From assembly GCA_001794125.1 (NCBI GenBank), contig MGJF01000002.1:37751-101750 (forward strand): a stretch of 64,000 bases of DNA, written 5' to 3'. A program made the position numbers and the translations under genes. The DNA is from Candidatus Yanofskybacteria bacterium RIFCSPHIGHO2_01_FULL_43_32 (GTDB taxonomy: Bacteria > Patescibacteriota > Minisyncoccia > 2-02-FULL-40-12 > GWA2-44-9). How positions within the stretch are numbered: position 1 is the stretch's first letter; each line of letters begins with the position of its first letter. The notes beneath the pieces were generated by a model. The model was given only the letters and a program-made list of their open reading frames with translations. It searched no databases and was not told the origin of the DNA. This document shows, in pieces, positions 1 to 64,000 of this stretch.

Positions 1-50
1 TGGTAGATGGCTGGATAGCCATACCCGGAACCAGTAGTAAAGCGGTAAAT

Positions 51-305
51 ATGTCAACCGAAAAAGAAGGTGTTATCGATGGTGATTATACTAAAGACCT
101 TGTGTTAAATAGGCTCCTGGAAACAAAAGATATTGAAAAAATAGCCACCGTTAAATTCAAAACATATGGAACAAGCAGGATCTGGACACATGAAGACGAA
201 GTGCCAACTTACAGAGATTTAATTCTCCATGAAATTACAAAAAAAGACTTATGGCGTGGTTATGCTTGGCTTTTGCATACTGATAATTTAAAAAAATTAA
301 ATTAA
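51..305 (+). CDS. hypothetical small protein (84 aa)
   Basis: Intact ORF immediately upstream of and apparently co-transcribed with the methyltransferase gene; no recognisable motif. Confidence 0.3.
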   Translation: MSTEKEGVIDGDYTKDLVLNRLLETKDIEKIATVKFKTYGTSRIWTHEDEVPTYRDLILHEITKKDLWRGYAWLLHTDNLKKLN

Positions 306-306
306 C

Positions 307-1263
307 ATGGAAAAAATCCGCAACTTTAAGCTAAAAGATTTTGCCGGTTTCTTTGGAACCACAGTTCAAGATATTCCCGAGGTTTGCCGGAAAATAATAA
401 CAAAAAGTGATTTTCGTTATCGCTTGGTTTCTGCTACGAAACTGACTCAATTAATTCGGGAGATAAATAGAAAAATTGATGGGGATGATTTGTTTGTGGC
501 CGGTAAAAAAGCTAAATCGATTTGGCAAAAGAGGTGGTCTGCTCAGCTTAAAGATTTTGTTGCCAACGACTTCCAAGCTACAGTTTTGGTGCCAAAATAT
601 GTCAAAAAACCGATTAATAATACATATTGCCGGTTTGATCATGGTTTTATTGCTCCATTGGATGAAAATTTTGAATTGAACTGGAAACTGGTTTTGAAAT
701 ACTGGTTATTCGGTAAGTACCTTAAAAATGTGGACCACATTTATGAATTCGGCTGTGGAACGGGGATAAATATGGCGATACTTGCCGATCTGTTTCCGCA
801 AAAAAAATTGCATTGTTCAGACTGGGTAGATTCATCCAAAAAAATAGCTGAGCATATGTCTAAGCAGTATCACTGGAACGTGTCGGGCCATGTTTTTGAT
901 ATGTTTCATCCCGATCCAAAATTTAAAATAGAAAAAAATAGCGCTTTTTTGACTTTTGGCGCTTTGGAGCAAATGGGAACGGGATATGAATCTTTTATAA
1001 ATTTTGCCATAAAAAATAAAATAGATTTATTTGTAAACGTGGAACCAGTAGAAGAATTGCTCGATAAAACCGATTCCTTAGATGCTTTGTCCATCAAGTT
1101 TATTTATAAAAGGAATTATTTAAGAAATTACTTAACTTATCTGCGCCGTTTGCAAACAGAAGGCAAAATAAAAATTCAAAAAGTACAAAGGACTTGTCCT
1201 GGGAGCTTCTATCAGGATCTTTCATATATTGTTTGGCGGCCAATTAAACCTAAGATTAATTGA
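307..1263 (+). CDS. class I SAM-dependent methyltransferase
   Basis: Motif I EFGCGTGINMAILAD (GxGxG Rossmann SAM-binding); start 1 nt after previous stop. Confidence 0.55.
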   Translation: MEKIRNFKLKDFAGFFGTTVQDIPEVCRKIITKSDFRYRLVSATKLTQLIREINRKIDGDDLFVAGKKAKSIWQKRWSAQLKDFVANDFQATVLVPKYVKKPINNTYCRFDHGFIAPLDENFELNWKLVLKYWLFGKYLKNVDHIYEFGCGTGINMAILADLFPQKKLHCSDWVDSSKKIAEHMSKQYHWNVSGHVFDMFHPDPKFKIEKNSAFLTFGALEQMGTGYESFINFAIKNKIDLFVNVEPVEELLDKTDSLDALSIKFIYKRNYLRNYLTYLRRLQTEGKIKIQKVQRTCPGSFYQDLSYIVWRPIKPKIN

Positions 1264-1266
1264 ACC

Positions 1267-2262
1267 ATGATTATAACGAGAACCCCATTTAGAATTTCAT
1301 TTTTCGGAGGTGGTACAGATTACCCTGTTTGGTATGAGAAAAACGGCGGCTCCGTCTTGTCTATGGCCATTGATAAATATAGTTATATCAATTTGCGTTC
1401 TATGCCGCCGTTTTTTAAACATAAATATAAAATCATTTATTCTAAACACGAAGAAGTTAAACATATCAATAAAATAAAACACCCTTCGGCAAGGGAAACG
1501 CTTCGCTATTTAAATATTGATGGAGGTGTGGTAATTCACCACGACGGTGATTTACCGGCCATGTCCGGCCTGGGCTCTAGTTCATCATTTACTGTCGGAC
1601 TCGTCCATGCTTTATCCGGGTTGAAAGGAGAAATAAAAACAAAACGCCAATTGGCGCTGGATGCTATTCATATAGAACAAAATTTAATCAAAGAAAATGT
1701 TGGTTCTCAAGATCAAACTATTGCCGCCTTCGGCGGTCTTAATCGTATAGATTTTGGCGGACCTCAAAAAATTCAAGTTTACCCGATAACTATAAGCAAA
1801 GAAAGAACGGAATTGTTTAAAAGTCATCTCATGCTATTTTTTACTGATTTTACCCGGCAAGCTTCTAAAATAGCTAAACATTGGATAAAAAATACCAAGA
1901 ATAACGGTAATGAACTTAAATCGATAACCAATATGGTTGACGAGGGAGTGGCTATTTTATGCAGTAATCGGAACATAATTGATTTCGGTAAATTGCTTCA
2001 CGAACATTGGTTAATAAAACGTGGGCTGGCTCAAAAAATTTCCAATCCTAAAATAGACGAAATATACAAAATCGGACGGGAAGCGGGAGCTATTGGCGGG
2101 AAGCTACTCGGCGCGGGTGGCGGAGGTTTTATGTTGTTTTTTGCGAAACCGGAGGATCATCCCAAAATAAAAGAAAAATTAAAAAAGTTTTTATATGTGC
2201 CGTTTAACATTGATATGCTTGGAAGCCAGATAATTTATCATAATCTTAATAATAGTTTTTAA
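1267..2262 (+). CDS. GHMP-family sugar kinase, D-glycero-alpha-D-manno-heptose-7-phosphate kinase (HddA/WcbL)-like
   Basis: N-terminus MIITRTPFRISFFGGGTDYPVWYEKNGGSVLSMAIDKY closely matches HddA; GHMP motif PAMSGLGSSSSFTVG; C-terminal GAGGGGF. Confidence 0.7.
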   Translation: MIITRTPFRISFFGGGTDYPVWYEKNGGSVLSMAIDKYSYINLRSMPPFFKHKYKIIYSKHEEVKHINKIKHPSARETLRYLNIDGGVVIHHDGDLPAMSGLGSSSSFTVGLVHALSGLKGEIKTKRQLALDAIHIEQNLIKENVGSQDQTIAAFGGLNRIDFGGPQKIQVYPITISKERTELFKSHLMLFFTDFTRQASKIAKHWIKNTKNNGNELKSITNMVDEGVAILCSNRNIIDFGKLLHEHWLIKRGLAQKISNPKIDEIYKIGREAGAIGGKLLGAGGGGFMLFFAKPEDHPKIKEKLKKFLYVPFNIDMLGSQIIYHNLNNSF

Positions 2263-2265
2263 AAA

Positions 2266-2300
2266 TAACCTACCGTCAGCTTACAGCCGGCGGTAGGTTT
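2266..2300. terminator. hairpin between convergent genes (acctaccg...cggtaggt) with flanking A/T runs
   Basis: 8-bp inverted repeat 2268-2275/2291-2298 between + gene stop 2262 and - gene stop 2299. Confidence 0.3.
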
Positions 2301-2814
2301 AAACACCCCTGTCTCTGTTTGAAAGTATCGGATTAACAACCGGCCACGGAATATTAAATCTTGGGTCGTTCCATCGGACGCTCCACTGGTTTTCTGCTCC
2401 TTTGTAATATTCTGATTGGTTGTAATGAAAAATAGCACCCTTATTACTTAAAACGAGGTGGCCATTCAGGTGTTTCGGCGGAATAAGAATTTGTAAACCA
2501 TTGTCGTCGGTTAAGAAAAACATTTCCCATTTGCCAAAATGACAGGAAAATTGGTCATAATTTACTACCGCCAAACAAAAAGCGCCGAAAGGACAACAAA
2601 TCATTTTGTAAGTTTTGTCGTCTCCATGGAGACCCCTTAGGGTATTTTTCCTAGAAAAGGAAAAATCCTGTTCCACAAAATCAATCGTGATTCCTTTCTT
2701 AAAGTAATCCTCTCTTTGATAAATTGTCGCATAAATCCCGCGGTGATCCCTGAACGGAAATCCTCTGTGTATTTTCAATACTCCAGGTAAAGAAGTTGAA
2801 GAGACCTTGATCAC
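2299..2814 (-). CDS. RmlC-like cupin sugar-nucleotide 3,5-epimerase (dTDP-4-dehydrorhamnose 3,5-epimerase family)
   Basis: RGLHGD motif, IPPKHLNGH and WNDPRFNIPWP align with RmlC RGLH / IPxGFAHGF / WNDPxxxIxWP. Confidence 0.7.
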   Translation of the reverse strand: MIKVSSTSLPGVLKIHRGFPFRDHRGIYATIYQREDYFKKGITIDFVEQDFSFSRKNTLRGLHGDDKTYKMICCPFGAFCLAVVNYDQFSCHFGKWEMFFLTDDNGLQILIPPKHLNGHLVLSNKGAIFHYNQSEYYKGAENQWSVRWNDPRFNIPWPVVNPILSNRDRGV

Positions 2815-2897
2815 GAACCTGTTCCTCGGTTGATTTTAAAGTATCAATATTAAGATTGTACTATGTATCGTAGACGTGTCAAGCCAACAATAAAAAA

Positions 2898-2926
2898 TTG
2901 ACAACGGGTTCTTTGTTATATATATT
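2898..2926 (+). promoter_or_regulatory. sigma70-like promoter TTGACA-17nt-TATATT upstream of first split transketolase
   Basis: TTGACA 2898-2903, TATATT 2921-2926. It lies inside the ORF-track start at 2926, so the real start is likely ATG 2980. Confidence 0.45.
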
Positions 2927-2979
2927 TGCGCCAATTGAACATTAAAAACAAGGATGGGGGAGTGATAAATAACAACCAC

Positions 2980-3780
2980 ATGGCTAAGCAGGCGAGAATG
3001 GCTCGCCACATGATACTGGATATGATATTTGAAGCAAGATCATCCCATCTTGGCTGCGCTCTTTCCATCGTCGACATACTAACAGCATTATATTTTGGGG
3101 ATATTCTAAAAATTGACCCCAAAAATCCTGATTTGGAAGACAGGGACAAGTTTATTTTGAGCAAAGGCCATGCTTGTGTGGCGTTGTATGCTACTTTGGC
3201 TTTGAAGGGTTATTTTTCATTAGAAAAATTGAAAGAGTATGGAACTGACGGTACTCTGATCGGAGATCACAATACCCGTGGCGCTTTGCCTGGAATCGAA
3301 ACAACCAACGGTTCTCTCGGGCATGGCTTGCCGATTGGTGTCGGGATGGCATTAGCCGCAAAGAAGGCAAAAAGATCGTCAAGAGTCTTTGTTTTGGTCG
3401 GAGATGGTGAGCTTCAGGAAGGTTCAAACTGGGAAGCTTTGATGTTTGCCGGATTCCATAAATTGGACAACTTAACTCTCATTATTGACAATAACAACCT
3501 TGAGACACTCGGACCGACCGACAAAATTCTTAGTTTGGCCGGATTACATGATAAATTAGAAAGTTTCGGATGGGATACGGAAAGCATTTGCGGACATCGC
3601 TTCGCAGAAATTATCGGCCAGCTAAATATGTCTCATGAAAAACCGTTTGCACTAAATTGCCACACAACAAAGGGCAAGGGTGTTCCGTTCATGGAGAATG
3701 ATCATATCTGGCACGGCAAATGTCCGACCAAAGAAGAATATGAGAGAGCCAAAAAAGAATTGAACGGAGGATTGCAATGA
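2980..3780 (+). CDS. transketolase, N-terminal (ThDP-binding) subunit, copy 1
   Basis: SKGHACVALYATLAL, GSLGHGLPIGVGMALA, GDGELQEGSNWEA motifs. Start moved to ATG 2980 (MAKQARMARHMILD) downstream of the promoter. Confidence 0.8.
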   Translation: MAKQARMARHMILDMIFEARSSHLGCALSIVDILTALYFGDILKIDPKNPDLEDRDKFILSKGHACVALYATLALKGYFSLEKLKEYGTDGTLIGDHNTRGALPGIETTNGSLGHGLPIGVGMALAAKKAKRSSRVFVLVGDGELQEGSNWEALMFAGFHKLDNLTLIIDNNNLETLGPTDKILSLAGLHDKLESFGWDTESICGHRFAEIIGQLNMSHEKPFALNCHTTKGKGVPFMENDHIWHGKCPTKEEYERAKKELNGGLQ

Positions 3781-4703
3781 GATTTGAGGTCGTCAAAACG
3801 ATTTACAAGGCTGCGTGTTCCGATTCCAAAGTAGTTTTTCTAACAGGGGATTTGGGCCATGCTCATTTGGATGATTTCAGAAAAAATTTACCCGGCCAGT
3901 ATTATAATATCGGCATTGCTGAGCAAAACATGATAGGTATTGCTGCCGGACTTGCTCTTTCCGGCCACAGAGTGTTTGTTTATTCAATTGCTCCCTTTGT
4001 GACGCTGCGGTGTCTTGAACAAATTAAGGTAGATGTTTGTTATCAAAATGTTGGGGTCGTGGTTGTCGGAGTGGCCGCTGGCTATGCCTATTCAACATGC
4101 GGATGCACTCATCATGCGATTGAAGATGTTGCGGCCATGAAAGCATTGCCGAATATGCAGATATATTCGCCATCCAATTCATTAGAAGCGCGGTTGGTTA
4201 CAGAATATCTAATAAAAACATCGCATCCCGCCTATCTGCGCATCGGTAAAGGCGGGGAATTGAGCGCCGAAAAAGAATATGGCCTTGAAATCGGCAAGGG
4301 GTTAGTCGTTAAGCCTGGCAACGATATAACCATATTCGCCACCGGCACGATTGTAAATGAGGCGGTTGCCGCAAGCAATATTTTGGAGCAACACGGAGTC
4401 AGCGCAGAGGTGATAAATATACACACAATAAAACCCTTGGACAAAGAGCTTGTTGAAAAATCAGCTCAAACCAGAGATGCGGTATTTGTCCTAGAAGAAC
4501 ACAACATCATTGGCGGACTGGGTGAAAGCATCGCAAGAATAATCTGCGAATGTAATGGGAACAAGAAACCAATTTTCAAATGTCTTGGCGTTCCCGACGA
4601 ATACAACCATCGTGCAGGTAGCCACCAGTATATGTTGGGCTGTTATGGATTGAACGCAGAAGCAATTGCCAGACAAATTGTAGAATTATATAAAAAGGCC
4701 TAG
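3777..4703 (+). CDS. transketolase, C-terminal (pyrimidine-binding) subunit, copy 1
   Basis: GIAEQNMIGIAAGLALSGHRVFVYSIAPFVTLRCLEQIK; ATGA overlap with upstream stop. Confidence 0.8.
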   Translation: MRFEVVKTIYKAACSDSKVVFLTGDLGHAHLDDFRKNLPGQYYNIGIAEQNMIGIAAGLALSGHRVFVYSIAPFVTLRCLEQIKVDVCYQNVGVVVVGVAAGYAYSTCGCTHHAIEDVAAMKALPNMQIYSPSNSLEARLVTEYLIKTSHPAYLRIGKGGELSAEKEYGLEIGKGLVVKPGNDITIFATGTIVNEAVAASNILEQHGVSAEVINIHTIKPLDKELVEKSAQTRDAVFVLEEHNIIGGLGESIARIICECNGNKKPIFKCLGVPDEYNHRAGSHQYMLGCYGLNAEAIARQIVELYKKA

Positions 4704-4716
4704 GGGCCTTTTTTCA
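4692..4716 (+). terminator. rho-independent terminator
   Basis: aaaaaggcc-tagg-ggccttttttc perfect hairpin plus T-run overlapping the stop codon. Confidence 0.6.
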
Positions 4717-4775
4717 TTGACAGAAGCCCAAAAAAATACATAATATACACCAAGAACTTTGAAATAAGGAAAAAT

Positions 4776-5576
4776 ATGGATCTCGGTTTAAAAGGAAGAA
4801 CAGCACTCATTACCGGTTCAAGCCAGGGTATCGGCAAGGCATGTGCTATCGCTTTAGCCAGAGAAGGGTGCAATATAATTTTGTGCGCGCGAAATGCTTC
4901 TAAGTTAAGAACAGTTTGTGTGGAAATTGAAGAGATGTATCCCGATATTAATGTAAACTGGGCAACCGTTGACGCAACTTCTCGAGAAAGTGTTAAGAGT
5001 TTTTTAAGTCAGATTCATTCTCTTGATATTTTGGTAAATAATGTCGGCGGCGGAACAGAAAAACCATTAAAACTTTGGGGATTAACCGAGGAACAATGGA
5101 TTGACACGTACAAGTTAAATGCTTTAAGCATGGTGTGGTTTACCGAATTCGCGGTTCCTCTTCTTGAAAAATCTTTACAGCCGAGAGTTATAAATATTGG
5201 AAGCAAAACATCTCATGAGCCGGGATGGAACAATCCCCACTATGGCGCTGCCAAATCAGCCATGGATTATCTGAATAAGCGCATATCCAATGAGTTGGCG
5301 CCTAAAGGAATTTGCGTCAACGTTATCGGTCCCCATGCGCTTATTTGCGACACTTGGGAGAGAGATGTTCGCGACCGCGCGCAAACTCTCGGAATAGCTA
5401 TTCAGAAAGCACGGGCCATTGTGACCAAAGAGGTTGTAAGCAAAATACCAATGGGACGACAAGGCACAGATGAAGATGCGGCTAATTTGGTTGTTTTCCT
5501 GGCTTCTGCTCAAGCTAATTTTATCACCGGTACTTACATTCCCTTAGACGGTGGAGCTACGAGGTCGATTCTTTGA
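4776..5576 (+). CDS. SDR-family oxidoreductase
   Basis: TGSSQGIGKACAIALAREG (TGxxxGIG) Rossmann motif, YxxxK region, AGGAA RBS. Confidence 0.8.
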   Translation: MDLGLKGRTALITGSSQGIGKACAIALAREGCNIILCARNASKLRTVCVEIEEMYPDINVNWATVDATSRESVKSFLSQIHSLDILVNNVGGGTEKPLKLWGLTEEQWIDTYKLNALSMVWFTEFAVPLLEKSLQPRVINIGSKTSHEPGWNNPHYGAAKSAMDYLNKRISNELAPKGICVNVIGPHALICDTWERDVRDRAQTLGIAIQKARAIVTKEVVSKIPMGRQGTDEDAANLVVFLASAQANFITGTYIPLDGGATRSIL

Positions 5577-5601
5577 GGGCTAAGATTTTTAGCCCTTTTT
5601 T
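5575..5601 (+). terminator. rho-independent terminator
   Basis: gggctaa-gattt-ttagccc followed by tttttt. Confidence 0.55.
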
Positions 5602-5645
5602 AAATATTATAAAAATTGAAACTTTAATTTAAAGAATTAGATTAA

Positions 5646-5671
5646 CAAAAAAAAACACGCTGAATGCGTGT
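5646..5671 (-). terminator. rho-independent terminator for minus-strand SDR gene
   Basis: acacgc-tgaat-gcgtgt hairpin with a 9-nt A-run on + (T-run on -). Confidence 0.55.
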
Positions 5672-6453
5672 TATAAAATCTTGCTTTGACCTCCGTCAAT
5701 CACTATTGAGGCGCCGTTTAGCAGTTGGGCTTTGTCTGAACAAATAAATGTTACGACACTTGCCACTTCTTCGGGTAAACCCAGTCGCCCTAATGGGAAA
5801 TTTTCCAGAACAAACTTATTGAATTCTTCCGGATTTTCCCTTTGTTTTCTTTCCAGTCCCGTGTCCGGTATCATTATCTGTCCCGGAGCAACGCTATTGA
5901 ACGTAATTCCGTCTCTTACCAAGTCGTGTTTGATGGCCAGGCTTTTCATAAAACTTATCTGCGCGCTCTTTGCCATGCTGTACCATGGTCTTCCTCCGGC
6001 TTCCCGCCCGCAAATAGAAGATATGGTGACTACCCTGCCCCATTTTTCTTTTCTCATAAGAGGCAGACACCGCATTGTAAATCTGATAGCTGCTGTAACG
6101 TTTTTGTCATATACGTCTTGCCACACCTTTTCGGAAGTTTGCTCAACATCTTCACTGCCCCAGCTTCCGCCTCCGCCTACGTTATTTATCAAAATATGCA
6201 ATTTTCCCCACGTGCCGGTTATAATACTTACCACTCGCTCAATATCTTGCGGGTTTGTTGCGTCAGCGCTTATTCCTATGCCAACAACACCTTTGTTTTC
6301 TATCTCTTTGACCACTTCATCAACCCTTTGTTTGTTTCTCGCACAGATAGCCACGTGACAGCCTTCAGCAGCTAAGGCAAGAGCTATTGCCCGGCCAATC
6401 CCGTGACTGCCACCGGTAACCAATGCGTACTTTCCACTTAGACCCAAGTTCAA
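5671..6453 (-). CDS. SDR-family oxidoreductase (3-oxoacyl-ACP-reductase-like)
   Basis: VTGGSHGIGRAIALALAAEG, NNVGGGG; convergent with the preceding SDR. Confidence 0.8.
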   Translation of the reverse strand: MNLGLSGKYALVTGGSHGIGRAIALALAAEGCHVAICARNKQRVDEVVKEIENKGVVGIGISADATNPQDIERVVSIITGTWGKLHILINNVGGGGSWGSEDVEQTSEKVWQDVYDKNVTAAIRFTMRCLPLMRKEKWGRVVTISSICGREAGGRPWYSMAKSAQISFMKSLAIKHDLVRDGITFNSVAPGQIMIPDTGLERKQRENPEEFNKFVLENFPLGRLGLPEEVASVVTFICSDKAQLLNGASIVIDGGQSKIL

Positions 6454-6557
6454 ATTAGCTCTCCTTCAGTTATTATTTTCAATAAACTGGCCATAGAATA
6501 GAATACTTTTGGTGATTTGTCAAAAAAATGTAAAAAACTCGGCATCTGGTACTGAGC

Positions 6558-6585
6558 TTGATTTACTTCAAAATCATAGTATAAT
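6558..6585 (+). promoter_or_regulatory. sigma70-like promoter TTGATT-16nt-TATAAT (extended TAGTATAAT)
   Basis: Lies inside the ORF-track start 6509, so the real start is ATG 6620. Confidence 0.45.
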
Positions 6586-6619
6586 TTCGACACGCGATCT
6601 TTTAAAACTAGGCCACAAA

Positions 6620-7450
6620 ATGAATATAGACAAATTAAGCAAGAAGGCGAAATGGATCAGAAGCAGAGCCCTGGAAATGTGCATCAATGCCGGCAAGGGC
6701 CATCTTGGCGGCGCATTTTCCTGTACCGAAATTCTTGTCGCTCTTTACTATGGCGGTATTTTGAACATATCGCCCCTCTCAAAAAACAACTCCGACAGAG
6801 ACAGGCTGATATTCAGCAAGGGCCATGCCATGCTGGCTCTCTATGTAATTCTTGGAGATTTAGGATTTTTTGACGCCAAAGAATTGGAAGCCTACGGTAA
6901 AAATGGAACAATGCTCGGCGATCACCCTGATCACATGATACCCGGAATAGAAATCGCTTCCGGATCATTAGGCCATGGCTTAAGTGTTGCCTGCGGTCTT
7001 GCACTGTCTGCAAAAATGAACAACAAAAATTTTCTGACAGTGGCAATCTTGGGTGATGCTGAATGCAACGAGGGCTCCGTTTGGGAGGCAGCAACATTCG
7101 GTTGCAACTCCAAATTAAACAATTTGGTAGCAGTCGTAGACAACAACAGAATAGGCGCCACAGATTTTACGGAAAATTTTTCCGGTTCAATGCCGATGGA
7201 AAATAAATGGCAAGCATTCGGATGGCAGACGGTAAAAATTGACGGCCATAGTTTCAGAGATATCTTGTCTGGTTTTGAAAGAGCCAAGCAGTCAACGGAC
7301 AGACCCACGGCTATTATAGCCGAAACTATAAAAGGTAAAGGTATTTCATTCATGGAAAATAAATCTAATTGGCATCACGGCGCGCCCAAAGGCGAATTGG
7401 CCATTAAGGCCCGGCAAGAACTTGCAGACGGAGATAAAAATGGAAACTAA
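6620..7450 (+). CDS. transketolase, N-terminal subunit, copy 2 (paralog of 2980-3780)
   Basis: FSKGHAMLALYVILG, GSLGHGLSVACGLALSA, GDAECNEGSVWEA. Confidence 0.8.
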   Translation: MNIDKLSKKAKWIRSRALEMCINAGKGHLGGAFSCTEILVALYYGGILNISPLSKNNSDRDRLIFSKGHAMLALYVILGDLGFFDAKELEAYGKNGTMLGDHPDHMIPGIEIASGSLGHGLSVACGLALSAKMNNKNFLTVAILGDAECNEGSVWEAATFGCNSKLNNLVAVVDNNRIGATDFTENFSGSMPMENKWQAFGWQTVKIDGHSFRDILSGFERAKQSTDRPTAIIAETIKGKGISFMENKSNWHHGAPKGELAIKARQELADGDKNGN

Positions 7451-8387
7451 AAATTATACCGATTTGCGGGACGCTTTTTTTGAGGAGTTATATCTTCTGG
7501 CTTCGGCTGACAGCAATGTGGTTTTAATATACGGCGACCAGGGAGCTCAAACTTTCAAAAAATTCCAGCAAACCATACCTGGTCAAATAATTAACGGCGG
7601 AATCGCGGAACAAAATTTGATAGGTGTTGCGGCTGGCTTGGCCTTAGGCGGCAAAAAAGTTTTTGTCCACGCAATTGCCCCGTTCATTACCTTGAGATGT
7701 TATGAACAAATAAAAGTTGATCTGGGTTTAATGGGTCTTCCTGTTACCTTAGTGGGGATTGGAGCGGGGTACTCTTACGGCGACGCCGGACCCACACACC
7801 ATGCCGTTCAAGACCTGTCAATTTTGCGGGCAATTTCTGGAATGACAATCTTTAACGCATCCGATACTGTTAGCCTATCCCGTTTTGTTAAAATTGCTTA
7901 CGGGAACATTAAAGGACCTGTTTATATCCGATTTGATAAAGATAGTCCCTCTCAAATTTATACGGAAAAAGAAAGTTTTTGCGCAGGTTTGGCGAAAATA
8001 AGAAGCGGAAAAGATATAATTATTATTTCAACCGGTTTAATGGTTCACAGGGCCTTAGCAGTTGCGGATAAATTAAACTCATTGGGAATTGATGCCGGAG
8101 TAATTGATGTATATCGCATCAAACCGCTTAATTCTGTTTTGCTGGCAGAAGTCCTGGCCGGCTGTCAAAGGATTGTCGCCCTTGAAGAACACAGCCCTAT
8201 CGGCGGCCTTGGTTCGCTGATAAGCGAATTCATTTGCGATTCCGGATTGTCTACCGTTTCTCTGAAAAGAATCGCTCTTGAAGATAGCGATTGCTTTACT
8301 TACGGTACGCGTGAATATGTTCATACCCGAATTGGCTTAGACAAGGACACGCTTGTTGCCAGAATACGTGAGTGGCTCGTTTTATAA
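7440..8387 (+). CDS. transketolase, C-terminal subunit, copy 2
   Basis: GIAEQNLIGVAAGLALGGKKVFVHAIAPFITLRCYEQIK; start at ATG 7440 with GGAGA RBS, 11-nt overlap with upstream. Confidence 0.8.
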   Translation: METKNYTDLRDAFFEELYLLASADSNVVLIYGDQGAQTFKKFQQTIPGQIINGGIAEQNLIGVAAGLALGGKKVFVHAIAPFITLRCYEQIKVDLGLMGLPVTLVGIGAGYSYGDAGPTHHAVQDLSILRAISGMTIFNASDTVSLSRFVKIAYGNIKGPVYIRFDKDSPSQIYTEKESFCAGLAKIRSGKDIIIISTGLMVHRALAVADKLNSLGIDAGVIDVYRIKPLNSVLLAEVLAGCQRIVALEEHSPIGGLGSLISEFICDSGLSTVSLKRIALEDSDCFTYGTREYVHTRIGLDKDTLVARIREWLVL

Positions 8388-8412
8388 CCCATGTCAAACA
8401 TGGGTTTTTATT
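8386..8412 (+). terminator. rho-independent terminator
   Basis: aacccatg-tcaaa-catgggtt then tttta. Confidence 0.55.
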
Positions 8413-8439
8413 GACTTTGGTGTGGTTTAAATTATAATC

Positions 8440-9243
8440 ATGGAAACAAGTTTTCGTTCTTTTATTAACAAGGTAGCTAAAGTGGCAGAGAGAAAAATCA
8501 ATGTTGAAACCAAAGAAACAAACAAAGAAAAACAAAATGTTCAAAAATTAGTTACCCTTCTTCGAGAATGTCCAATCCCCAACGAGCAGGTATTGTCTAA
8601 TTTGGGTCTTTTTCTGACCTCTAAAGAATTGGCAAGAATTTTGTTTGTGGATTTTATTTACCGCCAGGCCATAGAAGTTCAGGGTATTATTGTTGAATTT
8701 GGCACTCGTTGGGGTAATAACTTGGCGATTTTTGAAGCCCTAAGAGGAATTTATGAGCCGTTCAACAAGTTAAAACAAATAATTGGCTTTGACACTTTCG
8801 AAGGATTTCCTCATGTGTCGTCAGAGGATGGAAATTCAAACCCCCTTGTCTCTGTGGGAAATTTATCATGCACCGTAAATTACCCTGATTACTTAGACCG
8901 GATAATGAAGTGCCACGAGGAAAGCAACCCGCTTAGTTATATAAAAAAATATAAAATCAGGGTTGGCGATGTCACTAAAGAAATAGACCGATATCTAAAA
9001 GATAATCCGGAAACAATTATTGCTTTGGCATTTTTTGACCTTGATTTGTATAGACCAACCAAGAAGTGTCTCGAAGCCATAAGATCACATCTTGTAAGAG
9101 GCAGTATCTTGGCTTTTGATGAATTAAATGACCACAACTGGCCAGGAGAAACCATTGCTCTTAAGGAAGTGTTCGGTCTAAATAATATTAGACTCAAGAG
9201 GCATCCGCAAGCATCCAGAGTCTCTTACTTTGCAGTAGAGTGA
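8440..9243 (+). CDS. TylF/MycF-family (macrocin O-methyltransferase-like) sugar O-methyltransferase
   Basis: GIIVEFGTRWG ... FDTFEGFP parallels TylF GDIVECGVxRGGS ... DSFEGLP. Confidence 0.55.
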   Translation: METSFRSFINKVAKVAERKINVETKETNKEKQNVQKLVTLLRECPIPNEQVLSNLGLFLTSKELARILFVDFIYRQAIEVQGIIVEFGTRWGNNLAIFEALRGIYEPFNKLKQIIGFDTFEGFPHVSSEDGNSNPLVSVGNLSCTVNYPDYLDRIMKCHEESNPLSYIKKYKIRVGDVTKEIDRYLKDNPETIIALAFFDLDLYRPTKKCLEAIRSHLVRGSILAFDELNDHNWPGETIALKEVFGLNNIRLKRHPQASRVSYFAVE

Positions 9244-9252
9244 TACCAAAAT

Positions 9253-9280
9253 CCGCCCTGAAGGGCGGTTTAATTTTTTG
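9253..9280 (+). terminator. rho-independent terminator
   Basis: ccgccct-ga-agggcgg then tttaatttttt. Confidence 0.6.
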
Positions 9281-9362
9281 TTTCATAAATATGGAACAAC
9301 TTGACTGATTTCAATTTTTTCTGTTAAATAGAGCAACAAGGAATCTTGCAAGGGAGGTAACA

Positions 9363-10325
9363 ATGCAGAAAGATTTAGAGCTTGAACTTTACCAATCGAT
9401 GTACCGAATGCGTGCCGCAGAGCGGGCCATTCAGCAAGAATATCCGAACAATCAAATGAAGACCCCGATGCATATGTCCATAGGAGAAGAAGGAATCGTT
9501 GCGGGCATTTGTACTGCCCTGAAGGAAAAGGCAAAATTCTACGGAACTTACCGTAGTCATGCACTTTACCTGGCTGTCACGGAAGAAACAGATGGTTTTT
9601 TTGCCGAGTTGTACGGTAAAGTTACAGGTCCAGCCGGTGGAAAGGCAGGCTCAATGCATTTGGCATCTCCTGATCACAATCTGATAATGACATCCGCCGT
9701 TGTCGGAACAACTATTCCGGTTGCAGTCGGCGGAGCATTCAGAGAAAAATACATGAATACGGACAAGATTGCCGTTGTGTTTTTTGGCGACGGCGCCGTA
9801 GATGAAGGCGTGTTTTGGGAAAGCTTGAATCTTGCCTGCTTGTGGAAATTACCGGTGCTGTTTGTCTGCGAAGATAACGGTCTGGCAATCCACACACCCA
9901 CATCTGTGAGGCGCGGATATGATTCGTTGGGAAAAATTGCCAGGCAATATAATTGTTTGGTCTATGATTCTTTTGAGCAAACCGATGTTTTGACTATTCA
10001 TGCTATGGCAAAAAAAGCTTATGCAGAGATTCAACGTTTCAGGATGCCTGCTTTGGCGATTATTCCTTACTATCGTTATTTGGAACATGTCGGTGTTAAT
10101 GAAGATTTTGATGTGGGATATCGTTCATGTGATGAGTTCGAACAATGGCTCGCGAAAGATCCAATAGCGCTTTTACGACGAAGGCTAATTAACCAGAACC
10201 AGGAAAATGCAGTAGTTTCAATTGAAGATGCAGTCAACAAACAGATTTTTATAAGTGTCCAAAAAGCAAAAGATGCACCATTCCCAAGACCCGAAGAACT
10301 TTACAGGGGGGTATACGGTGAGTAA
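9363..10325 (+). CDS. ThDP-dependent dehydrogenase E1 component, alpha subunit (PDH/acetoin-DH E1 alpha family)
   Basis: YRSHALYLA, GDGAVDEGVFWESLNLACLWKLPVLFVCEDNGLAIHT (ThDP motif), GGGAGG RBS. Confidence 0.8.
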   Translation: MQKDLELELYQSMYRMRAAERAIQQEYPNNQMKTPMHMSIGEEGIVAGICTALKEKAKFYGTYRSHALYLAVTEETDGFFAELYGKVTGPAGGKAGSMHLASPDHNLIMTSAVVGTTIPVAVGGAFREKYMNTDKIAVVFFGDGAVDEGVFWESLNLACLWKLPVLFVCEDNGLAIHTPTSVRRGYDSLGKIARQYNCLVYDSFEQTDVLTIHAMAKKAYAEIQRFRMPALAIIPYYRYLEHVGVNEDFDVGYRSCDEFEQWLAKDPIALLRRRLINQNQENAVVSIEDAVNKQIFISVQKAKDAPFPRPEELYRGVYGE

Positions 10326-11364
10326 GCGTATCATTACTTACGCTCAAGCGATTAACGAAGCTCTCCGGCAAGAAATGGAACGTGATTCAAGTGTCTTTGT
10401 TTATGGACTGGATGTCGCAGACCACAAAGGCATCAATGGAACAACGTCGGGACTAGCGGAAAAATTTCCGGGACGCTGTTTGAGTACGCCCCTATCAGAA
10501 GAAGCTTTGATGGGATTTGGTCTTGGTGCAGCTATCAATGGTCTGCGTCCGGTTAATGTTCATATTCGTGTTGAATTCTTACTTGTGGCTTTCAACCAGT
10601 TGGTAAATATGCTCGCCTCGGCCCGTTACGGTTCCAATGGTAAACTGTCCGTTCCAATTGTCATCAGAGTGTTGATTGGTCGCGGTTGGGGACAGGGATT
10701 CCAGCATTCAAAAAGCTTGCAAAGTATTTTTGCCCATATTCCCGGACTAAAAGTTATTATGCCGGCTACGCCATATGATGCTAAAGGTATGCTCATCGCC
10801 GCTATCCGCGACGATAATCCTGTTATTTGCATGGAACATCGGTTCCTGTTTTGGCAGGAAGGCGAAGTGCCTTTTGAGCCATACACCGTTCCTTTGGGCA
10901 AGTGCTCAATTCTTCGTTCCGGGTCGGACGTTACGATAGTGGCCAGCTCCTGGTCATGCGTTGACGCACTTGACGCGGCTAAAGTATTGGAGCGGAAACA
11001 CAATATTTTGGCCGAACTGATAAATGTGCGAACTATTGCACCCTTTGATGATGCAACAGTGAATCAATCTGTACGGAAAACCGGCCACTGTATTGTCGTG
11101 GATAGTGACTGGACTCATTGTGGGTTTTCCGCCGAAGTGGCAGCTCGTGTGCAGGAAGATTGTTTCGGCTCGTTGAGATCGCCTGTTACCCGAATCGGTT
11201 TTGCGCCGACTCATTGTCCGACAACCAGGCCTATGGAAGACCTGTATTATCCGAATGCGGAAACAATTATTCGGGTTACCGAAAAGAAGCTTGGCCTGAA
11301 GCCGGCCGATTTATCCGATGAAAAGTTCCACAATTACGAGAATAAGTTTAAGGGACCGTTCTAA
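10318..11364 (+). CDS. ThDP-dependent dehydrogenase E1 component, beta subunit (transketolase-like)
   Basis: ITYAQAINEALRQEMERDSSVFVYG...GLAEKFPGRCLSTPLSEEALMGFGLGAA; GTG start overlapping the alpha-subunit stop. Confidence 0.75.
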   Translation: MSKRIITYAQAINEALRQEMERDSSVFVYGLDVADHKGINGTTSGLAEKFPGRCLSTPLSEEALMGFGLGAAINGLRPVNVHIRVEFLLVAFNQLVNMLASARYGSNGKLSVPIVIRVLIGRGWGQGFQHSKSLQSIFAHIPGLKVIMPATPYDAKGMLIAAIRDDNPVICMEHRFLFWQEGEVPFEPYTVPLGKCSILRSGSDVTIVASSWSCVDALDAAKVLERKHNILAELINVRTIAPFDDATVNQSVRKTGHCIVVDSDWTHCGFSAEVAARVQEDCFGSLRSPVTRIGFAPTHCPTTRPMEDLYYPNAETIIRVTEKKLGLKPADLSDEKFHNYENKFKGPF

Positions 11365-11390
11365 AACCACCATTTGACAGGTGGTTTTTT
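11364..11390 (+). terminator. rho-independent terminator
   Basis: aaaccacc-atttgaca-ggtggtttttt. Confidence 0.55.
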
Positions 11391-11462
11391 AATGTTGCTT
11401 TCTTTCAATTATTTGTGTATACATTTAGATAAGCTTTTTAACAATTTCCATAAGGAGAGTGC

Positions 11463-12659
11463 TTGGCTGACTATCCCGGCTATCATATAAAATATTATCT
11501 GGCTGAAGATACAATTGATGCTAATGATTTAAGCGCTCTGGCCGATTGGTTGAAAACCAATCCGAGAATAACTATGGGGCCTTTAACCAAGGAGTTTGAG
11601 GCAAAATGGAGCAGTTGGCTGGGACAAAAGTATTCAATTTACTGTAATTCGGGTTCTTCTGCCAATCTGCTTATGTATGCGGCTCTGGCTGCTTTGGGGC
11701 GACTATCCAATAGGATGATTATTGTGCCAAGTGTCGGCTGGGTAACTACTATAGCTCCGGCTATTCAGTTTGGTTGGGAACCAATTATGTGTGAAGCTGA
11801 TCCGGATACTTTTGGACTGGATCTCAATCATCTTGAAGTACTCTTGCGGAGACACAATCCCAGTACGGTAATTATGGTTCAGGTCTTGGGTGTGCCTCAT
11901 AAAATGAACGAATTACTGGAACTGAAAAAACGATACGGATTTTTCTTATTGGAAGATACTTGCGCTGCTATGGGTTCAAGTTATCACGGTCAACATGTTG
12001 GCACCTTCGGCGATATGAGCAGTTTTTCACTTTTCTTCGGCCATCAAATATCAACCATTGAAGGCGGATTGGTCTCAACCAACAATGAAGAGCTTTATAA
12101 TCTAATGCTTATGATTAGAAGCCATGGCTGGACTAAAGACTTAGACACTGAAAAGAAAGAGGCTCTGTTGGCAAAACATAAGGTTGACAGCTTTCATCAC
12201 CCATTCCTATTTGTGCTGGACGGTTTTAATTTAAGACCGACTGATGACCACGCCTTTCTCGGAATTAAACAAATAGACAAAATGGAATGGCTTATCAAGC
12301 GCCGGATGGAAAATCATCTGCTTTATAAAGCAATTCTTGGCAAGTATTTCTGTGTTCAGAAATACGAACCGGATTCGGTCGTGTGCAGTATTTCCTTTGG
12401 CATGTTGGCAAGCAGTGTTGCTGAAAGAAAAAAGATAATTGAAGCTTGCCGTCGAGAAGGTATCGAAACTAGAATGTTTTCGGCAGGTAACCTGGGTCTG
12501 CATCCTTTCTGGTATGAAAGATACGGTAAATTTTCCGCTCCTATGGCCGACAGAATTCATCATTGCGGTTTGTTTCTGCCCAATAATCCGTCACTTAAAA
12601 CAAAGGATATAGAATTTATATCCAGTGTAGTATTAAACGCTACCAAGGAGGCTCAATGA
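11463..12659 (+). CDS. colD: PMP-dependent GDP-4-keto-6-deoxy-D-mannose 3-dehydratase (ColD/E1-type sugar 3-deoxygenase)
   Basis: GTFGDMSSFSLFFGHQISTIEGG...IRSHGWTKDL matches ColD GTFGLMGTFSSFYSHHIATMEGG...IRAHGWTRNL. A His replaces the Schiff-base Lys of DegT aminotransferases; ORF track implies a non-ATG (TTG) start. Confidence 0.75.
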   Translation: MADYPGYHIKYYLAEDTIDANDLSALADWLKTNPRITMGPLTKEFEAKWSSWLGQKYSIYCNSGSSANLLMYAALAALGRLSNRMIIVPSVGWVTTIAPAIQFGWEPIMCEADPDTFGLDLNHLEVLLRRHNPSTVIMVQVLGVPHKMNELLELKKRYGFFLLEDTCAAMGSSYHGQHVGTFGDMSSFSLFFGHQISTIEGGLVSTNNEELYNLMLMIRSHGWTKDLDTEKKEALLAKHKVDSFHHPFLFVLDGFNLRPTDDHAFLGIKQIDKMEWLIKRRMENHLLYKAILGKYFCVQKYEPDSVVCSISFGMLASSVAERKKIIEACRREGIETRMFSAGNLGLHPFWYERYGKFSAPMADRIHHCGLFLPNNPSLKTKDIEFISSVVLNATKEAQ

Positions 12660-13591
12660 GCAGAATTCTTGTAACCGGCGGAGCGGGATATATCGGTTCC
12701 GTTTTGGTGCCGATGCTTTTGAGCGCCGGCCACGAAGTTATCGTTTTAGATAATTTTATGTACAGACAGGGTTCTCTGCTTGATTGTTGCAATAACAAAA
12801 GACTGGCCATCATTCGAGGTGATACAAGAGATGAGAAATTAATAGACCGGATCTTTAAAAACCATCCAATTGAATATGTTCTCCCCCTTGCGGCCATAGT
12901 AGGAGCCCCGGCCTGTGACCAAGATCCCACGACATCCATTACAACCAATGTGGGTGGAGTGGTGGAAGTATCTCGAAGATGGACCACGAAAATAATTTTT
13001 CCGAATACCAACAGTGGTTACGGCATTGGCCAAGAGAGCATGTACTGCACAGAAGAGAGTCCCCTCAATCCGATTTCTCTTTATGGCCGCCAGAAGGTTG
13101 AAGCAGAAAGGTCGGTATTAGAAGGCGGTAACGCAATCGTATTGCGCTTAGCCACCGTATTTGGAGTAAGTCCCAGAATGCGTTTGGACCTTTTGGTTAA
13201 CGACTTTGTATATCGGGCCGTAACCGACAGATGTGTTACCTTATTTGAAGCGCACTTTAAGAGAAATTATATTCATGTCAGGGATGTGTCCAGAGCTTTT
13301 ATCCATTGTATGAATAATTTTGAGTCAATGAAAAACCAGACCTACAATGTCGGCTTAAGCGATGCCAACTTGTCTAAAAAAGAGTTGTGCCAAGAGATAC
13401 AGAAACAAATACCTGAATTTTATTTTCATGAAGCAGAAATAGGCGAAGATCCTGACAAGAGAAACTACATCGTTAGCAATGCCAAGATCGAAGCTACCGG
13501 CTTCAAACCACGGATCTCATTGCAAGAAGGGATAGCCGAATTAATTAAGGGTTTTCAAATCATAAGACGAGACCAGTTTACAAATTTGTAA
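12656..13591 (+). CDS. NAD(P)-dependent epimerase/dehydratase (extended SDR), probable ketosugar 4-reductase/epimerase
   Basis: ILVTGGAGYIGSVLVPMLLSAGHEVIVLDNF; ATGA overlap with colD. Confidence 0.65.
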   Translation: MSRILVTGGAGYIGSVLVPMLLSAGHEVIVLDNFMYRQGSLLDCCNNKRLAIIRGDTRDEKLIDRIFKNHPIEYVLPLAAIVGAPACDQDPTTSITTNVGGVVEVSRRWTTKIIFPNTNSGYGIGQESMYCTEESPLNPISLYGRQKVEAERSVLEGGNAIVLRLATVFGVSPRMRLDLLVNDFVYRAVTDRCVTLFEAHFKRNYIHVRDVSRAFIHCMNNFESMKNQTYNVGLSDANLSKKELCQEIQKQIPEFYFHEAEIGEDPDKRNYIVSNAKIEATGFKPRISLQEGIAELIKGFQIIRRDQFTNL

Positions 13592-13592
13592 A

Positions 13593-13616
13593 AGAGCCGA
13601 ATGGCTCTTTTTTTTG
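13593..13616 (+). terminator. rho-independent terminator
   Basis: agagcc-gaat-ggctct followed by tttttttt. Confidence 0.65.
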
Positions 13617-13706
13617 TTTCCAATATCGACGCAATCAGCTGATGGACAAATCTAAACTTTTATGTTATCAAATTGAGAACACCGCACCTTGTCAATAAGG
13701 AACAAA

Positions 13707-14696
13707 ATGAAAGCCATAAAAGTTTTGATTACAGGAATTTCTGGTTCCGGAGCAAGTTATTTAGCTGAATATATTGTTAATAACCATCCAGAAGTAGAAC
13801 TTCACGGCACTTTTCGCTCAAATAGCTCTCGCTCTCAAAAAAATATTCAAGAAATTGCAAACAAACTGTTTCTTCACGACTGCGACTTAGATGATTATAC
13901 CGTCACGCACCAATTGATTGCCGGACTTAAACCGGACATTGTTTTCCACATCGCTTCTTATGCCAACGTAAGAGAGTCCTGGGACAAGCCGGTCTTTACT
14001 CTGCAGAACAATATAATCAGCACAGCCAATCTGTTGGAAGCAATCCGATCGGCCGCCGGTATACACCCCCGGATCCAAATGTGCAGCACACCGGAAGTAT
14101 ACGGCCAAGTAGATCCCAAGAACATTCCAATCGATGAAAGCTGTCCCATTAACCCAAACAATCCCTATGCCGTATCCAAATTTGCACAGGAATCGTTGGG
14201 GTACTCTTATTTCAAGGGTTTTGGCTTGCCCGTGATTATTACTCGCATGTCTACCTATCTCAATCCGAGGCGGGCGGATCTTTTTGCCACAGCATTCGCA
14301 ATGCAAGTGGCGCGGATTGAAGCTGGTTTACAGAAAGAATTACGGCACGGCAACCTTGATTCTACCAGAACGATTCTTGATCCCAGGGACTGCGCCAGTG
14401 CTTATTGGGCCGCCATAGAAAAAGGCGAGTCCGGAGAGGTCTATAATATCGGCGGAAATACAGTGGTAACGGTTGGGGAATTTTTGGAAGTACTTAAAAT
14501 AAAAGCCCGACGAACGATTCCCTCTATAGCCGACAAGAGTTTATTTAGACCCGCAGACATCACTCTACAAATCATAAATTCCGGAAAATTTTCCAAGCAA
14601 ACCGGCTGGCAGCCAAAATATAGTTTTGAGGAAAGCGTCGAATACTTACTGGGGCATTGCCGCCGAACAGTTCAAGAGGAGTTGGCAAGCCGGTGA
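13707..14696 (+). CDS. gmd: GDP-mannose 4,6-dehydratase family
   Basis: LITGISGSGASYLAEYI / HGTFRSNSS / YAVSKFAQESLGYSY...RMSTYLNPRR track Gmd LITGVTGQDGSYLAEFL / HGIKRRASS / YAVAKLYAYW...NHESPRR; start at ATG 13707 with AAGGAA RBS. Confidence 0.75.
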   Translation: MKAIKVLITGISGSGASYLAEYIVNNHPEVELHGTFRSNSSRSQKNIQEIANKLFLHDCDLDDYTVTHQLIAGLKPDIVFHIASYANVRESWDKPVFTLQNNIISTANLLEAIRSAAGIHPRIQMCSTPEVYGQVDPKNIPIDESCPINPNNPYAVSKFAQESLGYSYFKGFGLPVIITRMSTYLNPRRADLFATAFAMQVARIEAGLQKELRHGNLDSTRTILDPRDCASAYWAAIEKGESGEVYNIGGNTVVTVGEFLEVLKIKARRTIPSIADKSLFRPADITLQIINSGKFSKQTGWQPKYSFEESVEYLLGHCRRTVQEELASR

Positions 14697-15652
14697 AAAA
14701 GAAAAAGGTTTTGATCTGCGGGGCAAGCGGGTTTATCGGAAGAAATATTTTTGAAGCACTAGTAAAAAATAGCGAGATAGAAGTTGTCGGCACATATAAT
14801 TCTCATCCATTTTACAGCCCCACTTCGAGTTTGAGGAAGGTTGACCTGACCAGTAAGAAAGATGTCAATAAATTGCTTGATGAAAATTTTGATGTAGTAA
14901 TCCAAGCCGCAGCGACCACATCAGGATCCAAAACGATAAAAGAGCATCCGGAAATTCACATAACCGATAATGCAATAATGAACTCTCTTGTTTTCCGCTC
15001 TGCTCATCATCATAAAATTTCTCATGTAATTTTCTTCAGCTGTTCAATTGTGTATTCCGGCGGCGACAAGCCGGCTAAAGAAACAGACGTTAATCTTAAT
15101 GACGGTATGCACTCTGCATATTTCGGAGCCGGTTGGACAAAAATCTATTTGGAAAAAATGTGCGAATTTTACTCACGTCTTGGTCGGACCAAATTTCTTG
15201 TAATACGGCACTCGAACATGTATGGTCCGTATGATAAGTATGACCCTGAGAGGTCTCACATGTTCGGCGCCAATATTACTAAGGTTATGACAGCAAAAGA
15301 TGGCGATGAAATTATGCTCTGGGGAACGGGCCAGGAAAAAAGAGATCTGCTGTGTATGTCTGATCTGGTGGATTTTATAGAGATTGTCTTGGCAAAGCCA
15401 GACAAGAAGGACTTTGATTTAGTCAATGTCGGTTGCGGTGAAGCTGTAAGTGTCAACGATATAATTTCAAAGACAATCCTTGCCTCGGGTAAGGACCTCT
15501 CTGTGGCACACAATGTAACCGGACCAACTATCCCGGTTAGCATTACACTTGATACGACAAAAGCAAAAAATGTGTATGGCTGGCAGCCACAAATTGGTTT
15601 AGACGAAGGCATTAAAAGAACAATTGAGTGGTATCGCAATAATTTTCCATAA
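14693..15652 (+). CDS. GDP-L-fucose synthase / GDP-colitose synthase-like (Fcl/ColC family) epimerase-reductase
   Basis: VLICGASGFIGRNIF; C-terminal VNVGCGEAVSVNDI...TLDTTKAKNVYGWQPQIGLDEGI resembles the Fcl C-terminus; GTG start overlapping the gmd stop (GTGA). Confidence 0.6.
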   Translation: MKKKKVLICGASGFIGRNIFEALVKNSEIEVVGTYNSHPFYSPTSSLRKVDLTSKKDVNKLLDENFDVVIQAAATTSGSKTIKEHPEIHITDNAIMNSLVFRSAHHHKISHVIFFSCSIVYSGGDKPAKETDVNLNDGMHSAYFGAGWTKIYLEKMCEFYSRLGRTKFLVIRHSNMYGPYDKYDPERSHMFGANITKVMTAKDGDEIMLWGTGQEKRDLLCMSDLVDFIEIVLAKPDKKDFDLVNVGCGEAVSVNDIISKTILASGKDLSVAHNVTGPTIPVSITLDTTKAKNVYGWQPQIGLDEGIKRTIEWYRNNFP

Positions 15653-15744
15653 CACCTCGCATTCTGCGGGGTTTTTAATTGACAGACGCAAATAAACAGT
15701 TAGAATAAAGGCCAGTTGTTTGTCAAAATTCAGGAGAAAAACCC

Positions 15745-16695
15745 ATGAAATATAAACCGCTTGGAACAAGCGGAATTATGGTATCAGAGATTGGATTTGG
15801 CGGCTGGGGAATAGGCGGGGTAACTCCGGGGCCGACCTCTTATGGTCCGACTGACGATAACGAATCACAGAGAGCCTTGGAGTCGGCATTTGATAGAGGA
15901 ATAACTTACTACGACACCGCCGGTGTTTATGGCAAAAGTGAAGAACTAATAGGAAAGACCTTTAAACATCGCCGAGGCAAAGTGGTTATCGGAACCAAAG
16001 TGGGGTTTCTGGAGCATCATACTCCGCAAGATTTTTCGAGAAAAAATATTATTGCCACACTTCAAAAAAGCCTAAAGAACATGGAAACGGATTACATTGA
16101 TCTCTACCAGCTCCACAATCCTGATCTTAAAAACCTGCCCATGGATGAGATTGTGGGTACCTTGATAAAATTACGAACTCAAGGACTAATCAGGGCCTTA
16201 GGTGTTTCGGTTAAACATCCTGATCATGGTCTGACAGCGCTATGGTATGGAGAATTTACTTCTATACAAGTTAATCTGAATATGATTGACCAAAGAGCGG
16301 TTGATAACGGCCTCATAAAACAAGCCGGGGAACAAAGCGTGGGAATTATAGCACGCACGCCTCTAAACTTTGGCTTCCTTACTGACAACGGCAAGACAAT
16401 GAACTTAGACTTCGGTCTGCAGGATCATAGGTCGGTTTGGTCAATGGAACAAAGAGTGGCCTGGCAAAAAGCCGCTCATTTGTTATCTGAAGTTTGCCCG
16501 GAAGAATCATTAGCCACATTGGCCATGCGTTATTGTTTAAGCGTTGATGGTGTAAGTACCGTTATCCCGGGCATGCTGACCGTGGATGACGTTTTGGCTA
16601 ATTCTGTCGCAGTAGAATTACCATTGAATCAAAAAACAATGTTTGAAATAAGGCACATATATCACGAGAATGATCAGTTCTTTGTCCGACAATAA
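15745..16695 (+). CDS. aldo/keto reductase
   Basis: LGTSGIMVSEIGFGGWGIGG, YYDTAGVYG, IDLYQLHNPD AKR signatures. Confidence 0.8.
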   Translation: MKYKPLGTSGIMVSEIGFGGWGIGGVTPGPTSYGPTDDNESQRALESAFDRGITYYDTAGVYGKSEELIGKTFKHRRGKVVIGTKVGFLEHHTPQDFSRKNIIATLQKSLKNMETDYIDLYQLHNPDLKNLPMDEIVGTLIKLRTQGLIRALGVSVKHPDHGLTALWYGEFTSIQVNLNMIDQRAVDNGLIKQAGEQSVGIIARTPLNFGFLTDNGKTMNLDFGLQDHRSVWSMEQRVAWQKAAHLLSEVCPEESLATLAMRYCLSVDGVSTVIPGMLTVDDVLANSVAVELPLNQKTMFEIRHIYHENDQFFVRQ

Positions 16696-16697
16696 AA

Positions 16698-16721
16698 TCG
16701 CCCTAAATAGGGCGACTTTTT
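16698..16721 (+). terminator. rho-independent terminator
   Basis: tcgccct-aaat-agggcga followed by cttttta. Confidence 0.6.
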
Positions 16722-16800
16722 ATTTAGTATTATTGAATTGCCAAAAGGTAAGTTTTTATGTATAACTATTGTCATGAACCTTAATAATTAGGGAGTAGCT

Positions 16801-18954
16801 ATGAGTTCAAGAGTAATTCCCCTCAAGGTTGTAACCGAGAGTCCTCCATTGGCCACAATTATTCCAAAACCGAAAAATAAGATAAAAATAGGCCCCATTC
16901 AGCTTAATAATAGCTTTTCTGGTCAGAATTATCTCCCCCAATCTATAGGAATGATTCAAGCCTATGCCAAAAAACATCTGACCCATGCCGAGGACTATAA
17001 TTTTCTTTTGCCACTTTTTACTTTTATGCCGATTAATGAGGCGGTAGAAAAATTAAGTGGTGCTGATCTTTTGGTTTTAAGCTTATATGTTTGGAATTTT
17101 GAAAATTCTATGGCTATAGCTGAAGAGTTTAAAAGACGCTACCCGGAACGATTAGTCGTTGTCGGCGGGCCTCATGTGCCTGATGGAAAAAAACAGTTTC
17201 AAAGAATTAAAAAATCTGATCCCGGATCAGATGAATTAAAGACGAAAAGAGTGGGCATAACTGAAAAATTTCATCGCGAACATCCTTGCATAGATATTGC
17301 GGTTCATGGGGAAGGCGAAAGGGTGTTTAAAATGATTCTTGAACGAATGGCCATCGATGGCCTGACCGATAAAAGCCAGATACCATCAATTAGTTATATT
17401 GATAACAAGGGATTGTTTCATCACAATTCCAAACTTGAACGGATGCGTGATTTATCTGAAGTTCCCTCACCATACCTTACGGGCGTGTTCGATCCTCTTG
17501 TGGCGGCATATCCCGATCAGAAATGGATTGCGATGTGGGAAACCGACAGAGGCTGCCCTTATCAATGTACTTATTGCGATTGGGGCGGAGCTACTGAAGA
17601 TAAGGTGAGCCCGTTCAAACTTGATTGTATCAGGCAAGAGGCTTGGTGGTTTGGAAAGCACAAGATTCCGTATATTTTTCTTGCGAATGCAAATTATGGA
17701 ATTTTAAAACAGGATGTAGAAATTGCAAAAAGCTTGGCCGAGGTTAAAAGGATAACCGGTTTTCCGGAAGGAATATCCGTTCAAAATGCCAAAAACCCGA
17801 AACCTCATACTTTGGAAGCTTTGGAAATTCTTGAACAGGCCGGTCTCAACAAAGCCACGGTAATGTCGATTCAATCTAAGAATAGGGAAACTCTTGAGGC
17901 GGTCAGGCGTGAGAATATGAAACCTGAAGAATATCAGGCAAACCAGAAACGCTTACGCGCTAAAGGTGTCTTCACGATGACTGACTATATTATTCCGATG
18001 CCGATGGAAACTTACGACAGCGTATTACAGGGAATATCCGACATTATTTCGGATGGTCAGCATGACCGGATTCAATTTAACAATCTTTCTATTTTGCCAA
18101 ATGCAGAAATGGCCGATCCGGAATATCAGGAAAAATACGGTATGGAAATGGTCAGGACGCCGATAACTAATATTCATGGTAAGAAAAGTGCATCTGTTAG
18201 CGGTGTTGAGGAATATCAAGATCTGGTGATTGCAACAAGCACAATGTCGAGAGAAGAATGGGTTAAGACACGAACATTGTGTTATGCGGTAGCTCTTGTT
18301 TATTTCAATAAACTTCTTCAGATTCCGATTATGATTTTGCACGAAATCTACGGAGTGTCTTATAAAGATATATTTGAAGCGTTTATGGAAGACCCGAAAA
18401 AATCCGTAAAATTTCCTGTTTTTGCCGAGATTCTTAATTTTTTTGAGACGTTCTCGCACGGAGTTCAAAATGGAACACAAGAAGAATTCTATCACTCTCA
18501 GGAGTGTTTAGACGTTTTGTGGCCGCCTGACGAATATGTATTTATTAAACTGTGCCGGGAAAATAAATTGGAAAGATTTTATGAAGAAGCTGAAATGATA
18601 ATGATGAATTTTGTAACCGGACCGGATATTTCGCCCGAACCTTTCAGGGAAGCAGTAGGACTCAATAGGTCACTGATAAAGTTACCGTTTCAGACAACAG
18701 ATTTGGAAATAACTTTAAATTACAATATTCTGGATATATATCAGTCCGCCCGATTGGAAGAGAAACTAGAACTTCAATCAGGAAATTACCGGCATGTTAT
18801 AGACAGAACTACTAAGTCAGATTCCGCTAATACTAATGCTAGGTGGGATTCATGGGAAGAATGGTATGAAAAAATGGTTTGGTGGTGCAACCGCCGAGGC
18901 GCATACCTCTATGGAAGCAAGAACCCGCACACAGAAATCGCCGGTCATCATTAA
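16801..18954 (+). CDS. cobalamin (B12)-binding-domain radical SAM enzyme (class B), 717 aa
   Basis: N-terminal B12-binding-like Rossmann segment, radical-SAM CPYQCTYCDWG (CxxxCxxC), long C-terminal extension. Confidence 0.7.
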   Translation: MSSRVIPLKVVTESPPLATIIPKPKNKIKIGPIQLNNSFSGQNYLPQSIGMIQAYAKKHLTHAEDYNFLLPLFTFMPINEAVEKLSGADLLVLSLYVWNFENSMAIAEEFKRRYPERLVVVGGPHVPDGKKQFQRIKKSDPGSDELKTKRVGITEKFHREHPCIDIAVHGEGERVFKMILERMAIDGLTDKSQIPSISYIDNKGLFHHNSKLERMRDLSEVPSPYLTGVFDPLVAAYPDQKWIAMWETDRGCPYQCTYCDWGGATEDKVSPFKLDCIRQEAWWFGKHKIPYIFLANANYGILKQDVEIAKSLAEVKRITGFPEGISVQNAKNPKPHTLEALEILEQAGLNKATVMSIQSKNRETLEAVRRENMKPEEYQANQKRLRAKGVFTMTDYIIPMPMETYDSVLQGISDIISDGQHDRIQFNNLSILPNAEMADPEYQEKYGMEMVRTPITNIHGKKSASVSGVEEYQDLVIATSTMSREEWVKTRTLCYAVALVYFNKLLQIPIMILHEIYGVSYKDIFEAFMEDPKKSVKFPVFAEILNFFETFSHGVQNGTQEEFYHSQECLDVLWPPDEYVFIKLCRENKLERFYEEAEMIMMNFVTGPDISPEPFREAVGLNRSLIKLPFQTTDLEITLNYNILDIYQSARLEEKLELQSGNYRHVIDRTTKSDSANTNARWDSWEEWYEKMVWWCNRRGAYLYGSKNPHTEIAGHH

Positions 18955-18960
18955 AAATAT

Positions 18961-18986
18961 AAATCCCGCAATAGCGGGATTTTTGA
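18961..18986. terminator. bidirectional rho-independent terminator between convergent radical-SAM genes
   Basis: aaatcccgc-aata-gcgggattt flanked by A-run upstream and T-run downstream. Confidence 0.65.
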
Positions 18987-18993
18987 TTTGGTT

Positions 18994-20292
18994 TCAGTAG
19001 ACCATTCCATGGTCTCTGAGATACTGCTGAACTTGTTTAATATTGTTGGCAATTTCTTCGCGGGTGAGCGACGGACCCCAAGGAGTCATTTTTTCATATT
19101 CAAACGGAAGGCCGACTTCCTCGTCATCGCCGAAACGATACATCAAGTGCGCATGTTTGGAGAGGTCCGGTTCAATACTCTTTATGCCTAAAGATTTGGC
19201 GTTTTTCTGAAAGACCGAACCGGGCACTACGTCCAGACCCGAAACCGCCATGAAATCCGGCTTGACCTCTTCAATAAACCTGATTGTTTTCTCCACTACC
19301 CGGTTGGTTTCGCCGGGAAGACCGAAGATAATGCAGACCTTAACTTTAATGCCGTGCTTTTTTAACAATTCAATGAACCTGCGGTTAGCATCAATGCTTG
19401 TAGAGGGCTTGTTGGACAGCTGAAGCACTTTGTCGGTTTCAACACTTTCAACACCGATAGCGAGTTCCAAACACCCGCTCTGTCGGGCAAGTCTGATGAT
19501 TTCTTCTGATCCCATGGGAATCGTCTGCCCTCTCCAGACAATATTTTCAGCAGCGATGGCTTCAAACATAGCAACAGCTTCTTTCCGGTTAACCGGGATA
19601 CACACCTCGTCGCGCAGATTAATTCCCTGCACACCGTAGCGCTGCTTAAGGTATCTGATCTCTGCCGTGATCTGAACGGGCCGCTTAAGCTCAAATCTGT
19701 TCGGATTGTTATATACACAGAAACTGCAGTGGAAAACACAACCGCGCGAGAAGTAAACACTCGTTCCGGGAATCGAACCGTATTGAGCGAAATGCTTGTC
19801 GTGAACAATCTTGAAATCGGGAAGGAAGTCTCGTTGAGGAAAGGGATAAGATGCGAAATGAAATATTTGGTTGCTTTTGTAGGTTCGTTGTAGATTGTGG
19901 GCACGATAGTCTGTCAATGCTTGCAACAATAATTCTTCTCCGCTACCGATAATTGATGCGTCAAAAATATTGAGACATTCATCTGTGAGCCGGTCAACAT
20001 GATTGCCGCCGGCGATATGGGCACTATTGGGATATCTTTGTTTTGTATTTTTGACAAGACCATATATTTCGGGCGCATCGGCACTTTTGTTGATCCAGTA
20101 AAGGTACAGATCTCTTTCCGGCAAATCAACTTCTTCACTTTTTGGCCAATCGCGTAGGTCTATAATATCTACATTTACACCCGGATCACGCTCACGCAAA
20201 AAAGTTGCATAATAAAGTTCCCAGAGAGGCTGTAGTTTCACAGGATCTTTCCAGTAATGCCATGATGGAACAATAACAGCGATATTCAACAT
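18994..20292 (-). CDS. cobalamin-binding-domain radical SAM enzyme (class B), 432 aa
   Basis: YFSRGCVFHCSFCVYN (CxxxCxxC) after an N-terminal B12-like domain. Confidence 0.65.
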   Translation of the reverse strand: MLNIAVIVPSWHYWKDPVKLQPLWELYYATFLRERDPGVNVDIIDLRDWPKSEEVDLPERDLYLYWINKSADAPEIYGLVKNTKQRYPNSAHIAGGNHVDRLTDECLNIFDASIIGSGEELLLQALTDYRAHNLQRTYKSNQIFHFASYPFPQRDFLPDFKIVHDKHFAQYGSIPGTSVYFSRGCVFHCSFCVYNNPNRFELKRPVQITAEIRYLKQRYGVQGINLRDEVCIPVNRKEAVAMFEAIAAENIVWRGQTIPMGSEEIIRLARQSGCLELAIGVESVETDKVLQLSNKPSTSIDANRRFIELLKKHGIKVKVCIIFGLPGETNRVVEKTIRFIEEVKPDFMAVSGLDVVPGSVFQKNAKSLGIKSIEPDLSKHAHLMYRFGDDEEVGLPFEYEKMTPWGPSLTREEIANNIKQVQQYLRDHGMVY

Positions 20293-20428
20293 GATAACCC
20301 TTTTTGTTTAAGAACTTTCGGCAAACGATACCATTTTTTGTTGCGCAGGTCAATTCCTAAATTGCTATAAAGTGACGGACTTATTTTTTATTTTGACATC
20401 AGCTGATATTTTCTGATACGGTTATTCT

Positions 20429-21517
20429 ATGGCTGAACAAACTTCAACAAATGCGAGTATTATAATCCCCACAATGAATAGGGTTGATTTTGTTATACGA
20501 CAACTTCGCTACTATGCATCAGTTGGATGCCAGCATATCATTTATATTGGCGACTCAAGCTCAAAAGAAGAATCGGAAAAAATACAAAACGAAATCAAGC
20601 GACTTGGAGATACTATTAATGTGAAATATTATTATCTACCACCCTATAATATTTGGCAGGCCCATTATTATTTGCTTACCCAGGTTAAGGAAAAGTATAC
20701 CTGTCTCAGTGGTGATGATGATTATCAGATTCCAGATTCAATAACTAAATGTGCGGAATTTTTGGAAACTAATCAGGAATACACAACAGCAAGTGGACAC
20801 GCGGTAAGTTTCAGGTTAAAACAGAATGGTGTGCATGGAGAGCTTTTAAGGCTAGCCGATTATAAAAGAAGGCAAATAGAAAACAATACCGGAGCGGAGA
20901 GGATTATAAATTTTTTTGACGATAATTATTTTGTGACATTTTTTTCGGTAAATAGAACAAATCAAACCAGGGAATACTGGAAAAGCTCAGAAAAAATATC
21001 AGATCAGGCGTTTGGATCTGAAATCTTGCCGAATTCTCTGTCTTTAATTCACGGTAAGTCAAAAATATTAGATTGCCTTGGGTTTGTGAGGCAAATCCAC
21101 GGTCAAAATAATGGGCTCTTAGGCACATTTGATTGGATTACGAGCTCGGAATGGTGTTCGTCTTATTCTTTGTTTGAAAAAGTAATTTCTGAAAACTTAG
21201 CCACAAAAGATAATATTTCCACTAAGGACGCTGTGGGTATTACGAAACAAGCATTTTTGGCCTACCTCCATAAACAGTTTAATAAAGTATACAACGAAGA
21301 CATTCCTGTTTCAAAAAGGAGTTACTTTTACGGAAGCGTTCTTAAGTCAATACGATCTAAAATTACAAAAATATTCCCATTTCTTAAATATATCTACAGG
21401 GTCGTGGTAAAGCCGAGACTAACCGGTAAAAAAGAACTTCATTATGAAGTGCTTAGAACCGAATCCGAATATTACAAAGACTTTAAGCCGGTTATGGATT
21501 CATTCACTGGCCATTGA
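20429..21517 (+). CDS. hypothetical protein, weak GT2-like N-terminal motif
   Basis: SIIIPTMNR resembles the GT2 N-terminal signature; the rest is unrecognised. Confidence 0.3.
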   Translation: MAEQTSTNASIIIPTMNRVDFVIRQLRYYASVGCQHIIYIGDSSSKEESEKIQNEIKRLGDTINVKYYYLPPYNIWQAHYYLLTQVKEKYTCLSGDDDYQIPDSITKCAEFLETNQEYTTASGHAVSFRLKQNGVHGELLRLADYKRRQIENNTGAERIINFFDDNYFVTFFSVNRTNQTREYWKSSEKISDQAFGSEILPNSLSLIHGKSKILDCLGFVRQIHGQNNGLLGTFDWITSSEWCSSYSLFEKVISENLATKDNISTKDAVGITKQAFLAYLHKQFNKVYNEDIPVSKRSYFYGSVLKSIRSKITKIFPFLKYIYRVVVKPRLTGKKELHYEVLRTESEYYKDFKPVMDSFTGH

Positions 21518-21594
21518 AGTTTTTGGTTATAACTCTGTTTGACACTTTTTGATACTTTTTGATACCATAAACTTAACTCGGAAAGAATTCGTTT

Positions 21595-24312
21595 ATGGTA
21601 AATAATCCTAAAATAATTGTCACTGTCGGACCGGCTACCCACAGTTTAAATCATCTTGAAAAAATGAAGGACTTGGGTGTGGATTTTATCCGCGTCAACA
21701 TGTCTCACTCAACAACAGACTACCTTAAAGATTTTATCAGGCTTTCTAAAAAGGCCGACTTGCCGTTTATAATCGATACTCAAGGTTCACAGGTCAGGAC
21801 TGGTGATTTATCAAGACCCTCAATACAGCTGAAAGAAAATCAATACATAAAAATTTACACTAAGACATCATTGGACTTAAAGGACAATGGCCTATGCCTT
21901 AAACCGTCGGGCATAACAGAAAAACTTGAACCGGGGGATTTGATATACATTGATTTTAATAGTTTGGTTTTAAGGGTTAGCGATGTTTCAACATCTTCAA
22001 GAGGATATATTACTGCTCAAGCCATCAGTGATGGATGCGCCGGCAACAACAAGGCTGTTGTCATCGAATCAGTTTTTAGGAATAAAATAAATTTGCCGGT
22101 TTTAAGTCCGGTTGATTTTGAGGCGATTAAAATTGGTCTGAGAGAAAAAATCGGATATATAGCCGTCTCGTTTGTTCGTCGTGTTGAGGACATTGATTTT
22201 GTCAGAAAAGCCACAAAAAATTCAATGAAAATAATTTCAAAGATTGAATGTGTTGACGCCTTGAAAAACCTGGATGCTATAGTTAAGAAAACTGACCTTA
22301 TCCTTATTGACCGCGGAGACTTAAGCAAGGAAATACCCCTTACAGCCATACCAATGGCTCAAAAAATGATAATGAACACAGCCAAGAAATATAAAAAAGA
22401 CGTATTTGTAGCAACAAATCTTCTGGAGACAATGATTAGCAGTAAAAAGCCAACCCGGGCAGAAGTAAATGATATAGCGAATACTATTTTAGATGGAGCT
22501 GCAGGACTTGCGTTGGCAGCGGAGACTGCAATCGGCAAATATCCTTTGGAATCCATAGCTACACTTAAAAAGGTAATAAGCCACACAATATCTCCTGCGG
22601 TAAATTTGCATGACGGTAACTCATTGATTACCAGACCTCATGGCGGGAAATTGGTTAATTTAATACCCGATTCTATGCCAAGTTCAAAATACCTTGCATC
22701 ACTGAAGAAAGTTAAACTTGATCCAGAACATCAGATGGACGTTGAACTTATGGGTGTCGGTGTTTATAGTCCGCTTGAAGGATTTATGATCAAAAAGGAT
22801 TTGGATAGTGTTGCCGACAAAATGCGCCTTGCTAACGGCACTATCTGGCCGCTGCCTATTGTTCTTGATGTAAGCAAAGAAGAGTCCTGTAAGTTTAAAA
22901 TCGGGGATGCCATTGCCCTTATGGACAGTGAAAATTCGGTTATGGCGATATTGCACTTAGCCCAAAAATACCCTTTTAATAAAAAGAGGATTATAAAAAA
23001 AATATTTGGTACTGACAGTATAAAACACCCTGGCGTTAAGATGATGAATAACATGAAAGACATTTTTATTGGAGGCAAGATAGAGTTTATCAAAAAAAGA
23101 AATTCCGAGACAAAAGGGTATGAATTAACTCCCGCTCAGGTAAGAAAGCTCATTGAAGAAAAGGGGTGGCTAAAGGTAATAGGGTTTCACACCCGGAATG
23201 TTATTCACCGCAGCCACGAGTTTATACAACTCGAAGCATTAAGAAAGGAATTTGGTGACGGGCTTTTTGTTCATCCGATTATAGGCAAGAAAAAACCGGG
23301 GGACTTTAATGCAAAATATATTATTAGGTCATACGAAACAATGATGAAAAATTTTTATCCAAAGGATTCCGTTATCTTTTCGGTTTTCTCAAGCTATTCC
23401 CGTTATGCCGGTCCAAGAGAGGCTTTGTTTACGGCTATTTGCCGGAAGAACTACGGGTGCAGTCATTTTATTGTCGGCCGGGATCATACCGGGGTTGGTG
23501 ATTTTTATAAACCGACTGCGTCTCATGATATTTTTGATAAGTTTCCGGATCTTGGAATAAAACCAGTTAAATTCCACCAAGTCTTTTACTCCAAGAAATT
23601 AGACCAGCATATGCATGAAAAAAATGTTTCCCGTCATGATGAAAAAGATAAACTTCATATCAGTGGAACCCAAGCCCGCAAAATGTTTTTGAACGGAAAA
23701 ATACCGCCGAGTTGGTTTATGAGGCCGGAAATTTCAAAACCAATTCTGACTGCCATCAAAAGAGGTGAAAAAGTTTTTGTGAAAAACGCTGTGGTTGTTT
23801 GGTTTACTGGACTAAGCGGTTCTGGAAAAACAACAATTGCTACCGCACTCTCAGGGAAACTTTCTAAGATGGGTAAAAAGGTCCTTATGTTGGATGGTGA
23901 CGAAATAAGAAAGACCATCAGCAAAGATTTGGGTTTTTCAAGAGACGATATCAGGGAAAACAATAAACGCATTGCTGAGTTGGCAAAATCAAAGATGGGA
24001 GACTACGACTTTATTCTAGTTCCCGTTATTTCACCCCTTAAAGAAGATCGGCTAACTGCCAGAAAATTAATAGGGGACAATTTTGTGGAGCTTTTTGTTA
24101 ATGCTTCTTTGGAAAAATGCAAAGAACGGGACGTTAAGGGTCTTTATGGAAAATATGCTGCCGGTTTGGTCGTTAATCTTATAGGAGCCAGTTCATCTAG
24201 TTCATATGAATGCCCTGAAAATCCTGACATAGAGATAAATACTGAAGATTCAATTGTTAACAAAAACATCAATCAGGTAATCAAAACTTTGAATAAGAAA
24301 AAAATAATATGA
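21595..24312 (+). CDS. tri-domain fusion: pyruvate-kinase-like domain + sulfate adenylyltransferase (ATP sulfurylase) + adenylylsulfate (APS) kinase
   Basis: aa 1-330 PK-like (IVTVGPATHS...RVNMSHS...IIDTQGSQVRTG; SKIECVDALKNLDAIVKKTDLILIDRGDLSKEIP; KKPTRAEVNDIANTILDGAAGLALAAETAIGKYPLESI); middle GFHTRNVIHRSHEFIQ (ATP-sulfurylase QTRNxxHRAH); C-terminal VVWFTGLSGSGKTT P-loop (CysC-like). Confidence 0.8.
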   Translation: MVNNPKIIVTVGPATHSLNHLEKMKDLGVDFIRVNMSHSTTDYLKDFIRLSKKADLPFIIDTQGSQVRTGDLSRPSIQLKENQYIKIYTKTSLDLKDNGLCLKPSGITEKLEPGDLIYIDFNSLVLRVSDVSTSSRGYITAQAISDGCAGNNKAVVIESVFRNKINLPVLSPVDFEAIKIGLREKIGYIAVSFVRRVEDIDFVRKATKNSMKIISKIECVDALKNLDAIVKKTDLILIDRGDLSKEIPLTAIPMAQKMIMNTAKKYKKDVFVATNLLETMISSKKPTRAEVNDIANTILDGAAGLALAAETAIGKYPLESIATLKKVISHTISPAVNLHDGNSLITRPHGGKLVNLIPDSMPSSKYLASLKKVKLDPEHQMDVELMGVGVYSPLEGFMIKKDLDSVADKMRLANGTIWPLPIVLDVSKEESCKFKIGDAIALMDSENSVMAILHLAQKYPFNKKRIIKKIFGTDSIKHPGVKMMNNMKDIFIGGKIEFIKKRNSETKGYELTPAQVRKLIEEKGWLKVIGFHTRNVIHRSHEFIQLEALRKEFGDGLFVHPIIGKKKPGDFNAKYIIRSYETMMKNFYPKDSVIFSVFSSYSRYAGPREALFTAICRKNYGCSHFIVGRDHTGVGDFYKPTASHDIFDKFPDLGIKPVKFHQVFYSKKLDQHMHEKNVSRHDEKDKLHISGTQARKMFLNGKIPPSWFMRPEISKPILTAIKRGEKVFVKNAVVVWFTGLSGSGKTTIATALSGKLSKMGKKVLMLDGDEIRKTISKDLGFSRDDIRENNKRIAELAKSKMGDYDFILVPVISPLKEDRLTARKLIGDNFVELFVNASLEKCKERDVKGLYGKYAAGLVVNLIGASSSSSYECPENPDIEINTEDSIVNKNINQVIKTLNKKKII

Positions 24313-25247
24313 AAATAAGGCTTGGCAAAAGACAACCCTTGACGAAAAAACTCCTTTTAGTTGAGGGCATAGCAAGAGCTGGTAAATTTTTATTGGCTAA
24401 TGTTTTGAGCGGGTTTGAGCACATTGAGCCGGTTCAACTGTATGGTTTATTAGAACAAATACCCGTGTGGGCTAATTTGGGATTAATTGATAGAAATACC
24501 GCAAAAGAGATTTTGAGGTTAGAAATTGATACACATTGTTATGAAATGCTTACTGGACGAAATTTTAACTACAGAGTGTCGGACAAATCATCAATTTTTA
24601 ATATTCCACGTTATCAAAAATACCTTGCCCGCTCTAAAGAGAAAGACATAGACAAGATAATGAAAGAATATGATCAGGAAAAACCGTTCAGTTTTTTCAT
24701 TATGCACGAACTGATGCCGTACATCGGAATATATTTTGAAACCTTTCCAGAGTTGAAGGTTATAAGCATCAGGAGAAATCCTGTTGACTTGGTTTTTTCA
24801 TGGTACAAACGCGGTATCGGTCAAAGATATGGCAAGGATCCTAAATTTTTCAAAATTCCTATTCAGGGCAAATATGGCTCCGCTCCCTGGTTTTTACCCG
24901 AATGGAATAAGCTTTCGGAAATAGATAGGATAATACTTTCCATCAAAAAACTCTTCGACATGTATGAGGTGTCGTACCGGTGCTTGCCTCACAAGTATAA
25001 AAAAAGAATTATGTTTGTTTCATGTGAAGATGTTTTGAGTAATCCTGTGAGCGTTATTGATAGATTGGGAAATTTTTTGGGCAAAAAAGCTCTTCCAGAA
25101 ATGAAGTCTATTTTAAAAAGAGAAAAACTGCCTGTAATTAAAAAGCTTGAATTAAGGAGCCAAAATCTAGAGGAAATTAAAAAATTGGCTTCAAAAAAGT
25201 ATTTAAATGTTTTAATTAAACTAAAAAGGGAATATGAAAAATCTTAA
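24309..25247 (+). CDS. putative PAPS-dependent carbohydrate sulfotransferase
   Basis: GIARAGKF 5'-PSB-like loop and ISIRRNPVDLVFSWY resembling the 3'-PB RxxRxPxDxxxS motif; ATGA overlap with the PAPS-synthase fusion. Confidence 0.5.
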   Translation: MKIRLGKRQPLTKKLLLVEGIARAGKFLLANVLSGFEHIEPVQLYGLLEQIPVWANLGLIDRNTAKEILRLEIDTHCYEMLTGRNFNYRVSDKSSIFNIPRYQKYLARSKEKDIDKIMKEYDQEKPFSFFIMHELMPYIGIYFETFPELKVISIRRNPVDLVFSWYKRGIGQRYGKDPKFFKIPIQGKYGSAPWFLPEWNKLSEIDRIILSIKKLFDMYEVSYRCLPHKYKKRIMFVSCEDVLSNPVSVIDRLGNFLGKKALPEMKSILKREKLPVIKKLELRSQNLEEIKKLASKKYLNVLIKLKREYEKS

Positions 25248-25971
25248 GCCAAAAATATTAGCATATATTCCTGCTCGAGGCGGATCAAAAAGAATACCGG
25301 GCAAAAATATAAAGAAGTTTGCCGGTAAGCCTCTCATTGCTTACACTATTGAGCAGGCTTTAGCATGCAAGCTTGCGGACAAAATCGTAGTTGATACTGA
25401 CTCCAAAGAAATAGCAAAAATTGCAAAAGAGCATGGGGCAGAAGTTTCCTTTTTGCGTCCAGCTAAACTGGCTCAAGACAAATCAATGATTATAGATAGT
25501 ATAATCTATACTCTTGACCGACTTGAAAAAGAACAGAATTACAAACCCACTCATCTGTTAATCCTTCAAACCACTTCCCCTTTGCGTGAACTAAAGGACA
25601 TAATGGATTGTTGGAAATTAATGCAGTCAACGAATGCAACCACAGTATTAACTGTCTGCCCAACTCATCCTTGTTTTTACCACATGAAAGAGAATAAAGA
25701 CATTACCATTGTTAATGGAAACGAGGGTATATCTACAAATATGCAGGCTTGGCCGGAAGGATATATTTTGAATGGCTGTTTTGTCTATATTGTTGATATT
25801 CCCACACTAAGAAAAGAACGTCGTGTTATCACTGCCAAGACCAAGGCGGTCGTCTGTCCCAAATGGCGATCCGCTGACCTTGATACGCCGGAAGAATGGG
25901 TAATGGCTGAAGTTTTGTATAAGAATAAAAAGAAAATAGAAAAACAAATAAAAAAACATGAATCGAAATAA
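25234..25971 (+). CDS. CMP-nonulosonic acid synthetase (acylneuraminate cytidylyltransferase NeuA/LegF family)
   Basis: ILAYIPARGGSKRIPGKNIKKFAGKPLIAYTIEQA signature of CMP-NeuAc/Leg synthetases. Confidence 0.75.
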   Translation: MKNLKPKILAYIPARGGSKRIPGKNIKKFAGKPLIAYTIEQALACKLADKIVVDTDSKEIAKIAKEHGAEVSFLRPAKLAQDKSMIIDSIIYTLDRLEKEQNYKPTHLLILQTTSPLRELKDIMDCWKLMQSTNATTVLTVCPTHPCFYHMKENKDITIVNGNEGISTNMQAWPEGYILNGCFVYIVDIPTLRKERRVITAKTKAVVCPKWRSADLDTPEEWVMAEVLYKNKKKIEKQIKKHESK

Positions 25972-26980
25972 ATTAAAACTCTTAGTCATCGGATTAGGTT
26001 CAATGGGAAAACGGAGGATTAGAAACCTTATTGCCAATGGTGTTAAAAAAGATAATATTTTTGGTTTTAATATTTCAAAAGAACGCTGTAAAACAATTGG
26101 TGAGGAATATGGTATTAAAACAAGCGATGATTTTAAATTGGCTGTAAAAAGTTTTAGCCCAGATGTCTTCATGATTTCTACACCACCGGATACTCATGAT
26201 AAGTATTTTCTTTATGCCATTAAACACAAAAAGCATTTTTTTGTGGAACATCCGACAACAGATAAGGGTTATAATAAACTGCTGACTAAAACTCCAAAAG
26301 GTATTGTGGGTGTCCCGTCTAATAGCTGGAGGTTTAATCCGTCTGTCAAGAAAATTAAAGAATTGTTGGAAAAAGGAACTATCGGAAAAATTCTTGCTTT
26401 TCAGTATCACATGGGCCAGTATCTCCCTGATTGGCATCCATGGGAGGACTTCAGGAATGTCTATTTTTCCAAGAAAGAAACCGGCGCTTGCAGGGAAATG
26501 TTTGCCTTTGAATTGGGTTGGCTTACTTTTGCGCTTAATTTAAGCGAGGTAAAAAACATTTTGGGTATAACAAAAAAATTATCTGATTTGGACATGAGCG
26601 CAGATGATTTCTATTCGGCGGTTTTAAATTTTAAAAACAAAGTAAGTGCTACAATGGTAATTGATTTATTGTCTAGAAAACCTTTCCGAACATTGAAAAT
26701 TATCGGTTCGAAGGGTGTGCTTGAGTGGGAGTGGCTTGATTACACAATAAAAATTCATAAATCAAGAAATGATTCCCAGTTGATACGGCTCAACAAAGGC
26801 AGAAACGAGAAACTTTATGTCACCACGGAAGATATGTATGAGGAAGAAATAGAGTTGTTTTTAGAGGCTGTTGAGGGTAAAAGACTTTTTCCGTTCACCT
26901 TCAAAGAAAATCATCATTTTTTAAAAGTTTTATTTGCCTTAGAAAAAAGCAGTAAAACGGGACAGGTTGTTTCACCATGA
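25958..26980 (+). CDS. Gfo/Idh/MocA-family NAD(P) oxidoreductase
   Basis: LKLLVIGLGSMGKRRIRNL Rossmann N-terminus. Confidence 0.65.
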   Translation: MNRNKLKLLVIGLGSMGKRRIRNLIANGVKKDNIFGFNISKERCKTIGEEYGIKTSDDFKLAVKSFSPDVFMISTPPDTHDKYFLYAIKHKKHFFVEHPTTDKGYNKLLTKTPKGIVGVPSNSWRFNPSVKKIKELLEKGTIGKILAFQYHMGQYLPDWHPWEDFRNVYFSKKETGACREMFAFELGWLTFALNLSEVKNILGITKKLSDLDMSADDFYSAVLNFKNKVSATMVIDLLSRKPFRTLKIIGSKGVLEWEWLDYTIKIHKSRNDSQLIRLNKGRNEKLYVTTEDMYEEEIELFLEAVEGKRLFPFTFKENHHFLKVLFALEKSSKTGQVVSP

Positions 26981-28032
26981 TTAAAATCGGCTCTAAAACT
27001 ATTTCCGAAAAATCACCAGTTTTTATTGTTGCTGAAGCCGGAGTAAATCATAACGGTAATTTAAAATTGGCTAAAAAACTAATTGATGTTGCCGTCCTGG
27101 CCGGTGTTGATGCTGTAAAATTTCAGACTTTTAATCCCGACACATTGGTTGCTAAAAATGTTTCCAAAGCCGACTATCAGGCAAAAAATGAAAAAAGGTT
27201 AAAGAAAGAAGAAAGTCAGTACGAAATGCTGAAGCGGTTAATGTTGCCCAGAGAATGGCATAAGGAATTAAAAAAATATGCCGAAAGCAAGGGTTTGATA
27301 TTTTTATCTACTCCGTTCTCTTTGGATGATGCCGTTTTCTTGCGTAAGCTCGGAGTGAAAGCGATTAAAGTAGGTTCAACTGATACTGAAAACTTGCCCT
27401 ATCTTGCCAAGATTGCAAAATGGAATCTGCCGATTATTTTGTCTACCGGAATGTCGGCATTGCCGGAGATAAAAGAAGCAGTTAGAACTATTCAAAAGGC
27501 GGGCAATGATAAACTAATCGTTCTGCATTGCACAACCAATTATCCGACACCCTTTGAAGAAGTTAACCTGAGAGCCATAGCCACTCTTCAAAGAGAACTA
27601 AAAAACATACCTATAGGTTTTTCCGAACACACAGTCGGAATAGAAGCAACTGTAGCTTCAGTAGCTCTCGGCGCAAGAGTTATAGAAAAACACTTCACTC
27701 TAGATAAAAATTTTCCCGGACCTGATCATTCGGCTTCTCTTGAGCCTGATGAATTAAAACAATTGGTTTCTTCAGTTAGGCGCATTGAAACCGCTATGGG
27801 CACGGGCAATAAAGTGTTGTTTGTCAGCGAGAAAAAAATTGCTGAGGTTGCGCGAAAGAGCTTGGTTGTCGCCCGTGACATACCCTCCGGAAAACAGTTA
27901 ACCGCTGAGGACGTCTCCGTAAAAAGACCGGGTACAGGAATAAAGCCGAAATTTTTGAATAAAATTATCGGAAAAACAGCGAAAGTAAACTTGCAAAAAG
28001 ATCAGTTGTTAAGTTGGGATTTAATTAAATGA
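26977..28032 (+). CDS. nonulosonic acid synthase (NeuB/LegI/PseI family, PEP-condensing)
   Basis: PVFIVAEAGVNHNGNLKLAKKLIDVAVLAGVDAVKFQTF; C-terminal SAF-like domain. Confidence 0.85.
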   Translation: MIKIGSKTISEKSPVFIVAEAGVNHNGNLKLAKKLIDVAVLAGVDAVKFQTFNPDTLVAKNVSKADYQAKNEKRLKKEESQYEMLKRLMLPREWHKELKKYAESKGLIFLSTPFSLDDAVFLRKLGVKAIKVGSTDTENLPYLAKIAKWNLPIILSTGMSALPEIKEAVRTIQKAGNDKLIVLHCTTNYPTPFEEVNLRAIATLQRELKNIPIGFSEHTVGIEATVASVALGARVIEKHFTLDKNFPGPDHSASLEPDELKQLVSSVRRIETAMGTGNKVLFVSEKKIAEVARKSLVVARDIPSGKQLTAEDVSVKRPGTGIKPKFLNKIIGKTAKVNLQKDQLLSWDLIK

Positions 28033-29177
28033 TTAATAAAAAAATAGCTTACATATCGGGTACGAGAGCAGATTTCGGGTTAATGACTCCTGTTTTGGCT
28101 GCAATTAAAAAAAGCAAGAAACTTGATTTAAAACTATATGTAACCGGTATACATCTGATGCCGGAATTCGGTAATACGATCAAAGAGATTAAAAAACAAT
28201 TTCCGGAGATAATTGAAGTTAAGGCCGTATTTGAAAGTGATGAAAAACAAGCCATGGCTGAGTTTGCGAGTATTTTGATAAGTAAGTTGGTCAGTCTTTT
28301 TGAAAAAGACAGGCCGGATTTTGTGCTAACACTAGGTGATCGGCCAGAGATGATTTCTGTTGCTTTGGTCTGTTTGTATCTCGGAATTCCTACGGGTCAA
28401 ATCCATGGGGGCGATAAAAGCGCTACTGTGGATGAAATTGCCAGACATGCAATTACAAAGCTTTCTCATTTGCATTTTCCTGCAACAAGAGAGGCGGCGG
28501 AACGAATCAAAAAAATGGGCGAGGAAAGTTGGCGGATAAAAGTTGTGGGCGCGCCAGCTTTAGACGTAATTATGAATGAACAATTGCCGACCAGAGAGCA
28601 ACTTTTTAAAAACCTTGGTCTTGACCTAAAAAAGAAAGTAATTTTAGTTACCCAGCATCCGGTAAGTGAAGAATACGAAAAATCCGGAAGCCAAATGGCA
28701 GAGATTATATCCGCGATAAAAACTTTTGAATTGCCCGTAGTGATTATCTATCCGCATGCTGATGCCGGAGGGAGAAGAATAATATCCGAGATCAATAAGG
28801 AAAACAAAAATCCAAATTTTCATATTTTCCCGAGCTTGCCTCATAAAGATTTTTTAGCTCTTGAGAGGGAAGCGGCCGTCTGGGTCGGGAATTCTAGTGC
28901 TGCCATGATAGAATCAGCTTCTTTCGGGGTTCCCATAGTTAATATTGGTGGTCGCCAATCAGATCGACAAAGAGGACTTAATGTTTTAAATGTCGGTTAT
29001 GATAGGAATAAAATTAAGAGGGCTATGAAAAAATCTTTGTTTGATACTGCCTATCTTAAAACTCTAAAAAAAATAAAAAATCCATGGGGTGATGGAAAAA
29101 CCGGACAACGGGTGATGAAAACGCTTGAAAATATTAAAATTGATTCAAAATTATTAAATAAGCAGATAACTTATTAG
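28029..29177 (+). CDS. hydrolysing UDP-N-acetylglucosamine 2-epimerase (NeuC/LegG family)
   Basis: IAYISGTRADFGLMTPVL, GDRPEMISVALVCLYLGIPTGQIHGGD. Confidence 0.8.
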   Translation: MINKKIAYISGTRADFGLMTPVLAAIKKSKKLDLKLYVTGIHLMPEFGNTIKEIKKQFPEIIEVKAVFESDEKQAMAEFASILISKLVSLFEKDRPDFVLTLGDRPEMISVALVCLYLGIPTGQIHGGDKSATVDEIARHAITKLSHLHFPATREAAERIKKMGEESWRIKVVGAPALDVIMNEQLPTREQLFKNLGLDLKKKVILVTQHPVSEEYEKSGSQMAEIISAIKTFELPVVIIYPHADAGGRRIISEINKENKNPNFHIFPSLPHKDFLALEREAAVWVGNSSAAMIESASFGVPIVNIGGRQSDRQRGLNVLNVGYDRNKIKRAMKKSLFDTAYLKTLKKIKNPWGDGKTGQRVMKTLENIKIDSKLLNKQITY

Positions 29178-29278
29178 AAAAGAAAGGTGTTTTTGCGCAA
29201 TAAATAAATAATTAGTCAATGATGACATCTATTAAAAAACATGTTAAAAATAAGCAGCTTTTTAATAAGGGCCCTGAC

Positions 29279-30088
29279 ATGTCTGAGCGCGAAATAAAAA
29301 ACGTGATATTTATGGGTAAAAAGCCCTTGGCGGTAAGTGCTTTTGAGTATTTGCTTCAAAGGGGGATTAACGTAAAACTTGTTGTTGCAATGGTGGATGA
29401 ACCATTTGAAAACAATCTGGCCAATGCCGCTTTGTCTCATGGCATACCGTTATATACCGATCCGAAAGAGATTTATGAACTTATTGATTCAGGTGATGAA
29501 ATGTTCAGAGATGTTGATTTAGTTATTTCTTATCTTTTTTGGAAAAGAATGAAAAATGGCCTGATCAAATTGCCTAAGTGGGGATGCGTTAATTTTCATC
29601 CAGCACCACTTCCGGATTATAAGGGAAGAGCGGGATATAATACTGCAATTCTTGATAAACGTGATGATTTCGGGGTAAGTGCTCATTTTATAGATTCGGA
29701 GGAGTTTGACGTTGGGCCAATAATTAAAGTTACTAAATTTAAAATTGAACACGACAAAGAAACAGCTTATTCACTGGAGGCAAAAAGCCAGCAAAAAATG
29801 TTGGAACTGTTTAAAGAGGTAATTAATCTATTTACAAGTAACGAGGAGATTCAAATCTCTCCAAATTCCGGGGGGCTACACTTAACCGGTGAACAACTTG
29901 AAGAAATGAAAAAAGTTGATCTAGCCAAAGATTCTGCAGAAGAAATAGACCGGAAGGTAAGAGCTTTTTTCTTTCCTCCTTATACCGGGGCTAAACTAAT
30001 TGTAGGAGAAAAAGAATTTACTTTAGTTAATCAGGGGATATTAAATTTATTTCATGAAAAAATTAATAAAAAATTACCCAATAGCTAG
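29279..30088 (+). CDS. formyltransferase-fold sugar N-acyl(formyl)transferase
   Basis: VIFMGKKPLAVSAFEYL and WGCVNFHPAPLPDYKGRAGYNTAIL (Fmt catalytic core). Start chosen at ATG 29279 with AAGGG RBS rather than the ORF-track 29219. Confidence 0.6.
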   Translation: MSEREIKNVIFMGKKPLAVSAFEYLLQRGINVKLVVAMVDEPFENNLANAALSHGIPLYTDPKEIYELIDSGDEMFRDVDLVISYLFWKRMKNGLIKLPKWGCVNFHPAPLPDYKGRAGYNTAILDKRDDFGVSAHFIDSEEFDVGPIIKVTKFKIEHDKETAYSLEAKSQQKMLELFKEVINLFTSNEEIQISPNSGGLHLTGEQLEEMKKVDLAKDSAEEIDRKVRAFFFPPYTGAKLIVGEKEFTLVNQGILNLFHEKINKKLPNS

Positions 30089-31190
30089 GCCTCATATCAC
30101 TCATACGGAAAGACGGCATGTTTTGGAGGTTTTAAGTTCCGGGTCTTTAAGTTTGGGACCAAAATATGCAATATTTGAAAAAGAATTTGCTAAAAAAATA
30201 GGAACTAAATTTGCATGTACGGTTTCCAGTGGTACGGCCGGTTTACATTTGGCTATGATAGCTGCGAACATACAACCAGGAGATGAAGTTATTACATCTC
30301 CTTTTTCTTTTGTGGCTTCAGCAAATTGTATTTTATACATGAACGCTACGCCGGTTTTTGTGGATATAGATTCTCTGACATACAACATGAACCCCGATAA
30401 AATAGAAGCGGCGATTACTTCTAAAACGAAGGCTATTTTAGTAGTTCATATTTTTGGCCAAACATCAGACATGACCCGAATCATGCAAATTGCCAAAAAA
30501 CATAATCTTAAGATTATAGAGGATGCCTGCGAATCTGTATGCGCAACCCATAAAGGGAAAAAGGCCGGAACTTTCGGTGAAACTGCCGTGTTTGCTTTTT
30601 ATCCAAACAAACAGATGACGACCGGTGAAGGCGGAATGATAACCACGAATAATGAAAAAATATATAAATTATGCGGGAGTTTAAGAAATCAAGGACGAGC
30701 AGAAAACATGCAGTGGCTAGACCATGAAAGATTGGGATACAACTATAGAATGGATGAAGTGAGCGCAGCTCTCGGTATCAGTCAGTTGGCAAGGCTGGAT
30801 AAAATGATAGAACAACGCAGGATTATCGCAGGATGGTATAATGAATATCTGAAACCGTACAAAGAATTGGTGCAAATACCCCAAGTATCACCAGAGAACA
30901 CTCATACATGGTTTGTTTATGTCGTTACTCTAAGCCATGCCAAAATTAACCGGGATAAATTAATTACAATGTTGTCTCGGTTGGGTGTCAGCACTAAACC
31001 TTATCTGCCGTCTATTCATCTTTTCAGTTTTTATAAAAACAGATTCGGCTATAAAAAAGGTGATTTCCCGATATCAGAAAAGATAAGTCATTCCGCTTTG
31101 GCTTTGCCGTTTTATATCGGTCTGAAAAAGGGGGACATTAAGTACATAGTCAAAACATTAATTGACACCATTAAAAGCTATGAAAAATGA
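30054..31190 (+). CDS. DegT/DnrJ/EryC1/StrS PLP-dependent sugar aminotransferase (PseC/LegC-like)
   Basis: TVSSGTAGLHLAM, AFYPNKQMTTGEGGMITT with the conserved Lys present. Confidence 0.85.
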   Translation: MKKLIKNYPIARPHITHTERRHVLEVLSSGSLSLGPKYAIFEKEFAKKIGTKFACTVSSGTAGLHLAMIAANIQPGDEVITSPFSFVASANCILYMNATPVFVDIDSLTYNMNPDKIEAAITSKTKAILVVHIFGQTSDMTRIMQIAKKHNLKIIEDACESVCATHKGKKAGTFGETAVFAFYPNKQMTTGEGGMITTNNEKIYKLCGSLRNQGRAENMQWLDHERLGYNYRMDEVSAALGISQLARLDKMIEQRRIIAGWYNEYLKPYKELVQIPQVSPENTHTWFVYVVTLSHAKINRDKLITMLSRLGVSTKPYLPSIHLFSFYKNRFGYKKGDFPISEKISHSALALPFYIGLKKGDIKYIVKTLIDTIKSYEK

Positions 31191-32184
31191 ATTTAAAAAT
31201 AAAATAATTTTAGTTACTGGCGGTACCGGATCTATTGGCTCAGAAATAGTCAAACAACTTTTGGAATATAAGCCCAGGCAGATTAGGGTATTATCAAGAA
31301 ATGACAGCAAGCAATATCACTTGTTAGAAAAACTTGGCCATCCTAAAAACGTCAGAACACTCATTGGGGATATTAGGGACTCCAACCGTCTTGATTTGGC
31401 TTTTGAAAATGTGGATGTAGTTTTTCACACTGCCGCTTTAAAACATGTTTCCTTGTGCGAATACAATCCTCTCGAGACTATTAAAACTAATGTTTTAGGT
31501 TCTCAAAATGTTATAGATGCTGCTTTTAAAAACGGTGCTGAAAAGGTTATAGCTATTTCAACCGATAAGGCCGCAAACCCCGGCAATGTGATGGGCTTAT
31601 CAAAATTAATGATGGAAAAACTCATGACGAATACTGGTTATTTTTCCGGAGGAAAAACAAAGCTTTCGTGTGTAAGGTTCGGTAATGTGGCATGGTCAGA
31701 AGCCTCAGTCTTGCCATTGTGGAAAAGTCAGGCTGAAAATAAAGGACAAATAAATCTTACTGATAGGGATGCAACCAGATTTTTTATGTCAACAGACCAG
31801 GCGGTTAAATTAGTCTTAAAAGCGGCTGAAATTATGCAAGGAGGCGAGGTTTTTATTTTAAAGATGCCTTCAATTAAAATGGCTGATCTTGCCCGTGTTT
31901 TTGTTAATAAACATTTTTCAAATAAAAAAATTAAAATTAAATCCACCAACAAAAGAATCGGTGACAGAACACACGAGGAATTGTTTGACTTTAACGATGA
32001 TCAGAAATTGGTGCTTGAAGATAAGCAGATGTTTGTCATATTGCCCAGAGAATCAAGAGAAAGAAATAAAATATATTCAGTGCAACCCAAAATGTCTGCA
32101 TATAAGGGATTTAAAACAATTACCAAGACAACCTATGCTTCCCAAGATTATTTAAACAAAGATGCGATAGGAAAATTGGTTTAA
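31162..32184 (+). CDS. nucleotide-GlcNAc 4,6-dehydratase (PseB/LegB/FlaA1/CapD family)
   Basis: IILVTGGTGSIGSEIVKQLLEYKPRQIRVLSRNDSKQ short-form CapD N-terminus. Confidence 0.8.
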   Translation: MTPLKAMKNEFKNKIILVTGGTGSIGSEIVKQLLEYKPRQIRVLSRNDSKQYHLLEKLGHPKNVRTLIGDIRDSNRLDLAFENVDVVFHTAALKHVSLCEYNPLETIKTNVLGSQNVIDAAFKNGAEKVIAISTDKAANPGNVMGLSKLMMEKLMTNTGYFSGGKTKLSCVRFGNVAWSEASVLPLWKSQAENKGQINLTDRDATRFFMSTDQAVKLVLKAAEIMQGGEVFILKMPSIKMADLARVFVNKHFSNKKIKIKSTNKRIGDRTHEELFDFNDDQKLVLEDKQMFVILPRESRERNKIYSVQPKMSAYKGFKTITKTTYASQDYLNKDAIGKLV

Positions 32185-32190
32185 CACAGA

Positions 32191-33162
32191 ATGTTTAATG
32201 TTTACATAATCGGGGCGGGTCAAATAGGAAGTCGCCACTTCCAGGCTTTAAAAAGGGTCAAATTTCCCCTGAGTGTAACCGTGGTTGATCCATCTGAACA
32301 GTCACTCGCAGTTGCCAAAAAGCGATATGAAGAAATGCCAAAAGGAAGGTATCGCCATGAGATAAAATATCTTCAAGAAATTGATACCGGACAGAAAATT
32401 GACTTGATTATTCTTGCCACTACATCTAATGTGCGGGCCAAGATTATTAAGGATGTTTTGAAAAAAAATCAGGTACGCTATTTCATTCTGGAGAAGATCG
32501 TTTTTAATAAAAAGAGTGACTATTATGCCGTTAAAAATATTTTATCAAAATCAAAAATTAAAGCCTGGGTTAATTTACCCAGAAGAATTAGGCCGATTTA
32601 TAAAAAGATCAAAGAACAATTAATTGGCCGTGTAGTTTCTGTTCGAGGTATTGGCAGCCAATGGGGTCTGGCATGCAATGCTGTACATTTTCTCGACCTG
32701 ATTTCTTATCTTACCGGAGATTGTGATTATACTGTTGACACTCATCATCTGGATAAAAAAATATCATTAAGCAAAAGAAGGGGCTTCTTGGAAATTCATG
32801 GAACTCTTTATGCTAATTTCAAAAAAGGAAGTCGTTGTGAACTTTCCAGTCATACTTCCGGAAACGCCCCACTTCTCATTGATATATCTAATGACAATAT
32901 ACGATATATTATACGGGAACCGGAGGGCAAATATTGGGCTTCTAATGCAAGGGATAATTGGCGCTGGGAAGAGGTTTCATTTAGAACCCCATTAGTAAGC
33001 GAAACAACAACTTTAATAGTAGAAAATATTTTGACAAACGGCGATTGCCCCCTTACTTCATATGAAGAATCTATAAAAACACACCTATTATTGCTGGAGC
33101 CATTAAGACATTTTTTGAATAAAAATTCAGAAAAAAAATATGAACACTACCCATTCACCTAA
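32191..33162 (+). CDS. NAD-binding oxidoreductase (Gfo/Idh/MocA-like)
   Basis: VYIIGAGQIGSRHFQAL Rossmann N-terminus. Confidence 0.45.
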   Translation: MFNVYIIGAGQIGSRHFQALKRVKFPLSVTVVDPSEQSLAVAKKRYEEMPKGRYRHEIKYLQEIDTGQKIDLIILATTSNVRAKIIKDVLKKNQVRYFILEKIVFNKKSDYYAVKNILSKSKIKAWVNLPRRIRPIYKKIKEQLIGRVVSVRGIGSQWGLACNAVHFLDLISYLTGDCDYTVDTHHLDKKISLSKRRGFLEIHGTLYANFKKGSRCELSSHTSGNAPLLIDISNDNIRYIIREPEGKYWASNARDNWRWEEVSFRTPLVSETTTLIVENILTNGDCPLTSYEESIKTHLLLLEPLRHFLNKNSEKKYEHYPFT

Positions 33163-34084
33163 AATATTGCTAATCGGTTCTGGAAATATGGCTAAAGAAT
33201 ACGCCAGAGTATTGAAGGTCTTGAAAAAGGACTTTTTGGTGATAGGTAGAGGCGAAAAAAGCGCTTCAATTTTTGAAAAAGATGTCGGGGTACCAGTCGT
33301 AACGGGTGGTTTAAATAAATGGCTTGAAAATAAAACAAACAAAATACCGTCGGTGGCGATTGTTGCTACCAACGAAGAACAGCTCGGTCCGATAGCTCGC
33401 CTTCTTGTTCAACGTGGTGTGAAGTCTGTCCTTGTTGAAAAGCCGGGAGGCATGAATCTGAGCGATCTCACTAAGACTCAAAAAATTGCATTGAAAATGG
33501 GAGCGGAGGTTTTTGTTGCTTATAACCGCCGGTTTTATGCATCCACAATCAAAGCTAAAGAATTTATAAAACAAGATGGCATTTCTTCTTTTACTTTTGA
33601 TTTTACTGAACGAAGCGACCGTATAGCAAAGGCGGCTTTCTCTGCTAATGTCAAAAAAGAATGGCTTTTGACAAATTCAAGTCATGTAATTGATCTGGCG
33701 TTCTTCTTGGGAGGTAAACCAAAAAAAATAAAATGTTTTATGGCTGGAGGTCTGGATTGGCATCCGAAAGCTTCCATATATGCCGGAGCGGGGGTCAGTG
33801 AAAACGGAGCGCTATTTTCCTATCATGCAAACTGGGAGTCGGCGGGCCGATGGGGTGTGGAAATTCTGACACCAAAACGTAAACTTATATTAAGACCTTT
33901 AGAAAAACTGACTATTCAAAATAAGGATAGTTTGGTGACGGAGGAAGTGTTGTTGAATGATAGGTTGGACATTAATTTCAAGCCAGGTTTGTACCTTCAG
34001 GTTAAATCCCTCCTTGGCTCAAAAGCTAATTTGTTGACCATTCAAGAACAGGTTAAAAATGTAAGGTATTATAACTTAATTTAA
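33140..34084 (+). CDS. Gfo/Idh/MocA-family oxidoreductase
   Basis: ILLIGSGNMAKEYARVL; 23-nt overlap with the upstream gene. Confidence 0.55.
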   Translation: MNTTHSPKILLIGSGNMAKEYARVLKVLKKDFLVIGRGEKSASIFEKDVGVPVVTGGLNKWLENKTNKIPSVAIVATNEEQLGPIARLLVQRGVKSVLVEKPGGMNLSDLTKTQKIALKMGAEVFVAYNRRFYASTIKAKEFIKQDGISSFTFDFTERSDRIAKAAFSANVKKEWLLTNSSHVIDLAFFLGGKPKKIKCFMAGGLDWHPKASIYAGAGVSENGALFSYHANWESAGRWGVEILTPKRKLILRPLEKLTIQNKDSLVTEEVLLNDRLDINFKPGLYLQVKSLLGSKANLLTIQEQVKNVRYYNLI

Positions 34085-34089
34085 GAAGA

Positions 34090-34938
34090 ATGATTATTAT
34101 AAGATTATCGTTGGGTATGGGCAATAATTTATTTCAATATGCGTTGGGCCGTCGTTTGGCACTGGAACGCGAGACGGAATTATATTTGGATTTTTCGGGT
34201 GAAAATGAGAATCGCCGTCGCTATGCTTTGGGTTATATTTCTAAATTCAACATGATCAAAGCTGTAGCGATCAAAAGAGAAGTTGGAAAAATAAAATTAT
34301 TAAACAAATTATTTTTCTTAAACCCCAACTACAGAAACGCTGTCATTAAAGAGAGTGGAAATACTTTTGATCAAACTGTTATTAATGCTCCTAAGGACGC
34401 CTATCTTATGGGTTACTGGCAGAGTGAAAGATATTTTAAACCCGCGGAGAGTATTATAAGACAAGACCTTACACTTAAAGAACCGCAAGGGGAAAAATAT
34501 CAAGATCTTTTGGATAGAATTACACTATCTAATTCCGTGTCAGTTCATATCCGGCGCGGTGATTATTTGTTGGAAAAAAATTTACGCTTATTTCACCCAT
34601 GCACATCTGATTATTATCTTAAAGCCGAAGCGTTAATATCAGAAAAAGTATCTTCGCCTGAGTTGTTTATTTTTTCTGACGATATTGAATGGGTAAAACA
34701 AAATATCCCGTTTCGTTTTCCGGCCACTTTTGTTTCTGATGGCAGCCTAGCTGACTATCAGGAGCTTATGTTGATGAGCGCATGCAAACACAATATTATT
34801 GCCAACAGCACTTTTAGCTGGTGGGGCGCCTGGCTTAACAATAATCCTCAAAAAATAGTAATTACCCCTAAAAAATGGTTTATTGACCCGGCCACGGACG
34901 AAAAGGATTTAATACCTCCGACATGGGTTAAGATATAA
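34090..34938 (+). CDS. GT11-family alpha-1,2-fucosyltransferase-like (fucosyl- or colitosyl-transferase)
   Basis: GMGNNLFQYALGRRLA (GxGNQxFQYA) and VSVHIRRGDY (HxRRGDY) GT11 motifs. Confidence 0.8.
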   Translation: MIIIRLSLGMGNNLFQYALGRRLALERETELYLDFSGENENRRRYALGYISKFNMIKAVAIKREVGKIKLLNKLFFLNPNYRNAVIKESGNTFDQTVINAPKDAYLMGYWQSERYFKPAESIIRQDLTLKEPQGEKYQDLLDRITLSNSVSVHIRRGDYLLEKNLRLFHPCTSDYYLKAEALISEKVSSPELFIFSDDIEWVKQNIPFRFPATFVSDGSLADYQELMLMSACKHNIIANSTFSWWGAWLNNNPQKIVITPKKWFIDPATDEKDLIPPTWVKI

Positions 34939-34964
34939 AATGAGCAGATTATAATATAAAAGCC

Positions 34965-35822
34965 ATGAACTATTCTCCCAAAAAAATAATCTCCAGAATA
35001 AAAAAGCGGTATCAAGAATACCAAAATTTTTGGCACTTAAGTGATGTTTTACAAAAAAACAACATCCTTCTTGATTCAAAAAAAGGTAAAACTTGCTTCA
35101 TTTTAGGTAATGGACCATCAATAAATAACCAGGACTTAACCTGCTTGGTCAATAAAGAAACCTTTGTAATGAATAATTTTTGGCGACATCCTCAGTATAA
35201 AATCATTCGTCCCAAGTATTTGTTGGCTGGTGATTTGGCAAGTTATGCTCAAAATAAAAGACCGGAAGTAAGGGGCGTGGATTTATCGGCCAGTAGTGTT
35301 GCCACATCACAGGTTCCCGAAACGAAGTTGTTTTTAAATAGCATAGCCAAAAAATATGTTGAAGAAAATAAATTGTTTTTACAAAATCAGATTTTTTATG
35401 TTCTGCAACAGGGTCACATGGATGAAAAGTTGCGTTTTAATATTGATCCAAGTAGGCCCATACCACTTCCTAAAAATTCTGCCATATTAGCTTTGATTAT
35501 TGCCGTACATATGGGTTTTGAAATCATTTATCTTCTTGGGTGTGAGCATGATTTTTTGGCTTATCCTGCCAAAAGGTCATATGCTGGTTTTGTGGGTTTT
35601 TATGATAAACCTAAAAAATCTTCTTCGGATATACCCGAAGTTCCTTTGTATCAAGAAGCTCGTTATGAAAATATGATAGAAAGCTGTTTGAAACTTTTCA
35701 GAAACTACAGACTATTGTCGGAAAAAATCGCTAAGCTGTATCCTAATGTCAAAATTTATAATGCAACCCCAAACAGCTTTTTGGACGTATTCCCAACTGT
35801 TAATTTTGAAGATATTAAATAA
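34965..35822 (+). CDS. GNGPS-motif glycosyltransferase, GT42 sialyltransferase (CstII)-like / Maf (DUF115)-like
   Basis: FILGNGPSINNQDL...FVMNNF...AILALIIAVHMGFEIIYLLGCEHDF parallels CstII AGNGPSL...FRCNQF...AVAIALGYKEIYLSGIDFY. Confidence 0.45.
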   Translation: MNYSPKKIISRIKKRYQEYQNFWHLSDVLQKNNILLDSKKGKTCFILGNGPSINNQDLTCLVNKETFVMNNFWRHPQYKIIRPKYLLAGDLASYAQNKRPEVRGVDLSASSVATSQVPETKLFLNSIAKKYVEENKLFLQNQIFYVLQQGHMDEKLRFNIDPSRPIPLPKNSAILALIIAVHMGFEIIYLLGCEHDFLAYPAKRSYAGFVGFYDKPKKSSSDIPEVPLYQEARYENMIESCLKLFRNYRLLSEKIAKLYPNVKIYNATPNSFLDVFPTVNFEDIK

Positions 35823-36796
35823 TGGAACCAAAAATCTCGGTTATAATGACGGCATATAATTCGTCTAAGCACATCGGCGAAGCGATTTTAAGTATTTTAA
35901 ATCAGACACTTGAGGAATTTGAGCTCATTGTTGTTGACGACTGTTCACTTGATGACACATCTGAAATCGTAAGACGATATGCTGATAAGGACCCGAGAGT
36001 GATTTTGTTAAAAAATACGGTCAACTTAAAACCTGCTCTTTCCAGAAATAAAGCACTAGAAATTGCGAGGGGTAAATATGTCGCCGTATTGGATTCTGAC
36101 GACGTTTCACTACCTAATCGTTTAAGAGAACAGTATGATTATCTTGAAAGAAATCAGGACGTAGTTTTGGTTGGTTGCGCTGCCGAAATCATTGATGATA
36201 ATGGAAAAATTCTGGGACGAAAATATTATCCTAAAGATTTTAAAGAAATTAAATTTGTCTTGCTTTTAAAGAACCCGTTTGTTCATTCGGGAATTTTGGG
36301 TAGAAAACAAGCTATGACAGAGTTTGGATATTCAAACGACCATCTTCACTCCGAAGATTTAAAGTTATATTCAAATCTTGTCAGTAAATACAAAATTACA
36401 AATCTGGACAACATCCTTATAAAATATCGCCAAAGCGCCGGTTCCGTTACACTGGAACCGGAAACCAGACAAATACAACTGGCTAACGCAAACAAAATCC
36501 ACCACGACCTGATTAATCAATATCTGTTCGCTTCACCTGTTAAAGTAAAGATTGCCATTGAAACTATCCATAAAATGAGACACGACTTGTTTTCTATTTT
36601 AAGCACGATAGTTTTCTGCCGGCGCCTAACCCTTTCTTATGTTGAAAAAGAGCAGCCAAATATCGAAACCCGCAAAACTATTTGGAGTATATATTCCAAA
36701 GAAAAAGAGATGCTTCTTGGTCAAATTTTCCGTGTTCATGTGCCAAAATTATATTCCGCCGCTAAAAAAACCTACCGAGTTTTATCTGGCAATTAA
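35822..36796 (+). CDS. GT2-family glycosyltransferase
   Basis: ISVIMTAYNSSKHIGEAILSILNQT...ELIVVDDCSLDDT, DSDD. Confidence 0.8.
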   Translation: MEPKISVIMTAYNSSKHIGEAILSILNQTLEEFELIVVDDCSLDDTSEIVRRYADKDPRVILLKNTVNLKPALSRNKALEIARGKYVAVLDSDDVSLPNRLREQYDYLERNQDVVLVGCAAEIIDDNGKILGRKYYPKDFKEIKFVLLLKNPFVHSGILGRKQAMTEFGYSNDHLHSEDLKLYSNLVSKYKITNLDNILIKYRQSAGSVTLEPETRQIQLANANKIHHDLINQYLFASPVKVKIAIETIHKMRHDLFSILSTIVFCRRLTLSYVEKEQPNIETRKTIWSIYSKEKEMLLGQIFRVHVPKLYSAAKKTYRVLSGN

Positions 36797-36799
36797 AAA

Positions 36800-38134
36800 G
36801 TGTATGCTGTTATTATGAATCTTAAGAAAAGGTTTCAATATTTTTTTAATCATAAGTTTGTTCGGCGGACGGCTACTTTGCAAATAGGAAGTTTTGGGGG
36901 GACAATTGTTCAGGCGGTGGTCGGCATACTTTTAGCCAGGCTTTTGCAGCCGGAGCTTTTGGGTATTTATTCTCTTGCTTTCGGATTAGCGGCTACAACT
37001 TCTTTGGTAATTGGCATGGGAATTCAGGAGGCGGTTTCAAGTTTACTGGGCAGATCTTACGCGCAAAAGGATAAAGCCGAGACAGAAAATATTCTTGGCT
37101 TTATGTTCAAGATAACTTTTTTTGCCGCCCTGATAGTGTTGGTTTTTAGTTTTTTTCTGCCGAACATAGCGGATAGATTATATGGTGATTCGGTTATTGG
37201 TATTTATGCTTCAATTATTGTTGTCGCGGTGATTCTGTCATCGTTTTTCTTTACTCTCGCGTACTCTGCTTTTCAGGTTACCGGCAGAATCAGATCCCTC
37301 ACATATTTAATCGTTATCGACCAATCATTGAGATCCGGCCTGTCTTTGGTTTTGGTTATGGCCGGTTTTGGAGTTTTAGGAGCGGTTAGCGGACACCTGG
37401 TCGGGGCTTTGATACTATTTATTTCCTCGGCATTGTTGTTTGTAAATTTAAAAATAAAGGATTCTGTTTTTCCGGATTTACGCCGGCTGATTATTAGCGC
37501 AAAGAGCATAAGTCTAAAAAAATATTTCGGTTTTACTTTCTGGGTCGCTTTGGACAGGAATATGGGCAACTTATTTATGGCTTTGCCGGTTATTCTTACC
37601 GGTATTTATGTTACTGTTTCCGAAGTTTCTTTTTTCAGACTAGCTTTCGGATATGTTAATCTTGCCTTAAGTTTGCTTGGTCCGGTATCGGTGCTGTTAA
37701 ATGTTGAATTTCCCAAGTTGCATATTGAAAACAAGGAAAAATTAGCTGAAAATTTCAAAAAAGTTTCTTTATATTCCCTTGCGCTTTCTATTTTTTTGAC
37801 TGTTACCGCGGTTGTTATTTCTCCCATAGCGTTCAAAATATTTTATGGAGAAAGTTTTTTGCCGAGTGTGCCTTATGTGGCCGGACTGATTGTTTATGGC
37901 GCTTTGTATGGTATCGGAGTGGGTTTGGGCCCGATGTGGCGGGCAATCAACAAGGTTAAGATTTCAATATTGATAAATTCTGTTATTCTTGGCATGGGTA
38001 TTCCACTGGGTCTATGGTTAATAAAGAGTTATGGACTTTGGGGGTCGGTTATTATGGTGACGGTGTGGTTTTCGGTTTCACATCTAATTTCTTTTATTTA
38101 CCTTATAAAAAAACTAAATATTAAAAATGGCTAA
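36800..38134 (+). CDS. Wzx-type oligosaccharide flippase (MOP superfamily)
   Basis: 444 aa with about 12 predicted TM helices, directly after the GT genes. Confidence 0.65.
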   Translation: MYAVIMNLKKRFQYFFNHKFVRRTATLQIGSFGGTIVQAVVGILLARLLQPELLGIYSLAFGLAATTSLVIGMGIQEAVSSLLGRSYAQKDKAETENILGFMFKITFFAALIVLVFSFFLPNIADRLYGDSVIGIYASIIVVAVILSSFFFTLAYSAFQVTGRIRSLTYLIVIDQSLRSGLSLVLVMAGFGVLGAVSGHLVGALILFISSALLFVNLKIKDSVFPDLRRLIISAKSISLKKYFGFTFWVALDRNMGNLFMALPVILTGIYVTVSEVSFFRLAFGYVNLALSLLGPVSVLLNVEFPKLHIENKEKLAENFKKVSLYSLALSIFLTVTAVVISPIAFKIFYGESFLPSVPYVAGLIVYGALYGIGVGLGPMWRAINKVKISILINSVILGMGIPLGLWLIKSYGLWGSVIMVTVWFSVSHLISFIYLIKKLNIKNG

Positions 38135-39269
38135 ACGGGAATATTTGTTAATAGGTATTGTTGCGGCGGTGATGCTGGCTTACTTTATCATAGCTACGCC
38201 AGTTATGAACGACGATGGATTTCACTATGAAGGATTTGCTGAATCACTGGCTCACGGCAAATTGGACTTCAAATCGTTTTACGGGTTTCAAGGTCTTTCT
38301 TTTTTTGCCGTTCCTATATTTTGGCTGACCCGTTCTCACGATTCAATTATTATAATGTCGGCAATATTTTCCTTGTTTTCTGTTCTGTTGGCTTACTTTA
38401 TCGGGAAAGAATTTTACGGAAACCGCCGAGCCGGCATTTATTTTTTAATTTTATTTTTGCTGACGCCTTATCCTTATACGACCATGATGCGGGGATTTCA
38501 GGAGGCGGCGCTTCTGTTCTTTATTCTCCTGATAATATACGGGAGTTTGAATAAAAAATTGTGGACCCCTGTGACGTGGGCAGTTGGTGGAATCGTAAAG
38601 CCATTTGCCATGGTCCTCTTTCCTTTGTTTATCAAAGATTTTTGGAATAATCCGTTTAATAAAACTCATGGCAGGAAAATCATTTGGCCGATAGTTGCCA
38701 TAGTTATCGGCGGTGCTTATTTGGGTGCAAGTTATTATCAAACCGGACACTTGATTAATAACGCAGCAATAAATTCATATCAGGGGAACTTTGATACGGG
38801 TAATCCACCGCCTTTGGCAGAAAGCTTTACCGTCGGAATTAAGGGATATTTAAGAGTTGCCGCCAACCTTCTCCTGTCTTTTAGAAAAATAATGATTTCT
38901 CCATTGGTAATTGTATTGGGCTTCCTTTCCCTGCTGTTTAACAAGGACTTAAAATTAAGAAAAGAAATAATTTTGGCCATTATTCTTAATTTTATATTGG
39001 TTGGCAGTCTAACATTTTCTTTTTCTAAATATCTTCTACCGATGACGGCGTTATTTGCCTTGGCTTCGGTTAGCTATCTTCTAAAACATAAATGGCTGAT
39101 GATTTTTGTGTTTGTTGATTCGTTGTTTGTGTTTTTGCCGATTTGGAATTATTTTGGTCATAACTATTGGTCGAATATTTATTTATATTTAACCCCTTTT
39201 TGGTTAGCGGCGGCATTGTTTATATATGAGCGATTACTCGCAAAGCATAGTTTTAATACCAACTCTTAA
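38127..39269 (+). CDS. polytopic membrane protein, putative Wzy polymerase or GT-C-fold glycosyltransferase
   Basis: 380 aa, multiple TM helices, position between flippase and polyprenyl-phosphate GT2. Confidence 0.4.
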   Translation: MAKREYLLIGIVAAVMLAYFIIATPVMNDDGFHYEGFAESLAHGKLDFKSFYGFQGLSFFAVPIFWLTRSHDSIIIMSAIFSLFSVLLAYFIGKEFYGNRRAGIYFLILFLLTPYPYTTMMRGFQEAALLFFILLIIYGSLNKKLWTPVTWAVGGIVKPFAMVLFPLFIKDFWNNPFNKTHGRKIIWPIVAIVIGGAYLGASYYQTGHLINNAAINSYQGNFDTGNPPPLAESFTVGIKGYLRVAANLLLSFRKIMISPLVIVLGFLSLLFNKDLKLRKEIILAIILNFILVGSLTFSFSKYLLPMTALFALASVSYLLKHKWLMIFVFVDSLFVFLPIWNYFGHNYWSNIYLYLTPFWLAAALFIYERLLAKHSFNTNS

Positions 39270-39936
39270 CGAGAGGGAGAATTTAAAAGATCTGATCCCT
39301 TCGATTTTTGGTTTAATGCCGGAGATTTCTGTTTTAGTCGTGGACGACAATTCTTCCGACGGTACGCGGGAATTGGTCGGGTTTATGAAGACAGGTTTTA
39401 AAAACCTTTTTCTTTTGGAAAGAAAAAATAACTTTGGTTATGGGCGTTCAAGCATCGACGGATTCAAGTGGATATTTGAAAGACCATATGACAATGTTGT
39501 GACAATGGACGCCGATTTTTCACATAATTTTAATGAAGTACCCGCCTTACTGGAAAAACTTAAAAACTCTGATGTTGCGATGGGCTCTCGGTATATAAGG
39601 GGAGGCGGAGTTAAAAATTGGAGTTTTTTCAGGAGAGTTTTAAGCAGGCTTGCTAATCTTTATGTAAAAATAATTTTAGGTCTTCCTGCTGCGGATGCTA
39701 CGTCTGGATTTAATGCTTACCGGGTGACTTCATTGAAAAAAATAAATTTAGACAAGATAGATTCAAACGGATACGCCTTCCTTGTGGAATTAAAATATCG
39801 GCTTTTCAGGGCTGGCTCTAAATTTATCGAACACCCAATTCTGTTCAGTGAGCGCAGGGAGGGGCAATCAAAAATGTCCGGCAAAATAATATGGGAATCA
39901 ATCAAGCTTCCTTGGAAACTGAAATTATTCAATTAG
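39226..39936 (+). CDS. polyprenyl-phosphate glycosyltransferase (GT2, Dpm1/ArnC/GtrB-like)
   Basis: [16 protein letters not shown]...[22 protein letters not shown]. Confidence 0.75.
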
Positions 39937-40467
39937 TATTGCCGCGGCGACCACGGTTGTCCAGAGGCCGTCTTTGTTGCCGATGGCTGATTGAGTGTAA
40001 TTTGTCGTCTTGAATATTTGTTCGGAGGCTTTGAATATTTGTTCTCTTTCGTCCCATGCGGTATCGGGGTCAAACTCTATGCCCAATGTGGTTGCCAGCA
40101 TTTGCGCGGCCAGGTCTTCCGCGTAATCGCCGGCTTTTTCATCTGTTTCCCCGAAAGGGTGGTGTTCCGACAGATAACCGTATTGATTCGGATCTTGCGG
40201 AATGGCAACGCCTATCGAAGCCGAAATCAACCTGTTCGGCTCATTGGTGGCATTGCGGGCGATGACGGCGTGAACCACCGAACCCGGCGGCAGTAATTTA
40301 ATTCCTTCTTCGCGGGTTATTTTTTTAACATTCGGCGGGTAGATGCTGGATACCGCAACTAAATTGTACGGCGCGACTCCGGCGGCGCGCAACGCCAGCT
40401 CGAAAGAAGTTAAATATTCTTTGTGCGTTCCCGAACCTTTGGTGAAAAATATTTTTGTCGGCAGCAT
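39925..40467 (-). CDS. pdaD: pyruvoyl-dependent arginine decarboxylase
   Basis: [39 protein letters not shown] and [12 protein letters not shown] align with M. jannaschii PdaD [38 protein letters not shown] / ISAAISVAIPKD; Ser-Ser self-cleavage site present. Confidence 0.75.
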
Positions 40468-40526
40468 AATTTAATTTTACAACAAAAAAATATTTTTTAA
40501 ATATTTTTTTGTTGATAACTAAAATA

Positions 40527-40560
40527 AAACCGCATTGAATGCGATTTTATTTTGAGATAA
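40527..40560 (-). terminator. rho-independent terminator for the wbaP-like gene
   Basis: On the - strand: atcgcatt-c-aatgcggt (one G-U) followed by tttatttt. Confidence 0.45.
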
Positions 40561-40573
40561 TTTTTTAAAAAAA

Positions 40574-41911
40574 TTATTTTCCCGACCTCTGAAACATAAT
40601 CCTGATAGTTTTGAGAGCAATTCCAATATCCAAGATCAAAGAGCGGTTTTTGATATAGTACAGATCGTATTTTAATTTTTCGGCCGCATCGGCCACGGAA
40701 GAACCGTAGCGGAAATTTATCTGGGCCCAGCCGGACAGCCCCGGTTTTATCAGATATCTTTCTTCATAGAACGGAACTGTTTTTAATTGTTCATTAAACT
40801 CCGGCCGCTCTGCCCGCGGTCCGATAAATGCCATCTGTCCTTTGAGGATGTTCCATAATTGGGGCAACTCATCTATTCTTGTTTTACGCATAAATCCGCC
40901 CGCTTTGGTTATTCTGGGGTCGTTGTTTGAGGCCCAAATCGCGCCGGTGTTTTTCTCGGCGTCTTTATTCATCGTTCTGAATTTAATAATTTCAAAAGTT
41001 TTACCAAGCTGGCCGACCCTTTTCTGTTTGTAAAAAACCGGTCCTTCCGAAGTCATTTTGATCAAAAAAACGATAAAAGGATAAAACAGCAAGCTGAACA
41101 GGCCCAGAACAACGGCGAAAACCAAGTCGCTGACGCGTTTGGCCATTTCGTATGCTCTTTTGTTTCCTTCGTTCAGATTTTCCAGAAACCAAATCTGGTT
41201 GATTGCCCCTAAAGGAACCATACCCGTCAGGCGTTCGTAAAAAGAAGCAAGGTTTACGAAACCAACCTTTTGCTCAAGAGACTTGTAAAAGATGTCTATT
41301 ATTTCAGGAACCTGATATGCTTCCGGGCTTAAAACGATTGTGTCTATTTTTTCTTCTTTAATTACCATGTCAATGTGCTTTAGTTTGTCCGAAGCTATGT
41401 CTATGACGGACTTAATCTCATAACCTAACTGGGGATTTTCTTTTATGAACAGATCAAGTTCAAGGGACTGATTATTCGTCCCCACGATGAGTATTGATTT
41501 CTTGAAACCTTTTTGCAGAATATTATTGGAAACAGAACGGCTAAGAAATTCCAGTCCCGTAAAAACAGCCACAAAAATCAACAGATTTGTTTTCGGCGTA
41601 ATTCCATACAGGGGAATTACATAGAAAAACAACACGGAAATTGCGGCGGCTATGATAATTGCCCGGAAAAGCGCCGAATAAAAATGGATATTGTTTCTTA
41701 GCAGCTTTGGTTCGTAGAGATTAGCAATATAAAAAACTAAAAGCCAGGAAATGAAAATCAAAGAAAACGGGTATAAGTGTACCGTATATTTCTCATAGAG
41801 ATTGTCGGGATACCGGATTAGAAGAGTCAATACCAGGGAAAAATAAAGAATCGTAATATCCGAGAAGAAAATTAAGAATTTTTTCACCCTCTGATTATAC
41901 CAAATTTGCAA
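40574..41911 (-). CDS. initiating polyprenyl-phosphate hexose-1-phosphate transferase (WbaP/EpsL 'bacterial sugar transferase' family)
   Basis: N-terminal TM helices; C-terminal RVSDLVFAVVLGLFSLLFYPFIVFLIKMTSEGPVFYKQKRVGQLGKTFEIIKFRTM ... PGLSGWAQI. Confidence 0.8.
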   Translation of the reverse strand: MQIWYNQRVKKFLIFFSDITILYFSLVLTLLIRYPDNLYEKYTVHLYPFSLIFISWLLVFYIANLYEPKLLRNNIHFYSALFRAIIIAAAISVLFFYVIPLYGITPKTNLLIFVAVFTGLEFLSRSVSNNILQKGFKKSILIVGTNNQSLELDLFIKENPQLGYEIKSVIDIASDKLKHIDMVIKEEKIDTIVLSPEAYQVPEIIDIFYKSLEQKVGFVNLASFYERLTGMVPLGAINQIWFLENLNEGNKRAYEMAKRVSDLVFAVVLGLFSLLFYPFIVFLIKMTSEGPVFYKQKRVGQLGKTFEIIKFRTMNKDAEKNTGAIWASNNDPRITKAGGFMRKTRIDELPQLWNILKGQMAFIGPRAERPEFNEQLKTVPFYEERYLIKPGLSGWAQINFRYGSSVADAAEKLKYDLYYIKNRSLILDIGIALKTIRIMFQRSGK

Positions 41912-41965
41912 TAAAAATCAACCCTGATATAATTTGTCCAGCAAAGAAATAGAGAAGGAATTTCG

Positions 41966-42928
41966 GTGGCTGAAACGGTCAGAAACTTAACAATCGGGGT
42001 AATTGGTGTTGGAATGGTCGGTGAGCCGATAAGGTGGTGGTTTGAAGAAAAAAGAGGATTAAAACGTAATCTTGAACTGTTTTGTTATGACACAGATCCG
42101 GCAAGGGGCTATTTTGATGATTACAACAAAGCAGATATAATCTTCGTTTCTGTTCCTACTCCGCCTAATCCGAATGGCAGTTGTAACACCTCCATAGTTA
42201 AGAGTGTAGTCGGGTCCATTCAAGGAGAAAAAATAATCGTTATTAAGTCAACGGTGCCTCCGGGAACTACCGAAGGTCTTCAAAAGGGATTTCCTCAACA
42301 TAAATTTTTATTTAATCCCGAGTTTCTTACGGAGTCTCAAGCACGAGAAGATTTTTTGAAACCGGTTAGGCAGATAGTCGGTTATACAGAGAAAAGTCGG
42401 GATGTTGCTTTGGCGGTTTTAAATCTTTTGCCGGCATCGTATTATCAAAGCCCCTGGATGGCTTCTACTTATACAATTAGGAGACATACGGCAACCGAGG
42501 CGGAAATGATAAAATATGCTTCAAATGTATTCGGAGCTATCAAAGTTAGTTTTGGAAATATGATCTGCGACATATGTAATGGCCTCGAATCTTCTGAAGG
42601 ACTGGATATTAATTACGAAAACGTTAGGGATGCTCTTGGTGCTGATCCTCGGATAGGCCCGGCTTGGCTAGACATCAATCACGGTTCATACCGTGGATTT
42701 GGCGGCTACTGTTTTCCGAAAGATTTAAGAGCCTTTACCGTATTTGTTTCTGAGTTAACAAAAAAGATTAGCCAACCAATGACGGATAGGATGGCGAAGA
42801 TTATAGATCTTTTTATGACCGTATGTAACTATAATTACCATCTTCTTTTGGATCAAAGATTGACCATTAAAGATGTTTCTATGCACGATAAGGAAATTAT
42901 ATTGACCAAAAGAAAGGCCATTAAATAA
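41966..42928 (+). CDS. UDP-glucose/GDP-mannose dehydrogenase-family protein, short form (lacks the C-terminal UDP-binding domain)
   Basis: IGVIGVGMVG, IKSTVPPGTT, GGYCFPKD catalytic Cys motif; only 320 aa. Confidence 0.55.
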   Translation: MAETVRNLTIGVIGVGMVGEPIRWWFEEKRGLKRNLELFCYDTDPARGYFDDYNKADIIFVSVPTPPNPNGSCNTSIVKSVVGSIQGEKIIVIKSTVPPGTTEGLQKGFPQHKFLFNPEFLTESQAREDFLKPVRQIVGYTEKSRDVALAVLNLLPASYYQSPWMASTYTIRRHTATEAEMIKYASNVFGAIKVSFGNMICDICNGLESSEGLDINYENVRDALGADPRIGPAWLDINHGSYRGFGGYCFPKDLRAFTVFVSELTKKISQPMTDRMAKIIDLFMTVCNYNYHLLLDQRLTIKDVSMHDKEIILTKRKAIK

Positions 42929-42950
42929 TCCCACTAAGACGGGATTTTTA
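42928..42950 (+). terminator. rho-independent terminator
   Basis: atccc-actaagac-gggat followed by tttta. Confidence 0.45.
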
Positions 42951-42994
42951 TTGTCTTTTGTTCTAAAAATTGCTAAAATTTTAGCGTAGTATAA

Positions 42995-44671
42995 ATGTCG
43001 GTCTATATAAAATTTGTGAAATCCAGGATTTATAAAAACATAGTTATTATCAGTGTATTGTTGGCATCTTTTTTTATTTCAACTACTAACGTCTCGGCTG
43101 ATACCATAGGCCAGTCCGTGATTTTCAACGTTAACTCCAAGTATGACCAGTTTTCCAGAACGAGTTTGAGCGCTACGCTTAGGCAAACATCGGAACACGC
43201 CTACTTTTATGTGGAGGACAGATATTGGAACAATTTAAATCTAAACGAAAGAGTCATTCTCAACAACAACATATCTGCTCTGGGTCAGGAATTTGAAAAC
43301 AATATTTATCCGAAAGAAACTCAATTCTGGGGTTCGGAGCCGAATCCGGGAATAGATGATGACCCAAAGATCACTATTGTTCTGGAAAGTTTGGTTTCCG
43401 GAAACGGCGGTTATTTTGACACGACCAACGAGTATCCTAAAAAAATTGCCGCCAATTCAAACGAACGGGAGATGATATTTATAAGCGTCCAGGCCGGCAG
43501 TTTCGCTAAAATTTTTTTAGGGCATGAATTTCAGCACCTTATCTCCTATAATCAAAAAGAAATTTTAAGAAAAGTTCAGGAAGATGTTTGGCTTAACGAA
43601 TTAAGATCGGAGTATTCAGTTTCTTTGCTTGGTTATAATGACAATTTTTACGGCTCAAGTTTGGATAGACGGGTAAGCACGTTTTTAGAAAACTCCTCCG
43701 ACAGTTTGACCGAGTGGCCTAATGTTTCCACTGATTATGCTCAAGTAGTTCTTTTCGGGCAGTATTTATTGGAACAATTCGGTCAGTCAATATTTAAAGA
43801 AACCCTCCAAAGTCCGACGGTTGGCATTGATTCAATAAATAAATTTCTTCAGGAACATAATTATCAAGAAAAGTTTTCAAATGTCTTTGAAAACTGGACA
43901 GTTGCCGGTTATTTAAACAATGTTTTCCCGGATACGCGCTATGGCTACCAAAGAAACGAGTTAAAAAATATTCATGTAATTCCCGAACAATCATTTTTAT
44001 CCCATCCTTCCCCACACACATTCAATTACAGCTTAAAGTCCTGGCAGGCGAATTGGCACAAATACAACCTTTCTTCTCTGCCTTCCGATAAAGCGGTAAA
44101 AATAAATTATAACCCCGATTACTTGTTTCGGGTTTTGTATGCGGATAACTTGGGGCGGATCGGCGTTTTGAACAATCCGGGATATATCACAAACCCGGGC
44201 GGGTTGAGTTCTGTCGTTTTGATGCCCGTCAATGAAATCGAAACTTCGGATTTTGGCAGCGAAGAAACTCCGAGAACAATCTCTTTGGGCATAAGTTACG
44301 TGGATAATGCATCAGCGCAGCCCGTTGCCGATGGCGCATTGATAAAAAGGCCCGGCGAAGCGGAGGTTTATGTCGTTGAAGGAAAATACAAGAGATATCT
44401 AAGGCCGGAAATTGTTCAATTATATGGCCAGTTAGATTCGTCAAAAGCAATTGAACTTGAAGATAAAACATTTAACTCATATACAACCGCTAATTATGTC
44501 AGGGGTGTGAATGATAAAAAAGTTTATGCCGTTTGGCCGGATGGGACCAAGCACTGGCTTAATATGACGGGGGACTATTTTACTCGATCGGGACGGGATT
44601 GGGGCGCGATATTTATTATTAATGAATCAGAGCTCGGTGCATATAAAACAGGATCAGAAATTACAAAATAG
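42995..44671 (+). CDS. secreted protein with HExxH motif (possible zinc metallopeptidase)
   Basis: N-terminal signal peptide IVIISVLLASFFISTTNVSA; FLGHEFQHL. Confidence 0.4.
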   Translation: MSVYIKFVKSRIYKNIVIISVLLASFFISTTNVSADTIGQSVIFNVNSKYDQFSRTSLSATLRQTSEHAYFYVEDRYWNNLNLNERVILNNNISALGQEFENNIYPKETQFWGSEPNPGIDDDPKITIVLESLVSGNGGYFDTTNEYPKKIAANSNEREMIFISVQAGSFAKIFLGHEFQHLISYNQKEILRKVQEDVWLNELRSEYSVSLLGYNDNFYGSSLDRRVSTFLENSSDSLTEWPNVSTDYAQVVLFGQYLLEQFGQSIFKETLQSPTVGIDSINKFLQEHNYQEKFSNVFENWTVAGYLNNVFPDTRYGYQRNELKNIHVIPEQSFLSHPSPHTFNYSLKSWQANWHKYNLSSLPSDKAVKINYNPDYLFRVLYADNLGRIGVLNNPGYITNPGGLSSVVLMPVNEIETSDFGSEETPRTISLGISYVDNASAQPVADGALIKRPGEAEVYVVEGKYKRYLRPEIVQLYGQLDSSKAIELEDKTFNSYTTANYVRGVNDKKVYAVWPDGTKHWLNMTGDYFTRSGRDWGAIFIINESELGAYKTGSEITK

Positions 44672-44715
44672 GATTAATTTTTTGGGATCTGGTCAAGACT
44701 TGCAAACTTATTTTC

Positions 44716-45396
44716 TTGTGCCATTATGGCCAGATGAAAAGGCCCTCTGTTTACCTAATAGAATCAAGCAGTCGTCAAGATTTGGCTCAAATGTTTATGC
44801 GCTTCCAGGAGTATTATGAGTCTCCTGAATTCAAGGGAAAAACCTTTTCTATCGATGAATTTGTCCATTGGTACACTCAGAAGCATAAAGCCTTCACATA
44901 CACTCGCGACTGGTACGGCTTTAATATCCCAGCTTCTGTCCTCCAGCCATTCCGAGACGGCCAATTTGACCCGCTTACGACCAAAGAACGCAATTTGCTT
45001 AAATTGTGTGAAAAGGCAGACACAAATTCATATATTATAGGTGTAACTCCAAGTGCCGAGTATTTTAAGGAAACCGTTAAGCATGAATTTGTTCATGGGG
45101 CGTTTCATGTCGATCGTTTTTATAGAGATGAGGTTAAGGCGTGCCTTTTGAATAATAACGTAAAAGAGATTGTCACAGGATTAAAGAAGATGGGTTATCA
45201 CGAAGATGTTTTTGCGGACGAGGCAAACGCTTATGTGCTTATAGAACCCGAAACTATTCAGGAATTTGCATCAATTTCCAATACAAAGCGTCTTAGAGAA
45301 GATTTGAGAACAATTTTTCAGAAGCATTTCGGCTTTTCAATTCTCGACATAAAAGTCCAGGAACTGCTTGGGCGAGTGGAGCATGTTTTAATATAA
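44716..45396 (+). CDS. hypothetical protein with HEFVH motif
   Basis: KHEFVHGAFH; no other recognised domain. Confidence 0.3.
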   Translation: MCHYGQMKRPSVYLIESSSRQDLAQMFMRFQEYYESPEFKGKTFSIDEFVHWYTQKHKAFTYTRDWYGFNIPASVLQPFRDGQFDPLTTKERNLLKLCEKADTNSYIIGVTPSAEYFKETVKHEFVHGAFHVDRFYRDEVKACLLNNNVKEIVTGLKKMGYHEDVFADEANAYVLIEPETIQEFASISNTKRLREDLRTIFQKHFGFSILDIKVQELLGRVEHVLI

Positions 45397-46722
45397 ATAG
45401 CCCCAAGTTTGCAGCTTATCGCTGTCTTCTGACCACGTAGCGCCGATATCGGTTCGATAAAACATATTTACCAGCATAATATTTTCTATTCTCAAATATG
45501 CTTGTTTTCTCGCCTCTTCCATGGTTGAGCCGCTTCCTGTGACGATGAGCACATATGCGCTTTCCCCGGCGACTCTCCATACTCCGTCGGTTATTTTTAC
45601 GTCACCCAAATGGACGCCCTCGGTGTTCTGTTTTTTAAAAAGTATGGAAAGGTCTTTGTATATTTCAAATTCGGACTTATCTTCAGATGGAAATGGCGGA
45701 ACAACGCAAACCACTCCTACCTGGAACCCCTTTTTTGTTTTTAGGTCATAGTCTTCCTTGTGAGCCAATGCGTAAAAGAACTCTCCCCATTCCGAAAGCA
45801 CCCCCTCTTGCTGAATATTAATCGTCGGATATCCGAACCGGCAGGTAAATTCGAGAGGATAGATACCGCGTCCGTTGACGATACAGTTAATGTCTATATA
45901 TCCCACATACCCCGACTTATGAAGGTCTTCTTCCATCTTTCCCGTAGTTTCACCGAACAATTTATTGGATTCGCACCAGAACATTGAAGTACCCATCTCA
46001 CCGGTCATTGGTCCCAATTCGCCGGGAAATAATCTTTTGTGTTCAAAAGCTATCAGGATCGGGGTAATGAATTTATTGCCGTTGAAAAATGCCGATGCGC
46101 CGACCTCAACGCCCGAAACGAATTTTTGAAGCTGGAATTGTTTAATTTTTTTGCTGATTATTTTTTTATTTTGCTCGAGAATCTCATAAAGATCGCGTCC
46201 GTCTTCTTCTTTTCCCGCAAACAACAAACCTCTCCATTCGCCGGGAACAAATCCGGAAGGTTTGTAGACATATCTTCCGGGATTTTCTTTTATGAATTGC
46301 AGGGCTTTATCATAATCATCAAAATCCCACGATGGAAGAGTCAGCATTCCCAAACGCTTCATCTCGGCCTGGCCGAATTCGCGGTCATCTTCAAGCCTGT
46401 CGGTATATTCGCTTCCGCCTATCACGGCTTTGCCTTCTTTTCTTAGCGCATCGGCTTCTTTACCGAAACCCACATCGTCAAAAATCACAACATCCGCCCA
46501 TTTAACGTGGTCTTTCCAATCGCTGACTTTTTCAATAAAGCCATCATATTCATCCGCTACATCTTTGATGCAGCATTTTACTTTATGGCCTTCGTTTTGT
46601 ATTTTCCATGCTAAGTCGCCGGAGAGCGCTTCCCACGATACAAATAAAAATTTATATTTCTTGCCCTGAACTTGTTGAAGGGTTTTTTCTCCGTTGTGGC
46701 CGTTGCCGTTTCCGTTTGCCAT
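45388..46722 (-). CDS. phosphoribosylamine-glycine ligase (PurD)-like ATP-grasp enzyme
   Basis: LAWKIQNEGHKV; FTCRFGYPT (PurD FNCRFGDPE); C-terminal RVAGESAYVLIVTGSGSTMEEARKQAYLRIENI...RTDIG (PurD GGRVLCVTALGHTVAEAQKRAY...RKDIG). Confidence 0.6.
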   Translation of the reverse strand: MANGNGNGHNGEKTLQQVQGKKYKFLFVSWEALSGDLAWKIQNEGHKVKCCIKDVADEYDGFIEKVSDWKDHVKWADVVIFDDVGFGKEADALRKEGKAVIGGSEYTDRLEDDREFGQAEMKRLGMLTLPSWDFDDYDKALQFIKENPGRYVYKPSGFVPGEWRGLLFAGKEEDGRDLYEILEQNKKIISKKIKQFQLQKFVSGVEVGASAFFNGNKFITPILIAFEHKRLFPGELGPMTGEMGTSMFWCESNKLFGETTGKMEEDLHKSGYVGYIDINCIVNGRGIYPLEFTCRFGYPTINIQQEGVLSEWGEFFYALAHKEDYDLKTKKGFQVGVVCVVPPFPSEDKSEFEIYKDLSILFKKQNTEGVHLGDVKITDGVWRVAGESAYVLIVTGSGSTMEEARKQAYLRIENIMLVNMFYRTDIGATWSEDSDKLQTWGYLY

Positions 46723-46779
46723 TTTCTAATTTAAATTTACGCCTTAAATAAAATCTATACAAGAAATTTTGTGCATAAG

Positions 46780-46808
46780 TTGAATTAAAAAATAATTAGT
46801 TGTATAGT
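46780..46808 (+). promoter_or_regulatory. putative promoter TTGAAT-17nt-TATAGT immediately upstream of hpf ATG (possibly leaderless)
   Basis: -10 ends 6 nt before ATG 46815. Confidence 0.3.
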
Positions 46809-46814
46809 TTTATT

Positions 46815-47144
46815 ATGAAAATAGATATTTCTACAAAAAACATGACTCTGGACGAACCGCTCCGAATTTTTATAGAAGATAAAATAGGCGGATTGGACCA
46901 TTTGATAGGCAACGACAAGGGGCAGGCGAAAGTTGAGGTGGGAATGCCGTCCAAACATCACCGTTCAGGGGATATTTTTTCCGCCGAGGTTAACCTGTCT
47001 CTTGGGGGCAAATTATTAAGAGCAACCTGCACTCATGAAGATCTTCGCAATGCCATTACCGATGTCAAAGACGAACTCCAAGTCCAGATAAAAAAGTTCA
47101 AAGAAAAAACGACCGAGCGAAGAGCGAGGAAGTACCGAGCGTAG
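46815..47144 (+). CDS. hpf: ribosome hibernation promoting factor / sigma54-modulation protein (HPF/YfiA/RaiA family)
   Basis: MKIDISTKNMTLDEPLRIFIEDKIGGLDHL ... AEVNLSLGGKLLRATCTHEDLRNAITD matches HPF architecture. Confidence 0.8.
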   Translation: MKIDISTKNMTLDEPLRIFIEDKIGGLDHLIGNDKGQAKVEVGMPSKHHRSGDIFSAEVNLSLGGKLLRATCTHEDLRNAITDVKDELQVQIKKFKEKTTERRARKYRA

Positions 47145-47318
47145 AAACGCGAATGCAGAACAGATCTGGCAAGGCAGCCTAAAGAATAGCTGACACAACC
47201 TCCATGCATGCTGCGGAGCATACTTTTCTAAAATACTACTGATTTTATAAAAGCATGCTCCCTCCGCCGGTTGTTTTGGTTGTGTATAATGTTTGGCAAT
47301 AGAGGTTCAAATTTTTTA

Positions 47319-47942
47319 ATGAAAAATCTTAAAGATGCAATTATTGTTCTTGGTGGCGGAATAGAGCCAGATGGCTCATTGCCGGACATACCAAAACTTA
47401 GAATAACTAAAGGCATTGAGCTACTGAATAATGGAGTTGCTCTAAGAATTATCATGTCTGGGAAATGGGGATTTTGGCTTGAGAAATAACCAGCCAGAAC
47501 CGAAGCCGAAGCAATGAGGGAATACGCTGTTGGTTTAGGCACTTCAGCAGACGCTATTCTTAAAGAGGACGTTTCAAAAGACACAATTGGCAACGCATAC
47601 TTCTGTAAACTGAATTTTTTAGAACCTAACGATTGGCACAATATTGTTATTGTAACTTCGGATTACCACATACCAAGAACTCGCTATATTTTTGAGAAAG
47701 TTTTAGGAAGTGGTTACACAATTGAATTTGCGTCAGTAGGAAGCAAGCTATCGCCCGAAGAATTTGCTGCTAAAATTAATAAAGAAAATAAGACCACAGA
47801 GTTTCTAAAAAAGTGGTTTGACTCAATAAGTCCAGGAGATACCAAAGCCATTAAAGAACTGATGTATGCCAAACATCCAGGTTATACTGAAAATCCAGAA
47901 GTAACCAAGGAGCAATTATTAAAAATGTTAGGCAGAAGTTAA
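47319..47942 (+). pseudogene. DUF218 (YdcF/ElyC/SanA) family gene interrupted by an in-frame TAA at 47487-47489
   Basis: IIVLGGGIEPDGSLPD...IMSGKWGFWLEK*PARTEAEAMREYAVGLG...VIVTSDYHIPRT; both halves are in the same frame and span the DUF218 SGGxG...EAEAM signature. Confidence 0.5.
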
Positions 47943-48266
47943 GCGCAGCCCCATCGTTTTTATGTCACTTTGACGAGGCGAGGTTGATAAGTAGTTTAGC
48001 GAAAGGCCTTGCCTGATTTTCTCACTTATGACGAATGGTTGGCAGTGTCTGTGAGCGACGCTATTTTTCTGGGAAACCGAGCCGGAGGTGGCAGGAACGG
48101 GCTCGCTCAAAGAGCGAACCGCATGGCCTGACGGAGGTGGCTCCGGGCGGTCAGAAAAATTAGAAGCGAGCAGATACACTGCCCCATGAGGAGTCCGGTG
48201 AGGAAAATCAGGTGAGGCATGGAGCGTCTTTATTTTTGCTCAAAACCGTGCTAAAATGGCGGGATA
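47943..48266 (+). ncRNA. candidate structured noncoding RNA / leader upstream of secA (identity unknown)
   Basis: About 320 nt with no credible ORF, conspicuously GC-rich relative to its surroundings, repeated ggaggtggc elements and multiple short inverted repeats. Confidence 0.3.
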
Positions 48267-50996
48267 ATGCCATTTTTATCTAAGATATTCGGGGACGCAA
48301 ATGCCCGTTATATTAAGTCATTACAACCCACAGTTGACCGCATAAACTTACTCGAAAAGAACTTTGAGAAACTTTCGGACACACAATTAAAGGAAAAGAC
48401 CTCTGAATTCAGACAACGGCTCAACGGCTCACCGGGTGAGCCGTTGGACGATATTTTACCTGAAGCCTTTGCCGCGGTCAGGGAGGCGTCAAAACGCACA
48501 TTGGGCCAGCGTCATTTTGATGTTCAGCTGATGGGCGGGATAGCTCTGCACCGCGGGAATATCTCTGAAATGAAAACCGGAGAAGGCAAAACATTGGTCG
48601 CCACATTGGCCGCATATTTGAACGCCATTACCGGCGCCGGTGTACATGTTGTTACCGTGAACGATTATCTGTCAAGGCGCGATGCGGTTTGGATGGGACA
48701 GATTTACAATGCTCTCGGTTTGACCACGGGCTGCATCAATCACGAAGCGAGTTATTTGTACGATTTTTCTCATACCGACAAGAGCGAAGATAAAGAACGC
48801 GACACCGAAGGAAGCTTTAAAATTGTCCATGAATTTTTAAAACCGGTCACAAGACGGGAGGCATACTTGGCCGATATTACTTACGGCACGAATAATGAAT
48901 TTGGTTTTGATTATCTCCGCGACAATATGGCATATGAAGAAGCGCAGATGGCCCAGGCCAAAGGCCACAACTTCGCAATTGTTGACGAGGTGGACTCTAT
49001 TTTAATAGACGAGGCCAGAACGCCTTTGATAATTTCCGCGCCGGTTGAGGATTCCGGGAAATTATATGAAACATTTTCAAAAATCGTCCCGCGTCTTGTA
49101 GAAAACGAGGATTATAACGTAGATGAAAAATTAAAAGCTGTTTCAATAACTGAAAAAGGAATAGAAAAAGTTGAAAAGACTTTGGGGCTTACCAATATAT
49201 ATGACGAAGGCGGTACCCGGCACGTTCACCATATGGAGCAGGCCTTGAAAGCCCAGATATTGTTTAAACGCGACCGTGATTATGTCGTGAATCCGTCAGC
49301 TGACGGAGGCGAGGTAATAATTGTGGACGAATTTACAGGGCGCATGATGCCCGGCCGGAGATGGTCCGAAGGTCTGCATCAGGCCGTTGAAGCCAAAGAA
49401 GGTGTAAAAATAGAAAAAGAATCCAAGACATTGGCGACAATTACTTTTCAGAATTATTTCCGTTTGTATAAAAAGCTTTCAGGTATGACCGGAACCGCCC
49501 AATCATCCGCTGAAGAATTTCACAAGGTATATAAATTAAATTCTTTTGTTATTCCGACAAACAAGCCGATGGTCAGAAAGGACTTGCCGGACAGAATTTA
49601 TAAAACAGAAGCCGGTAAATTCAGGGCAATTGTTAGGGAAATAAAAGAAATGCACGAAAAAGGTCAGCCGGTTCTCGTGGGTACGGTTTCAATTGAGAAG
49701 AACGAATTGTTGTCGGCGATGCTTGAAAGAGAAGGTATTTCTCATAATGTTTTGAATGCTAAACAACATGAGAAGGAAGCCGAAATGCATGCTCAAGCCG
49801 GAAGGCAGGGAGCGGTTACGGTGGCTACTAATATGGCAGGAAGAGGCGTGGATATTATTCTCGGTGGAAATCCGCCTTCGGCTGATGAAGCGAGCAAAGC
49901 TCGCGAAGGCGGCGGTTTACATGTTATCGGCACTGAACGCCATGAAGCAAGGCGGATAGACGACCAGTTAAGAGGCCGCGCCGGAAGACAGGGCGACCCC
50001 GGTTCTTCAAGATTTTTTGTTTCAGTAGAGGACGAGCTGGTTAGGATATTTGGAGGAGATAAATTAAAGAATCTTATGGACCGGCTCGGCGTGGGAGAAG
50101 ATGACGTTATAGAGAACAGGTTTGTTTCAAGCGCCATTGCCCAGGCCCAAGCCAGAATCGAAGGCCATAATTTCGATATCAGGAAATATGTTCTGGAATA
50201 CGATGATGTCATGAACAAGCACCGCGAAGCGATATACCGTTTGAGAAAAGAAATTCTGTCATCCGAAAGCGCAAAAGAGATTGTTTTAGATTATCTGCGG
50301 ATTCAAATCAGGAATTTGATAAACTTTCATACCCAAGGGCACTCGGAGTGGTCTCCTGGCCGTGCTTTAGCCGGCCGAGGAACTCTGTCGGACTATAAAT
50401 GGAATACAGAAGAAATAGGGGAATCATTGAAAGCGTTATTGCCTGTCGGCGACGAAATTAGTGCTCAATTAGTTGAAACCGCCAAGACTGGAAACAAAGA
50501 CGAATTAATCGAATTTGTTATCAAAAAATCGGAGGAATTATACGAAATAAGAGAAAAAGAAATGGGCGCGGAATCCGCCGGTTGGCGGATGCGACGCCTG
50601 GAAAAGCTTGTCTTGCTCCGTACGATTGACGAATTGTGGATTGACCATATTGAATCTATGGAATATTTGCGAGATTCGGTGCGCTTGCGGGCTTACGGCC
50701 AGAGAGACCCGTTGGTTGAATATAAGATAGAAGGACAGAATATGTATAATCAGCTGATGATGTCGGTTGGAGCTCAAACGGCTAATCTTATATTTAAAGT
50801 AAGTTTTATGGAACAACCAAAGATGGCCAATATTCAGGAGAAACGGCCGGATATTGTCGGAGATTCACATAAACATCAAGAAATAACAAACGAACCGGCG
50901 CATCGAAACACGGAATCATCGGAATCTAAACTCGGCCGCAACGATCCCTGCTGGTGCGGGTCAAAAAAGAAATATAAGAAGTGCCATGGGAAATAA
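48267..50996 (+). CDS. secA: preprotein translocase ATPase SecA
   Basis: [35 protein letters not shown] Walker [20 protein letters not shown]-terminal [15 protein letters not shown] zinc finger. Confidence 0.95.
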
Positions 50997-52005
50997 ACGA
51001 CAAATTATAGTTGCAGTATCAGGCGCGTTTGACCCGATTCATATCGGGCATATTCGGTTGATCAAAGAAGCCAAAAGATTAGGCGATAAGTTGGTGGTTA
51101 TTTTGAACAACGACAACTGGCTGTTAAATAAAAAGACCCAAGTTTTTATACACCAAAATGAACGCAAGGAGATATTGGAAGCGATTAAAGAAGTTGGCGA
51201 GGTGATTATCAGCAGTCATTCCGCAAATCCCAAAGACATGAGTGTTTCCAGAGAACTGTTTAAGATCAAGCCAGACATTTTTGTTAAAGGAGGCGATCGA
51301 AAAAGCAAGAAGGATATTCCCGAAGCCGAAGCGTGCAAAAAAATAGGATGCAGAATTGTTTTTAATATCGGCCATGGCGGAAATTTTAAATACAGCTCAT
51401 GGCTTTTGGCGAATTACATCAGGAGCTTAAACCGCATTAAACAAATTGATGTAAACAAAACCACGGCTAAAATAAGACAAGTCTTTAAGAAATCTAAAAC
51501 CCCGGTTTCTTTAAACATTAAATCGGCATTAAGCGAGATTATTTTGAACGTCATGAACCGGCGCCGGGCTTTCGGTTTGTTCGTTATTTTGGGCTGGCAC
51601 AATAAGTGGAATAATTTTACGGATGTTCCCGACAGCAGTCAGGATATTTATAAAAAACACCATGTAAATTTGAAGGACCTCATTAAAGAAGGCAAGCATT
51701 ACAAAATTGAATCTACCCTTGATTTTGACGGGGCAATTTTAATTGATAAAAACGGCAACATTTTAGATTCGGGAATTATCATTGAAGGTTTGCGGCCCAA
51801 AGTGATTGCCGATAAAATTAACCCCGGCAAATTTAAAGACCTTTCCCAGCAATTCGGGTTTAAGGGCAAGGTCCATTCGCGCCACCTATCGGCGATTGCC
51901 GCCTCATATATTTTCAAAGGAACAACGGTATTTACCGTTTCTGAAGAGAATGATTCTTTTCACATTTTCGAGAACGGTAAAATAGCTTACCAATACGGCA
52001 AATAA
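50986..52005 (+). CDS. HxGH nucleotidyltransferase (TagD/RfaE-domain-II-like cytidylyl/adenylyl-transferase) fused to a C-terminal diadenylate-cyclase (DAC)-like domain
   Basis: N-terminal [30 protein letters not shown] and [10 protein letters not shown] (TagD [28 protein letters not shown]; RfaE LVKGGDYK); C-terminal [14 protein letters not shown]...[12 protein letters not shown]...[21 protein letters not shown] parallels the DAC HDGAVII...GTRHRAALGISE...VSEETGxIS. Confidence 0.55.
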
Positions 52006-53598
52006 CTAAATACCCGGCACAAGCGTAGACCCGGTCATCTCTTTCGGTTTTTCCAGCCCGAACAGGTCAAGCACCGAAGGGGCGATATCGAGCAGTGTTC
52101 CTATCGGCTTTTCTGTGGCGAGAGATTCAAGCGACTTGCCGCTGCCGTTGGCGCCCAGAAATCTTTGAGCGACGAATACGACCGGTACCGGATGCGTGGA
52201 ATGCTGGGTGTCCTCGCCTCCGGTCATCGGATCAATTAATTCTTCGGCGTTTCCGTGGTCGGCGGTGATGACCACGGCGTTATCGGGGTCTTTAACAATC
52301 GTTTCGACTATCTGTCTGATAGAGTCGTCAAGAATCTTGAGCCCCTTTACCGTCGCTTCCGTATCTCCTGTGTGGGCAATAATATCGGCATTGGCAAAAT
52401 TTATAACGAACAATTTTTTATCCTCTTCTGCCCGCGCCAGAACTTCCCGGACAATCCCGGCGGCGGACATCTCCGGATGTTCCATGTAGTTACTGCCGGT
52501 CATCTTTCTTGATTCGACTATGACCCGTTCCTCGCCTTCGTACGGGCCTATCTTTCCGCCGTTGAAGAAGTTGGAGACATGGGCTTCTTTTTCTTTTTCG
52601 GCTATCCTGTATTGCTTCCAGTCCTGTTTGCTTATCACCTCGCCGAGAATATTGGGCGTTTCAAGCGGTTCATAGGCAACGCTAACATTAAAGTCGTCGG
52701 AGTAGCGCGTCATAGTGGCTACGAAAAGATTTTGCGGCACGTTTTTTCTTTTGAATCCGGAGAAGTCCGGAGAAACGAACGAAGATACGATCTGCTTCAT
52801 TCTGTCGTTTCGGAAATTAAAGAAAACGAGCGCGTCATTGCTTCCGATGGTTGCCACCGGCCGGACTGCATCATTTTTTGTATCCACTATCACCGCCGGC
52901 TCTATTTCGTGGTCGGAAATATTTTTTGCATAATTTTGCCGGAAATAATCTTCGGGATCGGTGACAGGGGATCCTTCGCCGTCAACCATGGCGCACCAGG
53001 CCTTTTCGGTCAGCGGCCAGTTCAGGAGCCGGTCCATTCCATATACGCGTCCGATCACGGAGGCAATGCGGCCTCCGGTATCGGCTATGACATTTTTAAC
53101 TTTTGCCAAACTGATTATACCGTCTCTCGGTCCGCTGTCCTGTCCGTCGGTTATCATGTGCACGAAAATTTCTTTGAAGTTTTCTGCGGCGGCAAAACGG
53201 AGAAGCGCGAACAGGTGGTCTTCGTGGGAGTGAATGCCGCCCGGGCTTACGCATCCGATTAAGTGGAGCTTGGATCTGTTTTTCAAGCAATGCTCGACGG
53301 CGGCTTTAAAAAACGGATGTTTGAAGAACTGGCCGCTTGCGATGTTCTGATTTATTCTCGCCCAGTCCTGAACGATAATCCGTCCGGAGCCGATGGCGGA
53401 ATGGCCGACTTCGCTGTTGCCGTATTTGCCCCAAGGAAGACCGACGATAAGTCCGGAGGATACGACGGAATACGAAGGATACCCGGCCGTAAGGCTGTTT
53501 AAATATTTCATTTCCGCAGTTGTAACGGCGTTGCCCGGTCCGGAGAGATCCAATCCGAATCCGTCTAAAATTATTAGGAATACTTTTTTGAAACTCAT
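52006..53598 (-). CDS. gpmI: 2,3-bisphosphoglycerate-independent phosphoglycerate mutase
   Basis: MSFKKVFLIILDGFGL N-terminus and full-length iPGM architecture. Confidence 0.9.
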   Translation of the reverse strand: MSFKKVFLIILDGFGLDLSGPGNAVTTAEMKYLNSLTAGYPSYSVVSSGLIVGLPWGKYGNSEVGHSAIGSGRIIVQDWARINQNIASGQFFKHPFFKAAVEHCLKNRSKLHLIGCVSPGGIHSHEDHLFALLRFAAAENFKEIFVHMITDGQDSGPRDGIISLAKVKNVIADTGGRIASVIGRVYGMDRLLNWPLTEKAWCAMVDGEGSPVTDPEDYFRQNYAKNISDHEIEPAVIVDTKNDAVRPVATIGSNDALVFFNFRNDRMKQIVSSFVSPDFSGFKRKNVPQNLFVATMTRYSDDFNVSVAYEPLETPNILGEVISKQDWKQYRIAEKEKEAHVSNFFNGGKIGPYEGEERVIVESRKMTGSNYMEHPEMSAAGIVREVLARAEEDKKLFVINFANADIIAHTGDTEATVKGLKILDDSIRQIVETIVKDPDNAVVITADHGNAEELIDPMTGGEDTQHSTHPVPVVFVAQRFLGANGSGKSLESLATEKPIGTLLDIAPSVLDLFGLEKPKEMTGSTLVPGI

Positions 53599-53804
53599 AT
53601 TATTTGTCGTTCGTGTTTATTTTAACACGCAGAGCTTTGTTTTAAAATGACCAGACGACTTGTAGTCACAGGATTTTGTTTCAAATTTCTTAATAATTCT
53701 ACATAAAGGTTCATAAAAAAGAGTAGTTTGCGGTTCTTTGGATTTGAACCGATTCTTGCGTTTTTTCAATCTCAACTTATTACTTTCAGCTTCGGTACGG
53801 AGCA

Positions 53805-53813
53805 TGGTATAAT
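53805..53813 (+). promoter_or_regulatory. extended -10 promoter element TGGTATAAT, followed by GTGAGGT RBS
   Basis: 16 nt upstream of ATG 53829. Confidence 0.45.
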
Positions 53814-53828
53814 AAAAAGTGAGGTATA

Positions 53829-56222
53829 ATGCCCAAAAACTATCAACCGAATTTTTTAAAGGAGAACGATAAAAACAAAGGCGCTCTAATTAAAAAGGCG
53901 GGCCGTTATCTTATAATTCTGTTGGCGGTTTTATCAATGCTGTCTTTTGTTGCCGTGGCCGGTTCGCTTACTCCTTCCGCTTCGCCTGCCAGCACGATGA
54001 AGACATTGCAGGAGATATACGATTCCATCGCCGGAACATTTGATTCATCTTCCATTACCGCAAGCCAGAACGGTTCTCTCATCCAGGGTTTAAAATATAT
54101 TTCCAATAATCTTTTCTGGGCCTCTTCATCCGACGATATTTACAACATCAACACGGGCAACGTCGGCATCGGGACGACTTCGCCCGATTCTGTTTTGGAA
54201 GTTGCTTCCGCATCGGCTAAATTCATCCTCCGCTCTACCGGCTCCGCCGCATCCGTTTCCATTGACTTCCAGCCTGCCGGAGGAGCGTCATCCAGCAACC
54301 AAAGCAAATTTACCATCAGAGCAGGAGGCTTGGCTTCAACTCTGGGCGAGCGTCTGGAATTTCTTAACGGCAATATGACCAGCTTGATGACCATTGCAAG
54401 CTCCGGCAATATTGGTATCGGGACAACGGCGCCCGCCTCGCTTCTTACCGTTCAGGGCCGGGGAGAATTCTATGGCACGGCTTCGGCTTCTTATCTCCTG
54501 ACCGGCAACACTCTTCAAGTAGGAGGCTATTCATCTGCCGCATACTCAAGATTCGGGATAGGCGCAACAAGTGAATCTCATTACATCGCCGGGGCAAATG
54601 ACCTTTTTGTCACCGAAGACTTTGAAGTTGATGGCTCCGTCTCATTTGCCGGACCGGCATCAATATCCAATACGCTTTATGTATCCACGCTTGGGAAAAC
54701 AGGCAACGTCGGAATCGGTGTATCAAACCCAACAGCGTTGCTGACACTCAAGTCGACCGGAGCTCTCGGCTGGGACGACAGCTCGGGAACGGCGGATGTG
54801 AAATTGGTGCGTGACGGGTCTAAGCAACTGGCAATGCGAAACGGCACAAACGACCAGCAGTTCAGCGTTTATGGTACGTATACCAGCGGTACAAACTATC
54901 GCCGTTTGCGCATAAACGTAGCTAGTACGAATGTGAATATTTATTCGGAGTCTGCAACTCAAAGCGCGGCGGATATGAACATCGGCACCTTAGGCAGTTC
55001 TGTGTTGCAGTTTGTCACCAATAGCAGCAACCGATGGCATATAGATGCGAGTGGCAACTTTGAGGCAAGTACGGATAACAGCGTGGATATCGGCGCCAAT
55101 CAAGCCAACCGTCCAAAAACCGGCTATTTTGGCACGTCGCTCGGTGTCGTTTCCGGAGGCACCCTCAATACCACTTTTGAGGTCGGGGGTACCGCATCTG
55201 TATCGGGCAATGCATTCTTTGCAAGCAATGCTTCAATATCCGGGGCGCTGGAAATTGTAACCTTGAACCCGGCGGCAGCCACTCATGTCTGCCGGGATGC
55301 CGGAAATGTTTTATCAACCTGTTCCTCGGCTGCAGAATGGGCGCCGGCTTTGCCTGATAATGATATTGAAGAAGGAGATATTGTGTCAATTGACTTTGAG
55401 ACTCCTAATCCTTATGGCGACGAGCACAGCCCGTTTGTTATCAAAAAATCATCGACTTCTTACGAAGGAGGAATAATCGGCTATGTTACCGACTCTAAAT
55501 TAGGCGGTGACGGGCCTAAATTAAACGATAATTACCGTCCGGTGGCAGTAGTGGGTTATTGGCCGGTCAAAGTCAATTTAGAAAACGGCCCCATCAAAAG
55601 GGGCGACCATATCACCTCTTCTGCTACGCCTGGTGTAGGCATGAAAGCGACAACACCGGGGATGATTGTGGGCATTGCCTTGGATGAGGCGAATAATATG
55701 CCTGACGGCGCTTCGTTTGTAAAGATAAGGATATTTACCAATCTAAGCTATTGGGCACCCAGCGTGGATTCGATTCTGGATTCTGCTTCTGTTGACCCGG
55801 CGTTTGCGCTCCAAACGACAACCGGCAGCCGCTTCACCCTTTTAATGCTTTTTGGCTTCATTCTTGAACAACTCAAGCAAGTCGGAGTCATAATCCACGA
55901 TGGTCTTGTCCAGGCCAACATTATCAAAGCCAACCAGCAATTCTGCGTCGGCAACGCCTGTGTTACGGAGGACCAATTCAAACAGCTTCTTGAAAATGCC
56001 GGACTGATGCAAACAAATTCTCCGTTACCGGAGCCGATCCCTTCGCCCTCGGCAACACCAACCCCTGAAGCTATGCCGGAAGCGACTCCAGAGGAAACTC
56101 CAACCCCGACTTCTGAACCGGCTTCGGAAGAGACGCCTGTTCCCGTCCCTGAACCCGTTTCTGAACCAACTCCCGAACCAACTCCCGAACCAACTCCAGC
56201 CCCGGATTCATCCGGCCAATAA
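53829..56222 (+). CDS. large secreted/cell-surface protein with N-terminal signal-anchor, Ser/Thr/Gly/Ala-rich beta-rich body and C-terminal Pro/Thr/Glu-rich tail
   Basis: TM ILLAVLSMLSFVAVAG then the conserved module GSLTPSASPASTMKTLQEIYD...; the C-terminus has TPEPTPEPTPAP repeats. Confidence 0.55.
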   Translation: MPKNYQPNFLKENDKNKGALIKKAGRYLIILLAVLSMLSFVAVAGSLTPSASPASTMKTLQEIYDSIAGTFDSSSITASQNGSLIQGLKYISNNLFWASSSDDIYNINTGNVGIGTTSPDSVLEVASASAKFILRSTGSAASVSIDFQPAGGASSSNQSKFTIRAGGLASTLGERLEFLNGNMTSLMTIASSGNIGIGTTAPASLLTVQGRGEFYGTASASYLLTGNTLQVGGYSSAAYSRFGIGATSESHYIAGANDLFVTEDFEVDGSVSFAGPASISNTLYVSTLGKTGNVGIGVSNPTALLTLKSTGALGWDDSSGTADVKLVRDGSKQLAMRNGTNDQQFSVYGTYTSGTNYRRLRINVASTNVNIYSESATQSAADMNIGTLGSSVLQFVTNSSNRWHIDASGNFEASTDNSVDIGANQANRPKTGYFGTSLGVVSGGTLNTTFEVGGTASVSGNAFFASNASISGALEIVTLNPAAATHVCRDAGNVLSTCSSAAEWAPALPDNDIEEGDIVSIDFETPNPYGDEHSPFVIKKSSTSYEGGIIGYVTDSKLGGDGPKLNDNYRPVAVVGYWPVKVNLENGPIKRGDHITSSATPGVGMKATTPGMIVGIALDEANNMPDGASFVKIRIFTNLSYWAPSVDSILDSASVDPAFALQTTTGSRFTLLMLFGFILEQLKQVGVIIHDGLVQANIIKANQQFCVGNACVTEDQFKQLLENAGLMQTNSPLPEPIPSPSATPTPEAMPEATPEETPTPTSEPASEETPVPVPEPVSEPTPEPTPEPTPAPDSSGQ
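56163..56198 (+). repeat. 3 x 12-bp tandem repeat (gaaccaactccc) encoding (EPTP)n
   Basis: Perfect or near-perfect tandem copies in the C-terminal tail of the surface protein. Confidence 0.8.
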
Positions 56223-56225
56223 TCC

Positions 56226-56507
56226 ATGGTTAATTTCCAAACCGGCAAAATAAAGAAAATAGGAAGAGAGGCGCTGATAATTATTATCGGCATCTTTGCC
56301 GTCATATATATAATAAGAACAGTCCAGGCCGGAAGCCTGACTCCGTCGGCGTCTCCGGCTTCAACCCTGAAAACTTTGCAGGAAGTTTATGATCCTTTGG
56401 TTGGCACATCTCACGATTCTTCTTCAGTCGTTGCAGGCCAGAATGGAGATGCCCTGCAGATAATGAAATGCATAATAAGCAAACTAAATACCGGATCGTG
56501 TCCATAG
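56226..56507 (+). CDS. short ORF encoding a second copy of the N-terminal signal-anchor/GSLTPSASPAST module (possible truncated paralog or 5' part of a frameshifted gene)
   Basis: IIIIGIFAVIYII TM then GSLTPSASPASTLKTLQEVYDP...DSSSVVAGQNG paralleling residues 35-90 of the upstream protein. Confidence 0.3.
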   Translation: MVNFQTGKIKKIGREALIIIIGIFAVIYIIRTVQAGSLTPSASPASTLKTLQEVYDPLVGTSHDSSSVVAGQNGDALQIMKCIISKLNTGSCP

Positions 56508-58306
56508 TTGCTCTTCAGCGAGCGATTCTTCTGGCGGCTGTCGCGGCGTATCTTGCGACGCCTTTTGGCGCCGGAGCCTCATCCGAAGACGGCACAATAA
56601 ATTCAACGTTTAAATATGCCTGGGGAGAAAACATCGGCTGGATAAATTTCGGTACATCCGAGGGCAATGTTCATATAACCGATTCAGGGATGACCGGCTA
56701 TGCCTGGGGAGAGAATGTCGGCTGGATATCGCTTAACTGTTCCAATACAAGTTCGTGCGGCACGGTGGACTATGGCGTTTCAAATGACAGTCACGGAAAT
56801 CTTACCGGCTATGCCTGGGGCGAGAATACAGGCTGGATATCATTTGATAATGTATTTAGCAGTGTGAATATAAGCCAGACCGGGGTGTTCAGCGCTTATG
56901 CCTGGGGCGAGAATACAGGCTGGATATCATTTAACTGTTCCAATACAAGTTCGTGCGGCACGGTGGACTATGGACTCAAGACAGATTATATCCCCAGCCC
57001 GTCAGGGGGGGGAGGATTTGGTGATCCGCCATCTCCGAGCAGTACGCCGGCTCCTTCACCGACACCAGAAGAATCTCCGACCCCAAGTCCGTCGGTCTCA
57101 CCCAGTCCGGAAATAACTCCTGAACCATCAGCAGAGCCATCCGTCACGCCGCCTCCGGCCATGCCGGAAGCTCCGCCTCCCGATCAAGCCCCTCCGGCTC
57201 CGCCTACTTCTTCCGGTCCGCCATTCATATCGGTGCCGGGAATCGGCGTCTTGCCTCAAGGAGTGCAGGATGTGATAAACCAAACAGTGTTGAATGTTGT
57301 TGAGGCTGTCCAGACAGTCACTAAAGTGACCGTAGAGGTAGCCAAGGTTGTTGCCCCGGTTGTTGAAAAATCGGCGGAACCAGTCACTCAAGTTACGACT
57401 GCCACGACGGGAGTCTCAAGCGCGGTAGCGGTTGCGCCTATGGCCAACTCGGCCAGTAACGCCGGCAATATACTTGAATTCTTACGCCAGAATCTCTGGG
57501 TGGCGGTGGGTCTTAAACGCAGAAGAAAACCATGGGGCACCGTTTATAACGGGAAAACGAAACAGCCGATACCTTTTGCTAAAGTTGAACTTTTAAACCC
57601 AAGTTCCCGTCTTTTGGAATCCCAGGTCACCGATATGAACGGGCGCTATGGTTTTTTGGTCACCCCCGAGTCCACGGAACAAAAAGTCGTTGAGATCCAA
57701 ATCCAGGCCCGTAAAGAAGAATACGTTTTCCCGGCGCAAGGCATTATTCCGCCTAACGATACGATGCTATACGGCAATGTTTATGTCGGCGGCATTGCCA
57801 AAGTTGATGTTGAAGCTCTGGCGGGTTTTGATATTCCGATGAGCAAGCTTACGCCAGACAAATTATTGGATACGGCCGTTAAAAAACCGCTTGCCAAGCT
57901 CAACAACAGCATTACGATCCTGTTAAATTTCGGTTTTTATTTGGGATTGGTCATGGCGCCTCTGTCTTATATTCTGACTCCGAGCAATTTTAATCTGGCT
58001 ATACTGGCGGGTTTCTTTGTTGTAAACATCCCCCGATTCGCCGGCTTGACTCAAAGGCAATTTGGTATGGTGGTAGATTCTTCTACAAGCGTTCCGATAC
58101 CCTTTGCCTTGATAACTCTGAACGACCGCGAAGGGAAGCGGGTCGGATTTACGGTATCCGATGAGAGGGGCCGTTATTTCCTGCTCGTGCCTAAAGGACA
58201 CTATTCAATCCTGGCTTATACGCCGGCGACAATAATTCCGACCAGGACTTTCAGTCGGGAATTTAAAACCAGAAAAGGCTGGATAAAAGAAGAGCTCCGG
58301 TTATAA
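56468..58306 (+). CDS. secreted/membrane protein with 4-5 tandem ~40-aa YAWGENxGWIxF(NCSNTSSCGTVDYG) repeats, Pro-rich linker, CarboxypepD_reg-like domains and C-terminal TM helices
   Basis: Own AxA signal-peptide-like segment (AAVAAYLATPFGAGA|SS); repeats visible in protein and DNA. Confidence 0.5.
   Translation: MHNKQTKYRIVSIVALQRAILLAAVAAYLATPFGAGASSEDGTINSTFKYAWGENIGWINFGTSEGNVHITDSGMTGYAWGENVGWISLNCSNTSSCGTVDYGVSNDSHGNLTGYAWGENTGWISFDNVFSSVNISQTGVFSAYAWGENTGWISFNCSNTSSCGTVDYGLKTDYIPSPSGGGGFGDPPSPSSTPAPSPTPEESPTPSPSVSPSPEITPEPSAEPSVTPPPAMPEAPPPDQAPPAPPTSSGPPFISVPGIGVLPQGVQDVINQTVLNVVEAVQTVTKVTVEVAKVVAPVVEKSAEPVTQVTTATTGVSSAVAVAPMANSASNAGNILEFLRQNLWVAVGLKRRRKPWGTVYNGKTKQPIPFAKVELLNPSSRLLESQVTDMNGRYGFLVTPESTEQKVVEIQIQARKEEYVFPAQGIIPPNDTMLYGNVYVGGIAKVDVEALAGFDIPMSKLTPDKLLDTAVKKPLAKLNNSITILLNFGFYLGLVMAPLSYILTPSNFNLAILAGFFVVNIPRFAGLTQRQFGMVVDSSTSVPIPFALITLNDREGKRVGFTVSDERGRYFLLVPKGHYSILAYTPATIIPTRTFSREFKTRKGWIKEELRL
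56618..56982 (+). repeat. array of degenerate ~100-bp intragenic direct repeats; two ~80-bp copies (about 56696-56776 and 56894-56982) share a long identical core (ccaatacaagttcgtgcggcacggtggactatgg)
   Basis: Direct comparison of DNA strings. Confidence 0.75.
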
Positions 58307-58350
58307 TTGGTTTGTATAATCGATAACTTTAATTTTTCAGCGCCTGAAAA

Positions 58351-58387
58351 GGCGTTTTTAATTTGACTGTTTAACTTTTTGTTGTAG
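58351..58387 (+). repeat. direct repeat copy 1 (ggcgtttttaatttgactgtttaactttttgttgtag), includes a TTGACT -35-like box
   Basis: Re-occurs at 59946-59984 with two single-T indels. Confidence 0.8.
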
Positions 58388-58482
58388 TTAAGAAAATTTT
58401 TACTTAAAATAAGTACTTGACTTGTCGTAAAATTTAGGTATTCTAAGATTCAGCAATTTACCAATTAAAACCGGAGCTGTGA

Positions 58483-59733
58483 GTGAGAAGAATCCCCATA
58501 CTTGTCTTTTTGTGTGGCTTATCTATCGCTTGCGACAGCAACAATGGTCCGAGCTTCAGCCCAACGGCGCCAAGCACGAGCATCAGCGTCGAGGACCCGG
58601 CAACTTTACAGACCGTAACCAAGACCGGTCCGGCAAGCGTGAAACCGCTGAACGCGCGCGAAATCTGCGGCAACCCCAACGACTGGGAGCCGGATGATGC
58701 AGCGCTTCAGACCTGCTTGGACAAGGGGGGGAATATTGATCTTGAACCGGGTTTGCCGGGGTATATCGTGAACGGCCTCAATGGAGATGTAAACCGGGGG
58801 CTTCATCTGATCCGTTCGGGAACAGCTCTCGGGTCTTCCGGAGGAGCGAACAGAGCGCGTATCATTGCGGGAAGGGACTTGTTTGCCATAATCCTTCAGA
58901 CACAGGGCAGTGTAAGCAACTTCAGCATTCGGAATATTTCCTTTGACGGCATGGTTGATGAGATGGCCGAAGACGGCCCATACCGGCGAAGGCGTGGTGA
59001 GTGCATTGACGGCAGGGCGCCGGGAAATATTTTTCTTCAAGGCAATGGTTTCCAGTTCAAGGATAACGAATCCCAGCACGCAATGTGCGGAAGCGGCCTT
59101 GGTTTGATGGGTAGCGGCTATGATGTTCAGAATAATTACGTCTCTTACAACGGGCGGGATAAGAATTCCGGAGCGCCGGGAGCGCCATGGTCAGACGGGA
59201 TGACTGTTCTTTCCTGCGAACGCGGCTATATTGCACACAACGTTCTGGTGGATAATACGGATATTGACCTGGTGCTTGGCGGCGGGCGGGGATGCATTGT
59301 GGAGTTAAATACCATCGCCCACTTCGGCAATTATGCTTTCGCCGGGCTGAGCATCGGAAATTTCTCCGGCGGCGACCACACCGGTTCGGAATTCCGTGGA
59401 AATACGGTCTATTCCGGCGTTCCGGACAGATTGTCCATGGGAATTCTTGTCGGAAGCCATCCATGGTCAACCCAGGTCTGGGTTCACAATGCCGGCAGAG
59501 TTGTCGGAAACACTTCCTACGGTAACGTGCTCAACTTGATAGTTGAAGGCGTCCGGGGAGGAGAGGTAGTCGGCAACAATATTTATAATCCCCAGGGAAG
59601 CGATAGCGGATGCGGCAAACACAGCATGAATTATGTCGTTAACCCTGCCCATGTAACGAACACGAAACTGCAGGATGGCTGGACGCCACTCCAATTCGAT
59701 GAATGGGTTTGTGTTCCGGTAGCTGGCGAATAG
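58483..59733 (+). CDS. lipoprotein with right-handed parallel beta-helix (pectate-lyase-fold) repeats, GTG start
   Basis: Lipobox LVFLCGLSIAC; NVLVDNTDIDLVLGGGRGCIVELNTIAHFGNYAFAGLSIGNF...GNTVYSG beta-helix-like repeats; markedly higher GC than neighbours. Confidence 0.5.
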   Translation: MRRIPILVFLCGLSIACDSNNGPSFSPTAPSTSISVEDPATLQTVTKTGPASVKPLNAREICGNPNDWEPDDAALQTCLDKGGNIDLEPGLPGYIVNGLNGDVNRGLHLIRSGTALGSSGGANRARIIAGRDLFAIILQTQGSVSNFSIRNISFDGMVDEMAEDGPYRRRRGECIDGRAPGNIFLQGNGFQFKDNESQHAMCGSGLGLMGSGYDVQNNYVSYNGRDKNSGAPGAPWSDGMTVLSCERGYIAHNVLVDNTDIDLVLGGGRGCIVELNTIAHFGNYAFAGLSIGNFSGGDHTGSEFRGNTVYSGVPDRLSMGILVGSHPWSTQVWVHNAGRVVGNTSYGNVLNLIVEGVRGGEVVGNNIYNPQGSDSGCGKHSMNYVVNPAHVTNTKLQDGWTPLQFDEWVCVPVAGE

Positions 59734-59945
59734 CCAGCTTTTTAATTAGCTTTTGGAAATACTTATTGTATGTTTAAAAACATGAAAAAAATACTTTTGT
59801 TCTTAGCTATGTGAGAGACAGTTCAAGATAAGAATATTAGAATAGGAAACGAGGTTATCAAGGAAGTTATGAAATGGGCTCCGGTCTGCGGTTGGCCCAA
59901 GATTTACAGAGACATCAATTCTTGAACTGAAACGAAACGTCTAAG

Positions 59946-59984
59946 GGCGTTTTTTAATTTGACTGTTTAACTTTTTTGTTGTAG
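59946..59984 (+). repeat. direct repeat copy 2 (ggcgttttttaatttgactgtttaacttttttgttgtag)
   Basis: See copy 1; precedes pepA. Confidence 0.8.
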
Positions 59985-60019
59985 ATTTTGACAATCTCGA
60001 TCTTTGAAAAAGGGATACC

Positions 60020-61663
60020 ATGCCTCGTCAGTCGCCGGAAATTCAGTTCTTTTTTCAGTCGTTTTCTGCGATTGAATATCAGTCTGATACGCCCGTTCTT
60101 TGCTATGTTTTTGAAAACCAATCTGATATGATCTTGGCAAATACATTTCCTGAAGTTGAAAAAGCGCGGGAAATGCTGGACAAAGCCCGAGATCGCGGAA
60201 ATGAAACAGTTTCCATTTTTGGAGGATTGCGTGGCGACAAGATTATTCCTTTGGGGATTGTTTATATTAGACAGCCCTGGCGCCGCCGTGGACAATCTGC
60301 GTGGAATATAGACAGTATCAATTTTTACCGCGAGCTGTGGGAAAGAACAATGTTGGCGGCCAATCGTGTCCGCAGCGCCGGCTATACGGATTTTGTACTT
60401 GTTCTTCCGAGCAAGTTTCGTCCGGAAAATATCAGAAATGACCGATGCCAAGAACAGCGTCTCGGGAAGTTCATTCGCTCGGTTACAGAGGCGGTAATCT
60501 ATGCCAATCACTCGCTGGACGAACTTATTCAAGACGCTCCGCCATTGATCAAAAATGTAACGCTAACTTATTTCGGTGAAGAAGACCGCGAAGTCAATAA
60601 CTTTTTTCAGAGATCCATCGAAGAAGGCCAAGCAATCGGAGAAGAAACGGGCCGTGTTAGACAACTGACTGTTTTACCGTCAAACCTCAAGCACCCTCTT
60701 CAATTTGTGAATCGCGCAACAGGGGCAATTCCCAAGCCGAGAACTTCTAAAAGCAAGGCTTGGAGGCTGCTCAAAGGCCATCATTTCTCTTCAAGGACGA
60801 AGATTTCTTATCTCTACGGAAAAGAGGGAATTGAAAAATTCGGTTTTGGTCTTATCCATGCTGTAAGCAAGGGCAGTATGTACAATCCGATATTCCTGAA
60901 GGTCCATTATCGGCCATTGACCGACCGCCAAAAACCGGTAAAGAAAATTGTTCTTGTAGGCAAGGGGATTGTTTTTGACACAGGCGGCACTAATGCAAAA
61001 GATGATTCAAATCTTGAACGTATGAATTACGATATGGCTGGCGCCGCAATTGCGCTAAGAACCGTGAAGCTTGCGGATAAAATGGCTCTACCCGTTGAAT
61101 TGATCGCACTCGTGCCGATCGCCGAAAACGCCAACGGACCGGAAGCGGTACGGCCCAAGGATGTGGTCAAGGCCTATAACGGCAAAACAGTGGAGATTGT
61201 TAACACCGATGCGGAAGGCCGCCTTGTTTTGGCTGATGCTATTGCTTATGCCGAAAAACACCTGAAGGCTGATTGTACTATCACTATTGGGACGCTTGGC
61301 GATATGAGCGATATGGGACCTGATCTTATTAAAGTCGGGTTTGGCAACGACAAACTTCGCAAAAAGATAATTCGGGCTGAAAATATCTCGACGGAAAAAG
61401 TCATTCTTCTGCCAAGCATTGACCATTTAAACGAGGTCTACAATGAACATCTTGGCGACGTAAGCGACTTGTTAAGTTGTCCAGAATGGGATTATTTTCA
61501 TTCTGCGCCGTTTGTTTTTTTGTATAATTTCTTTAACGCAGAGAGACCGGAATGGATATTTGTTGACCCCAGTGCCTTGTTTGAAACTGATGCCGATAGC
61601 TATGGAGCAGGTCCCGGCTTTGGTGTCAAATTCATCTGGTATATTTTGAAACAGTATGTATAG
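60020..61663 (+). CDS. pepA: leucyl aminopeptidase (M17 family)
   Basis: GKGIVFDTGGTNAKDD, NTDAEGRLVLADAIAYA M17 signature. Confidence 0.9.
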   Translation: MPRQSPEIQFFFQSFSAIEYQSDTPVLCYVFENQSDMILANTFPEVEKAREMLDKARDRGNETVSIFGGLRGDKIIPLGIVYIRQPWRRRGQSAWNIDSINFYRELWERTMLAANRVRSAGYTDFVLVLPSKFRPENIRNDRCQEQRLGKFIRSVTEAVIYANHSLDELIQDAPPLIKNVTLTYFGEEDREVNNFFQRSIEEGQAIGEETGRVRQLTVLPSNLKHPLQFVNRATGAIPKPRTSKSKAWRLLKGHHFSSRTKISYLYGKEGIEKFGFGLIHAVSKGSMYNPIFLKVHYRPLTDRQKPVKKIVLVGKGIVFDTGGTNAKDDSNLERMNYDMAGAAIALRTVKLADKMALPVELIALVPIAENANGPEAVRPKDVVKAYNGKTVEIVNTDAEGRLVLADAIAYAEKHLKADCTITIGTLGDMSDMGPDLIKVGFGNDKLRKKIIRAENISTEKVILLPSIDHLNEVYNEHLGDVSDLLSCPEWDYFHSAPFVFLYNFFNAERPEWIFVDPSALFETDADSYGAGPGFGVKFIWYILKQYV

Positions 61664-61692
61664 CCCCTTAACTAAGGGGCCTTTTATTTTTA
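61663..61692 (+). terminator. rho-independent terminator
   Basis: gcccctta-ac-taaggggc followed by cttttattttt. Confidence 0.55.
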
Positions 61693-61716
61693 ACAATAAC
61701 AAGTTAGCATAAGATA

Positions 61717-62451
61717 ATGCCACGTGTTTCCAATACTCTTAAAATTTCCAGAAGCGGGTTGAAATTATTTCTTGATTGTCCGAGATGTTTTTGGCTGGAT
61801 GTCCACCATAAGGTCAAAAGGCCTCCAGGATACCCGTTCACGCTTTCAATAGCCGTCGACTACCTTGTTAAAAAAGAATTTGATACCTATCGCGAGAAGG
61901 GGACGCTTCCTCCGGTTTTAAAAAATTATGGAATCAAAGACGCCAAGTTGTTTAATGGCGATGAACTATCCGAATGGAGGAATAATTTTAAAGGTATTTC
62001 TTATTTTGACGAAGGCCTCAATGCTTATTTGTATGGCGCCGTTGATGACATGCTTGAATTTTCGGACGGCTCTCTGGGTGTTATTGATTATAAGTCCTCC
62101 GGCGCGAAAGAAATAACCATTTATGACGATTATCAGAAACAAATGGATGTATATAATTATATTTTAAAACAAAAAGGCCATGAAACTTATCCCGAAGCGT
62201 TCTTTGTTTTTTATAAAGTGATAAAAGAAGGAGAAACCGGCTTTGGAAATGCTTTAAAATTCACGGAAGAGGTCAGACCGGTCAAAGTTAATACCGAATG
62301 GGTCGGTCCGGCTTTTGAAAATGCCGTAGAGCTTGCCCGTTCTGGCATTCCTCCTGCTTCGGGCACAGCGGGAAAGGACGGCCATTGCGACCACTGCCAC
62401 TATGTGGAACTGGCCAGCCGGCATAAAGTAATACCTGACCTGAATATTTAA
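61717..62451 (+). CDS. Cas4-like / RecB-family PD-(D/E)XK nuclease with four-Cys cluster (DUF83-like), standalone
   Basis: N-terminal CPRC, motif II GAVDDML, motif III VIDYKSS (D-x-K), QKQMDVYNYIL (QhxxY), C-terminal CDHC. Confidence 0.55.
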   Translation: MPRVSNTLKISRSGLKLFLDCPRCFWLDVHHKVKRPPGYPFTLSIAVDYLVKKEFDTYREKGTLPPVLKNYGIKDAKLFNGDELSEWRNNFKGISYFDEGLNAYLYGAVDDMLEFSDGSLGVIDYKSSGAKEITIYDDYQKQMDVYNYILKQKGHETYPEAFFVFYKVIKEGETGFGNALKFTEEVRPVKVNTEWVGPAFENAVELARSGIPPASGTAGKDGHCDHCHYVELASRHKVIPDLNI

Positions 62452-62482
62452 AAAGCCCCGTGAATACGGGGCTTACTTACTG
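62452..62482 (-). terminator. rho-independent terminator for the aldehyde dehydrogenase gene
   Basis: agccccg-tgaata-cggggct with an A-run on + (T-run on -). Confidence 0.5.
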
Positions 62483-62492
62483 TCGGGGTGAT

Positions 62493-63992
62493 TTATATCT
62501 TAGCGGAAAGACCCTGAGCCATTTTGATATCAGTTCCGTAATTTATAGTGAAAGCACTCTCGTGAGAAAGATAATTGAATAGCCAGGCTGCCGATGGCAT
62601 TCCTGTTCCGGAACGGCGCATGCCGCCAAAAGGCAAATGAACTTCGGCCCCTATGCTCGGAAGATTCACATATTTAAGTCCGGCTTTTCCGCGGATCTTG
62701 AATTCACGCATTTTCCGGTAATCTTCCGTAATAAGGGCCATTGAAAGGCCATACTCCGTATCATTGGCGACAAATAATGCTTCCTCAAAATCTTTCACCG
62801 GAATTATCACTACGTTCGGAGTAAAGAATTCCTGACGGAGAGTAAATGTATTGGGGCGGTATTTCATTCTAAATACATTCGGTTCAGCAAAAAAACCTAC
62901 TCTGTGGGCATATCCCAGCTTAAGCGCTTCAGCTTCTGACAGAATCTCTGAACCATTTGAAAGGTGCTTATTCATCGCCCTTTCATTGATAAGCGGACCG
63001 GCAAAAACGTCAGGGTCGAATGGATTACCGAATTTGACCCGGGCGGTCATTTCCAGGAACTGTTTCGTAAATTCCGGTTCTACGGATTCCTCGACAATAA
63101 TAAGGTCTGCAGAAACACATCTTTGGTGAGTTGTCTTGAATGCCGAAAATACTGCTGCCCGAACGGCAAGTTCCATGTTGGCGTCTTTAAGAACAATGAG
63201 AGAATTCTTGCCCCCCATTTCACAAACAGAAAATTTCTCATGATGAGACGCGGCAATTTGCTTAACCTTAGAACCCACGGCATATGAGCCGGTGAACAAT
63301 TGGCCGACTGTGCCTTCGTGGCGGACAAGATATTCACCGACATCTCCCCGGCCGTGAACTAAATTAAGCACTCCTTTAGGAACGTTATGCTTCCTGGCAG
63401 CTCTGTCAAAAAGTTCCACCAAGACCTGCCCTGAAAAAGGAGTTTCTTCGGACGGTTTGAAAATTACCGGACAACCGGAAACAAGCGCCGGTCCGATAAG
63501 CCATGTTGGGATGGCAAAAGGGAAATTCCATGGCGTGATAACAGTACAAACACCGCGCGGACTAAGGTGGGTTTCAGCGTCTTTTTCCGGAATTTCAGAC
63601 GATATTTTGTAACCAATCGGATGTCTGCCTCGTGAGGCGCAGTATTGAAGCATGTGGATGCCTTCAACAACATCAGCCACAGCTTCATTGATATGTTTTC
63701 CGGACTCAAGAGTTATTAAGCGGGCTATATTTTCGATCTCAGATTTTATCAGCTGAACTAAGTCATCAATAACTTCGGCGCGTTTTACCCATGACCACCT
63801 GCTCGGGTCGCCCCATTCCTTGAAAGCTTCATTGGCCGAATCTACAGCGCTATTTACCTCTTCTTTCGTAGTTGCCGGAAAATAACCGATAACATCGCCG
63901 GTGGCCGGATTAACATTAGCCAAGCTATGCAAATCATGATGGCCCCACTCGCCCGCAATAAAATTATTGCCGCATTTTTCGATTTTTTTCAC
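62493..63992 (-). CDS. NAD(P)-dependent aldehyde dehydrogenase
   Basis: ITPWNFPFAIPTW, IFKPSEETP, SVCEMGGKNS (ELGGK variant), catalytic Cys region HQRCVSADLIIVEE. Confidence 0.85.
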   Translation of the reverse strand: MKKIEKCGNNFIAGEWGHHDLHSLANVNPATGDVIGYFPATTKEEVNSAVDSANEAFKEWGDPSRWSWVKRAEVIDDLVQLIKSEIENIARLITLESGKHINEAVADVVEGIHMLQYCASRGRHPIGYKISSEIPEKDAETHLSPRGVCTVITPWNFPFAIPTWLIGPALVSGCPVIFKPSEETPFSGQVLVELFDRAARKHNVPKGVLNLVHGRGDVGEYLVRHEGTVGQLFTGSYAVGSKVKQIAASHHEKFSVCEMGGKNSLIVLKDANMELAVRAAVFSAFKTTHQRCVSADLIIVEESVEPEFTKQFLEMTARVKFGNPFDPDVFAGPLINERAMNKHLSNGSEILSEAEALKLGYAHRVGFFAEPNVFRMKYRPNTFTLRQEFFTPNVVIIPVKDFEEALFVANDTEYGLSMALITEDYRKMREFKIRGKAGLKYVNLPSIGAEVHLPFGGMRRSGTGMPSAAWLFNYLSHESAFTINYGTDIKMAQGLSAKI

Positions 63993-64000
63993 TTTTTCTC

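Follow-up and report, generated by a model that had tools for sequence, protein, structure and literature searches.

A probable surface-glycan biosynthesis super-locus with ThDP-enzyme, sulfation and nonulosonate genes in a Candidatus Yanofskybacteria genome

What a groundwater bacterium with a tiny genome makes with some 46 kb of largely sugar-related genes, and whether these are one recently acquired unit directing one glycan, are questions raised by a locus of Candidatus Yanofskybacteria, of the CPR/Patescibacteria lineage (GC of about 43% by MAG name). The stretch analysed, here called the window, is 64,000 nucleotides long. Between positions 300 and 46,720, Pfam, NCBIfam and PDB searches assigned a glycan-related role to 39 of 43 ORFs, the exceptions being a pyruvoyl arginine decarboxylase, two HExxH proteins and a PurD-like ATP-grasp protein (Table 1). 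The very large surface-glycan biosynthesis locus proposed in an initial annotation is borne out by this HMM check, and its gene calls were nearly all right (initiating phosphoglycosyl transferase, GT2s, GT11, flippase, PAPS/sulfotransferase, NeuB/NeuC, radical-SAM, ThDP and HddA-like kinase). Content comprises a nonulosonic-acid pathway, a PAPS synthase with sulfotransferase, a ColD-type 3-dehydratase set, Wzx, an initiating transferase and glycosyltransferases, together with three ThDP enzyme pairs and two radical-SAM enzymes. The best explanation, at a probability of roughly 0.8, is a super-locus exceeding 50 kb, in three parts (a probable branched-heptose block, a sulfation/nonulosonate operon and an initiating-transferase block), of which the window carries the right-hand ~43 kb. 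The locus is genuine; it is an uncommonly elaborate case of a type already known and no new kind of system. Established are its composition, the assignment of its proteins to families and folds, and the synteny shared with other genomes.

The limits first given to the locus, 300 and 46,720, are wrong on both sides. Sequence L005, which matches the window without a difference over 11,263 bp, adds 10 kb more glycan genes leftward, and the locus therefore overruns the left window edge by at least 10 kb; this upstream part holds an ABC exporter (an ABC_membrane/ABC_tran gene), extra glycosyltransferases and a ~650-aa membrane protein. On the right side conserved non-glycan genes, among them those for the arginine decarboxylase and the PurD-like protein, are interspersed, and the predicted initiating phosphoglycosyl transferase and short sugar dehydrogenase (39.9-42.9 kb) sit amid them.

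Table 1. Features of the locus, with positions in the window and supporting matches
Feature	Position	Strand	Evidence
Methyltransferase-like protein, 318 aa; cross-phylum heptose cassette member	307..1263	+	Methyltransferase Pfam matches all sub-threshold; UniRef name 'Methyltransferase domain-containing'; 34% identity to 309-aa gene within Tectimicrobiota cassette L166
GHMP sugar-1-kinase, HddA-like	1267..2262	+	GHMP_kinases_N/C; HddA model 132 bits vs cut-off 600; L165/L166 orthologues 56-57% identical, adjoining NTP_transferase, in L166 also SIS_2 and HAD genes
RmlC-type cupin C3/C5 epimerase	2299..2814	-	dTDP_sugar_isom 120 bits; 53-56% identity to L165/L166 cassette orthologues
Split transketolase-like ThDP enzyme, pair 1	2926..4703 (N half 2926-3780, C half 3777-4703)	+	Transketolase_N, Transket_pyr, Transketolase_C; nearest solved structure 6yaj, 193 bits
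Classical SDR oxidoreductase	4776..5576	+	adh_short 134 bits; no NCBIfam cut-off reached
Classical SDR oxidoreductase	5671..6453	-	adh_short_C2 172 bits; paralogue of 4776-5576, 40% identity
Split transketolase-like ThDP enzyme, pair 2	6509..8387 (N half 6509-7450, C half 7422-8387)	+	Pfam matches; halves 38-41% identical to pair 1
NDP-sugar O-methyltransferase, CalS11-like	8440..9243	+	PDB 4gf5/3tos (TDP-rhamnose 3'-O-methyltransferase CalS11), E = 2.8e-67, 230 bits
E1 alpha/E1 beta, 2-oxoacid-decarboxylating ThDP pair	9363..11364 (alpha 9363-10325, beta 10255-11364)	+	E1_dh 157 bits; Transket_pyr, Transketolase_C
ColD/E1-type PMP-dependent NDP-4-keto-6-deoxysugar 3-dehydratase	11463..12659	+	ColD entries 2gms, 3b8x, 3gr9, 2r0t top PDB matches, 193-197 bits
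Extended SDR (epimerase/reductase)	12656..13591	+	Epimerase 122 bits; 68-77% identity in L167/L168, same position
GMD-like NDP-sugar 4,6-dehydratase	13689..14696	+	GDP_Man_Dehyd 215 bits; TIGR01472 131.6 vs cut-off 415
Fcl/ColC-like C4 reductase (epimerase)	14657..15652	+	Epimerase 137 bits; GDP-L-fucose synthase model 132.9 vs cut-off 500
Aldo-keto reductase (AKR), candidate branch ketoreductase	15745..16695	+	Aldo_ket_red 194 bits; AKR also in cassette L166; precedent Pau7 (PMC4425429)
Cobalamin-type radical-SAM enzyme (KedN5-like C-methyltransferase family)	16801..18954	+	Radical_SAM 40.1 bits; KedN5 family 231.7 vs cut-off 700; B12-binding 25.4 bits, under its cut-off; 58% identity to homologues in CPR loci L092/L108
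Second radical-SAM enzyme, sub-threshold B12 domain	18994..20292	-	Radical_SAM 67 bits; BchE, PhpK, HpnJ models below cut-offs
Glycosyltransferase (TIGR04440 domain), first gene of AT-rich operon	20429..21517	+	TIGR04440 158.9 vs cut-off 70
Pyruvate-kinase barrel + PUA + ATP sulfurylase + APS kinase fusion (PAPS synthase)	21595..24312	+	Pfam; ATP sulfurylase, APS kinase models pass cut-offs
PAPS-dependent sulfotransferase	24309..25247	+	Sulfotransfer_1 40 bits vs cut-off 22; start overlaps PAPS synthase stop
CMP-nonulosonate synthetase-like cytidylyltransferase	25234..25971	+	CTP_transf_3 86 bits; PseF model 166.9 vs cut-off 205.7
GFO/IDH/MocA oxidoreductase	25958..26980	+	Pfam matches
Nonulosonate synthase (NeuB/LegI type)	26977..28032	+	NeuB 325 bits; TIGR03569 441.9 > cut-off 399.65; PseI 317, under cut-off 340
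Hydrolysing NDP-HexNAc 2-epimerase (NeuC/LegG type)	28029..29177	+	TIGR03568 395.9 > cut-off 235.9
Sugar N-formyltransferase-like protein	29219..30088	+	Formyl_trans_N 54.9 bits; PDB matches Fmt, GDP-perosamine N-formyltransferase, ArnA
NDP-4-keto-sugar aminotransferase	30054..31190	+	DegT 407 bits; nearest PDB entry perosamine synthetase, 277 bits; PseC, LegC models under cut-offs
NDP-HexNAc 4,6-dehydratase (PseB/CapD/FnlA class)	31162..32184	+	Polysacc_synt_2 305 bits; PDB PseB 2gn4 234 bits, PglF 167 bits
Two GFO-like oxidoreductases	32191-33162, 33140-34084	+	GFO_IDH_MocA 30-37 bits
GT11 (alpha-1,2-fucosyltransferase family) glycosyltransferase	34090..34938	+	Glyco_transf_11 114 bits
DUF115/MptE-like putative CMP-nonulosonate transferase	34965..35822	+	PF01973 24.9 bits, below cut-off; domain carried by most homologues
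GT2 glycosyltransferase	35822..36796	+	Glycos_transf_2 128 bits
Wzx-type (MOP) flippase	36800..38134	+	Polysacc_synt_3 52.6 bits, Polysacc_synt 39 bits; ~12 hydrophobic segments; 46% identity in L012
Polytopic membrane protein, candidate Wzy-like polymerase	38127..39269	+	~9-11 hydrophobic segments
GT2, weakly AglJ/PpgS/ArnC-like, possible polyprenyl-phosphate glycosyltransferase	39226..39936	+	Glycos_transf_2 77 bits; NCBIfam matches all below cut-offs
Pyruvoyl arginine decarboxylase	39925-40467		No glycan-related assignment
Initiating polyprenyl-phosphate phosphoglycosyl transferase	40574..41911	-	Bac_transf 213 bits; TIGR03025 347.8 > cut-off 295.55; 48% identity in L012, adjoining same 558-aa gene
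Short NDP-sugar dehydrogenase-like protein	41966..42928	+	UDPG_MGDP_dh_N and central domain; GxGxxG, GGYCFPKD motifs; C-terminal domain absent
Two HExxH proteins	42995-45396		No glycan-related assignment
PurD-like ATP-grasp	45388-46722		No glycan-related assignment

The three parts differ in composition. The AT-richness claimed for the entire block holds, by GC per block, for 1-3 kb (0.369) and 20.3-39.9 kb (0.372), the only clearly AT-rich parts at about 6 GC points under the genome, but not for the 17-kb ThDP/deoxysugar block at 3-20.3 kb, whose GC of 0.427 equals the genome value. GC is 0.409 at 39.9-46.7 kb, and further right 0.445 (46.7-53.6 kb), 0.493 (53.6-59.8 kb) and 0.443 (59.8-64 kb). 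Three GC-rich surface-protein genes (53.8-59.7 kb) lift the flank mean; without them the flank stands at 0.433, equal to the block at 2.9-20.3 kb. In gene-level Mann-Whitney comparisons with the flank, p was 1.5e-4 for 20.3-39.9 kb, 0.23 for 2.9-20.3 kb and 0.18 for 39.9-46.7 kb. Terminator-like hairpins number 38 in 1-20 kb, where 20.7 +/- 4.3 are expected, and nine of the 38 come immediately 3' of a stop codon; 20-40 kb has 19, with 16.8 expected. The block at 0.3-20.3 kb consists of one- or two-gene units, mostly hairpin-terminated, and that at 20.4-39.9 kb is a single tight AT-rich operon.

Nearly all tailoring enzymes score below the NCBIfam equivalog cut-offs, and for this reason their substrates are left without assignment there; the substrates, step order and product discussed below, and the choice between one glycan and several, are what we infer. 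The probable product of the block at 0.3-20.3 kb is an extensively tailored NDP-(di)deoxyheptose. Its 'heptose/ThDP' and 'GDP-dideoxyhexose' modules, originally kept separate, are explained with fewer assumptions as a single GDP-(di)deoxyheptose branching pathway (PMC10440746), probably leading to a C-branched (di)deoxyheptose; the known GDP-3,6-dideoxyheptose pathway takes four enzymes (PMC10440746). Heptose would be supplied by a GmhA-like isomerase encoded just left of the window and the HddA-like kinase; neither the window nor the adjoining 10 kb on the left yielded an HddC nucleotidyltransferase or a GmhB phosphatase for this route. The GMD-like 4,6-dehydratase and the ColD-type 3-dehydratase, which has the diagnostic His aligned to ColD His188 where aminotransferases have Lys, would give a 4-keto-(3,)6-deoxy intermediate. 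On its ketone the E1 alpha/beta pair could place a two-carbon branch from pyruvate, for which E1-like AviB1/B2 and Pau11/12 with the AKR Pau7 are precedents (PMC4425429), and the branched product would be reduced by the AKR and SDRs, a scheme with precedent in ThDP branching followed by reduction (PMC9306805). Stereochemistry may be fixed by the cupin epimerase and Fcl-like reductase, and methyl groups may come from the CalS11-like O-methyltransferase and the two cobalamin-type radical-SAM enzymes.

Relatives of this block extend across phyla. The E1 pair, which lacks E2/E3, lies within sugar cassettes in every context examined, and E1 beta orthologues, 63-71% identical, are spread over Elusimicrobia, Tectimicrobiota, Syntrophales and CPR; in the first two, cassette orthologues adjoin full NDP-heptose gene sets. 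Around the pair in L165 and L166 are genes for a GMD-like dehydratase (37-45% identity, upstream of E1 alpha directly in L165 and with one NUDIX gene between in L166), SDRs, an RmlC-like epimerase, a GHMP kinase and an NTP_transferase, with B12-radical-SAM genes added in L165 and AKR, SIS and HAD genes in L166. In CPR relatives the extended SDR always follows the ColD-like gene.

The two divergent transketolase-like pairs would add carbon-carbon chemistry of unspecified type. That they instead supply a ketose-phosphate precursor (sedoheptulose 7-phosphate or a longer octulose or nonulose phosphate) to the isomerase/kinase route, with no NDP-sugar branching, has a parallel in GDP-octose formation for lincosamides but is doubtful. 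Their nearest solved relative, 6yaj, is a split transketolase in the true sense, both the ThDP-binding motif and the His motif of the N half are kept, and SIS isomerase and GHMP kinase genes are adjacent; however, TK His461 and Asp469 (E. coli numbering), which bind the sugar phosphate, are replaced in both pairs (Ala and Cys in pair 1, Gly and Ala in pair 2), the heptose cassettes of L165/L166 do without transketolase-like genes, and among relatives the pairs are optional inserts. Very improbable is a non-glycan small molecule, secondary metabolite or cofactor-like, made from 2.9-20.3 kb by the transketolase-like, E1, SDR, AKR and radical-SAM enzymes. Enzymes of this kind (ThDP carboligases, AKRs, B12-radical-SAM methylases) are frequent in natural-product clusters (PMC4425429), all equivalog cut-offs are missed by those of the block and no glycosyltransferase lies within 2.9-20.3 kb, yet the ColD-type, GMD-like, Fcl-like, RmlC-like, CalS11-like and HddA-like proteins are all NDP-sugar enzymes, glycosyltransferases and exporters flank the block on both sides, and the other-phylum cassettes hold, besides the NTP_transferase, a Wzx-family gene and glycosyltransferases (L166) or a faint Glyphos_transf match (L165).

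In the three-part super-locus the heptose block is followed by the AT-rich operon, which would make PAPS via its pyruvate-kinase-fused synthase and then sulfate the glycan. The fusion has the catalytic motifs of its three enzymes, and other glycan loci of CPR and DPANN carry the same arrangement with an N-terminal pyruvate-kinase domain. Alongside, the operon would make a 5,7-diamino nonulosonic acid in CMP-activated form, which would belong to the legionaminic/pseudaminic family and probably be N-formylated. The NeuB/NeuC-type genes called earlier are indeed there, and legionaminic acid, the component first named, is plausible but not established. The dehydratase is closest to the inverting PseB, whereas epimerase and synthase are of Neu/Leg type; perosamine synthase is the nearest match of the aminotransferase, and a formyltransferase stands in place of the N-acetyltransferase. 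Aminotransferase and formyltransferase could make N-formylperosamine instead. The dehydratase gene lies inside the nonulosonate cassettes of L117/L126, and CPR relatives keep the GFO-like pair together with the DUF115 gene (GFO-like proteins 44-57% identical in L111, L115, L117, L120, L125 and L126).

Assembly of the repeat unit on polyprenyl phosphate would fall to the GT2, GT11 and DUF115 transferases. The last had been called GT42-like; the domains of its homologues, its AF2 model (pLDDT 84.7) and Foldseek, with Maf 5mu5, ST8SiaIII and the P. multocida sialyltransferase as leading matches, place it as a DUF115/MptE-like (Maf-type) protein, a putative nonulosonate transferase with a sialyltransferase/Maf-like predicted fold. 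Wzx would flip the repeat unit and the adjacent polytopic protein would perhaps polymerise it. In the Wzx/Wzy set described as complete, flippase, initiating transferase, GT2s and GT11 hold up, while Wzy was called from position and topology; Pfam and NCBIfam searches gave this protein no family match, and its single-sequence AF2 model was unusable (pLDDT 47.5). No chain-length regulator was found.

Whether the locus directs one glycan, as initially supposed, is not established. The upstream ABC exporter, further glycosyltransferases and ~650-aa membrane protein suggest more than one product, and it is somewhat short of an even chance that two or more independent glycoconjugate pathways lie side by side: a heptose-based polymer or protein glycan, ABC-exported or GT-C-transferred (upstream part and 0.3-20.3 kb), and a sulfated repeat unit with a nonulosonate cap that depends on Wzx (20.4-42.9 kb). 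With this agree two export systems (the ABC_membrane/ABC_tran gene and Wzx), the unlike GC and transcription architecture of the blocks, their various combinations across CPR relatives and a PMT_2 GT-C gene upstream in the close relative L094. Against it, a single initiating transferase occurs in the 74 kb examined, and GT11, a family of enzymes using GDP-activated deoxysugars, lies in an AT-rich operon without its own GDP-sugar pathway, which suggests that the operon draws on what the first block makes. The view of the entire 46-kb block as a genomic island, assembled horizontally and acquired recently, found no direct support and is clearly unlikely. Low GC at 1-3 and 20.3-39.9 kb favours it, as do L012, where other genes separate Wzx from the phosphoglycosyl transferase, and the more distant relatives L014 and L025, where the arginine decarboxylase gene directly adjoins SecA and the 10 kb upstream hold no homologue of the window's glycan genes. 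However, no tRNA, flanking direct repeat or Rfam element was found, none of the ORFs scanned matched an integrase/transposase family, the ThDP/deoxysugar block has genome-typical GC, and low GC with tight operons is typical of old, diversifying glycan loci too. The source-named nearest homologues of the AT-rich block genes are from CPR genomes, and a scaffold from HTH_17 through ABC exporter, ~650-aa membrane protein, GHMP kinase, E1 alpha/beta and ColD-like gene to radical SAM is common to other Yanofskybacteria and CPR contigs. In the CPR relatives L167/L168 this scaffold is kept and the inserted cassettes are swapped.

Nearly all gene calls of the initial annotation hold in Pfam and NCBIfam scans of six-frame ORFs, and 39 of the 43 ORFs in 300-46,720 are glycan-related. 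The limits it had drawn at these positions do not hold: the locus overruns the left window edge, and its right end is interspersed with conserved non-glycan neighbours. A second assembly of the same locus (L005; GCA_001794695.1, contig MGKK01000012.1), identical to the window over 11,263 bp, extends 10 kb further left. This added stretch encodes transferases (a GT2, two GT4s, a CmcI-type methyltransferase and a methyltransferase-like gene), an epimerase and an ABC exporter. It also carries a gene for a SIS_2 (GmhA-like) isomerase, a small HTH_17 gene and one for a 658-aa protein in which about 11 segments are hydrophobic. In a close relative (L094), which shares nine syntenic genes at 65-96% identity, glycan genes run another 10 kb left and include GMD, DegT, a Polysacc_synt_2 dehydratase, an RmlD-like gene, methyltransferases, a PMT_2 GT-C and a GT2. 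A leftward scan of metagenomes returned only relatives at <=71% identity. On the right, the last clear glycan genes are those for the phosphoglycosyl transferase and a short sugar dehydrogenase. The order Wzx, phosphoglycosyl transferase, 558-aa protein, S30AE and SecA is kept in the homologous locus L012. Exact protein matches assign the window to Candidatus Yanofskybacteria MAGs of the Rifle aquifer, and JGI and ENA assemblies contain it as well. Among species-representative genomes, those with the nearest SecA proteins (86, 64 and 58% identity) are Patescibacteria-type MAGs, so the host is a CPR bacterium. The region is a glycan super-locus that is larger than first described, lineage-typical and modular, and not demonstrably an imported island. 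It is a known kind of system with unusual content in an unusual host. Searches of the literature turned up no publication on this MAG, Yanofskybacteria glycans, CPR nonulosonic acids, transketolases in O-antigen clusters or pyruvate kinase-ATP sulfurylase fusions.

Composition blocks and features of the glycan locus, its flank and homologous loci (window positions unless a locus is named)
Feature	Position	GC	Remarks
Left edge	1-3 kb	0.369	
Deoxysugar block	3-20.3 kb	0.427	
AT-rich operon	20.3-39.9 kb	0.372	
Mixed block	39.9-46.7 kb	0.409	
Flank	46.7-53.6 kb	0.445	
Flank	53.6-59.8 kb	0.493	
Flank	59.8-64 kb	0.443	
Heptose-type cassette	307-2814 and 9363-16695; L165 8069-17552; L166 7317-20672		cross-phylum
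Transketolase-like pairs	2926-4703; 6509-8387		
CalS11-like sugar O-methyltransferase	8440-9243		formerly 'unknown'; 230 bits
E1 alpha/beta pair	9363-11364		
ColD-type 3-dehydratase	11463-12659		DegT protein
Pyruvate-kinase-fused PAPS synthase	21595-24312; related loci L169 8001-10742, L170 8001-10841		905 aa
Wzx (MOP) flippase	36800-38134		about 12 hydrophobic segments
Candidate Wzy	38127-39269		polytopic
Pyruvoyl-dependent arginine decarboxylase	39925-40467	0.50	embedded between glycan genes
Palindrome	40469-40525		AT-rich; 27-nt arms, 85% complementary, 3-nt loop
Initiating phosphoglycosyl transferase	40574-41911(-)		
NDP-sugar dehydrogenase-like	41966-42928		320 aa; Rossmann motif, catalytic Cys (GGYCFPKD); lacks C-terminal nucleotide-sugar-binding domain
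Two family-less HExxH proteins	42995-45396		558 aa, N-terminally anchored, HEFQH; 226 aa, cytosolic, HEFVH
Homologue of 558-aa protein	L012 7830-9581		40% identity
Cytidylyltransferase-like protein	50986-52005		339 aa; weak DisA_N (diadenylate cyclase-like) region
Three genes for secreted or anchored proteins	53829-59733	0.50-0.54	
Small HTH_17 gene (excisionase/MerR-like)	L005 7770-8015; L168 166-408; L094 about 17174		

GC is not uniform, the blocks ranging from 0.369 to 0.493. The initial annotation took the whole region for a low-GC, horizontally assembled island. Low GC is found at 1-3 kb and 20.3-39.9 kb only. Gene-level GC of the 20.3-39.9 kb block differs from that of the flank (p = 1.5e-4), and no difference is seen for 2.9-20.3 kb (p = 0.23), where GC is 0.43, as in the flank and in the genome, which we take to be about 43% GC from the naming convention of the sister MAG RIFCSPLOWO2_12_FULL_43_11b. 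The flank mean is inflated because three GC-rich surface-protein genes are included; without them it is 0.433, equal to that of 2.9-20.3 kb. The composition of the presumed island deviates in these parts, not throughout. Mobility signatures were also sought: tRNA scans found no tRNA, no Rfam element marks the AT-rich block, repeats around the AT-rich block gave only short, chance-level att-like matches, and none of the ORFs scanned matched an integrase or transposase family. The sole HTH_17 gene lies upstream of the window and is conserved in relatives. Acquisition as an island is therefore not upheld.

The reading as a modular, lineage-typical locus draws on related CPR loci. Two of these (L167 and L168) retain the ABC exporter, the membrane protein of about 650 aa, the GHMP kinase, E1 alpha/beta, the ColD-like gene, an SDR and radical SAM. 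Their inserts differ and comprise a carbamoyltransferase, a second E1-like pair, DJ-1, PhyH or one transketolase-like pair. The 0.3-20.3 kb block is a string of one- or two-gene units, unlike the tight operon at 20.4-39.9 kb, in which stops and starts mostly overlap. The stretch from 2850 to 19000 holds 38 terminator-like hairpins, where 20.7 +/- 4.3 would be expected. Nine of them immediately follow stop codons (5575, 5672(-), 8386, 9253, 11363, 13590, 15654, 16698 and 18961), and the gaps also hold four strong promoter-like sites (11/12). The AT-rich operon has no excess of hairpins (19 vs 16.8 expected). The HTH_17 gene heads the exporter/membrane protein/GHMP kinase unit; of the related CPR loci examined, three out of four have it there, including L168, where it precedes the exporter, and it may be a locus-specific regulator. 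An Rfam scan of the window and L005 gave nothing at the gathering threshold for cobalamin, TPP or SAM riboswitches.

The locus resembles Wzx/Wzy O-antigen and capsule clusters in its initiating transferase, GT2 and GT11 enzymes, MOP flippase and polytopic protein in the polymerase position, as well as in its nucleotide-sugar genes within the same locus, partial AT-richness and variable content among relatives. It differs in its CPR host, its size of more than 50 kb, the additional ABC exporter, and the failure to find a mobility signature, a Wzy family match or a chain-length regulator. CPR bacteria are expected to lack an outer membrane. The initiating transferase scores 347.8 with TIGR03025 (cut-off 295.55) and 212.8 bits with Bac_transf, and the flippase 52.6 with Polysacc_synt_3 (cut-off 23). 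The candidate Wzy is named from its topology and position; it has no Pfam or NCBIfam match, and a single-sequence AlphaFold model (pLDDT 47.5) is unusable. No ORF of the window or of positions 1-10000 of L005 matched a Wzz/PCP family. Of the Wzx/Wzy set described as complete, the initiating transferase, Wzx and GT2/GT11 enzymes stand, the polymerase is a candidate by position and topology, and the 'GT42-like' protein is reassigned: its sole Pfam match is PF01973 (MptE-like/DUF115), with no match to GT42.

Within the AT-rich operon, genes for a dehydratase, an aminotransferase, a formyltransferase, NeuC, NeuB and a CMP-transferase are contiguous. NeuB (TIGR03569, 441.9 vs 399.65), NeuC/LegG (TIGR03568, 395.9 vs 235.9), ATP sulfurylase, APS kinase and a TIGR04440 transferase all score above their curated cut-offs. 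Because the six-gene set is contiguous, and the dehydratase likewise lies within nonulosonate cassettes in two other loci (L117 and L126), the product is likely a 5,7-diamino nonulosonate. The narrower proposal of legionaminic acid is at most plausible, and the NeuB and NeuC/LegG types agree with it. The dehydratase scores 72 with the LegB model (cut-off 475), and its nearest structure is the inverting PseB (234 bits vs 167 for PglF); the aminotransferase scores 279.7 with the LegC model (cut-off 420) and is nearest to perosamine synthetase. No N-acetyltransferase (LegH/PglD) is present among the operon genes, a Formyl_trans_N protein standing in its position. The set is thus like the legionaminic, pseudaminic and neuraminic acid pathways in having NeuB and NeuC types contiguous with a 4,6-dehydratase, an aminotransferase and a CMP-transferase, and unlike them in its formyltransferase, PseB-nearest dehydratase and three added GFO-type oxidoreductases. 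The transferase also differs, being a short DUF115 protein rather than a GT42, GT52 or GT80 enzyme. A PDB sequence search with this protein gave no match. Its alignment-based model (pLDDT 84.7) has a fold like those of Maf, MptE, ST8SiaIII (GT29) and the Pasteurella multocida sialyltransferase (probability about 1, TM 0.35-0.45), which makes it a plausible nonulosonate transferase on predicted structure.

In the 0.3-20.3 kb block, the DegT protein is a ColD-type 3-dehydratase: its best PDB matches are ColD structures (2gms, 197 bits), and it has a His in line with ColD His188, the position of the Schiff-base Lys in aminotransferases. The same block also encodes a GMD-like 4,6-dehydratase and an Fcl-like reductase, together with one more extended SDR, a cupin epimerase and an HddA-like kinase. 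A four-step GDP-3,6-dideoxyheptose pathway with these enzyme types is known from C. jejuni HS:5/HS:11 (PMC10440746). The window shares with it, and with the colitose (ColD) pathway, the GMD-like enzyme, the ColD type with His for Lys, the cupin epimerase and the Fcl-like reductase, and with the heptose pathway also the HddA-like kinase and GmhA-like isomerase, a SIS_2 gene upstream of the window. It differs from the C. jejuni pathway in that its enzymes all score below equivalog cut-offs (132 vs 600 for the kinase with the HddA model) and are interleaved with three ThDP pairs, an AKR, the O-methyltransferase and two radical-SAM enzymes; HddC and GmhB equivalents (NTP_transferase and HAD genes) are not found from -10 kb to +64 kb (74 kb). 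Orthologues of the kinase at 56-57% identity adjoin NTP_transferase genes in Elusimicrobia (L165) and Tectimicrobiota (L166), and SIS and HAD genes in the latter.

Orthologues of E1 beta, 63-71% identical, occur in Elusimicrobia, Tectimicrobiota and Syntrophales as well as in several CPR groups; for the cassette conserved between phyla the E1 beta identity is 63-66%. The E1 pair follows the GMD-like dehydratase directly in L165 and after one NUDIX gene in L166. Both loci carry SDRs, an RmlC-like epimerase, a GHMP kinase and an NTP_transferase, with proteins 30-66% identical to their window partners. B12-radical-SAM genes are added in L165; an AKR, a SIS isomerase and a HAD phosphatase are added in L166, completing the NDP-heptose supply set. 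The E1-like AviB1/B2 and Pau11/12 are a known route to two-carbon branches on 4-ketosugars, the branch being reduced by the AKR Pau7 (PMC4425429). E1-like pairs fit the general scheme in which ThDP branching precedes reduction, and YerE/YerF of yersiniose are a functional analogue (PMC9306805). Likened by type and gene context, the window pair also lacks E2/E3 and lies beside an AKR and 4-keto-deoxysugar-generating enzymes; it is set apart by belonging to a cell-surface glycan locus instead of an actinomycete antibiotic cluster. The same clustering with 4-ketosugar-generating enzymes in relatives marks the pair as a putative branching enzyme, and its acceptor is likely a heptose derivative.

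The enzymes behind the 'heptose/ThDP' and 'GDP-dideoxyhexose' modules of the initial annotation are present, but their division into two modules is not retained. Since the E1 pair sits in heptose-type cassettes and E1-like pairs branch 4-ketosugars, both would form one pathway to a C-branched (di)deoxyheptose. The E1-containing heptose cassette, shared from CPR to Elusimicrobia and Tectimicrobiota, is a directly testable enzyme set.

The two transketolase-like pairs are paralogues (38-41% identity) whose nearest structure is a genuine split transketolase (6yaj, 193 bits). In the pyrimidine domain, pair 1 has Ala/Cys and pair 2 has Gly/Ala at the sites that are His/Asp in 6yaj. These sites presumably correspond to the substrate-binding His461 and Asp469 of E. 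coli transketolase, and neither pair has this canonical combination.

Sulfation is represented by a fusion of a pyruvate-kinase barrel (without the PK C domain), PUA, ATP sulfurylase and APS kinase, followed by a sulfotransferase gene. Catalytic motifs of all three enzymes are kept, with HxxH, GRDHTG and the P-loop intact. All 120 homologues listed have the PK and ATP sulfurylase domains and 81 also have the APS kinase domain; those named are from Paceibacterota, Sungbacteria, Doudnabacteria, Parcubacteria, Minisyncoccia, Woesearchaeota and Nanoarchaeota (CPR or DPANN). Among the 150 best cluster representatives found with just the PK domain, about half are N-terminal fusions (600-1,150 aa) and the remainder mostly barrel-only proteins, ordinary 470-aa kinases appearing only low in the list. 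The fusion lies among glycosyltransferases and epimerases in a Woesearchaeota-type contig, with Wzx and UGDH, and in a 1.03-Mb CPR contig, with a sulfotransferase, NeuB, a CysQ-like phosphatase and a phosphoglycosyl transferase. It is like bifunctional PAPS synthases in its PUA, ATP sulfurylase and APS kinase domains and adjacent sulfotransferase gene, and unlike them in the fused N-terminal barrel, an architecture that recurs in CPR and DPANN glycan loci. Judged from its domains, the obvious reading is that it is possibly a PEP-driven, ATP-regenerating PAPS synthase. This recurrent fusion is likewise a directly testable enzyme set.

The prevailing picture of CPR bacteria is of cells that live on other cells with minimal biosynthesis, and their genomes are typically about 1 Mb. 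In a genome of that size, a glycan locus exceeding 50 kb would take up about 5%; the surface coat would then be a major cell investment and so a likely determinant of host attachment, phage susceptibility or both. Taken jointly, the modules could specify a new class of higher-carbon, multiply C-branched, C-methylated deoxyheptose, made with three ThDP carboligase pairs together with two radical-SAM enzymes of the cobalamin type, and displayed alongside a sulfated, N-formylated nonulosonate. ThDP and cobalamin for the coat would come from the host, terminator-bounded cassettes would diversify CPR coats, and the fused PAPS synthase would be a CPR/DPANN-specific, PEP-driven sulfation engine. This joint reading is speculative and is given about one chance in four. 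The group is generally held unable to make ThDP or cobalamin, so the organism, if the reading is true, would rely on its host for cofactors of its own surface coat.

The arginine decarboxylase directly adjoins SecA in two homologous loci (L014 and L025), where no homologues of window glycan genes were found near SecA; this suggests a local rearrangement or insertion of the transferase block. The PurD-like gene was considered as a member of the glycan locus and rejected, as it lies near SecA with the decarboxylase in L025 with no window glycan homologue nearby. Both genes are conserved neighbours, not glycan genes. The palindrome is flanked by the start of the decarboxylase gene and the end of the gene for the phosphoglycosyl transferase. 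The UGDH-like gene is not taken for a pseudogene, since it retains the Rossmann motif and catalytic Cys and lacks nothing but the C-terminal domain; in L127, a homologue (49%) is found a few kb away from a phosphoglycosyl transferase. The L012 homologue of the 558-aa HEFQH protein also adjoins a phosphoglycosyl transferase. The gene for the cytidylyltransferase-like protein overlaps the end of secA by 11 nt at its start.

The three flank genes that are GC-rich relative to the genome (about 0.43) encode a Ser/Gly/Thr-rich protein of 797 aa whose C-terminal tail is of the PEPTPEP type, a protein of 612 aa in which five GYAWGENxGWISF repeats are combined with a Pro/Ser/Thr linker and CarboxypepD_reg domains, and a 416-aa protein with a weak beta-helix match. 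These proteins are possible glycoprotein acceptors.

Follow-up and report, generated by a model that had tools for sequence, protein, structure and literature searches.

Putative C-branching of GDP-heptoses by two split transketolases and an E1 pair in a surface-glycan locus of Candidatus Yanofskybacteria

YerE and E1 pairs are established examples of ThDP-dependent enzymes that take NDP-keto-sugars as acceptors, and split transketolases have been proposed to do the same (PMC12247030). A 2025 review lists split-gene transketolases as proposed only, uncharacterised and represented by 13 Streptomycete sequences. The only named relatives of the group are those of miharamycin and amipurimycin, whose reaction is a proposal. 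Attachment of two-carbon branches has precedent in a handful of antibiotics and in a single LPS sugar, and for the widespread split-transketolase (TK) group it is a proposal. As for the sugar itself, the GDP-heptose toolkit of C. jejuni has been biochemically defined (PMC10680097).

We analyzed a stretch of 64,000 nucleotides (the window) from Candidatus Yanofskybacteria (CPR), a groundwater bacterium with a tiny genome. Positions 2980-11364 hold two split TK pairs along with two SDRs of the classical type, one NDP-sugar O-methyltransferase and the alpha and beta subunits of an E1 enzyme; these genes are part of a surface-glycan locus that spans 55 kb or more. We propose that this region encodes the core tailoring steps of a GDP-heptose pathway, in which the three ThDP enzymes would C-branch GDP-4-keto-heptoses before reduction and methylation, a reading that we rate somewhat above an even chance. 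The gene inventory of the original prediction was recovered in full, with essentially unchanged coordinates and strong domain statistics, and its statement that such a combination is not described as a pathway agrees with the searchable literature.

Split transketolase pairs and their acceptor site

The two TK pairs flank their putative partner reductases as follows.

2898..2926, + strand: promoter-like site before TK-N1 (TTGACA-17-TATATT, 11/12 matches, consensus only)
2980..3780, + strand: TK-N1, ThDP-binding subunit of split transketolase 1 (Transketolase_N 1.6e-44)
3777..4703, + strand: TK-C1, pyrimidine-binding and C-terminal subunit, non-canonical acceptor pocket (Transket_pyr 4.9e-24, Transketolase_C 2.6e-27)
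4776..5576, + strand: SDR1, classical SDR ketoreductase, TK1 partner (adh_short 4.5e-39)
5671..6453, - strand: SDR2, classical SDR ketoreductase, TK2 partner (adh_short_C2 1.6e-50)
6558-6585: sigma-70-like hexamers before TK pair 2 (10/12 matches, consensus only)
6620..7450, + strand: TK-N2, ThDP-binding subunit of split transketolase 2 (Transketolase_N 6.3e-38)
7422..8387 (start 7422, 7440 or 7464), + strand: TK-C2, heptose-associated TK clade (Pfam; 6YAJ E=1.4e-41)

The structure nearest to TK-N1 is 6YAK, a Carboxydothermus split TK (E=1e-61), and TK-C1, whose start overlaps the TK-N1 stop, matches 6YAJ with E=5e-56. As judged by sequence, the two pairs (40% and 37% identity to each other) are old paralogues and not recent copies. 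Cofactor-binding and catalytic residues are intact in both: TK-N1 has His26, His66, His100, GDG, Asn185 and His261, TK-N2 retains the catalytic His residues with GDA in place of GDG, and His26, His66, His100, Asp155, Asn185 and His261 are each retained in 75-82 of 82 TK-N sequences. The residues that bind the sugar phosphate are altered. TK-C1 retains Arg358, Glu411 and His473 and shows Ser385->Gly, His461->Ala, Asp469->Cys and Arg520->Lys; in TK-C2 the changes are Ser385->Gly, His461->Gly, Asp469->Ala and Arg520->Lys. Among 240 TK-C relatives (120 of TK-C1 and 120 of TK-C2), Arg358 is retained in 239 and both Glu411 and His473 in all 240, the Ser385 column is Gly in 208, the His461 column is Gly in 229 and His in none, and position 520 is Lys or Arg. 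Asp469 is lost in the 120 relatives of TK-C1; the TK-C2 of the window lacks it too, unlike 98 of its 120 relatives. Since Arg358 and a basic residue 520 are kept, a phosphate-bearing substrate may still be used. Altogether, neither TK looks housekeeping; each looks catalytically intact with an altered acceptor site.

The genes of SDR1 and SDR2 are convergent and their products share 35% identity. Two related loci (L098 and L099) keep the order TK-N1, TK-C1, SDR1, and in L099 TK-N2, TK-C2 and SDR2 all run in one direction. Terminator-like hairpins lie 3' of SDR1, SDR2, TK-C2, the methyltransferase gene (8440-9243) and E1 beta. The idea that both TK pairs have their own promoters is borne out to the extent that sigma-70-like hexamers precede each, these being consensus-only matches of a kind found 26 times against 18.8 +/- 4.1 expected.

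At least 590 species genomes carry a non-canonical TK-C, and the family extends, among others, to Nostoc, Prochlorococcus, Paenibacillus and Desulfobacterota. TK relatives in the inspected loci adjoin NDP-sugar dehydratases, 3-dehydratases or heptose genes, and the neighbors of non-canonical TK-C in 80 loci include 39 Gmd-like dehydratases and 31 DegT proteins. His replaces the Schiff-base Lys in 24 of 42 DegT homologues, and these 24 are 3-dehydratases. Most TK1-type loci are without detectable heptose-pathway genes. Members of the TK2 clade go with one of two gene sets, either an HddA-like kinase, Cj1427-like (58-65% identity) and aldo-keto reductase genes or a Gmd-like gene with an E1 pair. 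Where flanking DNA was sufficient, nearly all members of the TK-C2 clade have the kinase, and most of them also have E1 genes or a Cj1427-like one.

GDP-heptose genes, E1 pair and methyltransferases

Genes for sugar activation and modification surround the ThDP enzymes.

307..1263, + strand: MT318, SAM-dependent methyltransferase of no confident family (weak Pfam methyltransferase matches only)
1267..2262, + strand: HddA-like GHMP kinase, candidate heptose-7-P 1-kinase (Pfam GHMP_kinases_N, _C)
2299..2814, - strand: cupin 3,5-epimerase, GDP-4-keto-heptose type (top solved relatives are C. jejuni epimerases)
8440..9243 (start 8440 or 8482), + strand: CalS11-like NDP-sugar O-methyltransferase (PDB 4GF5 E=2.8e-67)
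9363..10325, + strand: E1 alpha (ThDP-binding), sugar-locus-specific 2-oxoacid E1 (E1_dh 5.8e-46)
10318..11364 (other starts 10255, 10273), + strand: E1 beta (Transket_pyr 1.4e-31, Transketolase_C 1.7e-29)
11463..12659, + strand: ColD-type PLP/PMP sugar 3-dehydratase (PDB 2GMS, ColD, E=4.6e-57)
12656..13591, + strand: Cj1427-like GDP-heptose C4-dehydrogenase (PDB 6VO6/6VO8 E=7.1e-112, 308 residues)
13689..14696, + strand: Gmd-like GDP-heptose/mannose 4,6-dehydratase (top match GDP-heptose 4,6-dehydratase 7US5)
14657..15652, + strand: Fcl-like extended SDR, keto-reductase (best NCBIfam match GDP-L-fucose synthase, 133 bits, below cutoff)
15745..16695, + strand: aldo-keto reductase (Aldo_ket_red 3.4e-57)
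16801..18954, + strand: B12-binding radical SAM enzyme, KedN5-family C-methyltransferase-like (Pfam; NCBIfam NF033712, 232 bits, below cutoff)
18994..20292, - strand: second B12-binding radical SAM enzyme (Radical_SAM 3e-18 and B12-binding domain)

Judging from their closest homologues, the genes around the ThDP enzymes are a Campylobacter-type GDP-heptose toolkit. The neighbors originally named (an HddA-like GHMP kinase, an RmlC-like epimerase, a ColD-like DegT protein, and Gmd-like and Fcl-like enzymes) were all found. HddA is the top NCBIfam match of the kinase, at 132 bits and far under the 600-bit cutoff; its relatives reach 46-62% identity in TK2-type loci and 48-66% in E1 loci (L017, L096, L097, L100, L101), and they adjoin NTP_transferase in L029, L053 and L096. 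The top matches of the cupin epimerase include two (7M14 and 8DB5) that are named GDP-D-glycero-4-keto-D-lyxo-heptose 3,5-epimerases, and they rank ahead of true dTDP RmlC. The catalytic His188 of ColD aligns with the His of FFGHQISTIEGG in the 3-dehydratase, at a position that is Lys in aminotransferases. PDB 6VO6 is presumably the Cj1427 C4-dehydrogenase, and the Cj1427-like gene stands immediately 3' of TK-C2 in L015, L048, L053 and L070 (58-64% identity). The Fcl-like SDR matches GDP-fucose synthases of the PDB with E=2e-23, and the aldo-keto reductase has homologues of 41-48% identity in TK2/Cj1427-type loci and of 74-76% in L098 and L099. Of the three further heptose genes for which the original prediction pointed upstream, gmhA is indeed located there, before the start of the window; neither hddC nor gmhB turned up between -10 kb and +64 kb, so that the nucleotide-sugar route is incomplete within that stretch.

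With 248 bits, E1 alpha stays below the cutoff for PDH E1 alpha (394), and it is 42-84% identical to its sugar-locus relatives versus at most 35% to generic E1 alpha. E1 beta reaches 284 bits, where the cutoff is 321; its relatives with at least 59% identity are in heptose/sugar loci only, and the surroundings of relatives at 41-51% are free of sugar genes. By these comparisons, the pair is part of a clade confined to sugar loci. The expectation that the ThDP enzymes would fall into sugar-locus-specific clades, apart from housekeeping TK and PDH, was borne out. In L012, L096, L097 and L104 a Gmd-like gene (42-45% identity to the dehydratase of the window) lies immediately 5' of E1 alpha.

The product of 8440-9243 was initially labeled TylF-like, which is imprecise: there is no PF05711 match and only a weak one to Methyltransf_24 (E=0.0013). 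Its likeness to CalS11, the TDP-rhamnose 3'-O-methyltransferase of PDB 4GF5, makes NDP-sugar O-methyltransferase the better label; homologues of 52-62% identity occur in L012, L017, L097 and L104. MT318 homologues (34-44% identity) recur in the TK2-type heptose loci L012, L048, L053, L070 and L104. Enzymes similar to the second B12 radical SAM protein are also present in L013, L050 and L096.

Proposed branching pathway and competing readings

We suggest that the three ThDP-dependent enzymes, all forming C-C bonds, probably put C2 branches on an activated C7 sugar. The GDP-heptose may be oxidized at C4 by the Cj1427-like dehydrogenase or 4,6-dehydrated by the Gmd-like enzyme, with 3-deoxygenation by the ColD-type dehydratase and C3/C5 inversion by the cupin epimerase available. 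The resulting GDP-4-keto-heptoses would be the ketone acceptors of all three enzymes. Each split TK would take ThDP-bound glycolaldehyde (a C2 ketol) from a ketose phosphate or hydroxypyruvate and transfer it to the carbonyl of the sugar, which would become a tertiary alcohol bearing a hydroxyacetyl branch. The E1 pair would decarboxylate pyruvate and add the ThDP-bound hydroxyethyl (acetaldehyde-equivalent) to form an acetyl branch, the chemistry of YerE and of antibiotic-pathway E1 pairs. The branch ketones would then be reduced by SDR1, SDR2 and the aldo-keto reductase, and the product methylated by the CalS11-like enzyme, MT318 and the B12 radical SAM enzymes, yielding one or more C-branched heptoses of at least 9 carbons, possibly 3,6-dideoxy. 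The three couplings may occur in sequence on one sugar or on separate pools. A free C4 ketone is required by both the 3,5-epimerase and the Fcl-like C4-reductase, which is at odds with branching of that molecule at C4 unless the two enzymes act earlier or on another pool. In L012 and L097, the cassettes with E1 and TK2 have just one keto-forming enzyme and are therefore left unexplained by one branch per sugar.

Of the two readings in the original prediction, the C-branched sugar is the one best supported by context, once transferred to a heptose. The other had the TKs supply a C7 backbone as sedoheptulose-7-P; its heptose backbone stands, as a GDP-heptose with 4-keto and 3,6-dideoxy-4-keto routes available, but the supply role is not supported. 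We consider it improbable that one or both TKs are locus-embedded pentose-phosphate enzymes feeding GmhA and HddA, even if both of these are near, Arg358 and Lys/Arg520 are kept, and central metabolism is reduced in CPR genomes. Three residues that hold the aldose phosphate in every characterised TK are gone in both TK-C subunits (Ser385 and His461 in both subunits, Asp469 in both window proteins), and the subunit scores summed per pair (about 406-437 bits) stay below the NCBIfam TK cutoff of 488. In addition, Nostoc, Prochlorococcus, Paenibacillus, Desulfobacterota and the other bacteria with this family have a canonical TK of their own, the TK1-type loci mostly lack a detected heptose gene, the TK2-type TK-C of L097 is fused to an MT318 homologue, and precursor supply does not call for two diverged paralogues that each come with a reductase. 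Chain extension is unlikely too, if a little easier to entertain: the TKs would add the ketol to an aldehyde, such as C6/C7 of an oxidized GDP-hexose or GDP-heptose, giving linear octuloses or nonuloses to be reduced by the SDRs and the aldo-keto reductase. The natural acceptors of TKs are aldehydes, which also counts against ketone acceptors; the donor-side and catalytic residues are all canonical, and the locus has the aldo-keto reductase and a UDP-glucose-dehydrogenase-like gene. Against this, none of the enzymes next to the TKs is known to release a sugar aldehyde, and their recurrent neighbors (4,6-dehydratases, 3-dehydratases, Cj1427-like dehydrogenase) make a C4 ketone.

The ThDP-bound C2 units of the E1 and/or TK enzymes could also be oxidized to acetyl or glycolyl groups for acylation of the glycan, much as certain alkaloid pathways proceed through glycolyl-ACP; TK-like and E1-like enzymes act so in quinocarcin and naphthyridinomycin biosynthesis. 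We give this little credence, as neither the about 64 kb with Pfam-annotated genes (-10 kb to about +54.7 kb) nor the related cassettes hold a lipoyl-E2, ACP or acyltransferase partner. The same 64 kb have no E2 or E3, which goes against an ordinary housekeeping TK and pyruvate dehydrogenase E1 placed in a glycan locus by chance. The automatic names ("transketolase", "DXP synthase", "alpha-ketoacid dehydrogenase subunit beta") would suggest such enzymes; this reading is disfavoured and very hard to credit given everything that speaks for branching, above all the altered TK acceptor residues, the clean split among E1 relatives and the synteny with sugar genes, which is conserved across phyla.

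Gene content of the glycan locus

The original prediction had described a module for ketol transfer onto a sugar, and ORF listing together with Pfam scans confirmed every gene that it named. The genes of the module are as follows.

Core genes of the module (window positions)
2980-3780, plus strand, TK-N1, N subunit of the first split transketolase (TK1), by ORF and Pfam
3777-4703, plus strand, TK-C1, C subunit of TK1, its start codon overlapping the TK-N1 stop
4776-5576, plus strand, SDR1, classical SDR ketoreductase, convergent with SDR2
5671-6453, minus strand, SDR2, classical SDR ketoreductase, convergent with SDR1
6620-7450, plus strand, TK-N2, N subunit of the second split transketolase (TK2), by ORF and Pfam
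7422/7464-8387, plus strand, TK-C2, C subunit of TK2, with alternative starts
8440-9243, plus strand, CalS11-like methyltransferase, by ORF and Pfam
9363-10325, plus strand, E1 alpha, by ORF and Pfam
10318-11364, plus strand, E1 beta, by ORF and Pfam

TK1 and TK2 are 40% identical in their N subunits and 37% in their C subunits, and the two SDRs are 35% identical. Promoter-like hexamers precede both transketolase pairs and most transcription units end in terminator-like hairpins, all of them consensus matches in a host lineage whose promoters are uncharacterised. We also aligned the regions upstream of TK1 and TK2 for a common regulatory element, and the alignment was unconvincing. The glycan locus that contains these genes takes in at least 10 kb of the upstream DNA and about the first 45 kb of the window. 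It also encodes glycosyltransferases, an initiating transferase (Bac_transf), an ABC exporter, a Wzx-type flippase and a nonulosonic-acid pathway, as well as a fusion protein for PAPS synthesis with a sulfotransferase gene after it. At least 55 kb of the DNA of this CPR organism is given over to an elaborate glycan.

Split transketolases and their relatives

Residue positions follow E. coli numbering and were mapped through the Carboxydothermus split transketolase (ChTK), the map being anchored on the well-known HDS...GEDGPTHQ motif. In characterised transketolases the aldose phosphate is held by Ser385, His461, Asp469 and Arg520. ChTK keeps these four residues, whereas the two window TK-C proteins do not. 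Ser385 is replaced by Gly in TK-C1, TK-C2 and 208 of 240 relatives; His461 is Ala in TK-C1 and Gly in TK-C2, with Gly in 229 and His in none of the 240; Asp469 is Cys in TK-C1 and Ala in TK-C2, being lost in the TK1 family and kept in 98 of 120 TK2 relatives; and Arg520 is Lys in both window proteins and Lys or Arg among the 240 relatives. The cofactor side resembles canonical enzymes. Both window pairs have the ThDP/metal motif and the catalytic His of the PP domain, as His26, His66, His100, the GDG/N motif and His261 are present in TK-N1 and TK-N2 (TK-N2 reads GDA) and in 75-82 of 82 relatives. In the Pyr domain, Glu411 and His473 are invariant in TK-C1, TK-C2 and 240 relatives, and Arg358 is kept in both proteins and in 239/240. 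The best NCBIfam model, NF004559, gave 231 and 175 bits for the TK1 subunits and 258 and 180 bits for those of TK2, under a cutoff of 488 bits that is set for the full-length protein. Judged by sequence, the window enzymes are not ordinary transketolases. That both His100 and His473 are present favours a donor with a hydroxyl group (a ketol) over pyruvate; position 100 is Phe in DXP synthases (PMC7661550).

Among solved structures, ChTK (6YAK/6YAJ) was also the closest to TK-N1, TK-C1 and TK-C2, the subunits for which this search was made (E=1e-61 to 1e-41). The enzyme of Carboxydothermus hydrogenoformans is a bona fide transketolase with an alpha2beta2 split architecture (PMC7661550), which the window transketolases have in common with it.

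A family-specific motif scan of one genome per species returned at least 590 hits, found in CPR, Chloroflexota, Elusimicrobiota, Omnitrophota, Planctomycetota, Proteobacteria, Firmicutes, Actinobacteria, cyanobacteria and archaea. Among the neighbours of the transketolase pairs in 80 fetched loci were Gmd-like dehydratases (39/80) and DegT proteins (31/80). We also looked at the Schiff-base position of 42 DegT homologues from TK loci (L009-L098), drawn from the 80 genome loci and from eight loci fetched earlier. Results showed a His in 24 of them (motifs such as FYPAHHITMGEGG), and these are therefore sugar 3-dehydratases, not aminotransferases. Sugar 3-dehydratases make the 3,6-dideoxy-4-keto acceptor of YerE, the ThDP enzyme of yersiniose biosynthesis (PMC12247030).

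In a neighbour-joining tree TK-C1 and TK-C2 fell into separate clades. In the Patescibacteria loci of the TK1 clade, TK is followed by E1 alpha, E1 beta, a His-type DegT and a reductase; further loci of this clade have an epimerase, then TK and a His-type DegT. Members of the TK2 clade go with heptose genes, in cassettes of two types. Cassette (a), found in Desulfobacterota, Omnitrophota and others, holds TK-N2, TK-C2, a Cj1427-like dehydrogenase (58-65%), the aldo-keto reductase AKR (41-48%; 15745-16695 in the window), an HddA-like kinase (53-62%), the SAM-dependent methyltransferase MT318 (307-1263 in the window) and a cupin. Cassette (b) holds the Gmd-like dehydratase, E1 alpha, E1 beta, TK-N2, TK-C2, MT318, AKR, the CalS11-like methyltransferase, the cupin and the kinase, with GmhA/GmhB/HddC added in some cases, and was found in Microgenomates (L012), Chloroflexi (L017), Dehalococcoidia (L097) and locus L104. 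In the Dehalococcoidia MAG a TK-C2-type subunit is fused to an MT318-related methyltransferase in one protein of 639 aa (L097:11864-13783), which links the two functions.

The order TK-N1, TK-C1, SDR1 is kept among close relatives. In comparison locus L099, whose E1 beta is 93% identical, TK-N2, TK-C2 and SDR2 are co-directional on the minus strand (L099:3612-8910), as a mirror image of TK-N1, TK-C1, SDR1. Relative to L099, the window (2980-8387) has the TK2 pair inverted with respect to SDR2 and the CalS11-like methyltransferase gene added. These two arrangements together point to one ketoreductase for each transketolase, and therefore each pair appears to have its own.

Probable GDP-heptose backbone and E1 pair

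By homology, the sugar backbone of the locus is GDP-heptose. An extended SDR of 311 aa (12656-13591) matched PDB 6VO6/6VO8 over its whole length (E=7e-112); by its deposited molecule name, 6VO6 is Cj1427. The top solved relative of the Gmd-like enzyme was the GDP-heptose 4,6-dehydratase 7US5, and those of the cupin were C. jejuni epimerases, including the GDP-4-keto-heptose 3,5-epimerase entries 7M14 and 8DB5, with true RmlC scoring below them. The DegT protein (11463-12659) is a ColD homologue (E=5e-57) in which the catalytic His188 replaces the aminotransferase Lys. For the GHMP kinase (1267-2262) HddA was the best family, at 132 bits, far under the 600-bit cutoff.

Searching upstream for gmhA, gmhB and hddC, as the original prediction had proposed, bore out the first of these genes and not the other two. 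The gene for a GmhA homologue is on the minus strand, about 2.0-2.6 kb before the first base of the window (L001:3587-4189 in the locus with the upstream DNA), and its product scored 165 bits in its best family against a cutoff of 276. Neither hddC nor gmhB was found by tblastn between -10 kb and +64 kb, using as queries the neighbours from related loci, where GmhB and HddC genes adjoin or flank the kinase.

A C4-dehydrogenase, a 4,6-dehydratase, a C3/C5-epimerase and a C3-dehydratase with its catalytic His are thus all encoded, and the locus would be expected to make GDP-4-keto-, GDP-6-deoxy-4-keto- and GDP-3-deoxy- or 3,6-dideoxy-4-keto-heptose. In enzyme set the window strongly resembles the C. 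jejuni GDP-heptose pathways (Cj1427, 4,6-dehydratase, C3/C5 epimerases, C3-dehydratase, C4-reductases). The C. jejuni counterparts and their intermediates are biochemically defined (PMC10680097), but that toolkit differs from the window in having no ThDP enzyme and in yielding unbranched heptoses; the word 'transketolase' is absent from the paper describing it (PMC10680097).

E1 alpha and E1 beta scored under the NCBIfam cutoffs for PDH E1. No E2, E3 or lipoyl domain was found among the Pfam-scanned genes of about 64 kb (-10 kb to about +54.7 kb), so that within this stretch the pair, with its ThDP motif, stands without an E2/E3 partner, as alpha-KADH2-type pairs do. Many proteins from different phyla are 63-71% identical to E1 beta, and all the contexts inspected were sugar loci, usually with the gene directly after a Gmd-like dehydratase and with heptose genes. 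A metagenome scan with E1 beta matched mostly generic E1 proteins, which served as a negative control. These reached 41-51% identity for E1 beta and at most 35% for E1 alpha with no sugar genes nearby, whereas relatives at 59% or more for E1 beta and 50-84% for E1 alpha came from sugar loci only. This clean split points to an E1 clade specific to sugar clusters. The clade stands apart from the generic E1 of 2-oxoacid dehydrogenases and goes with genes for NDP-sugar dehydratases, a Gmd-like gene being directly 5' of the E1 genes in L012, L096, L097 and L104. It was seen in six loci, of which five have a taxonomic label: two CPR groups (Patescibacteria, Microgenomates), two lineages of Chloroflexota (a Chloroflexi MAG and Dehalococcoidia) and Elusimicrobia. 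Five of the six loci link it to GDP-heptose genes for surface glycans; in the sixth, L010 from Patescibacteria, none was seen.

Known and proposed C-branching of nucleotide sugars

Documented ThDP-dependent C-branching of nucleotide sugars comprises the YerE-like type in LPS and E1 pairs in antibiotics; ketone-accepting ThDP enzymes are established for these two and only proposed for split transketolases (PMC12247030). In the yersiniose A pathway (YerE/YerF) of the Yersinia pseudotuberculosis O-antigen, a 4,6-dehydratase and a 3-dehydratase make a nucleotide-activated 3,6-dideoxy-4-keto sugar, the ThDP enzyme attaches a C2 unit at its C4 ketone, and a reductase then acts on the branch (PMC12247030). 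The genes of the window point to the same logic of dehydratases, ThDP-dependent C2 addition, a reductase and a cell-surface glycan. YerE has a CDP-hexose as its substrate and is a single-chain, acetolactate-synthase-like member of the decarboxylase superfamily, whereas the window has two-subunit transketolases and E1, GDP-heptose and a CPR host. No YerE-like single-chain ThDP enzyme (TPP_enzyme_N/M/C) was found among the genes of the locus, which may work like the YerE pathway without a member of that family.

The alpha-KADH2 E1 pairs (aldgamycin, kibdelomycin KbDH, kosinostatin and related) use pyruvate as donor to place a C-acetyl branch on an NDP-keto-sugar (PMC12247030). By gene set and context the window pair is like them, a heteromeric E1 without E2/E3 in a sugar-tailoring cluster, and by analogy it would carry out the same pyruvate-dependent C-acetyl branching. 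The known pairs belong to actinomycete secondary metabolism and TDP-hexoses, whereas the clade of the window pair is mainly found in GDP-heptose surface-glycan loci.

Split-gene transketolases have been proposed, without proof, for the C-branch of miharamycin and amipurimycin, with 13 sequences known, all from Streptomycetes (PMC12247030). The likeness to the window is one of gene layout, separate TK-N and TK-C genes in a sugar-tailoring cluster. Such genes stand beside a keto-sugar-forming enzyme in an NDP-sugar cluster in the window, in L009-L013 and in most of the 80 genome loci. Those of miharamycin and amipurimycin lie in antibiotic loci, whereas the window family occurs in glycan loci and is present in at least 590 species genomes, from many phyla and including archaea. 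A literature search on transketolases in heptose, capsule and O-antigen loci or in caryose, caryophyllose and bradyrhizose biosynthesis gave no described role beyond the proposal of the 2025 review; for an EPS cluster of Actinoplanes, a 2026 paper names the domains of a TK-N/TK-C pair but gives it no function. By analogy, the window fits ThDP-dependent C-branching of nucleotide sugars on a heptose scaffold by enzyme types that would be new in this role in surface-glycan pathways.

Beyond homology, the chemistry of the transketolases, the E1 pair, the reductases and the methyltransferases is what we infer from context and precedent. Each split transketolase would transfer a ThDP-bound glycolaldehyde unit to the ketone of a keto-heptose, giving a hydroxyacetyl branch on a tertiary alcohol, and the E1 pair would add a pyruvate-derived hydroxyethyl (acetaldehyde-equivalent) unit to give an acetyl branch. 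SDR1, SDR2 and AKR would reduce the branch ketones, and the CalS11-like methyltransferase, MT318 and two B12 radical-SAM enzymes would methylate the product. Some cassettes (L012, L097) carry both E1 and TK2 but a single keto-forming enzyme, a hint of sequential couplings. We tentatively propose, as possible rather than probable, that the non-canonical split transketolases are unrecognised, widespread nucleotide-sugar C-glycolyl (hydroxyacetyl) transferases which here, with the E1 pair, lead to a multiply C-branched C9 to C13 sugar on GDP-heptose. We know of no described structure or pathway for multiply C-branched higher-carbon sugars on such a scaffold.

Other roles for these enzymes were weighed against C-branching. 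Linear chain extension at an aldehyde we regard as unlikely. The original prediction had two parts, of which branching or ketol transfer on a heptose fits our results and supply of the C7 backbone by the transketolases does not. Supply of sedoheptulose-7-P, which would make the pairs precursor enzymes, is decidedly unlikely; what weakens this model most is that the phosphate-site residues are lost, the family occurs in organisms with a transketolase of their own, and many TK1-type loci lack detectable heptose-pathway genes. Formation of an acyl donor seems to us very improbable, and it is barely conceivable that these are plain housekeeping enzymes.

Should the tentative proposal of C-glycolyl transferases hold, the multiply branched higher-carbon sugar would decorate the surface of an ultra-small bacterium. 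This locus and its relatives indicate that many phyla commonly have enzymes of the transketolase and E1 types in their surface-glycan loci, in association with 4-keto, 3-deoxy-4-keto and heptose intermediates. If confirmed, glycolyl transfer to a ketone would be a new reaction among tertiary-alcohol-forming enzymes, and unknown branched higher-carbon sugars would be predicted in environmental bacteria. Because GDP-heptose substrates are already made enzymatically, there is a concrete and testable entry point.

Several further features of the locus were noted. Just 3' of the reductases are two B12-binding radical SAM enzymes (16801-20292), one of them similar to KedN5-family C-methyltransferases; similar enzymes recur in the related TK/heptose loci L013, L050 and L096, suggesting sugar C-methylation or rearrangement. 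A single ORF of 905 aa combines a pyruvate-kinase barrel domain, PUA_2, ATP sulfurylase and APS kinase, with the sulfotransferase directly 3' (21595-25247), which implies that the glycan is sulfated and that the locus itself encodes the PAPS supply. The nonulosonic-acid pathway (25234-33162) comprises CTP_transf_3, GFO oxidoreductases, NeuB, Epimerase_2, a formyl transferase, a DegT aminotransferase and a Polysacc_synt_2 dehydratase, suggesting that the same glycan carries an N-formylated legionaminic- or pseudaminic-type acid. A gene for pyruvoyl-dependent arginine decarboxylase (PvlArgDC; 39925-40467, minus strand) lies between glycosyltransferase genes and the initiating transferase. Moreover, the glycan locus has a GC content of about 36-44%, and the housekeeping genes downstream of it (SecA, iPGM and others; 48000-60000) a higher one of 47-51%, consistent with a glycan locus of distinct composition.

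Follow-up and report, generated by a model that had tools for sequence, protein, structure and literature searches.

ORF-A encodes a 717-residue, three-domain radical-SAM enzyme of the TokK/CysS type with predicted cobalamin dependence (16801..18954, + strand). With a probability of roughly 60%, it is a cobalamin-dependent class B radical-SAM C-methyltransferase of nucleotide-sugar biosynthesis. It lies tail to tail with a second, more compact radical-SAM gene, ORF-B (18994..20292, - strand), inside a cell-surface glycan locus of a groundwater bacterium. Related enzymes are found in similar sugar-gene surroundings across many phyla.

The locus

The window, the whole 64,000-nucleotide stretch of DNA that was analyzed, belongs to a contig of Candidatus Yanofskybacteria (Patescibacteria). 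A Wzx-type glycan locus fills about 42 kb of it. This locus encodes Wzx, glycosyltransferases, an initiating sugar transferase, NeuB/NeuC, DegT aminotransferases and SDR dehydratases, together with PAPS synthesis and a sulfotransferase. A sequence-only reading had described two convergent ORFs with the motifs CPYQCTYC and CVFHCSFC embedded in a glycan locus; coordinates and motifs proved exactly as claimed, and the glycan setting is borne out by the sugar-gene content of the window.

Several genes upstream of ORF-A are relevant to the two ORFs, all on the + strand. These include an HddA/fucokinase-like GHMP sugar kinase (1267..2262), which belongs to the cassette found alongside the ORF-A clade, and a 267-residue protein with weak TylF/Methyltransf_24-like matches (8440..9243). 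A pyruvate-dehydrogenase-E1-like alpha/beta thiamine-diphosphate enzyme pair (9363..11364) also co-occurs with the ORF-A clade and is a candidate installer of a two-carbon branch. It is followed by a GDP-mannose-4,6-dehydratase-like and GDP-fucose-synthase-like SDR pair (13689..15652) and by a 316-residue aldo-keto reductase, AKR (15745..16695; Pfam Aldo_ket_red, 194 bits). No B12 uptake or salvage genes were seen in the annotated parts of the window, and Patescibacteria are not known as cobalamin producers.

The spacer between ORF-A and ORF-B is only 39 nt long and holds an intrinsic-terminator-like hairpin (18961..18982, both strands) of 9 bp with 5 GC pairs, behind which each strand has T-rich tracts. 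Its folding energies are -14.1 and -14.7 kcal/mol, with z scores of -3.5 and -5.0 relative to shuffled sequences, in agreement with the bidirectional terminator that had been proposed for the two genes. Between the AKR gene and ORF-A there is a second terminator-like hairpin (16698..16715, + strand; z = -4.8). The bracketing of ORF-A by these two hairpins suggests a separate transcription unit.

Domain structure of ORF-A

The AF2 model of ORF-A (pLDDT 86, pTM 0.87) shows three domains. The N-terminal domain, residues ~27-210 (16879..17430, + strand), has a Rossmann-type fold of five strands plus a β-hairpin and is predicted to bind cobalamin. It aligns with TokK residues 21-108 (HMMER, 61 bits), and the strand order, taken from DSSP of the model, agrees. 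Residue W98, in the loop after strand 3, corresponds to TokK W76, which lies under the cobalt (bioRxiv 10.1101/2021.07.10.451909; PMC13331322). The domain also contains a GGPH motif at residues 122-125 and a 25-residue insert at ~130-156 that is specific to the CPR subclade and gapped in 82% of the relatives from other phyla. The B12-binding domain that had been read at the N-termini of both ORFs was recovered by the Pfam model PF02310 with significant E-values (25.4 bits, E = 1e-5 for ORF-A; 23.8 bits, E = 4e-5 for ORF-B), but both scores fall under the gathering score of 32.1. Many homologues of both ORFs carry a precomputed PF02310 match.

The radical-SAM domain forms a (β/α)6 core at residues ~240-478 (17518..18234, + strand), as delimited by Pfam (250-409), the TokK alignment (156-528) and the secondary structure of the model. 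Its score against PF04055 is 40.1 bits, above the gathering threshold of 29.5. The [4Fe-4S] motif C252-x3-C256-x2-C259 (CPYQCTYC; 17554..17577, + strand) is followed by D260-W261, and W261 corresponds to TokK W215. The three cysteines and both tryptophans, W98 and W261, are invariant in 30 of 30 close homologues and kept in at least 97% of 79 distant ones.

The remaining residues, ~480-717 (18238..18951, + strand), form a mostly helical C-terminal domain of the TokK type, which is predicted to form a substrate channel. The pLDDT here is mostly above 85, and the domain superposes on those of TokK and CysS in full-length comparison; its role in TokK has been described (bioRxiv 10.1101/2021.07.10.451909). 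Among 79 sequences from more than 10 phyla, 20 positions of this domain are at least 97% conserved, including W487, K504, Q507, E562, W574, E578, N622, W688, W694, Y702 and Y704. Thus the "~350-residue C-terminal extension of unknown function" of the sequence-only reading turns out to be ~240 residues past the radical-SAM core that make up a known domain. Nor is the protein unusually long, as had been thought: TokK has 681 residues and CysS 645, and the ORF-A model superposes end to end.

Family and distribution of ORF-A

The best matches in the PDB are TokK (E = 5e-83, 283 bits) and CysS (E = 7e-48), covering the cobalamin and radical-SAM domains. Foldseek places TokK first, with TMq 0.80 and TMt 0.87 across 713 aligned columns, and CysS second (TMq 0.63-0.69). 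Among NCBIfam models by far the best match is the KedN5 family, NF033712, at 231.7 bits; this is under the curated cut-off of 700, and function is therefore not transferable by rule. Other NCBIfam models, including BchE, HpnJ, PhpK, HpnR and RiPP methylases, score at most 45.6 bits. Membership of the BchE, HpnJ, HpnR and PhpK families, whose curated equivalog cut-offs are 481-650 bits, was rejected for both proteins (ORF-A at most 42 bits, ORF-B at most 91 bits, with sugar genes throughout the context). From the homology to TokK, the modeled fold and the counterparts of W76 and W215, class B chemistry with C-methylation is the best-supported reading of ORF-A.

ORF-A belongs to a distinct, uncharacterized clade of TokK relatives. 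The clade is present in at least 573 species-level genomes from more than 10 phyla and on hundreds of IMG/VR contigs as well. More than 1,500 homologues of ORF-A and 280 of ORF-B were found, and a protein 100% identical to ORF-A is encoded on 23 contigs; these are therefore real genes. Between Yanofskybacteria loci ORF-A is only 50-52% identical, as against 76-85% for the AKR and ORF-B genes beside it.

Gene neighborhoods were counted, using our own crude ORF calling, within 10 kb of the 79 best-scoring of the at least 573 loci. These 79 homologues come from CPR, Elusimicrobia, Omnitrophota, Acidobacteria, Proteobacteria, Planctomycetes, Nitrospirae, Leptospiraceae and cyanobacteria. An SDR epimerase/dehydratase is near 63 of the 79, E1-beta/TktC near 38-42 and E1-alpha near 31-36. 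GHMP kinase (39-42 of 79, median identity 53%), DegT (26-32) and NTP-transferase (19) follow, and RmlC-like proteins also recur. AKR, present near 37-46 of the 79 with a median identity of 46%, is the most consistent immediate neighbor; it adjoins the ORF-A homologue in 31 loci, downstream in 27 and upstream in 4. Homologues at 47-54% identity elsewhere lie among SDR, NUDIX, E1, AKR and NeuB genes, and a 33%-identical relative is likewise in a sugar cluster. The clade does not track sialic-acid-type genes. The sugar cassette is variable; since no partner is common to all ORF-A loci, the substrate may not be exactly the same in every subclade. An ORF-B-like gene occurs within 10 kb in just 9-14 of the 79 loci, and ORF-A and ORF-B are therefore not a conserved functional pair.

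ORF-B

ORF-B is a 432-residue protein consisting of a Rossmann and a radical-SAM domain in a compact class B architecture. Its Pfam Radical_SAM score is 67.0 bits, above the gathering threshold of 29.5, and the core fold is present in the model. The cluster motif C185-x3-C189-x2-C192 (CVFHCSFC; 19717..19740, - strand) is invariant in 30 homologues, and the N-terminal domain keeps a GGxH motif. The closest solved structure is AprD4, with the cobalamin-dependent MgmA, CysS and TsrM almost as close. The assignment of both ORFs to class B fared differently for each: the full-length TokK match supports it for ORF-A, while ORF-B, whose Rossmann domain is present, may be either a cobalamin-dependent or a cobalamin-free enzyme.

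Orthologues of ORF-B with 48-60% identity occur in Alphaproteobacteria, in Marinimicrobia and on another contig, within similar sugar cassettes. Immediately before each of them lies an SDR of 319-330 residues. The 267-residue protein of the window is co-conserved with ORF-B orthologues in other phyla: it has a counterpart, at 53-57% identity, in the orthologue loci L005, L088 and L089, and in L088 and L089 this counterpart lies directly downstream of the ORF-B orthologue.

Proposed mechanism

From the genes, fold, homology, motifs and neighborhood seen here, we infer cobalamin binding, methyl transfer, the identity of the substrate and the order of the steps. Several points count against this reading: the low scores with the PF02310 and KedN5 models, the pantetheinylated small molecules (as opposed to sugar nucleotides) that TokK and CysS are known to use, the Patescibacteria not being known as cobalamin producers, the variability of the cassette, and the lower identity of ORF-A than of its flanking genes between Yanofskybacteria loci. 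By homology to TokK, the [4Fe-4S] cluster bound by the CX3CX2C motif would reductively cleave one SAM to generate a 5'-deoxyadenosyl radical. This would remove a hydrogen from the substrate at an unactivated sp3 carbon. The resulting substrate radical would gain a methyl group from methylcobalamin, which the N-terminal Rossmann domain would bind base-off/His-off, its cobalt lying above W98, and a second SAM would re-methylate cob(I)alamin. Residues ~480-717 and both other domains would together form the substrate channel. One or several methyl groups may be added, because every characterized close relative is iterative.

The substrate would be a nucleotide-activated deoxysugar, probably acyl-branched; methylation would fall either on a sugar of the 4-keto-6-deoxy type or on the acyl branch that the thiamine enzyme installs. 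It could be made by the conserved cassette of GHMP kinase, 4,6-dehydratase-like SDR and E1 alpha/beta pair, with a nucleotidyltransferase in other loci. The adjacent AKR would finish by reducing a keto group. The carboxylate-binding R280 of TokK is replaced by S326 in ORF-A (Ser in 26 of 30 homologues), which points to a substrate different from that of TokK; Y652, another substrate-binding residue of TokK, falls beyond the part aligned by HMMER. ORF-B is probably a separate enzyme, which stems from another module and came to lie tail to tail with ORF-A. Its substrate would likewise be a sugar intermediate, and it would be either a second methylase that depends on B12 or a dehydratase that, like AprD4, works without cobalamin.

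A more far-reaching and rather doubtful version is that the ORF-A clade represents widespread, previously unrecognized iterative B12-dependent radical methylases of nucleotide sugars that, in the manner of TokK and CysS, build ethyl-/isopropyl-type or longer alkyl groups. The placement of such alkyls on acyl-branched or O-methylated deoxysugars is equally tentative.

Alternative explanations

ORF-A might methylate a target other than a nucleotide sugar, such as a lipid-linked or polymerized glycan, an acyl or keto-acid donor prior to attachment, or a carrier-bound intermediate. TokK and CysS do use pantetheinylated substrates that enter via a long channel (bioRxiv 10.1101/2021.07.10.451909), and keto-acid donors elaborated beforehand can serve to build acyl-branched sugars (PMC9306805). 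This is nonetheless unlikely: no carrier-protein, PPTase, CoA-ligase or pantetheine-related gene recurs beside the ORF-A clade loci, and the recurrent partners (SDR dehydratases, GHMP kinase, NTP-transferase, RmlC-like proteins) are typical of nucleotide-sugar pathways. Still less probable is that ORF-A uses B12/radical-SAM chemistry for a reaction that is not a methylation, such as a rearrangement like that of OxsB or the joining of carbons on a sugar by a new C-C bond. Some class B enzymes, OxsB and BchE among them, are not methylases, OxsB is a distant structural match to ORF-A (TMq 0.46), and R280 is not kept. Against this, the characterized members of the nearest clade are all methylases (TokK, CysS and ThnK, with KedN5 by family name), the two tryptophans that mark the clade are invariant in the relatives of ORF-A, and the similarity to TokK far exceeds that to any non-methylase. 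Chance residence of both genes in the locus, with a true role in a porphyrin, hopanoid or RiPP pathway, can be given very little credence. Terminator-like hairpins or divergent promoters bracket both genes, and there are weak NCBIfam matches to BchE, HpnJ, HpnR and RiPP methylases; however, these are 5-10 times under the curated cut-offs. The surroundings of ORF-A and ORF-B showed no genes for porphyrins, hopanoids or precursor peptides. Both genes keep sugar-gene neighbors across phyla, which excludes the porphyrin/hopanoid alternative.

For ORF-B, independence of cobalamin has slightly less than an even chance. The protein would then deoxygenate a sugar, either as a radical-SAM 1,2-diol dehydratase resembling AprD4 or as some other radical enzyme that lacks the cofactor, and the SDR would reduce the ketone, by analogy with AprD3, which carries out this reduction for AprD4. 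AprD4 itself has a Rossmann-like domain but no bound cobalamin (PMC12931638). On the other side, AprD4 (apramycin pathway; PDB 6FD2) is only 18-19% identical to ORF-B, sequence alignment fails for the N-terminal domains, and the AprD4-family model NF033070 gives 58.7 bits over the core region only, with a cut-off of 500.

Significance

To our knowledge, the characterized TokK/CysS-type enzymes all come from actinomycete and myxobacterial antibiotic pathways. A large part of this enzyme type, which seems not to have been studied, sits in sugar-nucleotide cassettes within cell-surface or flagellar glycan loci of many phyla. If the proposed chemistry is true, bacterial glycans would carry radical-methylated carbons not foreseen by standard composition analyses or glycan databases, cobalamin supply would gate the surface structure of organisms such as Patescibacteria, and the ORF-A clade would be a tractable source of new C-methylation biocatalysts. 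If the iterative reading is also true, cell-surface, flagellar and possibly phage-encoded sugars would be hyper-alkylated in ways chemically undescribed so far, and ORF-A paralogue swaps (50% versus ~80% identity) would be a means of surface-antigen diversification, even in B12-auxotrophic CPR. There are cultivable carriers, among them Terasakiella sp. A23 for the ORF-B module, so the question is directly testable.

Comparison with known systems

TokK and ThnK, the sequential methylases of carbapenem C6 (PDB 7KDX, 7KDY), have the same three-domain layout and CX3CX2C-DW motif as ORF-A. The overall identity to TokK is about 25% in structural alignment. ORF-A differs from TokK in the 25-residue insert of the cobalamin domain and in its glycan/nucleotide-sugar context, as opposed to the β-lactam cluster of TokK. 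CysS, the iterative methylase of cystobactamid (PDB 9N1B-D), shares the clade and fold of ORF-A; it lengthens the O-methyl group on a pantetheinylated aromatic intermediate, and no such pathway genes are present at the ORF-A locus.

The earlier label GenK/Fom3-type is imprecise, the nearest characterized relatives of ORF-A being TokK, CysS and the KedN5 family. GenK, GenD1 and Fom3 resemble ORF-A in predicted overall chemistry but are not its nearest relatives, as judged by NCBIfam class B models only. GenK and GenD1 have carbohydrate substrates, which are free pseudo-oligosaccharides in antibiotic pathways and not part of cell-surface glycan loci.

Another comparison is with the acyl-branched sugars. 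YerE-type enzymes are single-chain, whereas the ORF-A cassette has split E1-/transketolase-type enzymes. The cluster genes listed for yersiniose, erwiniose and caryophyllose include no radical-SAM enzyme, unlike the ORF-A locus (PMC9306805). The established route to these sugars consists of a thiamine enzyme and an NAD(P)H oxidoreductase, and YerE/YerF and ErwE/ErwF, which act in this way on an NDP-4-keto-deoxysugar, follow a logic like that of the E1/transketolase plus AKR/SDR cassette of ORF-A (PMC9306805).

A TokK-type radical SAM protein

ORF-A (16801..18954, + strand) encodes a 717-aa protein carrying the radical SAM motif C252-PYQ-C256-TY-C259. Of the NCBIfam models, the KedN5 family (methylcobalamin-dependent C-methyltransferases) leads clearly with 231.7 bits, under its cut-off of 700; no other class B family exceeds 46 bits. 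Among solved structures it matches TokK (681 aa, E = 5e-83) in two segments, the Cbl domain at 43-130 and the core at 156-528, and CysS (645 aa) with E = 7e-48. An AlphaFold2 model using 30 homologues as input (pLDDT 86, pTM 0.87) superimposes on TokK over 713 columns with a TMq of 0.80 and a TMt of 0.87; CysS ranks second, and OxsB and TsrM are far lower. The position of ORF-A relative to GenK, Fom3, ThnK and KedN5 was judged by NCBIfam and PDB score ranking, as a stand-in for a formal phylogeny.

The sequence-only reading had described ORF-A as unusually long, with a C-terminal extension of unknown function. Neither description holds. Since the model superimposes on TokK over nearly its entire length, its size is not unusual, and structural superposition places residues ~480-717, which follow the core, in a TokK-type C-terminal domain. 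In TokK this domain contributes to the substrate tunnel (bioRxiv 10.1101/2021.07.10.451909). In ORF-A it is under strong constraint, with a mean per-position identity to ORF-A of 41%, versus 51% for the core, and 20 near-invariant positions. The extra length is explained by two CPR-specific additions, an unstructured N-terminus of ~26 aa and a 25-aa insert at residues ~130-156 (window 17188-17268), in place of which 82% of the relatives in other phyla have a gap. The insert is Lys/Arg-rich, lies in the cobalamin-binding domain and is absent from TokK. Despite its low pLDDT, positions K131, F133, R150 and T154 are conserved within the CPR subclade.

The residues that matter for the cofactor can be compared directly. 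TokK W76 is located beneath the cobalt, in the loop that follows the third Rossmann strand (bioRxiv 10.1101/2021.07.10.451909; PMC13331322). It aligns with ORF-A W98, and TokK W215 aligns with ORF-A W261. Neither these two tryptophans nor the three cysteines vary among 30 close homologues, and all five are conserved in at least 97% of a set of 79 sequences that spans more than 10 phyla. Unlike TokK, ORF-A has S326 in place of the carboxylate ligand R280, consistent with a substrate other than TokK's. From its sequence, ORF-A would be TokK-type in its working yet a member of no curated equivalog; it falls below the curated KedN5-family threshold and is without the TokK substrate ligand.

Five proteins of ~1,000-1,090 aa (P0249, P0251, P0253, P0254 and P0260) match ORF-A residues ~237-708 with their C-terminal ~450 residues. 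They consist of the core and C-terminal domain fused to a large, uncharacterized N-terminal part.

Distribution and gene neighborhoods of the ORF-A clade

Database records from MAGs of Candidatus Yanofskybacteria, part of the Patescibacteria/Parcubacteria group, include a protein with 100% identity to ORF-A, and the window was matched to contig MGKK01000012.1 of GCA_001794695.1. When 1.84 billion cluster representatives were scanned in full with phmmer, 1,424 clusters came up at E <= 1e-30, and among GTDB species representatives a pattern scan confirmed a relative in at least 573 genomes. The 79 best loci encode essentially full-length homologues, 41-76% identical to ORF-A. They come from Patescibacteria, Elusimicrobia, Omnitrophota, Acidobacteria, Beta- and Alphaproteobacteria, Planctomycetes, Nitrospirae, Leptospiraceae, cyanobacteria, Verrucomicrobia and others, although MAG taxon labels can be wrong, as one locus is labeled Bordetella parapertussis.

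Neighbors within 10 kb were counted in these 79 top-scoring of the at least 573 loci, using tblastn with the window proteins and de novo BLAST clustering of crude calls from a simple ORF caller. An SDR epimerase/dehydratase is present in 63 of the 79 loci, E1-beta/transketolase-C in 42, a GHMP kinase in 39-42 (median identity 53%), an aldo-keto reductase (AKR) in 37-46 (median 46%), E1-alpha in 31-36 and DegT in 26-32. Less frequent are an NTP-transferase (19), a short SDR (18), NUDIX and RmlC-like proteins (15 each) and a PhyH dioxygenase (11). The AKR lies directly downstream of the ORF-A homologue in 27 loci and directly upstream in 4. The same picture is seen around 47-54% homologues looked up independently, and around a 33% relative. 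The nonulosonic-acid genes of the window locus (NeuB, NeuC and the CMP-transferase) were rejected as conserved partners, since NeuB occurs in only 6/79 loci and the CMP-transferase in 2/79; homologues of the window's PAPS and sulfotransferase genes occur in 1/79. Given these counts, together with ORF-B-like genes in 9-14 of 79, the conserved partner of ORF-A is a kinase/nucleotidyltransferase/4,6-dehydratase/thiamine-enzyme/reductase cassette, not sialic-acid-type genes and not ORF-B. Gene context and the NCBIfam scores also ruled out a porphyrin, hopanoid or RiPP assignment.

At many of the sugar loci (L010, L011, L014, L015, L040, L045, L058 and L069) further radical enzymes recur in strings. 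They include a ~619-aa B12-binding radical SAM protein (PF02310, 56.9 bits), a HemN-like radical SAM protein and a PhyH-family dioxygenase, and form a wider radical/oxidative toolkit for sugar tailoring. Relatives with 26-42% identity are also present on at least 491 IMG/VR viral contigs, a collection that can include cellular DNA; sugar-nucleotide genes lie within 8 kb in 40 of the 80 best such loci (L093-L172). The sugar cluster of P0296 (L091), a 33% relative of ORF-A, adjoins the phage-like replication genes DNA_pol_B_exo2 and AAA_24.

The convergent gene pair

ORF-B (18994..20292, - strand; 432 aa, C185-VFH-C189-SF-C192) converges on ORF-A. Both genes lie where the sequence-only reading had placed them, and the 39-nt spacer holds, in keeping with the bidirectional terminator it had assigned to both, a 9-bp hairpin (18961..18982) with T-rich tracts on both strands. 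Its folding energy is ~-14 kcal/mol, with z = -3.5 and -5.0 versus shuffles. A second terminator-like hairpin (16698..16715) separates ORF-A from the upstream AKR gene (15745..16695, +). Because it has hairpins on both sides, ORF-A may be its own transcription unit. ORF-B and the glycosyltransferase gene at 20429 are divergently transcribed.

The common terminator raised the possibility of a functional pair, which was rejected on the low count of ORF-B-like genes with ORF-A homologues. Moreover, true ORF-B orthologues have no ORF-A relative within 10 kb at three loci (L005, L088 and L090). The convergent layout was found again only in two other Yanofskybacteria loci, L016 and L017, which have the same AKR, ORF-A, ORF-B order as window 15745-20292. 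Measured against the window proteins, identity there is 76-77% for the AKR and 80-85% for ORF-B, but only 50-52% for the ORF-A between them. Several loci contain two ORF-A paralogues. In these comparisons ORF-A therefore behaves as an exchangeable specificity component.

The glycan locus of the window

Annotation of the window genes bears out the premise that the pair is embedded in a glycan locus, a single large one spanning ~300-42,900. Apart from the thiamine-enzyme and sulfation genes described below, the gene order begins with a weak methyltransferase-like protein, followed by an HddA/fucokinase-like GHMP kinase, an SDR, a 267-aa protein with weak TylF/Methyltransf_24 similarity (8440-9243, +), a DegT aminotransferase, three SDR epimerase/dehydratases including a GMD-like and Fcl-like pair, the AKR, ORF-A and ORF-B, and a TIGR04440 glycosyltransferase. 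It continues with a CMP-sugar synthetase-like gene, GFO oxidoreductases, NeuB, NeuC, a formyltransferase, a second DegT, a PseB-like dehydratase, GT11 and GT2 transferases, a Wzx-type flippase, a Bac_transf initiating transferase and a UDP-glucose dehydrogenase fragment. A gene for a pyruvoyl-dependent arginine decarboxylase (39925-40467, -) has glycosyltransferase genes on one side and the gene of the initiating transferase on the other.

The locus has three split thiamine-diphosphate enzyme pairs (2926-4703, 6509-8387 and 9363-11364), two of them transketolase N/C pairs and one PDH-E1 alpha/beta-like. Their number suggests several two-carbon transfers, i.e. a higher-carbon or multiply branched sugar. 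A 905-aa fusion (21595-24312, +) combines a pyruvate-kinase barrel (residues 4-321), a PUA-like domain, ATP sulfurylase and APS kinase. The sulfotransferase gene (24309-25247) follows directly, with overlapping stop and start codons. This arrangement implies that PAPS is made locally for a sulfated glycan; the unusual-looking pyruvate-kinase part perhaps regenerates ATP.

Cofactor use by ORF-B

The sequence-only reading had made both proteins class B enzymes with a B12-binding-like domain. The radical SAM part stands for both, with an above-threshold Pfam match in ORF-A and 67 bits in ORF-B, but the Pfam B12-binding match is below threshold in ORF-A (25.4 vs 32.1 bits) and in ORF-B (23.8 bits). 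The NCBIfam matches of ORF-B are weak, all far under cut-offs, with 90.6 bits for BchE, 82.6 for PhpK, 79.2 for HpnJ and 58.7 for AprD4. Architecture alone does not prove class B membership for ORF-B, because AprD4 has a Rossmann-like domain yet does not bind cobalamin (PMC12931638). ORF-B is seen as a sugar-pathway radical SAM enzyme that is either a B12-dependent methylase, with a probability of about 0.45, or a cobalamin-free dehydratase-type enzyme, a serious though somewhat less favored candidate; the remainder falls to neither.

Cobalamin use is favored by the N-terminal domain, which has no sequence alignment to AprD4 but shows weak similarity to B12-type domains, both to 4Q37 (E = 4e-4 when searched with the family profile) and to the Cbl domain of TokK. 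It has an invariant GGxH motif, and the loops that follow strands 1 and 3 contain invariant aromatic or charged residues. At the level of loops, alignments of ORF-A to ORF-B cannot be relied on. An AprD4-like enzyme is favored by AprD4 heading the matches in every method. It is also favored by an SDR of 319-330 aa directly before the orthologue in four distant loci, which recalls the AprD4/AprD3 pair.

Close ORF-B homologues (77-89%) are found in Yanofskybacteria. After a gap the next, at ~60%, are alphaproteobacterial (Rhodospirillales, Terasakiella sp. A23, Rhodospirillum sp.), and further orthologues occur in Marinimicrobia and Opitutales. An orthologue of the 267-aa TylF-like gene (53-57% identity) lies near the ORF-B orthologue in three of the four loci with the preceding SDR, L005, L088 and L089 (Alphaproteobacteria, Marinimicrobia), and directly downstream in the latter two. 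The two genes therefore look like a co-conserved module, though they are 10 kb apart in the window. Transketolase or E1 pairs are likewise found at these three loci, as is a longer AKR. The sugar cassettes of L005 (LT599022.1) and L088 (Terasakiella sp. A23, JAWLVJ010000005.1) abut flagellar genes, flgD/flgE in one and flaF with a TPR-Glyco_transf_41 (TPR-GT41) protein in the other, which suggests flagellin glycosylation. Terasakiella sp. A23 appears to be in cultivation and might therefore serve for experiments.

Predicted reaction of ORF-A and comparison with known systems

The best-supported mechanism for ORF-A is that given for TokK by its authors (bioRxiv 10.1101/2021.07.10.451909); cofactor binding, substrate and product are all predicted. 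The [4Fe-4S] cluster would cleave SAM, and the 5'-deoxyadenosyl radical would remove a hydrogen at an unactivated carbon. Methylcobalamin, held base-off with Trp beneath the cobalt, would then give up a methyl radical, and a second SAM would re-methylate the cobalamin. The likely substrate is a sugar of the 4-keto-6-deoxy type in NDP-activated form, or the branch that a thiamine enzyme would install on it; a keto group would then be reduced by the neighboring AKR. Since TokK and CysS are both iterative (bioRxiv 10.1101/2021.07.10.451909), ORF-A may add more than one methyl.

The established route to acyl-branched sugars, among them yersiniose, erwiniose and caryophyllose, has a thiamine enzyme and an NAD(P)H oxidoreductase act on an NDP-4-keto-deoxysugar (PMC9306805). 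The thiamine enzymes of those pathways are single-chain, of a type unlike the split pairs of the window. Searches of the available literature found nothing relevant on B12 radical SAM enzymes in nonulosonic acid, O-antigen, flagellin glycosylation or Patescibacteria, or in nucleotide-sugar or branched-sugar pathways, and database labels of ORF-A- and ORF-B-type proteins are generic. Among class B methylases, GenK and GenD1 of the aminoglycosides already provide examples that act on carbohydrates. What the analysis adds to these known systems is a large, conserved, uncharacterized and sugar-associated ORF-A clade.
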